A DNA stretch of 64,000 nucleotides from Paragordius varius (taxonomy: Eukaryota; Animalia; Nematomorpha): contig OZ176052.1 in the NCBI GenBank assembly GCA_964247055.1, positions 1,302,001 to 1,366,000 of the forward strand, given 5' to 3'. Positions 1 through 64,000 of this stretch are shown one piece after another. Below the pieces are notes generated by a model. The model searched no databases, was not told the origin of the DNA, and was given only the letters and a program-made list of their open reading frames with translations. The number at the start of each line of letters is the position of its first letter. Position 1 is the first letter of the stretch. The position numbers and the translations under genes are program-made.

Positions 1-3000
1 AACATTAATCCAATCTAAACACCTAAAATATTAACTTACTTGTCCAAGAATCTAAAAATTATATTATAAAAATACTTTTAATTAGGAATATCGAACATTA
101 ATCCAATCACCCAATAAACACCTAAAATATTAACTTACTTCTCCAAGAATCTAAAAATTACATTATAAAAATACTTTTAATAAAGAATATCGAACACTAA
201 TCCAATCATCCACCATTTAACATCTAAAATATTAACTTACCTGACCGAGAATCTATTAATTATATTATAAAATACTTTTAATTAGGAATATCGAACATTA
301 ATCCAATCACCCACCAAACACCTAAAATATTAACTTACTTGTCCAAGAATCTAAAAATTAGATTATAAAATACTTTTAATTAGGAATATCGAACATTAAT
401 CCAATCAACCACCAAACACCTAAAATATTAACTTACTTGTCCAAGAATCTAAAAATAACATTATAAAATACTTTTAATTAGGAATATCGAACATTTATCC
501 AATCACCCACACAACACCTAAAATATTAACTTACTAGTCCAAGAATCTAAAAATAAATTATAAAAATACTTTTAATTAGGAATATCGAACATTACTCCAA
601 TCACCAACCAAACACCTAAAATATTAACTTACTTGTCCAAGAATCTAAAAATTACATTATAAAAATACTTTTAATTAGGAATATCGAACATTAGTCCAAT
701 CACCTACCAAACACCTTAAATATTAACTTACTTGTCCAAGAATCTAAATATTCCATTATAAAAATACTTTTAATTAGGAATATCGAACATTAATCCAATC
801 ACCCACTAAACACCTAAAATATTAACTTACTTGTCCAAGAATCTAAAAATTACATTATAAAAATACTTTTAATTAGGAATATCGAACATTAATCCAATCA
901 CCCACCAAACACCTAAAATATTAACTAACTTGTCCAAGAATCTAAAAATTACATGATAAAAATACTTTTAATTAGGAATATCGAACATTAATCCAATCAC
1001 CCACCAAACACCTAAAATATTAACTTACTTGTCCAAGAATCAAAAATTACATTATAAAAATACTCTTAATTAGGAATATCGAACATTAATCCAATCAACC
1101 ACCAAACACCTAAAATATTAACTTACCTGACCGAGAATCTATTAATTATATTATAAAATACTTTTAATTAGGAATATCGAACATTAATATATCACCCACA
1201 ACACATCTAAAATATTAACTTACCTGTCCAAGAATCTAAAAATTATATTATAAAAATACTTTTAATAAGGAATATCGAACATTAATCCAATCACCCACCA
1301 AACACCTAAAATATTAATTTACTTGTCCAAGAATCTAAATATTCCATTATAAAAATACTTTTAATTAGGAATATCGAACATTAATCCAATCACCCACCAA
1401 ACACCTAAAATATTAACTTACCTGTCCAAGAATCTAAAAATTACATGATAAAAATACTTTTAATTAGGAATATCGAACATTAATCCAATCACCCACCAAA
1501 CACCTAAAATATTAACTTACTTGTCCAAGAATCTAAAAATTACATTATAAAAATACTTTTAATTAGGAATATCGAACATTAATCCAATCACCCACCAAAC
1601 ACCTAAAATATTAACTAACTTGTCCAAGAATCTAAAAATTACATGATAAAAATACTTTTAATTAGGAATATCGAACATTAATCCAATCACCCACCAAACA
1701 CCTAAAATATTAACTTACTTGTCCAAGAATCAAAAATTACATTATAAAAATACTCTTAATTAGGAATATCGAACATTAATCCAATCAACCACCAAACACC
1801 TAAAATATTAACTTACCTGACCGAGAATCTATTAATTATATTATAAAATACTTTTAATTAGGAATATCGAACATTAATATATCACCCACAACACATCTAA
1901 AATATTAACTTACCTGTCCAAGAATCTAAAAATTATATTATAAAAATACTTTTAATAAGGAATATCGAACACTAATCCAATCATCCACCATTTAACATCT
2001 AAAATATTAACTTACCTGACCGAGAATCTATTAATTATATTATAAAATACTTTTAATTAGGAATATCGAACATTAATCCAATCACCCACAACGCACCTAA
2101 AAAATTAACTTACTTGTCCAAATCTAAAAATTACATTATAAAAATACTTTTAATTAGGAATATCGAACATTAATCCAATCACCCGCCAAACACCTAAAAT
2201 ATTAGCTTACTTGTCCAAGAATCTAAAAATTACATTATAAAAATACTTTTAATTAGCAATATCGAACATTAATCCAATCACCCACCAAACACCTAAAATA
2301 TTAATTTACTTGTCCAAGAATCTAAATATTCCATTATAAAAATACTTTTAATTAGGAATATCGAACATTAATCCAATCACCCACCAAACACCTAAAATAT
2401 TAACTTACCTGTCCAAGAATCTAAAAATTACATGATAAAAATACTTTTAATTAGGAATATCGAACATTAATCCAATCACCCACCAAACACCTAAAATATT
2501 AACTTACTTGTCCAAGAATCTAAAAATTACATGATAAAAATACTTTTAATTAGGAATATCGAACAGTAATCCAATCACCTACCAAACACCTTAAATATTA
2601 ACTTACTTGTCCAAGAATCTAAAAATTATATTATAAAAATACTTTTAATTAGAATATCGAACACTAATCCAATCATCCACCTTTAAACATCTAAAATATT
2701 AACTTACCTGACCGAGAATCTATTAATTATATTATAAAATACTTTTAATTAGGAATATCGAACATTAATCCAATCACCCACAACGCACCTAAAAAATTAA
2801 CTTACTTGTCCAAATCTAAAAATTACATTATAAAAATACTTTTAATTAGGAATATCGAACATTAATCCAATCACCCGCCAAACACCTAAAATATTAGCTT
2901 ACTTGTCCAAGAATCTAAAAATTACATTATAAAAATACTTTTAATTAGGAATATCGAACATTTATCCAATCACCCAACAAACACCTAAAATATTAAGTTA

Positions 3001-6000
3001 CTTGTCCAAGAATCTATAAATTATTATAAAATACTTTTAATTAGGAATATCAAACATTAATCCAATCACCCAATAAACACCCAAAATATTAACTTACTTG
3101 TCCAAGAATCTAAAAATTACATTATAAAAATACTTTTAATTAGGAATATCGAACATTAATATATCACCCACAACACATCTAAAATATTAACTTACCTGTC
3201 CAAGAATCTAAAAATTACATTATTAAAATACTTTTGATTAGGAATATCGAACATTAATCCAATCTAAACACCTAAAATATTAACTTACTTGTCCAAGAAT
3301 CTAAAAATTATATTATAAAAATACTTTTAATTAGGAATATCGAACATTAATCCAATCACCCAATAAACACCTAAAATATTAACTTACTTCTCCAAGAATC
3401 TAAAAATTACATTATAAAAATACTTTTAATAAGGAATATCGAACACTAATCCAATCATCTACCATTTAACATCTAAAATATTAACTTACCTGACCGAGAA
3501 TCTATTAATTATATTATAAAATACTTTTAATTAGGAATATCGAACATTAATCCAATCACCCACCAAACACCTAAAATATTAACTTACTTGTCCAAGAATC
3601 TAAAAATTAGATTATAAAATACTTTTAATTAGGAATATCGAACATTAATCCAATCAACCACCAAACACCTAAAATATTAACTTACTTGTCCAAGAATCTA
3701 AAAATCACATTATAAAATACTTTTAATTAGGAATATCGAACATTTATCCAATCACCCACCAAACACCTAAAATATTAACTTACTAGTCCAAGAATCTAAA
3801 AATAAATTATAAAAATACTTTTAATTAGGAATATCGAACATTACTCCAATCACCAACCAAACACCTAAAATATTAACTTACTTGTCCAAGAATCTAAAAA
3901 TTACATTATAAAAATACTTTTAATTAGGAATATCGAACATTAATCCAATCACCCACCAAACACCTAAAATATTAACTTACTTGTCCAAGAATCTAAAAAT
4001 TACATTATAAAAATACTTTTAATTAAGAATATCGAACATTTATCCAATCACCCACCAAACACCTAAAATATTAACTTACTTGTCCAAGAATCTAAAAATT
4101 AGATTATAAAATACTTTTAATTAGGAATATCGAACATTTATCCAATCACCCACCAAACACCTAAAATATTAACTTACTAGTCCAAGAATCTAAAAAATTA
4201 CATTATTAAATACTTTTAATTAGGAATATCAAACATTAATCCAATCACCCACCAAACACCTAAAATATTAACTTACTTGTCCAAGAATCTAAAAATTACA
4301 TTATAAAAATACTTTTAATTAGGAATATCGAACATTTATCCAATCACCCAATCACCTAAAATATTAACTTACTTGTCAAAGAATCTAAAAATTACATTAT
4401 AAAAATACTTTTAATTAGGAATATCGAACATAAATATATCACCCACAACACATCTATATTAACTTACCTGTCCAAGAATCTTATTACATTATTAAAATAC
4501 TTTTAATTAGGAATATCGAACATTAATCCAATCACCCAATAAACACCTAAAATATTAACTTACTTGTCCAAGAATCTAAAAATTATATTATAAAAATACT
4601 TTTAATAAGGAATATCATACACTAATCCAATCATCCACCGTTTAACATCTAAAATATTAACTTACCTGACCAAGAATCTATTAATTATATTATAAAATAC
4701 TTTTAATTAGGAATATCGAACATTAATCCAATCACCCACAACGCACCTAAAATATTAACTTACTTGTCCAAGAATCTAAAAATTACATTATAAAAATACT
4801 TTTAATTAGGAATATCGAACATTAATCCAATCACCCACCAAACACCTAAAATATTAATTTACTTGTCCAAGAATCTAAATATTCCATTATAAAAATACTT
4901 TTAATTAGGAATATCGAACATTAATCCAATCACCCACCAAACACCTAAAATATTAACTTATTGTCCAAGAATCTAAAAATTACATGATAAAAATACTTTT
5001 AATTAGGAATATCGAACATTAATCCAATCACCCACCAAACACCTAAAATATTAACTTACTTGTCCAAGAATCTAAAAATTACATGATAAAAATACTTTTA
5101 ATTAGGAATATCGAACAGTAATCCAATCACCTACCAAACACCTTAAATATTAACTTACTTGTCCAAGAATCTAAAAATTATATTATAAAAATACTTTTAA
5201 TTAGAATATCGAACACTAATCCAATCATCCACCTTTAAACATCTAAAATATTAACTTACCTGACCGAGAATCTATTAATTATATTATAAAATACTTTTAA
5301 TTAGGAATATCGAACATTAATCCAATCACCCACAACGCACCTAAAAAATTAACTTACTTGTCCAAATCTAAAAATTACATTATAAAAATACTTTTAATTA
5401 GGAATATCGAACATTAATCCAATCACCCGCCAAACACCTAAAATATTAGCTTACTTGTCCAAGAATCTAAAAATTACATTATAAAAATACTTTTAATTAG
5501 GAATATCGAACATTAATCCAATCACCCACCAAACACCTAAAATATTAATTTACTTGTCCAAGAATCTAAATATTCCCATATAAAAATACTTTTAATTAGG
5601 AATATCGAACATTAATCCAATCACCCACCAAACACCTAAAATATTAACTTACTTGTCCAAGAATCTAAAAATTACATGATAAAAATACTTTTAATTAGGA
5701 ATATCGAACATTAATCCAATCACCCACCAAACACCTAAAATATTAACTTACTTGTCCAAGAATCTAAAAATTACATGATAAAAATACTTTTAATTAGGAA
5801 TATCGAACAGTAATCCAATCACCTACCAAACACCTTAAATATTAACTTACTTGTCCAAGAATCTAAAAATTATATTATAAAAATACTTTTAATTAGAATA
5901 TCGAACACTAATCCAATCATCCACCTTTTAACATCTAAAATATTAACTTACCTGACCGAGAATCTATTAATTATATTATAAAATACTTTTAATTAGGAAT

Positions 6001-9000
6001 ATCGAACATTAATCCAATCACCCACAACGCACCTAAAATATTAACTTACTTGTCCAAGAATCTAAAAATTACATTATAAAAATACTCTTAATTAGGAATA
6101 TCGAACATTAATCCAATCACCCACCAAACAGCTAAATATTAACTTACTTGTTCAAAAATCTAAAAATTACATTATAAAAATACTTTTATTTAGGAATATC
6201 GAACATTAATATATCACCCACAACACATCTAAAATATTAACTTTCCTGTCCAAGAATCTAAAAATTATATTATAAAAATACTTTTAATAAGGAATATCGA
6301 ACACTAATCCAATCATCCACCATTTAACATCTAAAATATTAACTTACCTGACCGAGAATCTATTAATTATATTATAAAATACTTTTAATTAGGAATATCG
6401 AACATTAATCCAATCACCCACAACGCACCTAAAAAATTAACTTACTTGTCCAAATCTAAAAATTACATTATAAAAATACTTTTAATTAGGAATATCGAAC
6501 ATTAATCCAATCACCCGCCAAACACCTAAAATATTAGCTTACTTGTCCAAGAATCTAAAAATTACATTATAAAAATACTTTTAATTAGGAATATCGAACA
6601 TTAATCCAATCACCCACCAAACACCTAAAATATTAATTTACTTGTCCAAGAATCTAAATAATCCCATATAAAAATACTTTTAATTAGGAATATCGAACAT
6701 TAATCCAATCACCCACCAAACACCTAAAATATTAACTTACTTGTCCAAGAATCTAAAAATTACATGATAAAAATACTTTTAATTAGGAATATCGAACATT
6801 AATCCAATCACCCACCAAACACCTAAAATATTAACTTACTTGTCCAAGAATCTAAAAATTACATGATAAAAATACTTTTAATTAGGAATATCGAACAGTA
6901 ATCCAATCACCTACCAAACACCTTAAATATTAACTTACTTGTCCAAGAATCTAAAAATTATATTATAAAAATACTTTTAATTAGAATATCGAACACTAAT
7001 CCAATCATCCACCTTTTAACATCTAAAATATTAACTTACCTGACCGAGAATCTATTAATTATATTATAAAATACTTTTAATTAGGAATATCGAACATTAA
7101 TCCAATCACCCACAACGCACCTAAAATATTAACTTACTTGTCCAAGAATCTAAAAATTACATTATAAAAATACTCTTAATTAGGAATATCGAACATTAAT
7201 CCAATCACCCACCAAACAGCTAAATATTAACTTACTTGTCCAAAAATCTAAAAATTACATTATAAAAATACTTTTATTTAGGAATATCGAACATTAATAT
7301 ATCACCCACAACACATCTAAAATATTAACTTACCTGTCCAAGAATCTAAAAATTATATTATAAAAATACTTTTAATGAGGAATATCGAACACTAATCCAA
7401 TCATCCACCATTTAACATCTAAAATATTAACTTACCTGACCGAGAATCTATTAATTATATTATAAAATACTTTTAATTAGGAATATCGAACATTAATCCA
7501 ATCACCCACAACGCACCTAAAATATTAACTTACTTGTCCAAGAATCTAAAAATTACATTATAAAAATACTTTTAATTAGGAATATCGAACATTAATATAT
7601 CACCCACAACACATCTAAAATATTAACTTACCTGTCCAAGAATCTAAAAATTACATTATTAAAATACTTTTAATTAGGAATATCGAACATTAATCCAATC
7701 TAAACACCTAAAATATTAACTTACTTGTCCAAGAATCTAAAAATAATATTATAAAAATACTTTTAATTAGGAATATCGAACATTAATCCAATCACCCACC
7801 AAACACCTAAAATATTAACTTACTTGTCCAAGAATCTAAAAATTAGATTATAAAATACTTTTAATTAGGAATATCGAACATTAATCCAATCAACCACCAA
7901 ACACCTAAAATATTAACTTACTTGTCCAAGAATCTAAAAATCACATTATAAAATACTTTTAATTAGGAATATCGAACATTTATCCAATCACCCACCAAAC
8001 ACCTAAAATATTAACTTACTAGTCCAAGAATCTAAAAATAAATTATAAAAATACTTTTAATTAGGAATATCGAACATTACTCCAATCACCAACCAAACAC
8101 CTAAAATATTAACTTACTTGTCCAAGAATCTAAAAATTACATTATAAAAATACTTTTAATTAGGAATTTCGAACATTAGTCCAATCACCTACCAAACACC
8201 TTAAATATTAACTTACTTGTCCAAGAATCTAAATATTCCATTATAAAAATACTTTTAATTAGGAATATCGAACATTAATCCAATCACCCACTAAACACCT
8301 AAAATATTAACTTACTTGTCCAAGAATCTAAAAATTACATGATAAAAATACTTTTAATTAGGAATATCGAACATTAATCCAATCACCCACCAAACACCTA
8401 AAATATTAACTTACTTGTCCAAGAATCTAAAAATTGCATTATAAAAATACTTTTAATCAGGAATATCGAACATTAATCCAATCACCCACCAAACACCTAA
8501 AATATTAACTTACTTGTCCATGAATCTAAAAATTATGTTATAAAATACTTTTAATTAGGAATATCGAACATTAATCCAATCACCCACCAAACACCTAAAA
8601 TATTAACTTACTTGTCCAAGAATCTATAAATTATATTATAAAAATACTTTTAATTAGGAATATCGAACATTAATCCAATCACCCACCAAACACCTAAAAT
8701 ATTAACTTTCCTGTCCAAGAATCTAAAAATAACATTATAAAAATTTAATTAGGAATAGCGAACATTAATCCAATCACCCACCAAATACCTAAAATATTAA
8801 CTTACTTGTCCAAGAATCTAAAAAATTACATTATAAAATAATTTTTATAAGGAATATCGAACATTATTCCAATCACCCACCAAACACCTAAAATATTAAC
8901 TTACATGTCCAAGAATCTATAAATTATATTATAAAAATACTTTTAATTATTGATATCGAACATTAATCCAATCACCCACCAAACACCTAAAATATTAACT

Positions 9001-12000
9001 TACTTGTCCAAGAATCTATAAATTATATTATAAAAATACTTTTAATTAGGAATATCGAACATTAATCCAATCACTCATCGAACACCTAAAATATTAACTA
9101 ACTTCTCCAAGAATCTAAAAACTTACATTATTAAATACTTTTTATTAGGAATATCGAACATTAATCCAATCACCCACCAAATACCTAAAATATTAACTTA
9201 CTTGTCCAAGAATCTATATAAAAATACTTTTAATTAGGAATATCGAACATTAATCCAATCACCCACCAAACACCTAAAATATTAACTTTCCTGTCCAAGA
9301 ATCTAAAAATAACATTATAAAAATACTTTAATTAGGAATAGCGAACATTAATCCAATCACCCACCAAATACCTAAAATATTAACTTACTTGTCCAAGAAT
9401 CTATAAATTATATTATAAAAATACTTTTAATTAGGAATATCGAACATTAATCCAATCACTCATCGAACACCTAAAATATTAACTTACTTCTCCAAGAATC
9501 TAAAAACTTACATTATTAAATACTTTTAATTAGGAATATCGAACATTAATCCAATCCACCAAACACCTAAAATATTAACTTTACTGTCCGAGAATCTATA
9601 AATTATATTATAAAAATACTTTTAATTAGGAATATCGAACATCAATCCAATCACTCATCGAACACCTAAAATATTAACTTACTTCTCCAAGAATCTAAAA
9701 ACTTACATTATTAAATACTTTTAATTAGGAATATCGAACATTGATCCAATCACCCACCAAACACCTAAAATATTAACTTACTTGTCCAAGAATCTATAAA
9801 TTATATTATAAAAATACTTTTAATTAGGAATATCGAACATTAATCCAATCACTCATCGAACACCTAAAATATTAACTTACTTCTCCAAGAATCTAAAAAC
9901 TTACATTATTAAATACTTTTTATTAGGAATATCGAACATTAATCCAATCACCCACCAAATACCTAAAATATTAACTTACTTGTCCAAGAATATATAAATT
10001 ATATTATAAAAATACTTTTAATTAGGAATATCGAACATTAATCCAATCACTCATCGAACACCTAAAATATTAACTTACTTCTCCAAGAATCTAAAAACTT
10101 ACATTAATAAATACTTTTAATTAGGAATATCGAACATTGATCCAATCACCCACCAAACACCTAAAATATTAACTTACTTGTCCAAGAATCTATAAATTAT
10201 ATTATAAAAATACTTTTAATTAGGAATATCGAACATTAATCCAATCACTCATCGAACACCTAAAATATTAACTTACTTCTCCAAGAATCTAAAAACTTAC
10301 ATTATTAAATACTTTTAATTAGGAATATTGAACATTAATCCAATCCACCAAACACCTAAAATATTAACTTTCCTGTCCAAGAATCTAAAAAATTACATTA
10401 TAAAATAATTTTTATTAGGAATATCGAACATTAATCCAATCACCCACCAAACACCTAACATATTAACTTACTTGTCCAAGAATCTATAAATTATTTTATA
10501 AAAATACTTTTAATTAGGAATATCGAACATTAATCCAATCAACCACCAAACACCTAAAATATTAACTTACTTGTCCAAGAATCTATAAATTTTAACATAA
10601 AATACTTTTAATTAGGAATATCGAACATTAATCCAATCAACCACCAAACACCTAAAATATTAACTTACTTGTCCAAGAATCTATAAATTATTTTATAAAA
10701 ATACTTTTAATTAGCAATATCGAACATTAATCCAATCACCCACCAAACACCTAAAATATTAACTTACTTGTCCAAGAATCTATAAATTATATTATAAAAA
10801 TACTTTTAATTAGGAATATCGAACATTAATCCAATCACTCATCGAACACCTAAAATATTAACTTTCCTCTCCAAGAATCTAAAAAATTACATTATAAAAT
10901 AATTTTTATTAGGAATCTCGAACATTAATCCAATCACCCACCAAACACCTAACATATTAACTTACTTGTCCAAGAATCTATAAATTATTTTATAAAAATA
11001 CTTTTAATTAGCAATATCCAACATTAATCCAATTACCCACCAAACACCTAAAATATTGACTTACTTGTCCAAGAATCTAAAAACTTACATTATTAAATAC
11101 TTTTAATTAGGAATATCGAACATTAATCCAATCACCCACCAAACACCTAAAATATTAACTTTCCTGTCCAAGAATCTAAAAAATTACATTATAAAATAAT
11201 TTTTATTAGGAATATCGAACATTAATCCAATCACCCACCAAACACCTAACATATTAACTTACTTGTCCAAGAATCTATAAATTATTTTATAAAAATACTT
11301 TTAATTAGCAATATCCAACATTAATCCAATTACCCACCAAACACCTAAAATATTGACTTACTTGTCCAAGAATCTAAAAATTACATTATAAAAATACTTT
11401 TAATTAGGAATATCGAACATTAATCCAATCACCCACCAAACACCTAACATATTAACTTACTTGTCCAAGAATCTATAAATTATTTTATAAAAATACTTTT
11501 AATTAGGAATATCGAACATTAATCCAATTACCCACCAAACACCTAAAATATTAACTTACTTGTCCAAGAATCTAAAAATTACATTATAAAAATACTTTTA
11601 ATTAGCAATATCGAACATTAATCCAATTACCCACCAAACACCTAAAATATTAACTTACTTGTCCAAGAATCTATAAATTATAACATAAAATACTTTTAAT
11701 TAGGAATATCGAACATTAATCCAATCACCCATTAAATACCTAAAATATTAACTTACTTGTCCAAGAATATAAAAATTACATTATAAAAATACTTTTAATT
11801 TGGAATATCGAACATTAATCCAATCACCCACCAAACACCTAAAATATTATCTTACTTGTCCAAGAATCTATAAATTATATTATAAAATACTTTTAATTAG
11901 GAATATCGAACATTAATCCAATCACCCACCAAACACCTAAAATATTAACTTACTTGTCCAAGAATCTAAAAATTACATTATAAAAATACTTTTAATTAGG

Positions 12001-15000
12001 AATATCGAACATAAATCCAATCACCCACCAAACACCTAAAATATTAACTTACTTGTCCAAGAATCTAAAAATTACATGATAAAAATACTTTTAATTAGGA
12101 ATATCGAATTAATCCAATCACCCACCAAACACCTAAAATATTAACTTACTTGTCCAAGAATCTAAAAATTGCATTATAAAAATACTTTTAATCAGGAATA
12201 TCGAACATTAATCCAATCACCCACCAAACACCTAAAATATTAACTTACTTGTCCATGAATCTAAAAATTATGTTATAAAATACTTTTAATTAGGAATATC
12301 GAACATTAATCCAATCACCCACCAAACACCTAAAATATTAACTTACTTGTCAAAGAATCTATAAATTATATTATAAAAATACTTTTAATTAGGAATATCG
12401 AACATTAATCCAATCACCCACCAAACACCTAAAATATTAACTTTACTGTCCAAGAATCTAAAAATAACATTATAAAAATACTTTAATTAGGAATAGCGAA
12501 CATTAATCCAATCACCCACCAAATACCTAAACTATTAACTTACTTGTCCAAGAATCTAAAAAATTACATTATAAAATAATTTTTATTAGGAATATCGAAC
12601 ATTATTCCAATCACCCACCAAACACCTAACATATTAACTTACTTGTCCAAGAATCTATAAATTATTTTATAAAAATACTTTTAATTAGCAATATCCAACA
12701 TTAATCCAATTACCCACCAAACACCTAAAATATTGACTTTCCTGTCCAAGAATCTAAAAATTATATTATAAAAATACTTTTAATTAGGAATATCGAACAT
12801 TAATCCAATCACCCACCAAACACCTAAAATATTAACTTTCCTGTCCAAGAATCTAAAAAATTACATTATAAAATAATTTTTATTAGGAATATCGAACATT
12901 AATCCAATCACCCACCAAACACCTAACATATTAACTTACTTGTCCAAGAATCTATAAATTATTTTATAAAAATATTTTTAATTAGCAATATCGAACATTA
13001 ATCCAATAACCCACCAAACACCTAAAATATTAACTTACTTGTCCAAGAATCTATAAATTATAACATAAAATACTTTTAATTAGGAATATCGAACATTAAT
13101 CCAATCACCCATTAAATACCTAAAATATTAACTTACTTGTCCAAGAATATAAAAATTACATTATAAAAATACTTTTAATTTGGAATATCGAACATTATCC
13201 AATCACCCACCAAACACCTAAAATATTATCTTACTTGTCCAAGAATCTATAAATTATATTATAAAATACTTTTAATTAGGAATATCGAATTAATCCAATC
13301 ACCCACCAAACACCTAAAATATTAACTTACTTGTCCAAGAATCTAAAAATTGCATTATAAAAATACTTTTAATTAGGAATATCGAACATTAATCCAATCA
13401 CCCACCAAACACCTAAAATATTAACTTACTTGTCCAAGAATCTAAAAATTGCATTATAAAAATACTTTTAATTAGGAATATCGAACATTAATCCAATCAC
13501 CCACCAAACACCTAAAATATTAACTTACTTGTCCATGAATCTAAAAATTATGTTATAAAATACTTTTAATTAGGAATATCGAACATTAATCCAATCACCC
13601 ACCAAACACCTAAAATATTAACTTACTTGTCCAAGAATCTAAAAATTACATGATAAAAATACTTTTAAATAGGAATATCGAACATTAATCCAATCACCCA
13701 CCAAACACCTAAAATATTAACTTACTTGTCCAAGAATCTAAAAATTACATGATAAAAATACTTTTAATTAGGAATATCGAATTAATCCAATCACCCACCA
13801 AACACCTAAAATATTAACTTACTTGTCCAAGAATCTAAAAATTGCATTATAAAAATACTTTTAATTAGGAATATCGAACATTAATCCAATCACCCACCAA
13901 ACACCTAAAATATTAACTTACTTGTACAAGAATCTAAAAATTGCATTATAAAAATACTTTTAATCAGGAATATCGAACATTAATCCAATCACCCACCAAA
14001 CACCTAAAATATTAACTTACTTGTCCATGAATCTAAAAATTATGTTATAAAATACTTTTAATTAGGAATATCGAACATTAATCCAATCACCCACCAAACA
14101 CCTAAAATATTAACTTACTTGTCAAAGAATCTATAAATTATATTATAAAAATACTTTTAATTAGGAATATCGAACATTAATCCAATCACCCACCAAACAC
14201 CTAAAATATTAACTTTCCTGTCCAAGAATCTAAAAATAACATTGTAAAAATACTTTAATTAGGAATAGCGAACATTAATCCAATCACCCACCAAATACCT
14301 AAACTATTAACTTACTTGTCCAAGAATCTAAAAAATTACATTATAAAATAATTTTTATTAGGAATATCGAACATTATTCCAATCACCCACCAAACACCTA
14401 AAATATTAACTTACACGTCCAAGAATCTATAAATTATAACATAAAATACTTTTAATTAGGAATATCGAACATTAATCCAATCAACCACCAAACACCTAAA
14501 ATATTAACTTACTTGTCCAAGAATCTATAAATTATTTTATAAAAATACTTTTAATTAGCAATATCGAACATTAATCCAATTACCCACCAAACACCTAAAA
14601 TATTAACTTACTTGTCCAAGAATCTAAAAATTACAATATAAAAATACTTTTAATTAGCAATATCGAACATTAATCCAATTACCCACCAAACACCTAAAAT
14701 ATTAACTTACTTGTCCAAGAATCTATAAATTATAACATAAAATACTTTTAATTAGGAATATCGAACATTAATCCAATCACCCATTAAATACCTAAAATAT
14801 TAACTTACTTGTCCAAGATACATTATAAAAATACTTTTAATTTGGAATATCGAACATTAATCCAATCACCCACCAAACACCTAAAATATTATCTTAATTG
14901 TCCAAGAATCTATAAATTATATTATAAAATACTTTTAATTAGGAATATCGAACATTAATCCAATCACCCACCAAACACCTAAAATATTAACTTACTTGTC

Positions 15001-18000
15001 CAAGAATCTAAAAATAACATTATAAAAATACTTTTAATTAGGAATATCGAACATTAATCCAATCACCCACCAAACACCTAAAATATTAACTAACTTGTCC
15101 AAGAATCTAAAAATTACATGATAAAAATACTTTTAATTAGGAATATCGAACATTAATCCAATCACCCACCAAACACCTAAAATATTAACTTACTTGTCCA
15201 AGAATCTAAAAATTGCATTATAAAAATACTTTTAATTAGGAATATCGAACATTAATCCAATCAACCGCCAAACACCTAAAATATTAACTTACTTGTCCAA
15301 GAATCTAAAAATTACATGATAAAAATACTTCTAATTAGGAATATCGAACATTAATCCAATCACCCACCAAACACCTAAAATATTAACTTACTTGTCCAAG
15401 AATCTAAAAATTACATGATAAAAATACTTTTAATTAGGAATATCGATCATTAATCCAATCACCCACCAAACACCTAAAATATTAACTTACTTGTCCAAGA
15501 ATCTAAAAATTGCATTATAAAAATACTTTTAATTAGGAATATCGAACATTAATCCAATCACCCACCAAACACCTAAAATATTAACTTACTTGTCCAAGAA
15601 TCTAAAAATTGCATTATAAAAATACTTTTAATCAGGAATATCGAACATTAATCCAATCACCCACCAAACACCTAAAATATTAACTTACTTGTCCATGAAT
15701 CTAAAAATTATGTTATAAAATACTTTTAATTAGGAATATCGAACATTAATTCAATCACCCACCAAACACCTAAAATATTAACTTACTTGTCCAAGAATCT
15801 ATAAATTATATTATAAAAATACTTTTAATTAGGAATATCGAACATTAATCCAATAACCCACCAAACACCTAAAATATTAACTTACTTGTCCAAGAATCTA
15901 AAAATCACATTATAAAATACTTTTAATTAGGAATATCGAACATTTATCCAATCACCCACCAAACACCTAAAATATTAACTTACTAGTCCAAGAATCTAAA
16001 AATAAATTATAAAAATACTTTTAATTAGGAATATCGAACATTACTCCAATCACCAACCAAACACCTAAAATATTAACTTACTTGTCCAAGAATCTAAAAA
16101 TTACATTATAAAAATACTTTTAATTAGGAATATCGAACATTAATCCAATCACCCACCAAACACCTAAAATATTAACTTACTTGTCCAAGAATCTAAAAAT
16201 TACATGATAAAAATACTTTTAATTAGGAATATCGAACATTAATCCAATCACCCACCAAACACCTAAAATATTAACTTACTTGTCCAAGAATCTAAAAATT
16301 GCATTATAAAAATACTTTTAATTAGGAATATCGAACATTAATCCAATCACCCGCCAAACACCTAAAATATTAACTTACTTGTCCAAGAATCTAAAAATTA
16401 CATGATAAAAATACTTCTAATTAGGAATATCGAACATTAATCCAATCACCCACCAAACACCTAAAATATTAACTTACTTGTCCAAGAATCTAAAAATTAC
16501 ATGATAAAAATACTTTTAATTAGGAATATCGATCATTAATCCAATCACCCACCAAACACCTAAAATATTAACTTACTTGTCCAAGAATCTAAAAATTGCA
16601 TTATAAAAATACTTTTAATTAGGAATATCGAACATTAATCCAATCACCCACCAAACACCTAAAATATTAACTTACTTGTCCAAGAATCTAAAAATTGCAT
16701 TATAAAAATACTTTTAATCAGGAATATCGAACATTAATCCAATCACCCACCAAACACCTAAAATATTAACTTACTTGTCCATGAATCTAAAAATTATGTT
16801 ATAAAATACTTTTAATTAGGAATATCGAACATTAATTCAATCACCCACCAAACACCTAAAATATTAACTTACTTGTCCAAGAATCTATAAATTATATTAT
16901 AAAAATACTTTTAATTAGGAATATCGAACATTAATCCAATAACCCACCAAACACCTAAAATATTAACTTACTTGTCCAAGAATCTAAAAATCACATTATA
17001 AAATACTTTTAATTAGGAATATCGAACATTTATCCAATCACCCACCAAACACCTAAAATATTAACTTACTAGTCCAAGAATCTAAAAATAAATTATAAAA
17101 ATACTTTTAATTAGGAATATCGAACATTACTCCAATCACCAACCAAACACCTAAAATATTAACTTACTTGTCCAAGAATCTAAAAATTACATTATAAAAA
17201 TACTTTTAATTAGGAATATCGAACATTAATCCAATCACTCATCGAACACCTAAAATATTAACTTACTTCTCCAAGAATCTAAAAACTTACATTAATAAAT
17301 ACTTTTAATTAGGAATATCGAACATTGATCCAATCACCCACCAAACACCTAAAATATTAACTTACTTGTCCAAGAATCTATAAATTATATTATAAAAATA
17401 CTTTTAATTAGGAATATCGAACATTAATCCAATCACTCATCGAACACCTAAAATATTAACTTACTTCTCCAAGAATCTAAAAACTTACATTATTAAATAC
17501 TTTTAATTAGGAATATTGAACATTAATCCAATCCACCAAACACCTAAAATATTAACTTTCCTGTCCAAGAATCTAAAAAATTACATTATAAAATAATTTT
17601 TATTAGGAATATCGAACATTAATCCAATCACCCACCAAACACCTAACATATTAACTTACTTGTCCAAGAATCTATAAATTATTTTATAAAAATACTTTTA
17701 ATTAGGAATATCGAACATTAATCCAATCAACCACCAAACACCTAAAATATTAACTTACTTGTCCAAGAATCTATAAATTATAACATAAAATACTTTTAAT
17801 TAGGAATATCGAACATTAATCCAATCAACCACCAAACACCTAAAATATTAACTTACTTGTCCAAGAATCTATAAATTATTTTATAAAAATACTTTTAATT
17901 AGCAATATCGAACATTAATCCAATCACCCACCAAACACCTAAAATATTAACTTACTTGTCCAAGAATCTATAAATTATATTATAAAAATACTTTTAATTA

Positions 18001-21000
18001 GGAATATCGAACATTAATCCAATCACTCATCGAACACCTAAAATATTAACTTTCCTGTCCAAGAATCTAAAAAATTACATTATAAAATAATTTTTATTAG
18101 GAATCTCGAACATTAATCCAATCACCCACCAAACACCTAACATATTAACTTACTTGTCCAAGAATCTATAAATTATTTTATAAAAATACTTTTAATTAGC
18201 AATATCCAACATTAATCCAATTACCCACCAAACAACTAAAATATTGACTTACTTGTCCAAGAATCTAAAAACTTACATTATTAAATACTTTTAATTAGGA
18301 ATATCGAACATTAATCCAATCACCCACCAAACACCTAAAATATTAACTTACTTGTCCAAGAATCTATAAATTATATTATAAAAATACTTTTAATTAGGAA
18401 TATCGAACATTAATCCAATCACCCACCAAACACCTAAAATATTAACTTTCCTGTCCAAGAATCTAAAAAATTACATTATAAAATAATTTTTATTAGGAAT
18501 ATCGAACATTAATCCAATCACCCACCAAACACCTAACATATTAACTTACTTGTCCAAGAATCTATAAATTATTTTATAAAAATACTTTTAATTAGCAATA
18601 TCCAACATTAATCCAATTACCCACCAAACACCTAAAATATTGACTTACTTGTCCAAGAATCTAAAAATTACATTATAAAAATACTTTTAATTAGGAATAT
18701 CGAACATTAATCCAATCACCCACCAAACACCTAACATATTAACTTACTTGTCCAAGAATCTATAAATTATTTTATAAAAATACTTTTAATTAGGAATATC
18801 GAACATTAATCCAATTACCCACCAAACACCTAAAATATTAACTTACTTGTCCAAGAATCTAAAAATTACATTATAAAAATACTTTTAATAAGCAATATCG
18901 AACATTAATCCAATTACCCACCAAACACCTAAAATATTAACTTACTTGTCCAAGAATCTATAAATTATAACATAAAATACTTTTAATTAGGAATATCGAA
19001 CATTAATCCAATCACCCATTAAATACCTAAAATATTAACTTACTTGTCCAAGAATATAAAAATTACATTATAAAAATACTTTTAATTTGGAATATCGAAC
19101 ATTAATCCAATCACCCACCAAACACCTAAAATATTATCTTACTTGTCCAAGAATCTATAAATTATATTATAAAATACTTTTAATTAGGAATATCGAACAT
19201 TAATCCAATCACCCACCAAACACCTAAAATATTAACTTACTTGTCCAAGAATCTAAAAATTACATTATAAAAATACTTTTAATTAGGAATATCGAACATA
19301 AATCCAATCACCCACCAAACACCTAAAATATTAACTTACTTGTCCAAGAATCTAAAAATTACATGATAAAAATACTTTTAATTAGGAATATCGAATTAAT
19401 CCAATCACCCACCAAACACCTAAAATATTAACTTACTTGTCCAAGAATCTAAAAATTGCATTATAAAAATACTTTTAATCAGGAATATCGAACATTAATC
19501 CAATCACCCACCAAACACCTAAAATATTAACTTACTTGTCCATGAATCTAAAAATTATGTTATAAAATACTTTTAATTAGGAATATCGAACATTAATCCA
19601 ATCACCCACCAAACACCTAAAATATTAACTTACTTGTCAAAGAATCTATAAATTATATTATAAAAATACTTTTAATTAGGAATATCGAACATTAATCCAA
19701 TCACCCACCAAACACCTAAAATATTAACTTTACTGTCCAAGAATCTAAAAATAACATTATAAAAATACTTTAATTAGGAATAGCGAACATTAATCCAATC
19801 ACCCACCAAATACCTAAACTATTAACTTACTTGTCCAAGAATCTAAAAAATTACATTATAAAATAATTTTTATTAGGAATATCGAACATTATTCCAATCA
19901 CCCACCAAACACCTAAAATATTAACTTACTTGTCCAAGAATCTATAAATTATATTATAAAAATACTTTTAATTAGGAATATCGAACATTAATCCAATCAC
20001 CCACCAAACACCTAAAATATTAACTTTCCTGTCCAAGAATCTAAAAATTTACATTATAAAATAATTTTTATTAGGAATATCGAACATTAATCCAATCACC
20101 CACCAAACACCTAACATATTAACTTACTTGTCCAAGAATCTATAAATTATTTTATAAAAATACTTTTAATTAGCAATATCCAACATTAATCCAATTACCC
20201 ACCAAACACCTAAAATATTGACTTTCCTGTCCAAGAATCTAAAAATTATATTATAAAAATACTTTTAATTAGGAATATCGAACATTAATCCAATCACCCA
20301 CCAAACACCTAAAATATTAACTTTCCTGTCCAAGAATCTAAAAAATTACATTATAAAATAATTTTTATTAGGAATATCGAACATTAATCCAATCACCCAC
20401 CAAACACCTAACATATTAACTTACTTGTCCAAGAATCTATAAATTATTTTATAAAAATACTTTTAATTAGCAATATCGAACATTAATCCAATTACCCACC
20501 AAACACCTAAAATATTAACTTACTTGTCCAAGAATCTATAAATTGCATTATAAAAATACTTTTAATTAGGAATATCGAACATTAATCCAATCACCCACCA
20601 AACACCTAAAATATTAACTTACTTGTACAAGAATCTAAAAATTGCATTATAAAAATACTTTTAATCAGGAATATCGAACATTAATCCAATCACCCACCAA
20701 ACACCTAAAATATTAACTTACTTGTCCATGAATCTAAAAATTATGTTATAAAATACTTTTAATTAGGAATATCGAACATTAATCCAATCACCCACCAAAC
20801 ACCTAAAATATTAACTTACTTGTCAAAGAATCTATAAATTATATTATAAAAATACTTTTAATTAGGAATATCGAAAATTAATCCAATCACCCACCAAACA
20901 CCTAAAATATTAACTTTCCTGTCCAAGAATCTAAAAATAACATTGTAAAAATACTTTAATTAGGAATAGCGAACATTAATCCAATCACCCACCAAATACC

Positions 21001-24000
21001 TAAACTATTAACTTACTTGTCCAAGAATCTAAAAAATTACATTATAAAATAATTTTTATTAGGAATATCGAACATTATTCCAATCACCCACCAAACACCT
21101 AAAATATTAACTTACATGTCCAAGAATCTATAAATTTTATTATAAAAATACTTTTAATTATTGATATCGAACATTAATCCAATCACCCACCAAACACCTA
21201 AAATATTAACTTACTTGTCCAATATAAATTATATTATAAAAATACTTTTAATTAGGAATATCGAACATTAATCCAATCACCCACCAAACACCTAAAATAT
21301 TAACTTTCCTGTCCAAGAATCTAAAAATAACATTATAAAAATACTTTAATTAGGAATAGCGAACATTAATCCAATCACCCACCAAATACCTAAACTATTA
21401 ACTTACTTGTCCAAGAATCTATAAATTATATTATAAAAATACTTTTAATTAGGAATATCGAACATTAATCCAATCACTCATCGAACACCTAAAATATTAA
21501 CTTACTTCTCCAAGAATCTAAAAACTTACATTATTAAATACTTTTAATCAGGAATATCGAACATTAATCCAATCACCCACCAAACACCTAAAATATTAAC
21601 TTACTTGTCCAAGAATCTATAAATTATAACATAAAATACTTTTAATTAGGAATATCGAACATTAATCCAATCAACCACCAAACACCTAAAATATTAACTT
21701 ACTTGTCCAAGAATCTATAAATTATTTTATAAAAATACTTTTAATTAGCAATATCGAACATTAATCCAATTACCCACCAAACACCTAAAATATTAACTTA
21801 CTTGTCCAAGAATCTAAAAATTACAATATAAAAATACTTTTAATTAGCAATATCGAACATTAATCCAATTACCCACCAAACACCTAAAATATTAACTTAC
21901 TTGTCCAAGAATCTATAAATTATAACATAAAATACTTTTAATTAGGAATATCGAACATTAATCCAATCACCCATTAAATACCTAAAATATTAACTTACTT
22001 GTCCAAGAATATAAAAATTACATTATAAAAATACTTTTAATTTGGAATATCGAACATTAATCCAATCACCCACCAAACACCTAAAATATTATCTTAATTG
22101 TCCAAGAATCTATAAATTATATTATAAAATACTTTTAATTAGGAATATCGAACATTAATCCAATCACCCACCAAACACCTAAAATATTAACTTACTTGTC
22201 CAAGAATCTAAAAATAACATTATAAAAATACTTTTAATTAGGAATATCGAACATTAATCCAATCACCCACCAAACACCTAAAATATTAACTAACTTGTCC
22301 AAGAATCTAAAAATTACATGATAAAAATACTTTTAATTAGGAATATCGAACATTAATCCAATCACCCACCAAACACCTAAAATATTAACTTACTTGTCCA
22401 AGAATCTAAAAATTGCATTATAAAAATACTTTTAATTAGGAATATCGAACATTAATCCAATCAACCGCCAAACACCTAAAATATTAACTTACTTGTCCAA
22501 GAATCTAAAAATTACATGATAAAAATACTTCTAATTAGGAATATCGAACATTAATCCAATCACCCACCAAACACCTAAAATATTAACTTACTTGTCCAAG
22601 AATCTAAAAATTACATGATAAAAATACTTTTAATTAGGAATATCGATCATTAATCCAATCACCCACCAAACACTTAAAATATTAACTTACTTGTCCAAGA
22701 ATCTAAAAATTGCATTATAAAAATACTTTTAATTAGGAATATCGAACATTAATCCAATCACCCACCAAACACCTAAAATATTAACTTACTTGTCCAAGAA
22801 TCTAAAAATTGCATTATAAAAATACTTTTAATCAGGAATATCGAACATTAATCCAATCACCCACCAAACACCTAAAATATTAACTTACTTGTCCATGAAT
22901 CTAAAAATTATGTTATAAAATACTTTTAATTAGGAATATCGAACATTAATTCAATCACCCACCAAACACCTAAAATATTAACTTACTTGTCCAAGAATCT
23001 ATAAATTATATTATAAAAATACTTTTAATTAGGAATATCGAACATTAATCCAATAAACCACCAAACACCTAAAATATTAACTTACTTGTCCAAGAATCTA
23101 AAAATCACATTATAAAATACTTTTAATTAGGAATATCGAACATTAATCCAATCACCCACCAAACACCTAAAATATTAACTTACTTGTCCAAGAATCTAAA
23201 AATTGCATTATAAAAATACTTTTAATTAGGAATATCGAACATTAATCCAATCACCCGCCAAACACCTAAAATATTAACTTACTTGTCCAAGAATCTAAAA
23301 ATTACATGATAAAAATACTTCTAATTAGGAATATTGAACATTAATCCAATCACCCACCAAACACCTAAAATATTAACTTACTTGTCCAAGAATCTAAAAA
23401 TTACATGATAAAAATACTTTTAATTAGGAATATCGATCATTAATCCAATCACCCACCAAACACCTAAAATATTAACTTACTTGTCCAAGAATCTAAAAAT
23501 TGCATTATAAAAATACTTTTAATTAGGAATATCGAACATTAATCCAATCACCCACCAAACACCTAAAATATTAACTTACTTGTCCAAGAATCTAAAAATT
23601 GCATTATAAAAATACTTTTAATCAGGAATATCGAACATTAATCCAATCACCCACCAAACACCTAAAATATTAACTTACTTGTCCATGAATCTAAAAATTA
23701 TGTTATAAAATACTTTTAATTAGGAATATCGAACATTAATTCAATCACCCACCAAACACCTAAAATATTAACTTACTTGTCCAAGAATCTATAAATTATA
23801 TTATAAAAATACTTTTAATTAGGAATATCGAACATTAATCCAATAACCCACCAAACACCTAAAATATTAACTTACTTGTCCAAGAATCTAAAAATCACAT
23901 TATAAAATACTTTTAATTAGGAATATCGAACATTTATCCAATCACCCACCAAACACCTAAAATATTAACTTACTAGTCCAAGAATCTAAAAATAAATTAT

Positions 24001-26560
24001 AAAAATACTTTTAATTAGGAATATCGAACATTACTCCAATCACCAACCAAACACCTAAAATATTAACTTACTTGTCCAAGAATCTAAAAATTACATTATA
24101 AAAATACTTTTAATTATTGATATCGAACATTAATCCAATCACCCACCAAACACCTAAAATATTAACTTACTTGTCCAATATAAATTATATTATAAAAATA
24201 CTTTTAATTAGGAATATCGAACATTAATCCAATCACCCACCAAACACCTAAAATATTAACTTACTTGTCCAAGAATCTATAAATTATATTATAAAAATAC
24301 TTTTAATTAGGAATATCGAACATTAATCCAATCACCCACCAAACACCTAAAATATTAACTTTACTGTCCAAGAATCTAAAAATAACATTATAAAAATACT
24401 TTAATTAGGAATAGCGAACATTAATCCAATCACCCACCAAATACCTAAACTATTAACTTACTTGTCCAAGAATCTATAAATTATATTATAAAAATACTTT
24501 TAATTAGGAATATCGAACATTAATCCAATCACCCACCAAACACCTAAAATATTAACTTTACTGTCCAAGAATCTAAAAATAACATTATAAAAATACTTTA
24601 ATTAGGAATAGCGAACATTAATCCAATCACCCACCAAATACCTAAACTATTAACTTACTTGTCCAAGAATCTAAAAAATTACATTATAAAATAATTTTTA
24701 TTAGGAATATCGAACATTATTCCAATCACCCAACAAACACCTAAAATATTAACTTACATGTCCAAGAATCTATAAATTATATTATAAAAATACTTTTAAT
24801 TATTGATATCGAACATTAATCCAATCACCCACCAAACACCTAAAATATTAACTTACTTGTCCAATATATATTATAAAAATACTTTTAATTAGGAATATCG
24901 AACATTAATCCAATCACCCACCAAACACCTAAAATATTAACTTTCCTGTCCAAGAATATAAAAATAACATTATAAAAATACTTTAATTAGGAATAGCGAA
25001 CATTAATCCAATCACTCATCGAACACCTAAAATATTAACTTACTTCTCCAAGAATCTAAAAACTTACATTATTAAATACTTTTAATTAGGAATATCGAAC
25101 ATTAATCCAATCACCCACCAAACACCTAAAATATTAACTTTCCTGTCCAAGAATCTAAAAATAACATTATAAAAATACTTTAATTACGAATAGCGAACAT
25201 TATTCCAATCACCCACCAAATACCTAAACTATTAACTTACTTGTCCAAGAATCTATAAATTATATTATAAAAATACTTTTAATTAGGAATATCGAACATT
25301 AATCCAATCACCCACCAAACACCTAACATATCTTACTTGTCCAAGAATCTATAAATTATTTTATAAAAATACTTTTAATTAGCAATATCGAACATTAATC
25401 CAATTACCCACCAAACACCTAAAATATTGACTTACTTGTCCAAGAATCTAAAAATTACATTATAAAAATATTTTTAATTAGGAATATCGAACATTAATCC
25501 AATCAACCACCAAACACCTAAAATATTAACTTACTTGTCCAAGAATCTATAAATTATAACATAAAATACTTTTAACTAGGAATATCGAACATTAATCCAA
25601 TCAACCACCAAACACCTAAAATATTAACTTACTTGTCCAAGAATCTATAAATTATTTTATAAAAATACTTTTAATTAGCAATATCGAACATTAATCCAAT
25701 TACCCACCAAACACCTAAAATATTAACTTACTTCTCCAAGAATCTATAAATTATAACATAAAATACTTTTAATTAGGAATATCGAACATTAATCCAATCA
25801 CCCATTAAATACCTAAAATATTAACTTACTTGTCCAAGAATATAAAAATTACATTATAAAAATACTTTTAATTAGCAATATCGAACATTAATCCAATTAC
25901 CCACCAAACACCTAAAATATTAACTTACTTGTCCAAGAATCTATAAATTATAACATAAAATACTTTTAATTAGGAATATCGAACATTAATCCAATCACCC
26001 ATTAAATACCTAAAATATTAACTTACTTGTCCAAGAATATAAAAATTACATTATAAAAATACTTTTAATTTGGAATATCGAACATTAATCCAATCACCCA
26101 CCAAACACCTAAAATATTATCTTACTTGTCCAAGAATCTATAAATTATATTATAAAATACTTTTAATTAGGAATATCGAACATTAATCCAATCACTCCCA
26201 AACACCTAAAATATTAACTTACTTGTCCAAGAATCTAAAAATTACATGATAAAAATACTTTTAATTTGGAATATCGAACATTAATCCAATCACCCACCAA
26301 ACACCTAAAATATTAACTTACTTGTCCAAGAATCTAAAAATTACATTATAAAAATACTTTTAATTAGAAATATCGAACATTAATCCAATCACCCACCAAA
26401 CACCTAAAATATTAACTTTCTTGTCCAAGAATCTAAAAATTATATTATAAAATACTTTTAATTAGGAATATCGAACAATATTCCAATCAACCACCAAACA
26501 CCTAAAAGATTAACTTACCTGTCCGTGGATCTAAAAATATTACTTATAATAATAATTTAG
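1..26560. repeat. Homogeneous tandem satellite, 99-bp monomer, ~268 copies, 5'-truncated by the window edge
   Basis: Consensus AACATTAATCCAATCACCCACCAAACACCTAAAATATTAACTTACTTGTCCAAGAATCTAAAAATTACATTATAAAAATACTTTTAATTAGGAATATCG. AACATT starts recur at 94, 193 and at 885, 984 (period 99; variants ~93-100). All copies are head-to-tail with no unique spacers. The last 2-3 monomers (26,340-26,560) are degenerate. Confidence 0.99.
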
Positions 26561-26579
26561 TATTATGAGCCATCCAAAA

Positions 26580-28405
26580 TAATTACTCGGTTAACCCTCA
26601 TCATTTTCAAACCGAAAATTAAAAAAAAATAGATATTTTAATTTTTATTATATTCAATTTGTTGTTCCTTACATTTTAAATTCTAGCCCTTTTTTAATAT
26701 TATCAATCATGTTAATTCATTTAAAATTATAAAGTTTCTTTATAAAATACTTTATAAATATTTATTCTTATATTTATATTAGTTTATGGTAAGAATTTGT
26801 TATTTAAACCCTTTATATTGGAAAGGACACGGAACCACTCCTCTAAGAACATAATAAAAACTGATTAAAATTATTTTCCATATAAAATGTATCTCTAATA
26901 TTAAGCACATTTTTTTCAAATACATCTAGTTTTATTTCAATTATTGAAATTCGTCCAATTATTGTTACCACTAGACCATTGTATTTAATATATAAAAAGG
27001 TAATATATGCATTAATATGTATCCGAAAAATATATATATCCATCTTTAAAATAAGCCTAATTTTTAATATTTAAATTCTAAAACAACGCTAGCACACTTT
27101 GCAGCCTGGTAAATATAATTAAACACTAGAATTCTAAAATGGTTGTTATTCTTTATTATGTTACATATTTACCTTATATATATGGGCAGTCCATCCTTCT
27201 TCAATGGAGATTCACGAATTAATAATATTCACAAACAAATTTAAGTAAGTTATTGAGATTTATAAAACATACAAATGATTGTTAATAGTTATCTTATTCT
27301 AAATACAAATTAAAGTGATTGTTATAAATGTATTAATAAATAAATACTTATATATAGTAGAATATCCTAAATTAAAACTTAATCTTTTAGAGATATTAGT
27401 ATTTAGGGACTTGTAATTTAGACCGCCTTTGCAAATTAAATAAGTTAAGAAATTTAATTTACAGCTTATATACAAATAGATTTATAATTTTTGAATTATT
27501 ACCTATCAGGTCCTTAAACAAGCCACCGATTCATTAAAATCATTAATGATTGATTCATATATAATAGTTTTCGATCATTAGAAGTTTTAAATTAGTTTTC
27601 TCTGCGTTAAAATCCTATAGCCAAAATTTATTGAAAAAAATGGGAAGCGAAATATATACTGGATATCTTTGAATATATTATGAAGTTTAAGCCAATATTA
27701 GATAGTTTTATGGTTATTTTAGATAAAAATAATTACATGCTAGAGCGTAATTTTAGATTGAATGTAGATTGAAATTAATAAGATTTGACATGATTGTTGA
27801 TCTTTTATAGTTAAAAATTAATAAACCATTTAAAGACGCATAATATTAATAATTACAAATTAAATTTTAATAAGAGGACCTTAAGATTTTTACCGTTCAA
27901 AGATATAATTTCAAAAAAAATTTGGTATGTATAAATGATATTTAGTCTGGCTCGCCAAATACATCCAGTTTGAACCAATATCAAGAGCCATTTCTTACAT
28001 CTTATTAACTTATCAAAAAATTTAAGAGCCAAAAAATTTAAAATTAACCCATTTGTATTATATGTTCTTCGATTTTTTCTCATTTATCTCTAAGTGTCAT
28101 GTTAAATAGCTTATATAGGAGAAATCAAATCGGTTTTTCAACTGGTTCTGATGCAAATAAGCTAATTCCCAGATAGCGATCCAATCTAGGTTTTCGTGTG
28201 CGTGACGAAATTGGAATGTTTAGTTATCAAATTCTAGAATTGCATTTAATTATTTTGGAACTGATTGTTCTAAATATGGCGTTTATAAAATTCTTATTAT
28301 AATTTATACCAGTGCTAATAAATTATTAATTTTAACAGAATTTTAGCAAATTTGATGTTGTATTTCTTTATTGTAAACAAAATTAAAATAATTGTTAGTT
28401 TACTC
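26580..28405. repeat. Array-flanking segment, copy A (homologous to 50,810-52,970)
   Basis: Collinear shared blocks: GGTTAACC-TCAT (26,589 / 50,818); TATGGTAAGAATTTG vs TATGGTGAGAATTTG; TCAATGGAGATTCACGAATTAA; GTGATTGTTATAAATGTATTAATAAAT; TAGGTTTTCGTG; TAAACAAAATTAAAAT...AGTTTACT. Roughly 75-80% identical by eye in the best blocks. Confidence 0.9.
27173..28390 (-). pseudogene. Decayed coding-like sequence (unidentified protein) in flank copy A
   Basis: Minus-strand peptides align with copy B: IRESPLKKDGLPI (27,181-27,219), LNAILEFDN*TFQFRHAHENL, QIC*NSVKINNLLAL, YLICKGGLNYKSL. Several differences between copies are synonymous. An AG|GTAAAT donor-like site is conserved in both copies. Multiple stops and frameshifts. 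Confidence 0.4.
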
Positions 28406-28411
28406 TTATGA

Positions 28412-28450
28412 TAGGGGCGTCCTACACAAAGGGCTTCGAGGGCCACATTT
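28412..28450 (+). mobile_element. Possible hAT-type MITE 5' end remnant
   Basis: TAGGGGCGTCC...TTCGAGGGCCACATT is a GC-rich island resembling the CAGGGG.../GAGGGCCACA termini of non-autonomous hAT elements. It starts where the flank homology stops. No matching 3' end found. Confidence 0.25.
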
Positions 28451-30285
28451 TTTATTAGATTTTAAACATAATATGGTTCTACTAATATTGACATCTAGCT
28501 CATTGCCAAATCATATCATTTATTAAAAAATAATTGTTTAAAATTAATTTTACTTAAGTAAAATTTTGTGTATAAACGAATTCGTTCTTTATATGAAATT
28601 TCTTATATCATCTCCTATATCGGATATGAAATTTGGTTAGAGTTTTTTAATTGTTAAACTATAAAATCCTCATCTTAAACTTTCTCGCCTTTTTTTATAC
28701 ATTTTTATAAAACGTATCTTAACATAAATCTATATTATGGGAAAATATAAACTATAAGAAGCTTTCAGGAAACAATTTACCAAAACATAAAATATTTTGA
28801 TTTAATATCATTTTCATAATCGTTTTATGAAGCTCTCCCAATTTTAAACTCTAGAAGTCACAAAATTGTGAAATAATATTATCTTTTATATAATTTTAAA
28901 AATTTGGTTTATTAAGAAAATTGAACTCTGGGATATAATGACCCAAAAGATAAACTAGGGCAACAAATGTGGTGTTAATACGGGCTAAATGTATAAAGTT
29001 TTTTTCAATTTGATCTTTGGCTAGACACTTGCACATACCTCCTATTTTAACACTTCGGTTCAAATTATGAAATCCAAATACCCCAGAATACATTTGAGTT
29101 GTGATTTTTAAAAAACTGCTGGAGGAAACCATCCCAAATTAAATTTATGCTTCTATCCTAATAAAAATTATATAAATATGCCTAAATATCTAAATAAAAT
29201 TTTGTTTTGAAAAAAAGAGTTCTATGTCAAACTACCTCGACTCCATTTTTATTTTAAAATTTTTGCAAAATGTATTTTTGATTTAATTTTAAGGGTAAAA
29301 TTAAAGCTAACTTTTTGTTTAAATTATATATTGATAGAAAGAGAATAAGCGGTTTATTTTGTATAATTTTGTAATTTTACCATTCACATGTCAAGTTGAC
29401 TAAATTTTTACCTTTCGGTTTTAGCTTAAAATAAGTAATATTAAGTATTTTTAAATAAAATTTTTTATATATTTCGTTTTATTAATGTTATATAAGTGCA
29501 AAATTTTGCCATGTTTTAATTCTTCCCATATTTTTTAAAGAATTTTAAAAAGGCCTGGAGCATTAATTTGAATCGAAGGGCTAAAACGAATGTGTTGTAT
29601 CCAAATGTTAAAAAAGTTTATGAAACGTTTATAAAATTGTAAAAATAAATTTAAAATACTAATTTTCTATTATCTCATATGATTCGCAAATATTTTTAGG
29701 CATCCATGCTTTCAGGTCGTTTGCTTGCAGAGGAAAAAGAAGTATAACTTTGCACTCAATTCCAGATACTCCTGCGTATAAATTTTATGATGAGGATAAT
29801 TCTAAGAAATGAACAAAAATATAAGTTTTATGATTATACCGCAAAAGATGACTATAAAGTATTATAAATTAGTTATTTCCAGGTTTTTTGAACATTTTAA
29901 ATTATAATACTCGCACACTCATGGATTTTAGCAAAAATGACAGAGAACCCGGATTGTCTAGATAATTTCCTAATCCGCGTAATTTTTATAAGTAAATATT
30001 TTAAATGATATATGATAATATATATGCATAAAATCTATTAAATAATTAGATTGACGTAATATACTCTTAACAAAATTGAATCTTGAAATTTTATATTGAA
30101 TTATCTAGACAGAAAGCTTATATAAATTAGTTTTTGAATAAAAAGATAAATGGATTTAACAAAAAATTGCTATTTAATCACAAATTTTAACACTCCACAT
30201 TGAATACTAATCTTAGAAGCAAACAATGTAAAAAGAAATGTTAACTTAACATAAAAGCTAAAAATACCAGATTTATCTTTTGTAC

Positions 30286-30309
30286 ATATATATATATATA
30301 TATATATAT
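30286..30309. repeat. (AT)12 microsatellite
   Basis: Direct read of the sequence. Confidence 0.95.
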
Positions 30310-30396
30310 TTATATCTATTCATTTGTTCATTATTTTTATATAATAAAACTTTACATCCATTTTTAAAATAATCTATCTTCATTTATGCTTTAAAC

Positions 30397-30692
30397 CAGG
30401 GATCAAAACAATAGCTTTGCGGGTCCCATTTTTTAGTGAGAAAATTGGGCGGGTGGTATTTGAAATATATGTGCGCATTCAAAATAATTACAATTAAGCA
30501 TAAGCCTGTAAAATATTACAATATAATAATTCTTTATAGTTTTTGCCAATTTAGATTTATTTATAAAAATTGTTTGAAAAATATCAATTTTAATATTTTA
30601 TGAGCATATTTTTGCAAACTATGCCAAAATTTTCGCGGGCCGTACATAAAGTATTGAAGGGGCGCATGGCGCTCGGTTATCTAATACCCCTG
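30397..30692. mobile_element. ~296-bp non-autonomous hAT-like MITE
   Basis: Starts CAGGG, ends CCCCTG, with GC-rich subterminal motifs GCGGGTCC and CGCGGGCCGTACAT. The flanking 8-mers CTTTAAAC / ATTTATAG (5/8 match, central TA) resemble a decayed 8-bp TSD. An inverted diverged fragment lies at ~61,200-61,290. Confidence 0.5.
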
Positions 30693-31565
30693 ATTTATAG
30701 AATTATTGTTTTTTTTAAAAATTAAAAAAACTGCCATATTTCTATTATGGACTGAGGAAGTTTGCAACCATAGGTTCTTAAAATATAAAAGCTTCCTTAC
30801 CTAACTTTTTGCGACAATTATATTTTAAAAAATTTTTTATATTCACAACTTATTCATATTTGTGTATTTTATCTCCGTCAAATTCAATATAAATTAATTA
30901 AAATATAGAAACATAGTTTAATTAACACTTCATTACCTTTTCACTTTTTTGTCCTAGTTTACATTTTGGGGTAGTTTTATATCGCAGAGCTCAATTTATA
31001 AATAAACTACAATTTTGAAAGTTATTTTACATAAATAACAAATATTCTTCTTAAGTATTAGATAAAAACCCTATATTTTATACAATTTGTGACTAACAAA
31101 GCCTAAAATTGTGAAAGCTCCCAAACACGATTGAAATGAACAGCTGTTATAAATATCAAAATATATTTAGTTTTGGTAAAATGTAGACTGAAGCTTTTTC
31201 AGTTAATTATTTACAAATTTTAACCATAATATACAATTAACCAGTTGCATTAGCTATTTAAAATAATATTGAAAAAAATGGCGGGTTAAGTTTGAAATGA
31301 GAATGTTTATATAATTTTACATTTTTAAAAATTTTTTTTTGTATAATGTGTCTAAAAATCTAAAGAACGAATTTTTAAATTCGGTACCTATTCCTTTTAA
31401 GATATTTAAATTTCAAATGGCACTATTTTTATATATAACTACTCCAAAAGGTAATGGAGTGTTAATATTACTACACATATCACGTTTTTTATTTAAAGAG
31501 GCTTCAATAGTTTTTTTCTCGTTTTGTATATATGCTAGATTCTATTAAAGAGTGTTGTAATTATG

Positions 31566-32001
31566 TTATTTGCTCATGGGTGTTATTGAACATTTAAAGG
31601 TGGTCTTTTAACTATTTTGTTTTGTTTTAACTTTTATCAATCAAATCCTATATCATTATTTTTTCATAAACTATTTTTTATATTTAATATAATCAATCAA
31701 TAATCAACTTTTAATCATTAAGAAACCGTATATCTTCATTAAATTCTTAAATTATTATAGATATTTATATAATTTAAATACGTAATTTGAAAAAAATATA
31801 AGTTATTTAGGTTATTATTTACATTTTCTCATTAAATTATATAATAATGTATTAAATTGGTAGGTTTTTAAATAAAAAAAAAATAGGTTAAAAATAAATG
31901 TAAAAACTATGGTTAAATCAAAACTTATAGGTAAAAACTAAATATAGTGTTTAAGGATGGCACTTATAAAATGTTCAAGGAGCGACTTAAAGTGTAAATG
32001 A
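31566..32001 (-). mobile_element. Foldback/MITE family, diverged copy inverted relative to 53,546-54,138
   Basis: Collinear with the reverse complement of 53,546-54,138 (TTTTAACTTTTATCAATCAAATC, AGAAACCGTATATCTT, ATGGTTAAATCAAAA). The right end AGTGTAAATGA is followed by TATA. Confidence 0.75.
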
Positions 32002-32229
32002 TATATATTTAACATCTTATACAAACAATTATTTTAGATATATCGATATATTTTACTGTTAAAAAATATTTTTTTCGGGATTAAATATATTGCCAAAAAA
32101 TAAAACCATTATTTATATATTTTTATTAGAAAAAAAAACATCTTATAAACATCGTTTAATTGGGAAATGTAAAAATCTTGACAATTTAACGAATTTATAA
32201 ATAAGATTAAATTTTATTAAATGTTTTTT

Positions 32230-33380
32230 AATTAATTATATTAGAGTCACCATCCAAAAATTTGCCCTATTTTTTGGCTAGAAACAAATTTATTTCACTT
32301 CCCATCAGTTTATTTTAAAAAAATGTTCAATTCACGCAATATCACACAAATTGGAAATATACAAGGCGATATTTGGGTAATTTTTAAATATTTTTTCTAA
32401 GGTTGAAATGATTCTTTACCAAAAGGACTTTGGGTTAAAACCATATCTTATCTATATAATAACTTTATAAAAAATTTAACCATATATTGTAATTTAATGC
32501 ATTGGAATTGGATAAAGATGTTGTTAAAGATAATTTTCTCAATATATGTCCGAAGGATTTACACACAATAATGAATATTGCCAAAAATTGACATTTGGGA
32601 ATTTGGGTTCAAGAGTTAATTCAATTTTTTATAGCAATTCTAGTTTTATATATATGTATTACATTTTTTATAATTTATTTATATATTGTTTATTATTAAA
32701 TATGTAACATATAACTTGAAAATTAAATTTAGAAAAGCATGTTTAGATATATCTGCAACATTGAAAATTGATTTTAGAAGTTTAAAAAATATGATGTAAA
32801 AATCATATCACAAAATTATTACATTACCAATTTATGCATAAGGATTCAATTAATTTTAAATTTATACTAGATTGACCACCCAAAAATTTGCACTATTTTG
32901 TGGCTTGAAACAAATGCTGCCCATCAGATTCTCATGAAAAATTTATATACACACGCAATATCACACAAATAGAAAATATGCAAGGCGATATTTGGGTAAT
33001 TATTGATTTTGTAATTTTCCTATCTCTTTTTATATAGAAATGATTTTTTGCCAAAAGTTTTTACCACTAACATTAGTGTATAAAAGTTATTTCAATTATT
33101 TAATTTTAAATTATATAAAATTAATACAATGTTTATTTTAGGGCAAAACTTTTATTTTCTAAATAACCATATATAGTATCATAACGTATAGGAATTCGAT
33201 AAAGGGGTTAAAGATTAATGTCAATATGTTTGAAATTTACAGTGCAAACTCAAGTCAAAAATATTGCCAAAAAATTGACATTAAGGGAATTTGGTTCCAA
33301 GAATTAACGCAAATTTTATATGACAAATGATTTTAGTTTTATAATGTGTTACATTTTTTATAATTTATTTTTATATATCA
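32230..33380 (+). repeat. Diverged tandem duplication (~620-630 bp offset; ~32,230-32,700 vs ~32,860-33,380)
   Basis: Shared blocks CCAAAAATTTGC, GAAACAAAT, CACGCAATATCACACAAAT, CAAGGCGATATTTGGGTAATT, AATATTGCCAAAAA, TTACATTTTTTATAATTTATTT. Confidence 0.85.
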
Positions 33381-34979
33381 TTTAAATACCATCAAAATAT
33401 TGTAATAATGCATCAATACAAATAATTTATCGCATCGTATATTATTATAATACAAAAGTAATAAATTGGATCAAGAATAATAATTATTTTTTATTGTTTC
33501 GGTTTAATTTCCGTAGTTAACATGTTGATTTTGACCGTTATTTCGCTGTATATGAGAAGATCATTGTGGAGTTTAAGACTTCCTACTCTTTTTGCTGTAT
33601 TTGGGATTCCTCACGTTTGCCAGATTAATGTTACAACATGCCAATAAATATATTAACTTCTTTTAATTTTAATTTTTCTAACCATTGAATCTACATAACC
33701 GTTTGTAATCTATTAGAGACATAATAAAATATGACATAGTTTTAATATTATGGGATATATTGTAGGTTTTATTTGGTGATATTCTGATTTTATAACCTCC
33801 AATAGAATAAATTTATATTAATCGTATCGTATACAATGGGCTAGTTTTTATTAAAATGAAGTAGAAACAGGGTTTTTATTAACAAAAACAAATTAAAAAC
33901 TAAATTTAACTTTAGTTTTAAATGAAACAATTATATGTAAATTATCTTATATGTTAACTTGAGTTTGCAAAAGTTTCATAGTTTCTTCCAGGGCTTTGAT
34001 TTCTTGAGGCAAACTTACAATGTTTGAGTTGAGTTTTGCATTATCTTTGGGGGCTATTTCAAACTGTTTTCCACCCTAATCCAATTGAGCAATTAATTCT
34101 ATTAAATTAAAATGGAATATTTTTACATATAAATTGACATAAGAAATATAAATAGATATATGTCATATTTATTCAGTTTTAAGACTTTTTGATTAATATA
34201 ATATTTGACTACGCTAAATTTGTAATTAGATAAATTTTATGCCTTTAAATACTTAAGGATCAAAATTTTTTCAATATTTTGCTTTAACAAATTAATTTAA
34301 AAAACTTACATAATTTTACCTTATATTTTGATACTTTTTTTCGACTCCTTGGTCAATGTTAATTTGTTGATTTACTGTTTGCTAAGTTTTCACGCGATCT
34401 AAAAAATTTTAATTAGATATAAAAAGACATAATTATAATAATACTGTAAACATCCCTAGTATTGACTATAATGTAAATATATATTTCATTAATACCTAAT
34501 AGGTATTTAGGCAAAAAAAGATATATTTTTTTCATAGATAAAGTATCCATTATAACCAATAATGCTTTCATTATAAAAGTTTCCTGATAATGCGTATCAT
34601 CATGCCTGACTTAAACCTTTACTAATAAAAAATTAATAGCCTATTCGTATATTTTTTAAGCCAAAAAAACAATATTGATAGTGCATTAAATTGTTTACGT
34701 ACATTTCTAATTTTTAGAGGCGTCAAAATTTATAACACTATTCATCTCATTCAGAAGTTCATATTCTGTGTGTCAATATTCTTATCGCGTTTAAATTAAT
34801 TTAAATCAAACAGTAACATCATGATTAAAAAGACAACAACGGTAAAAGCCTAATATTTTCTTTATATAACGATTTATTATTTTTAACCAACCTATATGAT
34901 AACACTGTAAAAATATAATTGAATGTTTGACCAAATTATATCGCTATCCTATTTGTTTAAATAATCGGTTATTTTAAAT

Positions 34980-37900
34980 CATTACCAGTCAACACCTATA
35001 GTTGCCTAAAGGATTTCAAAAATTATTCCAATCATCATCTAGTCAACAGCAATGATCTTTTACTTTTTTAAATTTTCAAAAAATATACTATATTATACAT
35101 TATATAAGAATATCAATCTCAACCAGTCAAACCTATAAAACTTAGTTGTCTAAAATTTTAAAATTATATTTTGTAACTTCAATTTAAAATGAACAATAAT
35201 CCTATACCAACCAGTTAAGACATAAAATATTAAATAACTAATCCAATCTATATATTATAATTTGCTTTTAATTAGGAATATGGAATAATAATCCAATCAT
35301 CCACCAGACACCTAAAATTTTATGTTGCTTGTTCAAGAATTTAAAAGTTAAATTATAATATACCTCTAATTAGGAGTTTTGAACCATGATTTAATCATCA
35401 ACCAAACACCTAAAATAATAACCTACTTGTCCAAGAATCTAAATATTGTATTATAATATACCTTTGATCTAGAATATCGAAAAATAATCCAATAATTGAC
35501 ACTTTACTACCTAAATTAACCTGTCAAAAATTTCAAAAAGTATACTATTATATCAGTCAACACCTAACTAGTCTAAAAAAATTAAATTTATATTATAATC
35601 CTTATGTAGGAATATCGAACAATATTTTAACCGACCAGGACACCTATATAATCTTTGTTGAGGAATCAGAAAATTAATAATTAAGATCGATCAATATATT
35701 TCAATCATTTGTCTAAAATTTCAAAAATTATATTATAATATACTTTTAAATAGGAATATCGAACATTATTACAATCAACCAGTCAACACCTCTAATATTA
35801 ACTTATTTTTCAAAAATTATATTATAACTTTTTGTTAGGAATTTCGATATTCCAATCTCCACCAGTCAACACCTATAATAACTTAGTTATCTAAAATATC
35901 AAAAATTAAATTATAATATACTTTTAATTAGGAATATCGAACATTATTCCAATCAACCAGTCAACACCTTATATATTAACTTGTCAAAAAAATCAAAAAT
36001 TATATTATAATATGCTTTTTGATAAAATATCGATTTCCAATATCCACAGTCAACACCTATAATAACTTAGTTTCCTAAAATTTCAAAAATATTTTAATAC
36101 ACTTTAGATTGGGAATATTGAACAATATTCCATTCAACCAGTCAACACCTATATTATTAACTTATTTGTCAAAAATTTTAAAAATTATATTATAATATGC
36201 TTTTTATGAATATCGATATTCCATTCTCAACCAGTCAACACCTACAATACCATAGTTGCCTAAATTTTTAAAAATTATCCGGTTAATCAACACCAATGAT
36301 ATCTTACTTCTTCTAAATTTACAGAAAACATATTATATTATACTTTAAGAATATCGAACAATAGTTCAATCCAACCAGTCAACACCTATAATAACTTAGT
36401 TGTCCAAAATTTTAAAAATTATATCATAATATTTATTCAGAAATGAACAATAATCCAATCACCAACTAGTTAAGACATAAAATATTACTTACTAGTCCAA
36501 TCTAAAATTATATTATAATTTACATTTAATTAGGAATATGGAATAATAATCATTCATACACCGGGTAACACCTAAAATATTGATTTGCTTGTTCAAGAAT
36601 CTAAAAATTATATTATAATATACCTCTAATTAAGAGTTTCGAACCATGATCTAATCACCCACCACTAAAACCTAGTTCTCCAAGAATCTAAATATTAGAT
36701 TATCATATACCTTTAATCTAGAATATCGAACAATAATCCATCCACCATTCACCTAATATAACTTACTTGCAAAAATTTTACTATGATATCAGTCAACACC
36801 TAAAATCTTAAATTACTCTAAAAAAATTTATATTATAATATCCTAATTAGGAATATCGTATAATACTCCAACCCAGTCAACACCTATGTTTTTGTCTGTT
36901 TGCCCAGGATTTATAAAATTAATAATTAAGAATGATCAATCCAATCACTTGTTTAAAACTTCAAAAAAATTTATTATATAATACTTTTAATTAGGAATAT
37001 AGAACAATATTTCAACCAGTCAACACCTCTATTAACTTACTTGTTAAAAATTTCAAATATTATAATATAATATGCTTTTTGTTAGGAATTTTGATATTAA
37101 CCCGTCAACACCCATAATAACTTATTACTTAAAATTTTAAAAATTATAATATAATTTGAATGAGGAATATAGAACATTATTCCAGTCAACAGCTCTAATA
37201 TTAACCTGTCGAAAATCTCAAAAATTATATTATAATATGCTTTTTGTTAGGAATTTCGATATTCCAATCTCAACCCGTCAGCTCCCATAATAACTTAGTT
37301 GCCTAAAATTTTAAAAATTATATTTTAATATACTTTTAAATGAGCGACAGTCAACACCTATAATTACTTTTCTAAACTGTCAAAAAATATATTATATTAT
37401 ACTTTATTTAAGGTATATCGACAATATTTCAATCTCAACCAGTCAACACCTATAATAACTTAGTTGTCCAAAATTTTAAAAATTATACTATAATATAACT
37501 TGATTTAGGAATGAACAATAATCCTTAAACAACCAATTTAGACATCTTACTTGTCCAATCTAAAAATTATATTATAATTTAGTTTTAATTAGGAATATGG
37601 ATCAATAATCCAATCATCCACCGGTTAACACCTAAAATATTAAGTTGCTTGTCCAATAATCCAAAAAATATATTATATTATACCTTTGATTCGGAATATC
37701 AAACAATAATCCAATCATCAACCTGCAATACCTAAAATTGTACTGTATTTATCCAAGAATCTACAAATTAAATTATCAAATACCTTTAATCTAGAATATC
37801 GAGCAATAATCCAACAATCCACCATTTTCGTCCTAAAATACCTTATTTGTCAAAAATCTAAGAAATTATACTATGATATCAGTCAACACCTAAAATTTAA

Positions 37901-40900
37901 ATATTTGTCTAAAATAATTTATATTTTATTATCTTAATAGGAATATCGAATGTTCCAACCGCCCAGTCAACACCTATAGTTTTATGTTTGTTGAGGAGTC
38001 ATAAAATTAATAATTAAGATCGATCAATATATTCCAATCACTTTTCTAAAACTTTAAAATTATATTATTATATGCTTTTTATTAGGATCCAACATTCCAA
38101 CCGACCAGTCAACACCTTCAATATTAATAATTGTCAAAAAATAAAATCATATGCTTTTTGTTGATAATTTCGATATTCCAATCTGAACCAGTCAACACCT
38201 ATAATAACTTAGGTGAAATTTCAAAAATTATATTATATAATACTTTTAATTAGGAATATTGAACATTATTCCCATTATCAATCAGTCAACACCAAAGACC
38301 TATAATATTACTAAACTTTCAAATAATATAATATATTATACTTTATTTAAGAATATCGAACAATATTTCAATCATCAACCAGTCAACACCTATAATAACT
38401 TAATTCAAATTTTCAAAAAAATACTATAATATAACTTTATTTTGGAATCAACAATCCAATCAACAACCAGTTAAGACATATATTAACATACTTGTCCAAT
38501 CTAAAAATTATATTATTTACTTTTAATTAAGGAATATGGAACATTAATCCAATCATCCACCAGTTAACACCTGAATATTAAGTTCCTTGTCTAAGAATCT
38601 ACAAATTAGATTATCATATACCTTTAATCTAGAATATCGAACAATAATCCAACAATCCACCATTTTCGTCCTAAAATACCTTACTTGTCAAAAATCAAAA
38701 TTATCCTATAATATCAGTCAACACCTAAAATTTAAATCTATTTGTCTAAAAAATTTATATTATTATATCTTAATTAGGAATATCGAATAATATTCCAACA
38801 ATCCAGTCAACACCTATAATTCTATGTTTGTTGAGGAATCATAAAATTAATAATTAAGATCGATCAATATATTCCAATCACTTTTCTAAAACCTCCAAAT
38901 TATATTATTTTACGCATTTATTAGAATCGAACAATATTCTAACTGACCAGTCAACACCTTTAATATTAATTTGTTAGGAATTTCGATATTCCAATTTCAA
39001 CCAGTCAATACCTATAATAACATAGGTAAAATATCAAAAAATATATTATATAATGCTTTTAATTAGGAATATCGAAAACTATTTCAATTATCAACCAGTC
39101 AACACCAAAGACCTCTAACATTTCTAAACTTTCAAATAATATAATATATTATACTTTATTTAAGAATATCGAACAATATAATATCATCAACCAGTCAACA
39201 CCTATAATAACTTAATTCAAATTTTCAAAAATAATACTATAATATAACTTTATTTTGGAATCAACAATCCAATCAACAACCAGTTAAGACATATATTAAC
39301 ATACTTGTTCAATCTAAAAATATATTATTATTTACTTTTAATTAGGGAATATGGAACATTAATCCAATCATCCACCAGTTAACACCTAAATTATTAAGTT
39401 ACTTGTCTAAGAATCTACAAATTAGATTATCATATACCTTTAATCTAGAATATCGAACAATAATCCAACAATCCACCATTTTCGTCCTAAAATACCTTAC
39501 TTGTCAAAAATCTCAAAAATTATACTATGATATCACTCAACATCTAAAATCTTAAATTATTTGTCTAAAAAATTTATATTATAATATCTTAATTAGGAAT
39601 ATCGAAAAACATTCCAACAGTCCAGTCAACACCTATAATTTTATGTTTGTTGAGGAATCATAAAATTAATAATTAAGATCGATCAATATATTCCAATCAC
39701 TTTTCTAAAACTTGAAAATTATATTATTATACGCATTTATTAGAATGGAACAATATTCTAACTGACCAGTCAACACCTTTAATATTAATAAATGTCAAAA
39801 ATTTTAAAAATCATAATATGCTTTTTGTTAAAAATTTCGATATTCCAATCTCAACCAGTCAACACCAAAGACCTCTAACATTTTTAAACTTTCAAATAAT
39901 ATAATATATTATACTTTATTTAAGAATATCGAACAATATAATCATCAACCAGTCAACACCTATAATAACTTAGTTCAAATTTTCAAAAATAATACTATAA
40001 TATAACTTTATTTAGGAATCAACAATCCAATCAACAACCTGTTAAGACATATATTAACATACTTGTGCAATCTAAAAATTATATTATTATTTACTTTTAA
40101 TTAGGGAATATTGAAAATTAATCCAATCATCCACCAGTTAAGACATATATTAACATACTTGTCCAATCTAAAAATTATATTATTATTTACTTTTAATTAG
40201 TGAATATGGAGAATTAATCCAATCATCCACCAATAACACCTAAATATTAAGTTGCTTGTCTAAGAATCTACAAATTAGAATATCATATACTTTTAATCTA
40301 GAATATCGAGCAATAATCCAATAATCCACCATTTACGTCCTAAAATAACTTACTTGTCAAAAATCTCAAAAATTATACTATAATATCAGTCAACACCTAA
40401 AATTTAACCTATTTGTCTAAAAAAATTTATATTTTAATATATTAATTAGGAATATCAAATTATATTCCAACCGACCAGTCAACACCTTAACCTGTTTGTC
40501 GAAGAATTATAAAATTAATAATTAAGTTGGATTAATATAAGAATCACTTGTCTAAAACTTTTAATAGTTATTATATAATACGCTTAATTAATATCGAACA
40601 ATATTCTAACCGACCAGTCAACACCTTTAATATTAAAGTTGTCAAAATTTTCAAAAATTATATGCTTTTTGTTAATCATTTCGATATCCAATCTCAACCA
40701 GTCAACACCTATATAAACTTAGTGAAATTTCAAAAATTATATTATATAATACTTTTAATTGGGAATATCGAACATTTTTCCAATTATCAACCAGTCAACA
40801 CCAAAGACCTCTAACATTTCCAAACTTTCAAATAATATAATATATTATACTTTATTTAGGAATATCGAACAATATAATCATCAACCAGTCAACACCTATA

Positions 40901-43900
40901 ATAATTTAGTTCAAATTTTCAAAAATAATACTATAATATAACTTTAATTAGGAATCAACAATCCAATCAACAACCAATTAAGACATATATTAACATACTT
41001 GTCCAATCTAAAAATTATATTATTATTTACTTTTAATTAGGGAATATGGAACATTCATCCAATCATCCACCAGTTACCTAAATTATTAAGTTGCTTGTCT
41101 AAGATCTACAAATTAGATTATCATATACCTTTAATCTAGAATATCGAGCAATAATCCAATAATCCACCATTTACGTCCTAAAATAACTTACTTGTCATAA
41201 ATCTCAAAAATTATACTATAATATCAGTCAACACCTAAAATATAAACTTATTTGTCAAAAAATTTTATATTTAAATATAATAATTAGGAATATCGAATAA
41301 TATTCCAATAGTCCAGTCAACACCTATAATTCTATGTTTGTTGAGGATTCATAAAATTAATAATTAATAACGATCAATATTTCCAATCACTTTTCTAAAA
41401 CTTCAAAATTATATTATTATACGCATTTTATTAGAATCGGAAAATATTCTAACTGACGAGTCAACACCTTTAATATAAATAAATGTCAAAATTTTAAAAA
41501 TTATAATATGCTTTTTGTTAGGAATTTCGATATTCCAATCTCAACCAGTCAACACCTATAATAACTTAGGTAAAATTTCAAAAAATATATTATATAATAC
41601 TTTTAGGGATATCGAACATTATTCCAATTATCCACCAGTCAACACCAAAGACCTCTAACATTTCTAACCTTTAAATAATATAATATATTATACTTTATTT
41701 AAGAATATCGAACATTATAATCATCAACCAGTCAACACCTATAATAACTTATTTGTCCAAAATTTTAAAAGTAATACTATAACATAACTTTATTTAGGAG
41801 TCAACGATCCAATCAATACCCAGTTAAGACATATATTAACATACTTGTCCAATCTAAAAATTATATTATTATTTACTTTTAATTAGGGATTATTGAACAT
41901 TAATCCAATCATCCACCAGAAAACACCGGAATTATTAAGTTGCTTGTCTAAAAATCTACAAATTAGATTATCATATACCTTTAATCTAGAAAATCGAACA
42001 ATAATCCAACAATCCACCATTTTCGTCCTAAAATACCTTACTTGTCAAAAATCTCAAAAATTATACTATGGTATCACTCAACATCTAAAATCTTAAATTA
42101 TTTGTCTAAAAAATTTATATTATAATACTTTAATTAAGAATATCGAATAATTTTCCAACAGTCCAGTCAACACCTATAATTTAATGTTTGTTGAGGAATC
42201 ATAAAATTAATAATTAAGATCGATCAATATATTCCAATCACTTTTCTAAAACTTGAAAATTATATTATTATACGCATTTATTAGAATGGAACAATATTTT
42301 AACTGACCAGTCAACACCTTTAATATTAATAAATGTCAAAAATTTCAAAAATCATAATATGCTTTTTGTTAGAATTTCGATATTCCAATCTCAACCAGTG
42401 AACACTTATAATAACTTAGGTAAAATTTTAAAAAATATATTATACAATACTTTTAATTAGGAATATCGAACATTATTCCAATTATCAACCAGTCAACACC
42501 AAAGACCTCTAACATTTCAAAACTTTCAAATAATATAATATATTTTACTTTATTTAAGAATATTGACAATATAATCATCAACCAGTCAACACCTATTATA
42601 ACTTAGTTCAAATTTTCAAAAATAATACTATAAAATAACTTTATTTAGGAATCAACAATCCAATCAACAACCAGTTAAGACATATATTACATACTTGTCC
42701 AATCTAAAATTATATTATTATTTACTTTTAATTAGGGAATATGGAACATTCATCCAATCATCCACCAGTTAAGACCTGAATTAATAAGTTACCCATCTAA
42801 GAATCTACAAATTAGATTATCATATACCTTTAATCTAGAATATCGAACAATAATCCAACAATCCACCATTTACGTCCTAAAATAACTTACTTGTCAAAAA
42901 TCTCAAAAATTATACTATAATATCAGTCAACACCTAAAATTTAAACTTATTTGTCTAAACAATTTATATAATATATTAATTAGGGATATCAATATTCCAA
43001 CTGACCAGTCAACACCTATAATATTAACCTGTTTGTCGAAGAATTAAAAATAAGAATTAAGTTGGATTAATATAAGAATCCCTTGTCTAAAACTTTAAAC
43101 ATATTATATAATACTCTTAATTAAGAATATCGAACTATATTCCATTAACCAGTCAACACCTATTATATACTTACTAAAAATTTCAAAAATTATATAATTA
43201 TATGCTTTTTTTAGTATTGAACAATATTTCAACCGACCAGTCAACACCTTAATATTTGTAATTGTCAAAAATTTCAAAAATTATATTATGCTATGCTTTT
43301 TGTTAGGAATATCGCAATTCCAATCTCAACCAGTCAACACCTATAATAACTAAGGTTAAATTATAAAAATTATATTATATAATACTTTAAATTAGGAAAT
43401 AGAACATTATTCCAATTATTAACCAGTCAACACCAATGATCTCTTAAATTTCTAAACTTTCAAAAAATATAATATATTATACTTTATTTAAGAATATTGA
43501 ACAATATAATCATCAACCAGTCAACACCTATAATAACTTAGTTCAAATTTTCAAAAATAATACTATAATATAACTTTTAGGAATCAACAATCCAATCAAC
43601 AACCAGTTAAGACATATATTAACATACTTGTCCAATCTAAAAATTATATTATTATTTACTTTTAATTAGGGAATATGAAACATTAATCCAATCATCCACC
43701 AGTTAACACCTAAATTATTAAGTTGCTTGTCTAAGAATCTACAAATTAGATTATCATATACCTTTAATCTAGAATATCGAGCAATAATCCAATAATCCAC
43801 CATCTAAGTCCTAAAATAACTTACTTGTCAAAAATCTCAAAAATTATATTATAATATCAGTCAAAACCTAAAATTTTAACCTATTTGTTAAAATTAATTT

Positions 43901-46900
43901 ATATTTTAATATATTGATTAGGAATATCGAATAATATTCAAACCGTCCAGTCAACACCTATAATTTTATATTTGTTGAGGAATCATAAAATTAATAATTA
44001 AGATCGATCAATATATTCCAATGACTTTTCTAAAACTTCAAAATTATATTATTTTACGCATCATATTGGAATCGAACAATATTATAACTGACCAGTCAAC
44101 ACCTTTAATATTAATAAATGTCAAGAATTTCAAAAATCATAATATGCTTTTTGTTAGGAATTTCGATATTCCAATTTCAACCAGTCAACACCTATAATAA
44201 CTTAGGTAAAATTTCAAAAAATATATTATATAATATTTTAATTAGGAATATCGAACATTATTCCAATTATCAACCAGTCAACACCAAAGACCTCTAACCT
44301 AAACTTTCAAATAATATAATATATACTTTATTTAAGAATATCAAACAATATAATCATCAACCAGTCAACACCTATTATAACTTAGTTCAAAATTTCAAAA
44401 ATAATACTATAATATAACTTTATTTAGGAATCAACAATCCAATCAACAACCAGTTAAGACACATATAAACATACTTGTCCAATCTAAAAATTATATTATT
44501 ATTTACTTTTAATTAGGGAATATGGAACATTAATCCAATCATCCACCAGTTAACACCTGAATTATTAAGTTGCTTGTCTAAGAATCTACAAATTAGATTA
44601 TTATATACCTTTAATCTAGAATATCGAGCAATAATCCAATAATCTACCATTTACGTCCTAAAATAACTTACTTGTCAAAAATCTCAAAAATTATACTATA
44701 ATATCAGTCAACACCTAAAATTTAAACCTATTTGTCCAAAAAAATTTATATTTTAATATATTAATTAGGCATATCGAATAATATTCCAATCGTCCAGTCA
44801 ACACCGATAATTTTATGTTTGTTGAGGAATCATAAAATTAATAATTAAATCGATCAATATATTCCAATCACTTTTCTAAAACTTCAAAATTAAATTATTA
44901 TACAGGATCGAACAATATTTCAACCGACCAGTCAACACCTTTAATATTAAGAATTGTCAAAAATTTCAAAAATTATAATATGTTTTTTGTTAATAATTTT
45001 GATATTCCAATCTCAACCAGTCAACACCTATAACTTAGGTAAAATTTCAAAATTATATTATATAATATTTTAATTAGGAATATCGAACATTATTCCAATT
45101 ATCAACCAGTCAACACCAAAGACCTCTAACATTTCTAAACTTTCAAATAATATATTATATTATACTTTATTTAAGAATATCGAACAATATTTCAATCAAC
45201 AACCAGTCAACACCAATAATAACTTAGTTCAAAATTTCAAAAATAATACTATAATATAACTTTATTTAGGAATCAACAATCCAATCAACAACCAGTTGAC
45301 ATATATTAACATACTTGTCCAATCTAAAAATTATATTATTATTTACTTTTAATTAGGGAATATGAAACATTAATCCAATCATCCACCAGTTAACACCTAA
45401 ATTATTAAGTTGCTTGTCTAAGAATCTACAAATTAGATTATTATATACCTTTAATCTAGAATATCGAGCAATAATCCAATAATCCACCATTTACGTCCTA
45501 AAATAACTTACTTGTCAAAAATCTCAAAAATTATACTATGATATCAGTCAACACCTAAAATTTAACCTACTAAAACATTTATATTATAATATCTTAATTA
45601 GGAATATCGAATAATATTCCAACAGTCCAGTCAACACCTATAATTTTATGTTTGTTTGAGTAATCATAAAATTAATAATTAAGATCGATCAATGTATTCC
45701 AATCACTTTTCTAAAACTTGAAAATTATATTATTATACGCATTTATTAGAATGGAACAATATTTTAACTGACCAGTCAACACCTTTAATATTAATAAATG
45801 TCAAAAATTTCAAAAATCATAATATGCTTTTTGTTAGAATTTCGATATTCCAATCTCAACCAGTGAACACTTATAATAACTTAGGTAAAATTTTAAAAAA
45901 TATATTATACAATACTTTTAATTAGGAATATCGAACATTATTCCAATTATCAACCAGTCAACACCAAAGACCTCTAACATTTCAAAACTTTCAAATAATA
46001 TAATATATTTTACTTTATTTAAGAATATTAACAATATAATCATCAACCAGTCAACACCCATTATAACTTAGTTCAAATTTTCAAAAATAATACTATAAAA
46101 TAACTTTATTTAGGAATCAACAATCCAATCAACAACCAGTTAAGACATATATTACATACTTGTCCAATCTAAAATTATATTATTATTTACTTTTAATTAG
46201 GGAATATGGAACATTCATCCAATCATCCACCAGTTAAGACCTGAATTAATAAGTTACCCATCTAAGAATCTACAAATTAGATTATCATATACCTTTAATC
46301 TAGAATATCGAACAATAATCCAACAATCCACCATTTACGTCCTAAAATAACTTACTTGTCAAAAATCTCAAAAATTATACTATAATATCAGTCAACACCT
46401 AAAATTTAAACTTATTTGACTAAACAATTTATATAATATATTAATTACGGATATCAAATAATATTCCAACCGACCAGTCAACACCTATAATATTAACCTG
46501 TTTGTCGAAGAATTATAAATAAGAATTAAGTTGGATTAATATAAGAATCACTTGTCTAAAACTTTAAACATATTATATAATACTCTTAATTAAAAATATC
46601 GAACTATATTCCATTAACCAGTCAACACCTATTATATACTTACTAAAAATTTCAAAAATTATATAATTATATGCTTTTTTTAGTATTGAACAATATTTCA
46701 ACCGACCAGTCAACACCTTAATATTTGTAATTGTCAAAAATTTCAAAAATTATATTATGCTATGCTTTTTGTTAGGAATATCGCAATTCCAATCTCAACC
46801 AGTCAACACCTATAATAATTAAGGTTAAATTATAAAAATTATATTATATAATACTTTAAATTAGGAAATAGAACATTATTCCAATTATCAACCAGTCAAC

Positions 46901-49900
46901 ACCAATGATCTCTTAAATTTCTAAACTTTCAAAAAATATAATATATTATACTTTATTTAAGAATATCGAACAATATAATCATCAACCAGTCAACACCTAT
47001 AATAACTTAGTTCAAATTTTCAAAAATAATACTATAATATAACTTTTAGGAATCAACAATCCAATCAACAACCAGTTAAGACATATATTAACATACTTGT
47101 CCAATCTAAAAATTATATTATTATTTACTTTTAATTAGGGAATATGAAACATTAATCCAATCATCCACCAGTTAACACCTAAATTATTAAGTTGCTTGTC
47201 TAAGAATCTACAAATTAGATTATCATATACCTTTAATCTAGAATATCGAGCAATAATCCAATAATCCACCATCTAAGTCCTAAAATAACTTACTTGTCAA
47301 AAATCTCAAAAATTATATTATAATATCAGTCAACACCTAAAATTTTAACCTTTTTGTTAAAATTAATTTATATTTTAATATATTGATTAGGAATATCGAA
47401 TAATATTCAAACCGTCCAGTCAACACCTATAATTTTATATTTGTTGAGGAATCATAAAATTAATAATTAAGATCGATCAATATATTCCAATGACTTTTCT
47501 AAAACTTCAAAATTACATTATTTTACGCATCATATTGGAATCGAACAATATTATAACTGACCAGTCAACACCTTTAATATTAATATATGTCAAGAATTTC
47601 AAAAATCATAATATGCTTTTTGTTAGGAATTTCGATATTCCAATTTCAACCAGTCAACACCTATAATAACTTAGGTAAAATTTCAAAAAATATATTATAT
47701 AATATTTTAATTAGGAATATCGAACATTATTCCAATTATCAACCAGTCAACACCAAAGACCTCTAACCTAAACTTTCAAATAATATAATATATACTTTAT
47801 TTAAGAATATCGAACAATATAATCATCAACCAGTCAACACCTATAATAACTTAGTTCAAAATTTCAAAAATAATACTATAATATAACTTTATTTAGGAAT
47901 CAACAATCCAATCAACAACCAGTTAAGATACATATAAACATACTTGTCCAATCTAAAAATTATATTATTATTTACTTTTAATTATGGAATATGGAACATT
48001 AATCCAATCATCCACCAGTTAACACCTAAATTATTAAGTTGCTTGTCTAAGAATCTACAAATTAGATTATTATATACCTTTAATCTAGAATATCGAGCAA
48101 TAATCCAATAATCCACCATTTACGTCCTAAAATAACTTACTTGTCAAAAATCTCAAAAATTATACTATAATATCAGTCAACACCTAAAATTTAAACCTAT
48201 TTGTCCAAAAAAATTTATATTTTAATATATTAATTAGGCATATCGAATAATATTCCAATCGTCCAGTCAACACCGATAATTTTAAGTTTGTTGAGGAATC
48301 ATAAAATTATTAATTAAATCGATCAATATATTCCAATCACTTTTCTAAAACTTCAAAATTAAATTATTATACAGGATCGAACAATATTTCAACCGACCAG
48401 TCAACACCTTTAATATTAAGAATTGTCAAAAATTTCAAAAATTATAATATGTTTTTTGTTAATAATTTTGATATTCCAATCTCAACCAGTCAACACCTAT
48501 AACTTAGGTAAAATTTCAAAAATTATATTATATAATATTTTAATTAGGAATATCGAACATTATTCCAATTATCAACCAGTCAACACCAAAGACCTCTAAC
48601 ATTTCTAAACTTTCAAATAATATATTATATTATACTTTATTTAAGAATATCGAACAATATTTCAATCAACAACCAGTCAACACCAATAATAACTTAGTTC
48701 AAAATTTCAAAAATAATACTATAATATAACTTTATTTAGGAATCAACAATCCAATCAACAACCAGTTGACATATATTAACATACTTGTCCAATCTAAAAA
48801 TTATATTATTATTTGCTTTTAATTAGGGAATATGGAACATTAATCCAATTATCCACCAGTTAACACCTAAATTATTAAGTTGCTTGTCCAAGAATCTACA
48901 AATTAGATTATCATATAACTTTAATTTAGAATATCGAGCAATATAATCCACCATTTACGTCCTAAATAACTTACTTGTCAAAAATCTCAAAAATTATACT
49001 ATAATATCAGTCAACACCTAAAAACTATTTGTCTAAAAAAAATTATATTTTAATATATTAATTAGGAATATCGAATATAATTCCAACCGTCCAGTCAACA
49101 CCTATAATTTTATTTTTGTTGAGCATAAAATTAATTATTAAGATCGATCAATATATTCCAATCAACTTTAAAATTATATATGCTTTTTATTAGGATCGAA
49201 CAATATTCCAACCGACCCGTCAACACCTTTAAAATGTATAATTGTCAAAAATTTCAAAAATTATATATTAATATGCCTTTTGTTAGGAATATAGATATTC
49301 CAATCTCTACCAGTCAACACCTATAATAACTAACGTTAAATTTCAAAAATTATATTACATAATACTTTTAATTAGGAATATCAAACATTATTCCAATTAT
49401 CAACCAGTCAACATCAAAGACCTCTAACATTTCTAAACTTTCAAATAATATATACAATACTTTATTTGAGAATATCAAACAATATTTCAATCATCAACCA
49501 GTCAACACCTTTAATAACTTAGTTCAAATTTTCAAAAATAATACTATAATATAACTTTATATAGGAATCAACAATCCAATCAACAACCAGTTAAGACATA
49601 TATTAACATACTTGTCCAATCTAAAAATTATATTATTATTAACTTTTAATTAGGGAATATGGAACATTAATACAATCATTCACCAGTTCACCTAATAAGT
49701 TGCTTGTCTAAGAATCTGGAAATTAGATTTTCATATACCTTTAATCTAGGATATCGAGCAATAATCCAATAATCCACCATTTACGTCCTAAAATAACTTA
49801 CTTGTCAAAAATCTCAAAAATTATACTATAATATCAGTCAACACCTAAAATTAAAACCTATTTGTGTTAAATTTTTATTTTAATATATTAATTAGGAATA

Positions 49901-50770
49901 TCGAATAATATTCCAACCGTCCAGTCAACACCTATAATTTTATGTTTGTTGAGGAATCATAAAATTAATAATTAAGTTGGATTAATATAAGAATCACTTG
50001 TCTAAAACTTAAAATGGTTATTATAAAATACTCTTAATTAGGAATATCGAACAATCCATTAATCACTCAACACCTATTATAACTTACTTGTCAAAAATTT
50101 CAAAAATTATAATATTATATGCCTTTTTTTCCAACCGACCAGTCAACACCTTTAAAATATATAATTGTTAAAAATTACAAAAATTATGTTATATTATGCT
50201 TTTCGATATTCCAATCTCTACCAGTCAACACCTATAATAAATTATCAAAATTATAAAAAGTATACCATAATATAACTTTATTTAGGAATTAACAATAATC
50301 CAATCAACAACCAGTTAAACGTAATATATTAACGTACTAGTCCAATCTAAAAATTATATTATAATTTACTTTTAATTACGAATATGGAGTAATAATCCAA
50401 TCATCCACCAGGTAACACCTAAAATATTAGGTTGCTTGCCCAAAAATCTACAATATATTTTATTATACTTTTAATTAGCAGTTTTAAACCTTCTAATAAT
50501 CCGCCAAACACCAAAAATATTAACCTACTTGCCCAAGAATCTAAAAATTAGATTTTAACTTTTTAATTAAGATTAACGAATAATTATCCAATTATTTACC
50601 ATTTACATCTAAAATACCTTACTTGTCATAAATTTTAAAAATTATATTATAATATAATAATTAGGAATATCGAAAAATAATCCAATTGACCAGTAACACC
50701 TAAAATTATTTTTTCAGTGTAAAAATTTTATTATAATGTACATTTAATTTTTCAATATCGAACAATACAA
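34980..50770. repeat. Higher-order-repeat satellite array of the same family as the 99-bp satellite (~17 HOR units)
   Basis: The marker GTTGAGGAATCATAAAATTAATAATTAAG (or its variant) occurs at ~35,657, 36,900, 37,990, 38,830, 39,649, 40,498, 41,340, 42,190, 43,035, 43,974, 44,821, 45,654, 46,504, 47,443, 48,290, 49,118 and 49,948. Spacing is mostly 820-850 bp, with two 939-bp units and longer first units. Each unit has ~10 diverged monomers sharing TTAATTAGGAATATCGAACA...CCAATCA...ACACCT with the 99-mer. Same orientation as array 1. Confidence 0.97.
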
Positions 50771-50900
50771 TCATCGATAACATGTTTTCTTCCATACATT
50801 TTTATCTCCAGTCAATGGGTTAACCATCATAAAGTTAACATGTACCGTTAAATTAATAAGCTATATATTTTACTTTGTTATATATATCAGAATTAAAATA

Positions 50901-50970
50901 TTGAAAGACCAACTTAAAGTGTTCAACGACCAACTATAAATGTTCATGGACACTCTTGAAGCACAAATTG
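50901..50970 (+). mobile_element. Solo terminal fragment of the foldback/MITE family
   Basis: GACCAACTTAAAGTGTTCAACGACCAACT...CTTGAAGCACAAATTG|TATATA matches the right arm of 53,546-54,138 (GGACCAACTTGAAG...CTTGAAGTGCAAATGG|TATATA). Confidence 0.7.
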
Positions 50971-51606
50971 TATATATTGATTACGTGAAACTAAAGTCGT
51001 AAAAAAATAATTAATATAAATAAATAATGCAATTTATAGGCAAAATGTTTTGCTACCATTACACATTCTAACTCCATTTTAATATTGGGTAATCCACCAA
51101 TCATAATTATTCCTTATTGTTTTTCCATAATCGGCCTTTCATTACAAATGTTTCTTTGATTTATTTAAGTATATGGTGAGAATTTGCTATATCAATCCTT
51201 ATTATCATAAACTAGCACATACAGTACTAATAGGTCATATTCAAAAACCTTATAAGAATATATTTTCATATAAAACTCTTCTATAACTTACTGAGCGAAC
51301 TTTTTTACTAAAGTTATATTTCAAATCCAAGTTCCAATTACTGAATTTTATCTTTATTTTTTTTCTTAAATGTTATATTAATTTAGCATATAATATAAAG
51401 AGTCCTTTGAATTTAATATATTATTATCAAATGTCCGAAAATTCTATTTAACAATCGTGATGGTAAGCCCAAAATAACCTTTAACATTAATAAAATACTC
51501 TAAAAATACCCTAGGACACTTTTCAGCTAGTGTACATATATCAATCTATATAATTTAACATTAGAATTCTAATATGGTTGCATTCTTTAATACGCTTAAT
51601 ATTTAC

Positions 51607-52850
51607 CTCAAATATATGGGCATTCCATCCTTTTTCAATGGAGATTCACGAATTAAGAAATTCATAAATAGATTTAAGTAAGTTAATGTGATTTATAAAA
51701 CATAAAAATGATTGTTAATAGATATCGTATTCTAAATACAAATAAAAGTGATTGTTATAAATGTATTAATAAATGATTACTTATATATCTTAAATTATAA
51801 CTTAATTTTTAAAGATATTTGTATATAGGGACTTGTAATTCAGAACTCCTTTGCAAATTAAATAATTTAAGAAGTAAATTTACAGCTAATTTACAAATGT
51901 ATTTATATTTTTTGAATTATTACCCATCAAATCCTTAAGCAGGCCTAGCCTCCCAAAATTATTAATGATTAATTTATCTTAGTCTTTGATCATTGGAGCT
52001 TTTAAGATAGTTTTCTGTGCGTTAAAATCTTTTGCAATAGCCAAAATTGATAGCAAAAAATAGAAGCTAAAAATGAAATTCAGGATTTCTTTAAATTATT
52101 TTGAATGTTGGAGCCAGTATTTCAACAAAATTATTTGAATCGAATTTATTACATGTTAATTTAGCGTAATTGTAGAATATACGTCAGATTTAAATTAGAG
52201 CTTTTAAATAATTGATGTTTTTTCCAGTTTTATACAAATAAAATAAACTAAAATATATTTTTATAGAGTTCAAGATTTAGGTTTGTCATTTTTTTATTCT
52301 ATGTTAATCAATGATAGATGCATCTTTAAGCCATATAGGGCCAAAAACATGATCCGGTTTAAGCATTAAAAGCCCGGCCTTGCCATTAAATAAAATTTGA
52401 AACCGTTTCTGGCATTACCCACACTTTAATTTCATATACGAGAATTAATAAACCTGTTGTATCTAATCTAAAAATCCTTTTTATTTGTATTCGTTCAATA
52501 ATTTAATGATTTATAAGCAGTTTCGGAAAACTGACCTTTAACTCACATTGTCAAATTGAAAAATAGATAGATATTTCAAAATAGCCTTGAAGAGAAGGAT
52601 TAAAAGTTTTGTAATTTTTAAATGAGATAAAATAATTAATAACCAGATAAGGATTGGATCTCTGAGGTAGGTTTTCGTGAGTAAGGCGAAACTGGAATGC
52701 TTCCTTATCAAATTCTATAATTGCTGTTAAATTTTAGAACTGGTAGTTCTAAATGTAACCTTTATTCCAAACTAATATATATATAATGTTTAATAATGCT
52801 AATATATTATTAACCTTAACAATATTTTCGCAAACTTTTTGAATTCCATT
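51607..52850 (-). pseudogene. Decayed coding-like sequence (unidentified protein) in flank copy B
   Basis: Minus-strand peptides IRESPLKKDGMPI (51,615-51,653), LTAIIEFDKEAFQFRLTHENL, KVCENIVKVNNILALL and YLICKGVLNYKSL match copy A. Stops and frameshifts are present. Confidence 0.4.
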
Positions 52851-53545
52851 AAAAGCTGCGTGATTTTTTTCAATCTTTGGATAATTGATGGGACATTTTA
52901 ATACATGTTTTTAAGAAGAATGACACTCTAATTGTTAAATATAAACAAAATTAAAATGATTGGTACAGTTTACTTATGTGTTATATTTAATTAGTATTTT
53001 TAGAGCAAAAATATTGTATCTGTTATTTGGTTTTTATTTATTCATATTAATGGGTCATCCTTTTTTTATCCATCAATAGAGTTAGTTACCTTTTATTTTT
53101 TGTTAGAATATAAAAATATATTTTATAATGAAAAAATTTAGATATTTTTAATTATATAAAATTGTTTATCGAGTATTTTATCGGTTCATCGATCTTAGTG
53201 GTTACGAAAAATCAGCCAACTAAATGAATACATTTGAACCATTGTTAAAATACATTAATCATTTATGTGAAATCAGAGATATTTCCATCGCAAATGATTA
53301 AATATAATTTATAATCTATCATTAGTGTTCCATTTTCCTCCAATTTGAAATTTGACTATATTTTAAAAAGTTAGCGGTCTAATGATTCCACCATATCATA
53401 AATATTTTGAAAATTTAAATTAAATCGCTTTGAGATAGAATATTCTAAAAGTTACTGAAGTATAAAATGTGACTTTTATAGAAATGAACTGGGACTACTT
53501 TATGCTTTTACAGTGGTAATTTTTATAAATCCGTTTTGAGATATA

Positions 53546-54138
53546 CCATTTGCACTTTAAGAGTGTCCTTGAACACTTCAAGTTGGTCCTTAAACATTTC
53601 AAGTTGGTCCTTGAACAGTTTAAGTTGGTCCTTAAACATTTCAAGTCCTTGAACACTTCAAGTTGGTCCTTAAAATTTATTAATTTTGATTTAACCATAA
53701 TTTTTATTTTTTTATTATTTACTAATTTTCTTTAATTATTATATATTTATTCATTTAAAAATAAAATTTTTTATTGAAAAAACTTTTTTGAAAATATTTT
53801 TTTTAATTGAACAAAATTATTAACTTTTAAATGTTTTTAATGATAAATATCAATAAATAACCCAGAAAACTTATATATTTTTCATTTCATGTTAAAATCT
53901 TATAAACATCTAAAATTATTTTAAGAAATTAATAAAGATATACGGTTTCTCAAAGATTTAAAGTTGATATCAAATTAAAATTTATGTTAAATAATAGAAA
54001 ATAGGTTAAAAACAATAAAGTAGATGAATTATTTACGATTTGATTGATAAAAGTTAAAAACAAAACAAAAAAGTCAAAGGACCAAAATGTTCAAGGACCA
54101 ACTTGAAGTTTTAAAGGACCTTCTTGAAGTGCAAATGG
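53546..54138 (+). mobile_element. 593-bp foldback-like MITE with 21-bp tandem repeats inside its terminal inverted arms
   Basis: TATA|CCATTTGCACTT ... AAGTGCAAATGG|TATA. The left arm has ~5 units of CTT(G/A)AACA(C/T)TTCAAGTTGGTC (53,567-53,672). The right arm has ~3 inverted units (54,075-54,128). No transposase ORF. Confidence 0.8.
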
Positions 54139-55984
54139 TATATATATATATAAAACAGGAGGGACTCAATGACTTGGTTTATATTGCGGAATTTTTTAAA
54201 CTCAACTGTCAAAATAACAGAGCATTAATGATACTCGTTTATTTTAGTCAATAAATACTCCTAGTTATTAATTTAAGTTCATTTAAAGTTTGGCGTTATT
54301 TCCCTTAAATTACCAGTTTGTGATTTATGGAGCTCGTAAAATTGGTAAAAAACAGATCTACAAATATAATATAATCGTGTTTTCATATATTTTTAAAAAT
54401 ATTTTGGCACATAGTTTCAGTTGACGTTCCCAAAGATTTTTTCATATATGGTCTTAAACCTTTTAAGTTGGTTGTTTTGGAATATAAAAATATTTATATT
54501 CGCATGCAACAAAAGGACCACGAAGTGTGGCGTACTTATATGGCATTATATTCATATAATTTTTTAAATGTGGTTATTTAGAGTATAAATATGTGTCAAA
54601 TGGCTATGCAACATTTTTCGGCAACGGTGTGCGGCACTTTGAAACAAAAATATTATATTTGATCCTCCCTAAAACTTTTGGGTGAATGCCATTGATATAG
54701 AATAAAGTATCATTGTACTATAAAATCATTCTTCTATCTATATATACCAGTAAACTGGCCTTAAATATAGATACCTGGTTTATTAACCGCATTATGATTA
54801 TGAAAATTAAAAAGAAAACATTTTTTTCTAGAAGTTCAATTTATCAAAAAATTTTATATAACTAAAAATAAAAACAATTTACATTGGGCTATGACAGCCA
54901 GAGATAGTTGATTTTCGCAAAATTTGAGTTTTTTAACTGTAAAATTATAATTTTGGTTTCCTCACCCGAATATCGTTTTGATATTTAGAAAATATGCGGG
55001 AATCCAATGATTGTATTCCATTTTTATATATTTTTCATCTTTCAAGTTGATTTAGAAATAAATCAATATTTTAACTAATGGTTCTAGTATTATTCTTTAG
55101 GCAATAAAATTTCAAAAAAAAGATATCCCAGTTAAAACTATAAAAGTTATCCATTTTTTAACTTATATACAAGCATTTAAACCAGTGATAAAAACTAAAA
55201 AGGGCATAAAATATTTTTTTTGTAAAACCGCAATCCCATTTCTAAAAATGGTTCCGATTCGGTCTCCAAAAAAAGAATAAAAATAATTCCGTTTTCAATC
55301 CCTGATATAAATACTCGCCAATTTTAACGATCTAATAGAAAAAACAGGAAAATATATTTAGTGGCTTTGAGATGATTTTTTAATAAAATCCCCTAAAATG
55401 CCATAGAGTTAATATTATTTGGATCAATAAAGTTTGCATTTTAATAGTATTAATTTAAAATCACGCCGAGTAAAAACCTCATAAGAACTGTTAGAATAGA
55501 AATTTCCAAAAAAAACTATGACATCCATAACAACTGTGTATACTACAACTAGTCAATGTCGCATTAAATGAAGGAAAGGTGCAGTATTATCATGATATTA
55601 AAAATAATGATTATATTGCTCATATGTTTATTAGGCCTAATCATCAATAAATTATAGGTAAACTTTTATAGCTAGTATGTAGTGTTTGAAATTAGTAAAA
55701 ACAGATCCTAAAACAGGGTCTCTCATAACGCTAAACACAATTTGATACAAAGTGAAGTTATCAACCAAACTGTCCACTAAATTTCTATGGTTCAGGTCAA
55801 AAGCCTTAAGTAACAATAATATAAATTAAGAATCGGATAAAAGTACTGGATAATTAGATAAAATAATATGAGAGATCTAAGCAAAAAAGAGTTGCAAACA
55901 GGAACGAACTTTGCATTATACAAGTTTATAAGTGTTTTTTAACTAGAAAACAATTTATTACACCCAAAATTGAATTAATTCATA

Positions 55985-55990
55985 TTTATT
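55985..55990 (-). terminator. Candidate polyadenylation signal (AATAAA on minus strand)
   Basis: TTTATT on the plus strand ~95 nt past the stop codon. Weak evidence in such AT-rich DNA. Confidence 0.3.
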
Positions 55991-56085
55991 TAATATAATA
56001 ATTCCCAATAGCCATATTTTTACGATCAAATAATCTCTTAAGCAAACTAACATGGTTTTTGGATTTCTCGTTATTTCTATTATTA

Positions 56086-57173
56086 TCAATTTGTAGGTGA
56101 TGATAGTGTTGTCGTCAAACATTTTTGACACAACATTCTGCGGTGATTTGTCAAACTTTTATTGGGTGATTGTGATGGAAATATCTTCAAACATTTTTCA
56201 CAGGTGACAATACTTATTGGTGTCATTGATTTCCTTTCATTGCCATTCACAAGATTTTGAGTTCGATTTAAATTGTTAGAGTTAATGGTGGTTGTAACAG
56301 GATGAGGACACGAAGAAGGGCTTAACATTTTTTCAAACGTTTCTACTATCCGTGTTGCATATGTATTATTGGATGCTGCTTTACCAAAATTGTAATTATT
56401 ATTATTGTTGTTTCGAGTACTAGTAGTAAATCCATTGCTACTCTCTCCATATTTCGAATTATCATCTTCATATTTAGTTTTATTCCCATGTAAATCAGCT
56501 GATATTGGTGTCGGGAAAATTAAGAAATCTGGTCTAACATACAGCTTGTTGTGGGTCGACATTATTTCTTTACTGCTACTGGTTGGCGTAGAGGGATTCA
56601 AAGACGTATTTAGTAATTTTTCTCGCATACCACTCGTGTATGGTTTTGGTGCACCACTTGTCCATATTTTTGGACGGTTTAATGCTAAAAATGTTTGCTC
56701 ATGCATTTTTTTACCATCATCCGTATCCTTTTTTGATTCATTACTCATAATAATGACAGGAGGAGTATTATTAAAAATATCGGATTTTCTATTATTCTGT
56801 AATAACAAATTCTTGCCACCTTCATCAGGACAAGACCTGACAAAATATTGGTAGGGTGGGGTGTGGCACCTTATATTTTCATATCCAGGTATTGCACTTT
56901 TTTTGTTTTTGCTTCCAAAACTCAAACCTGCCTCATCTTTTGAAGTTTGGGCCAACGTTTGAATATGCTTGCTGGAATTAAAGATTAGCTTTTTCTGATG
57001 ATCTGATGAATGTTTGGTGAAAGAATTGGGACTTTTATTCAATACTTCCATTTTTAATGCATTTGATGACGAATTATTTGTATGATAGGATTGAGACATG
57101 ATATCCAGGGGCGGTTGTATAAGATTATTTGCTAAATTCATTTCATTTCCAATGTTGGGTCTAGAGGAATGGC
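56086..57173 (-). CDS. Terminal coding exon with C-terminal CxxC-x20-CxxC
   Basis: Acceptor TTTTATAG|GC after a 71-nt intron. Open to the TGA at 56,086-56,088. Confidence 0.9.
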
Positions 57174-60100
57174 CTATAAAATTGAAATATATATAAATAC
57201 TTAAATTATAATTTTCTAAAAATGATGAAATATGGCCCACTTACCCTTATGGGAAACGGATAGTTTGGTTTTAGTGATATCAATGTGAGAGAGCAAACTT
57301 GTTTGATGATGATTGTGTGTCGTTGACGAAAATGTAACATACGAATTCTCGTTAATATTATTAATACTTGTCTTTTGAGAATTGATACCATTATCAATTT
57401 GACACGGGCTATAAGAAATGTATGATGTTTTAGTTTGACTTAGCCCACCCCATTGATTGTTTTTAAATGCGCTTGTACGATTAGTTATACCGTCAGTGTT
57501 TGGCGGATTGAATTTTATTGTGGCATCTTTATGTGCCATTTTTGCTTCCCCAGATACCATCTTCTCTAGTTTTGCGTAAGGCAAAAATTGGTTATTTAAA
57601 AATGATTCACTATTTTCGGTTAATTTTTTCAAGGGTGATAAATTCTTTAGTGAGGTCAATGGAGGTGACGAAGTTTCTATCAACTCTTGGAGAAAGTGAT
57701 ATTTTTTGGGTGTTTTACTTGGCGATGTAGCAATGGATTCGTTACATTCTTTGGTAATATAAATATTATTGGGTTCTAAAGGTTTGTTAAATATTGAACT
57801 CTCTAAAGATTGATCCATCATTGAAACTGAAACGGGACAGTTGTCAATGATTTCTTTAGGCATGACGACACATGGTATGGATGGTATTTTTGAGTTTAAA
57901 CCTCTGAAGTTTGATAATTGTGGTATGATATTAGAAGATGTGTTGATTTTCTCTTTAGTTGAATTTATGTTTGAAATGTGGTTTGTTTTTAAAACATCCA
58001 AATTTCCAATATCAGCTAAAACAGTTTGATGGGTCAAAGATCGTCGCCTTATATCATAGCTGCTTTGGACAGTTGATAAATTAAATGCATCATCGGTAGT
58101 AGTATTTAATGTACACAGTGTTGTGTTAAATATTGGTCCGTTTATTTTGGAGAACGAGGACTTGAAAGGCGAAATAATTTGATTCGATATGCTGGTAGTT
58201 GTTTTTGTAAGTTTGGTTAACGCTCCTTTCTTTTTTATCATTGATCTTGGGATTGTACCTTAACATATAATATTTTATTTAACTATAATCAAAATACTTT
58301 TATAATGTTCTTTTTGTATTTCGCAATGAGATATTGGTCCTGATCAAGATAAAAAATATTAAACTTATGCCCATATTATAATTCTAACGATTGCCATTTA
58401 TTTTTATGCTAAATTTTTTTTGACAAAGTTAGATTATTAAAACCGAATCGAAGTATAAAATCTATATAACAAAATTTCAAACATCTGCCCTAAGCCGCTA
58501 AAATATCTAGGCAATAGAATTTTTATTTTGTGCTTATTAGAACAAATATACTGTGGAAAAAGCATGCATAAAATTATTTACCATATATATTAGTTGAATC
58601 AATCATTTCTTGGTTATTTTGAATATTTGATTTAGTTTGAGAGTTAGGCGTAATAATTTTATGAATTGTAGTGTCAATGCCTAAAGCGAGGGATGATTTA
58701 GATTCAAATTTTTGAATGCGTTCAGATATTCTACGTTTTGTTGCCACGCTTTCAAAAGTGTCCTTAATTAATGTTTGATTTGGTTTAAGATTAGGAGGTA
58801 CTATTTGGCTTGTACAATCCAAAAAATTTGATCTCTCATTGTCATTTATAAATGATTGTTTGGTAACAGTAGAAGGCATAGTATTATCCATCGATTTTCT
58901 ATCATATATACGAATAAATTTATATCGTTTTTTAAATTATCGCTAAAAAAGGTTGTCAAAAGTAAGAGTCATCATATTGATGAATCTATTATAAAGTTTG
59001 ACTGGTCATTCGTGGGCGTGAGATTATTAAATTTATATAAAGAATTATTTATAATTTCAAGTTCGTTTCGAAATTTAAATTTATTGAACTTAATATTGGA
59101 GAACCAAAGATATTTTCAAATGTCCTAAAATTAAAATAGTGTTTCGTTGATATTTATTACTATGATGATCTAAAATTAAAACATTTTATCACAATTAGTG
59201 TTTAACGCAAAAAACAATCCAAAACTTAAACCTTTTCTATGTTACATATTTTATAAAATGAGAACTAAATATAAATCCAAACTTGATGGGAGATGGAATA
59301 AACGATTGAATAGACACTGTACTCATATTCAGATTAGCGGATATTGGGACAATCGATTTGCTTGAGACTGATGTTACATTACTTGACTTAAAAGAATTTA
59401 CGCTTGGCAAATGCGAGGATCGTGGCATATCTATTTTTTTAGATCGATGTAAGATTAATGATTTACTAAATTGATCAAAGGAGGAGCAAGTATCTTTGGC
59501 TATTAGTTTATCTTTTTCTTTTTCTTCTTCTAATAAAGTGTTATTTTGGTAGGGTTCTGCTGTAAATTCAGTATTGCCGTGTAGGTCTTCATCATTATTG
59601 CATGAAATGGTGTGATTTTGTGTAGCAAATAATTGCGATAATTGTCGCGTCAGTAATTGGCATTTATTGTAAAGCACACGGGCTTGGCTTATGAGGTTTG
59701 GGTCGGCTTCATGAACATCCATTGCCTGTCGAGCCCTCTCTGTAATGTAATGAACACAATATATATTTATAGTGTGAGTAAGGATACATTGCTATTTTTT
59801 TATTAATTATTTTCAGAAAACATATTCTCCAATTGGTAATGTTATTGGCTTAAAGATAATTTTTCACTTTTTAGTATTATTAGCCAATAACTCTTCGCTG
59901 TATATATCGGGCAATATTTAATGAAAACAAGCAATGTATACTTAGCCATACTGTATTTTTATAAAATTTCGTAATCAGTTTATTCATTTTGGACATATAA
60001 AAATTTTTAGATTGAGTAAATGGTTTTGAATCCTTTGAATTATTAATATAATTTCCCAAAACAAAAATGCGCTAAACAGCTGAAATATCAGTATTTTGGG

Positions 60101-63100
60101 TACATTTTTTAAAACATATGTACAACGCTTGAAACTTTTATTACATGTTTATAATAATATTTGGAAAAACAACCAATATTTTAAACAAAATACGTTTTTG
60201 GAGTTTTTCTAAATTTCACACGGTAATTGACGCAAAATTTTAACAAAAAAATATATATGTGCTAAACCTTTTAAATATATCGAATTTTGTCTATTTTTCA
60301 AATTCTTTTGGATATACTTTTGTTTAAAATAGATTATGCGTAGGAATCTAAAATCATTCGAATAAATTTGAGTTTAGGAGCCGAAACTTTTATACAACTG
60401 GATTAAACATCATTTTTAAAATTGAAAACCCTATTCCTAGCCTTAAATCTATATTATGATATGAGCAAAGTAATTATTTAGGTACGTGACAAAAAAATAT
60501 GACAACAAGGGGTGCATGAAAGATTATTTTATATTTACTGTAATACCTAAAATTTTATAAACATTAAAAACAAACCTTGGGCTGTAGTGTATAAGCATAA
60601 AGCAGTGGAGGCATCGTTGGAGTTTGCGGCGATTTCCGCTTGATTCATCAAATTTTGCGTTTCTTTCGATAATGTGAAACATTTTTCATCACAATCTACG
60701 ATAAAATTATGTAATTATTAAAAACTCAAAAAACTAAAAAAGGAAAATGTTTTTAAGTGTGAAATTTAGATAAAAGATAATATACCTGAATTCGTTTCTT
60801 GATCACTGGGATAATCTGGTACCAAAGACTTTTGGGGGCAGTTCTTATTAAAATATTTGGTTGAATTTGGAGCATCTAAATTTTATTTATTTATAAATGT
60901 AACCAAACTAATTTAACCAATAAGATAATTTTTAAAAGTTTAGGTAAGAAAAATATTTCTAGTATAAAGATATCTTTGAAAATTAATGAAAATATGGTTC
61001 AATTAAAAAAACTAATTTTCTTTACCCTAAATTTAATTTAAAAATAGGCATTTGATAATATAATATTATTTTAAAAATTAACAGTCTCAACCCAAAATAC
61101 TTCCTATAACCTGATTATGGTTTAATGAATTTGGTTATCAAAATTTATAGAAAATTATACCAAAATATATTTTTTCAACGAAATAAAATACTAATGTCAA
61201 CATGATGTGCGGCCCGTGAAAAAATTATAAATCCAAAATTTGCAAAAATATGATCACAAAATAAATTCTTAAACAATTTTCAATAAACAAGTCTATTCAA
61301 TTGGCAAGAACTATAAAAAATTGTTATGCTAAGTTTGCATTTTACAGTCTCATGTTTAAAATCTAATAAATTATTTATGAATGCCCACATACATTTCGAA
61401 CGCACCCGCTGGATATTTTTTGAATCAAAAATGCGGCTTGCGAAGCCATTTGTGTTGGACATCGCTGATTTAAGCTTTGTAAAACTCAAGGTTTAAGGTA
61501 TTTTAAATATTTACTAAATTATGAAAAATAAATATAAACCTTAAAAAAATTTTAATGCACAATAAAATACTTTTTAGCTAATATAATATATAACTTTACT
61601 GTAATATTAAAAAATTTGTATTCATTCGTGATTGCTAATGCCAAAAAATATAATGATGACGTTAATCACCTGTAATTACATTCATTACATCAAAGCTTAC
61701 CGTTAAATTAAATGTGTCATAATCATTAATTTAATTATTTTCCATATATTATAAATAATAGATTAAAATTTTGTTATTTTTTTTTAATTTTTTAAATAAT
61801 ATACCATTGTTTGTGGCCCAAGTTAAATTTGGATCTTGTGGTAATTTGGCACATGTTGTGATAAGTTTGGACGGACTATTCATATTTTTAAGATTTTCAA
61901 TGCGATTTCTACTATTATCAACACAAATTTTCACATCTATGGGGACGATCTGGGATGTATTTGGTATTGCAAAATTTTTGAGGTACAAGTATGAAGTATC
62001 AGCTAAAGCTTCATAACTACTTCGGGGTAAGCTAGTATAATATTGATTCTCAGTGTCAACAACATTTTTTGCAGAGGATTTCATATCATTCGTTGAAAAA
62101 TAGTTGTTTGAGGAGACATACAATTTGTCGCTAAGACATTGATCATTAGTGATTCTTGAGTTTAGATTGGTATTTGCAGAATAATTATTTGAAGATAAAG
62201 AGATTTGTTGAGGTTGTCGCCATCTTCGTGGCGGACCACTTGATTGGGTTGAAGACAGGTCAGATGATATGGTGCTTCCCTGATCATTATTTGTGAGATA
62301 ACCGGAATCTCGTTTCTCTACAAATATTTCTTGAGCAACTCTACTGCTTGTAGGCCCTAAGAACAGTGAACTGTTACTTCTATCCTCTATTTCATTATTT
62401 GAAACAATATTAGGGAGAGCTAAGTTTGAATTTAAGGGTGTCGTCATACCTGGATATATTGAATATGATTGCGGTGGCGTAGGTGTATAACGATCGATTT
62501 GTAGGGGACTTTTGGAAAGATGTATTCGATAATCTCTAGTCTTTTCATTATCGCAAACATTCGATTTAGCAACATATAAGGATTCTTCTGAAATTTTTGT
62601 ATTCTTTGAATCGTGGGTAATAGATGGTAAAAAGGGGGATTTAAAATATTTTTTTTCATAACTTGAACTGGACAGTGATGTTAATGTCATGTTTGGATCA
62701 AAACACGCCGAACGATTTATTTGCTTATTTGGGTTATTGTAAATTTTATTTGTGGGATTTTCGCTTTGAAGATAGTAAGGCTTGTTGGTGGTAGATGTAA
62801 CCGAGTTATCTAAATAAGTGCATAAAATATTTTTAAGTTTTAGAAGGTCATGAAATAAAAATTAGCTGTATTTGGAAAAACTTACTTTTTTTAACATTCT
62901 ACCTGTAAAATGTAACATTTTACAATTATAATTTATTTAAGATATTTCTGGACTAATAGAGATTATGCAAAATATATTCAAAATCCCAAGCATATAAGTT
63001 TATATATATATATTTATCAAAACTTAAAAATCTTGAATTATAAACCAGTATTTCATTAGTTCAGAAATAATTATCATCTAAAAAGATACTAACAGATTGA

Positions 63101-63775
63101 TAATTTATTAACCGCAATTTTTCCCCTTAAAAGGATCCCATAATTCATCTGTATTATATATATATATATATATATATATTTATTTATTTTAAAAATTATT
63201 AAAAAAGTAATTAGTTTAAGATTTAAATCAATTATATGTAATGGCATACAAAAAAATTGAGTGCTCAACAAATTTTTCGATATATCAAAAAACTATATAC
63301 TTTCATCAATAAAACTTATATTGTGATTAGAATGTTGCTGACGACTAATGAACAGCGAATCGAAATCTTTAGATTTAGTCAAATCGTATGCATTAAACTG
63401 TTCATCTTTACCATATAATTTAGCTTCGTCGTTAGTGCGCTGATAACCTTTAGTGTTATGGGTGGATTTTGCTAATAAGTTGGAGGAGCCTTCAGATCTT
63501 CTCCTATGTTTAACCAATTTTTCTCTTTTTTGATTTTGTTGGCTCAAACTATTTTGTTTGGCATCAATAATAATCATACCAGGTTTAACTGTTTCACTAC
63601 TAGTTTTACAGGGTTGCAAAAATGTCGTCGAATTTCTGCCCCGTATTTTATCACCCGTAAAGCTTTTAACTTTGTCAAATATCAACATAGAATGCTCCTT
63701 TCGATGATGTTGTTGCTTTTGAGGAGTATCCGATGAATATGAGGCATTTAAATTATTGAGAGCGAATTTTAACAT
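56086..63775 (-). CDS. USP54: Multi-exon gene, probable echinus / USP53-USP54-like ubiquitin-specific-protease family member (non-catalytic middle and C-terminal part)
   Basis: Hand-built GT-AG model with consistent phases: join(63301-63775 or 63715, 61805-62809, 61393-61464, 60786-60875, 60576-60695, 59283-59739, 58582-58898, 57245-58258, 56086-57173), ~1,540 aa. The spliced segment LMNQAEIAANSNDASTALCLYTTAQERARQAMDVHEADPNLISQARVLYNKCQLLTRQL fits the D-x2-TAL-x-L...AR-x-AMD...P...AR...N-x-C...R-x-L MIT-like helical motif I recall from Drosophila echinus and USP54. The protein also has a KRDSG motif and long low-complexity tails. The family call is from memory and unverified. No USP catalytic domain is in the window. 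Confidence 0.6.
57245..58258 (-). CDS. Internal exon, 1,014 nt, phase 1-1
   Basis: Acceptor ATGTTAAG|GT, donor AAGG|GTAAGT. Matches ORF 57,216-58,241. Confidence 0.9.
58582..58898 (-). CDS. Internal exon, 317 nt (KSMDNTMPS...STNIY)
   Basis: Covers ORF 58,574-58,891. Donor TATG|GTAAAT. The acceptor ATGATAG|A (phase 2) is the only frame-compatible AG found, so the 5' edge is less certain. Confidence 0.7.
59283..59739 (-). CDS. USP54: Internal exon, second half of MIT-like segment followed by low-complexity sequence
   Basis: Acceptor CATTACAG|AG. Encodes ERARQAMDVHEADPNLISQARVLYNKCQLLTRQL. The donor is taken as ATCAA|GTTTGG (phase 2). An alternative phase-0 donor TAT|GTAACA lies at ~59,245. 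Confidence 0.8.
60576..60695 (-). CDS. USP54: Internal exon, 120 nt, phase 1-1, first half of MIT-like segment (DCDEKCFTLSKETQNLMNQAEIAANSNDASTALCLYTTAQ); not in ORF track
   Basis: Acceptor TTTATCGTAG|AT, donor CAAG|GTTTGT. Joins in frame to ERARQAMD of the next exon. Confidence 0.8.
60786..60875 (-). CDS. Small internal exon, 90 nt, phase 1-1 (YAPNSTKYFNKNCPQKSLVPDYPSDQETNS); not in ORF track
   Basis: Acceptor AAATTTAG|AT, donor TTCAG|GTATAT. Open and frame-preserving. Confidence 0.7.
61200..61290 (-). mobile_element. Intronic inverted fragment of the hAT-like MITE at 30,397-30,692
   Basis: Its reverse complement ATTTTGTGATCATATTTTTGCAAA...TTTTCACGGGCCGCACAT aligns with 30,595-30,657 ATTTTATGAGCATATTTTTGCAAA...TTTTCGCGGGCCGTACAT. 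Confidence 0.6.
61393..61464 (-). CDS. Small internal exon, 72 nt, phase 1-1 (AMSNTNGFASRIFDSKNIQRVRSK)
   Basis: Acceptor TAAATCAG|CG, donor AAAT|GTATGT. A GC-richer island lying within ORF 61,280-61,489. Confidence 0.65.
61805..62809 (-). CDS. Internal exon, 1,005 nt, phase 1-1
   Basis: Acceptor TTATTTAG|AT, donor AATG|GTATAT. Open throughout and extends the 61,749-62,690 ORF upstream (NSVTSTTNKPY...). Contains EKRDSGY. Confidence 0.9.
63155..63179. repeat. Intronic (TA)12 microsatellite
   Basis: Direct read of the sequence. Confidence 0.95.
63301..63775 (-). CDS. Most 5' exon in window (5' boundary uncertain: ATG at 63,775 or acceptor AAAG at 63,716-63,717)
   Basis: Open frame MLKFALNN...SFIDE. 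Phase-1 donor GAAA|GTATAT at 63,300. In-frame stop just upstream of 63,799. Confidence 0.75.
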
Positions 63776-64000
63776 AATTTTGGTTTTTATAATAACCAAT
63801 ATTACATGTAATTAGGGATAGTATAGTATAGTACTTTTGCGATGGAAAAAATCCTTAAGGTATAAAAACTAATATATGTATATATGTGTCTTGTCAGTTC
63901 TGTAGTAATGTTAATTTGTGACAAAAAATAATGGCATAGCAAAAAAAAGCGAGTTAAATGAGATAAGATTGATAAATGAACAAAAGTTAATTATATATGT

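Follow-up and report, generated by a model that had tools for sequence, protein, structure and literature searches.

The two tandem arrays in a 64,000-nucleotide stretch of the Paragordius varius genome (contig OZ176052.1; hereafter the window) belong to one satellite family and are related far beyond chance. Together with the 8.4-kb spacer between them, these arrays, one of 99-bp monomers (array 1, or S99) and one of higher-order repeats (HORs; array 2), make up one arm of an inverted duplication of ~211 kb, whose two arms flank a 52-kb unique core. We favor, with a probability of roughly one half, a history in which the 99-mer and HOR arrays are sister sub-lineages of one local family and in which the 99-mer did not recently escape from the HOR seen today; both sub-lineages most likely predate the inverted duplication. 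The host has a very AT-rich animal genome. Although the mirror arrangement of the locus is unusual, its satellite dynamics are ordinary.

Two arrays of one satellite family

The original prediction placed two arrays of one family 8.4 kb apart on the same strand. Using a 99-mer profile HMM, we found the monomers of array 2 from 34,976 to ~50,780, all on the + strand and none on the - strand, at a distance of 8,417 bp from array 1. Array 2 produced 86 profile matches of at least 20 bits (best 62 bits), whereas 20 dinucleotide shuffles of it produced none (best 7.6 bits), confirming both the positions and a similarity far above that of shuffled sequence.

Array 2 had been described as a ~840-bp HOR array, and its structure agrees. 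Dominant k-mer offsets were 840–847 bp, and 16 class-A monomers bound 15 HOR units of 725–939 bp, typically 815–856 bp, the outliers being three units of 934–939 bp and one edge unit of 725 bp. Units consist of eight full monomers (A–H) and two partial pieces, with an extra D-like monomer in three of them, and average 0.912 identity to one another. Monomers of the same class are 83–95% identical and those of different classes 56–78%. Array 2 is thus an HOR satellite: head to tail on one strand, more diverged between classes than within them, and with a regular multi-monomer period. Within its recent segmental duplication (Table 1), the units starting at 42,736, 43,670 and 44,517 are 99% identical to those starting at 46,201, 47,139 and 47,986.

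For array 1, TRF reported a period of 99, 269.6 copies and 91% matches at positions 17–26,558 of the window. The full array extends from -30,136 to 26,558 in window coordinates (~56.7 kb, 542 monomers). It is interrupted by one LINE insertion upstream of the window, and its final monomer is truncated where the spacer begins. Diverged relic monomers lie beyond its outer end.

Rare variants in array 1 had been proposed to match HOR states. The variants are indeed present, AAATTAGATTAT in 14 of 542 left-arm and 13 of 639 right-arm S99 monomers and AATCATCCACCATTT in 24 left-arm S99 monomers, but they are only single-site polymorphisms; at the variant site cited in support of that proposal, the base counts were C 181, T 88 and G 14.

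The satellite family is non-coding. A coding or exon-plus-micro-intron reading was ruled out by the 2–4 stops per 99-mer in every frame, and no GT-AG intron of 15–60 nt yields an open repeat in the 99-mer. Rfam searches of the window at the gathering score returned no known RNA family, and for secondary structure or dyad symmetry in the 99-mer and class A monomers, the DNA folds no better than shuffles (z -0.16 to +1.0).

Table 1. Coordinates of the arrays, their edges and the intervening DNA within the window.
Feature	Position	Strand	Evidence or remarks
S99 array, left arm, part within the window	1..26558	+	TRF, profile matches, array extent, long higher-order blocks
8.4-kb non-satellite spacer	26559..34975	.	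Colinear and inverted with window coordinates 118,263-110,208
Outer edge of array 2, irregular, with HOR copies that are old and diverged	34976..37591	+	Profile matches, monomer classes
A' edge monomer	35373..35470	+	3-bp deletion state as in 99-mer (CCAA-ACACC); immediately 3' of A-like monomer
HOR core of array 2	37592..50378	+	15 class-A-bounded units, classes A-H and two partial pieces
Recent segmental duplication in array 2	42736..48826	+	Offset 3,469 bp
Example class A monomer, 101 bp	44517..44617	+	57 bits against 99-mer profile
Inner edge of array 2: A-like 50,379, A' 50,475, B-like 50,570, degenerate 50,664	50379..50780	+	Profile matches
Inner flank of array 2, inner end of inverted duplication	50780..51788	.	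Mirrored at 105,014-104,036, 82% identity
Start of ~52-kb unique core	51789..64000	.	Core ends ~104,035; long - strand ORFs 56,089-63,811, none with a Pfam match above the cut-off

A mirror structure around a unique core

Reading outward from the 52-kb unique core, each arm carries an HOR array, then a spacer and finally a 99-mer array. This inverted duplication was recognized from the strand-flipped arrays and from the colinear, inverted spacer and inner flank; both arrays and the junction of array 1 with the spacer were found on both diverged arms. The inverted subarrays of one satellite span tens of kilobases, with S99 occupying 56.7 kb on the + strand of the left arm and 62.8 kb on the - strand of the right arm (639 monomers), and the HOR array 15.8 kb (+) and 5 kb (-), respectively.

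Identity between the arms is uneven. In the spacer, which contains no ORF of at least 90 aa, the outer half is mostly 91–95% identical (two intervals at 80–85%) and the inner half 67–87%. The outer spacer beside the 99-mer arrays is ~6% diverged, versus 17–30% for the DNA flanking the HOR arrays, which could mean that the 99-mer stratum is younger. The HOR units themselves are 92% alike between arms, compared with 67–87% for the flanking unique DNA. The spacer also carries dispersed-repeat copies at 27,113–27,699 and 29,046–29,619.

Within each arm, array 1 contains long higher-order blocks. Blocks of nine monomers match at 98–100% within one arm: their best same-arm match has a median identity of 0.98, 36% reach at least 0.99, and the copies lie 10–160 monomers away. 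About 30,000 exact 300-bp matches occur inside each S99 arm. Exact matches of at least 200 bp number ~60,000 within each arm and zero between arms, and the best between-arm identity of nine-monomer blocks is 0.93–0.94. We found no colinearity or orthologous multi-monomer blocks between the two S99 arrays (0.928 for left-arm blocks versus 0.924–0.928 for a shuffled-order null). Block amplification in S99 is therefore arm-specific.

These blocks also bear on the proposed contrast between a young monomeric array and an old HOR array, which did not hold. The 99-mers have a mean identity of 0.912–0.914 (~9% difference; monomer-matrix analysis), so that they and the HOR copies are both 91% alike. 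Neighboring 99-mers, at 0.91–0.92, are as similar as the whole-array mean, and array 1 is not a simple monomeric array, in which there would be no structure above the monomer and nearest neighbors would be closest.

An assembly artifact, whether a false inverted duplication or mis-expanded repeats, strikes us as an extremely improbable source of the mirror or the within-arm blocks. Satellite arrays are difficult to assemble, and this structure is known from the assembly, not from reads. However, both kinds of array differ in length between the arms, the spacer differs by 5–33%, the LINE insertion occurs in one arm only, and variant frequencies diverge, with the T variant in 12 left-arm versus 264 right-arm S99 monomers.

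The arrays and the intervening spacer were already in place when an inverted duplication produced the mirror structure. Each arm's arrays may subsequently have been remodeled by unequal exchange or by duplication of multi-monomer blocks. Arm-to-arm exchange is the probable reason why the arrays have diverged less between arms than has the unique DNA flanking the HOR arrays.

Relationship of the 99-mer to the HOR classes and the C2 array

One HOR monomer had been predicted to be closest to the 99-mer among the HOR classes, and this proved to be class A (101 bp, one monomer per HOR unit and the sequence quoted in that prediction). Class A monomers scored 38–59 bits against the 99-mer profile, compared with 0–29 bits for all remaining classes, and are 81–82% identical to the 99-mer, compared with 66–74%. 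The original prediction further held that such a monomer escaped from the HOR and then amplified, so that all 99-mers should lie inside one HOR class; our results spoke against this step. In the monomer tree, built without an outgroup, the 99-mers group in a clade of their own (support 99/94), separate from crown class A (99/95), which excludes them. Nine of the 15 fixed differences between the 99-mer and the class A consensus are private to class A, and four A-diagnostic motifs that we tested had no occurrence in ~1,180 99-mers, so class A as it now exists in the HOR is not the ancestor of the 99-mer. The 99-mer lacks the diagnostic states of the A lineage, including those already found in the oldest edge copies of A. 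That both arrays occur on each of the diverged arms of the inverted duplication is a further point against a recent escape. What survives of the predicted origin is a single family, class A as the closest HOR class and 99-mer-like monomers at the edges; nesting and the young/old contrast do not.

Overall, the 99-mer is more similar to a related array on contig C2 (85–87% identity; 91% across the 3' two-thirds) than to class A, and the C2 consensus is the one nearest to all other monomer classes. The 99-mer has mosaic similarity: over its first 33 bases it most resembles class A (86% versus 80% for C2), and over its last 66 bases C2 (91% versus 80% for A). In the ML tree, C2 falls just outside a group of 99-mers, A, H and A' (97/87), a position compatible with the 99-mer having arisen locally from the diversity of array 2. 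AU tests, on ~100 columns, cannot reject grouping the 99-mer with A, C2, H or the edge type A' (all p 0.48–0.62).

The edges of array 2 carry the monomers most relevant to an early origin. The 99-mer-like edge monomer predicted near 50,490–50,570 corresponds to A' at 50,475, and further such monomers lie at 50,379 and, unforeseen in that prediction, at 35,275 and 35,373. At 35,094–35,560, the order is G-like, H-like, A-like (35,275), A' (35,373) and B-like. A' stands in the HOR context H-A-A'-B at both edges of the array and shares a 3-bp deletion with the 99-mer; the deletion state is present in A-like as well as A' edge monomers.

Sharing of this deletion by A' in its H-A-A'-B context is as predicted if the 99-mer arose from an early HOR. 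An A- or A'-type monomer, tandemly duplicated like the A-A' pairs at the edges, would have been amplified, prior to the last arm-to-arm event, to give the 99-mer array, with C2 a secondary transfer. We regard this history, the form in which the predicted escape can best be defended, as unlikely. It fits the rank of class A among HOR classes, the occurrence of A' in this context on both arms, the ML grouping of 99-mers with A, H and A' to the exclusion of C2, the merely ~6% divergence of the outer spacer and the relic monomers outside the left array. It is opposed by a class A clade without 99-mers, by the missing A-lineage states, by the greater overall closeness of C2 under indifferent AU tests, and by a 99-mer array that is neither simply monomeric nor uniformly young.

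The likeness of the 99-mer to A and A' might instead be reticulate, stemming from gene conversion or unequal exchange between neighboring arrays, which would leave mosaic monomers and no tree-like descent. We consider this unlikely. The split similarity of the first 33 and last 66 bases, the deletion in both A-like and A' edge monomers, the conflicting characters and AU tests that favor no placement, and the between-arm likeness of the HOR units relative to flanking unique DNA are all consistent with such exchange. On the other hand, the 99-mer arrays never show A-diagnostic states, no exact match of at least 200 bp connects the arms, and the segments lack the length needed to test formally for recombination.

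If the arrays are, as we favor, sister sub-lineages, a canonical long-form monomer of ~98–101 bp would also have built the C2 array, and the 99-mer would most likely be its local homogenized continuation. The HOR would be a divergent multi-monomer unit that absorbed canonical-type monomers (A, and A' in the oldest copies). For the direction of descent between 99-mer and HOR, we tentatively infer the usual monomer-to-HOR path or a split from a common ancestor. Were the predicted escape true, the locus would display an HOR-to-monomer direction of satellite evolution in place; that direction is not established here, and the locus leaves current models of satellite evolution unchanged.

Known parallels, genomic distribution and possible function

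In primate alpha-satellite, HOR arrays lie beside monomeric layers, described by an age-gradient or 'layered expansion' model (PMC5109768). The P. varius locus resembles this system in holding one family as an HOR and a more uniform array, with diverged relic monomers at the edges and new arrays formed, by our reading, via amplification and unequal exchange. New alpha-satellite arrays expand at the core, whereas here the HOR arrays lie nearer the unique, ORF-bearing core and the more uniform arrays farther out; also unlike alpha-satellite, the monomer is 99 bp and the family occurs at only two chromosomal loci.

The major and minor satDNAs of Tribolium form macro-dyad symmetries, stated to be documented only there (PMC13081366; PMC12581902). 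In both systems, two related satellites share one ~100–110 bp basic unit, one is organized via higher-order repeats, and arrays of tens of kilobases lie in inverted orientation. In Tribolium, however, inverted subarrays abut at conserved inversion sites in multi-megabase (peri)centromeres on all chromosomes, whereas here spacers and the 52-kb core separate the arms at a single locus, and orientation does not switch recurrently within an array. The locus is a possible case outside Tribolium of related satellites in large-scale dyad symmetry.

The satellite library model reportedly dates to Fry and Salser in 1977. It invokes differential amplification of related variants (PMC6429384). As in that model, related variants coexist, one amplified to a large array and others at low copy; the model addresses differences between species, whereas these variants are neighbors within a single genome.

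Compact and fully assembled, the locus lets a homogeneous-looking array, an HOR array of the same family and their relic edge monomers be compared across its two diverged mirror arms. The apparent ~92% between-arm likeness of the HORs, against 67–87% for neighboring unique DNA, would make arm-to-arm satellite exchange measurable.

We judged genome-wide distribution by pattern counts. The 99-mer and HOR-type motifs are confined to the locus on C3, genome-wide totals equaling the counts inside the 304 kb examined. Among the matches listed, the canonical 24-mer occurs on C3 and C2 only and not on C1, with at most 24 forward matches unplaced. The family therefore does not form an array on every chromosome, as a centromeric satellite would.

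Large inverted repeats with arm-to-arm gene conversion occur as sex-chromosome palindromes, and inverted-repeat centromeres are found in fission yeast and Candida tropicalis. As in these, mirror arms flank a unique core and parts of the arms are more alike than adjacent sequence; unlike them, arm identity here is patchy (67–95%), the arms are mostly satellite, and the structure is known from sequence alone. We consider it very unlikely that the ~211-kb mirror is more than a passive duplication and serves as a functional element of the chromosome. By analogy with fission yeast, such an animal element could, for example, be a putative regional centromere or a domain bounded by heterochromatin, in which array-restricted exchange would keep the arms' satellites alike while the unique DNA between them diverges. 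The 16 long core ORFs had no match in an Atlas search and no Pfam match above the cut-off except one RT fragment; one of the core ORFs showed a weak Sec10-like Pfam match below the cut-off.

Two related arrays in a mirrored locus

TRF and a profile built from array-1 monomers placed the 99-mer array (array 1) and the HOR array (array 2) on the + strand, with array 2 lying 8,417 bp downstream, in agreement with the original prediction of two related arrays in the same orientation, 8.4 kb apart. Profile matches of at least 20 bits numbered 86 in array 2 and 0 in 20 dinucleotide shuffles, so the similarity between the arrays exceeds that in the shuffled controls. Offsets of 840-847 bp dominate array 2, which comprises 15 units, typically 815-856 bp long (range 725-939 bp), with eight full monomers (classes A-H) and two partial pieces; three of the 15 have an extra D-like monomer, and the array contains a recent 3,469-bp duplication. 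Because monomers of the same class are 83-95% identical and those of different classes 56-78%, array 2 is a true HOR, as had been claimed at a period of ~840 bp. The HOR monomer originally quoted as nearest to the 99-mer proved to be class A (101 bp). With the 99-mer profile it reaches 38-59 bits and all other classes 0-29 bits, and its mean identity to 99-mers is 0.81-0.82, compared with 0.66-0.74 for the others.

The analysis covered an assembled 304-kb stretch of the contig (C3; window -80,000 to 224,000) and 40 kb of C2, another contig with an array of a related monomer, in an animal genome of 110.5 Mb, 44 contigs and ~25% GC. Coordinates outside the window are contig positions minus 1,302,000. 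The C3 locus, ~211 kb long, reads 99-mer array, spacer, HOR array, 52-kb unique core, HOR array, spacer, 99-mer array. The junction between array 1 and the spacer is kept in both arms. When only substitutions are counted, the spacers of the two arms mostly agree at 91-95% in their outer half and at 67-87% in their inner half. The arms are of unequal length, their variant frequencies differ and a LINE is present in only one of them, which makes an assembly artefact an unlikely source of the mirror structure.

Coordinates of satellite arrays, flanks and other repeats (window coordinates unless a contig is named)
Feature	Position	Strand	Details
Two diverged relic monomers	-31,041 to -30,895		~770 bp beyond the left 99-mer array, on its outer side
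Left 99-mer array	starts -30,136, 30 kb upstream of the window		542 monomers, 56.7 kb, one 3.4-kb LINE insertion
Array 1, 99-bp period	17-26,558	+	TRF: 269.6 copies, 91% matches
Spacer	26,559-34,947		colinear, inverted, with 118,263-110,208
Two dispersed repeats, ~600 bp	29,046-29,619 and 27,113-27,699		in spacer
Array 2, related monomers	34,976 to ~50,780	+ only	found with profile from 99 array-1 monomers
Inner flank	50,780-51,788		matches 105,014-104,036, BLAST identity 82%
Short tandem repeat, 21/42 bp	53,565-53,678		core; unit starts GTCCTTGAACACTTCAAGTTG; unrelated to 99-mer family
RVT_1 reverse-transcriptase fragment	95,503-95,982	-	unique core; E 5e-18
Right HOR array	105,080-110,108	inverted	~5 kb
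Right 99-mer array	118,264-181,039	inverted	639 monomers, 62.8 kb
Related array, ~98-bp monomer	C2:7,113,156 to beyond 7,136,700		monomer 85-87% identical to 99-mer; same superfamily

Among published arrangements, the closest is that of Tribolium, where related major and minor satellites show macro-dyad symmetry; according to the authors, such symmetries are documented only in that genus (PMC13081366). The C3 locus differs in having just one mirror, which includes spacers and a 52-kb core. It also departs from the standard model for alpha-satellite, in which new arrays expand at the core and older ones are pushed outward (PMC5109768), since here the order around the unique core is reversed.

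The non-LTR retrotransposon of ~3.4 kb (window ~-16,072 to -12,683; C3 ~1,285,928-1,289,317) lies only in the left 99-mer array, and its uninterrupted 903-aa ORF, with Exo_endo_phos endonuclease and RVT_1 reverse transcriptase (E 1e-38) domains, makes the insertion look young. The 99-mer array has a GC skew of ~-0.57 along its whole length, each monomer bearing a C-rich patch; owing to the opposite orientation of the arms, the G-rich strand points outward from the core (5' to 3') on either side.

Divergence and block amplification

Monomers of the left 99-mer array have a mean identity of 0.912 and those of the right 0.914, while comparisons across the arms give 0.906; neighbouring 99-mers (0.91-0.92) are not more alike than the array mean. 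For HOR units the averages are 0.912 inside the left arm and 0.921 from arm to arm. The repeating units of arrays 1 and 2 are thus equally diverged, and array 1 is not simply monomeric, contradicting the proposed pairing of a young monomeric array with an old HOR array: blocks of nine 99-mers have a best same-arm copy of median identity 0.98 (at least 0.99 for 36% of blocks), at offsets of 10-160 monomers. Exact matches of at least 200 bp number ~60,000 per arm and 0 between arms. Across arms, the best identity of left-arm blocks (0.928) equals that of a null with shuffled monomer order, and no colinearity was found. Each arm therefore amplifies long blocks independently, using monomer variants common to both.

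Descent of the 99-mer

In a maximum-likelihood tree of 128 monomers and 101 columns, the 99-mers formed their own clade (support 99/94) with both arms mixed, and were not nested in class A, whose crown clade (99/95) contained no 99-mers. A polytomous group (97/87) united the 99-mers with the A lineage, class H and A', a distinct edge monomer type, and C2 was the next branch out; AU tests rejected none of the pairings of the 99-mer with A, C2, H or A' (p 0.48-0.62). The 99-mer and the class A consensus are separated by 15 fixed differences, nine of them private to A and six to the 99-mer. Two further results speak against the claimed escape from an HOR class: the A-diagnostic motifs ATATGGAACA, CCACCAGTTAAC, TCTACAAATT and ACCTTTAAT have no match in ~1,180 99-mers, and by identity the 99-mer is nearer to C2 than to class A (pairwise 0.85-0.86 for C2; consensus 87% vs 82%), the C2 figure rising to 91% over the 3' two-thirds. 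The C2 consensus is also nearest to all other HOR classes. Rare array-1 variants with HOR states, cited for the escape, are real but amount to single-site polymorphisms (C 181, T 88, G 14 at the cited site).

Arrays 1 and 2 most likely represent sister lineages within a single local family, and both predate the last arm-to-arm event. A monomer-first history or a split from a common ancestor is the most likely course, with a probability of about one half. Escape of the 99-mer from an early HOR is less likely, though favoured by the oldest HOR copies, which read G/H-A-A'-B at both edges of array 2, by A' monomers at 35,373, 50,475 and 105,313 (right arm) that share the 3-bp deletion state of the 99-mer, and by the relic monomers just beyond the outer end of the left array. 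The A' monomer at 50,475 is the edge monomer correctly picked out at the start as 99-mer-like. A reticulate history of both arrays is about as likely as such an escape. HOR units are ~92% alike between arms vs 67-87% for unique DNA on both sides, from which we infer array-restricted exchange between arms that would keep the HOR units alike.

Genomic spread and other elements

A 32-nt 99-mer motif occurs 463 times forward and 600 times reverse in the whole genome; the 304-kb C3 stretch holds 462 and 600, and the remaining forward copy is on C2. An HOR-type motif gives the same counts genome-wide and in that stretch (32 forward, 9 reverse). The 99-mer and HOR subfamilies are confined to the C3 locus. 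A canonical 24-mer has 315 forward matches, of which 191 fall on C3 and at least 100 on C2, and 111 reverse matches, every one of them on C3. By these genome-wide motif counts and placements the family is not a pan-chromosomal satellite. The C2 array sits on another chromosome-scale contig, and in parts its full monomers alternate with 45-bp partial units (143-bp spacing). The satellite family is non-coding; no Rfam family matched, and folding the monomer revealed nothing notable.

The dispersed spacer repeats are probably non-autonomous transposons marking array edges. Within the 304 kb, one has copies where the left array ends on its outer side (-30,366 to -30,140) and at four further sites; the second is present again at 51,548-52,121 and in the right arm. 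The relic monomers are set off from the left array by non-satellite sequence, part of which is a copy of a dispersed repeat. In the unique core, a minus-strand run of ORFs (window 56,089-63,811; 384, 347, 120, 184, 370 and 172 aa) is probably a multi-exon gene; none matched Pfam above threshold, with one weak Sec10-like match below the cut-off. The RVT_1 fragment adjoins a 400-bp local inverted repeat at 95,461-96,500.
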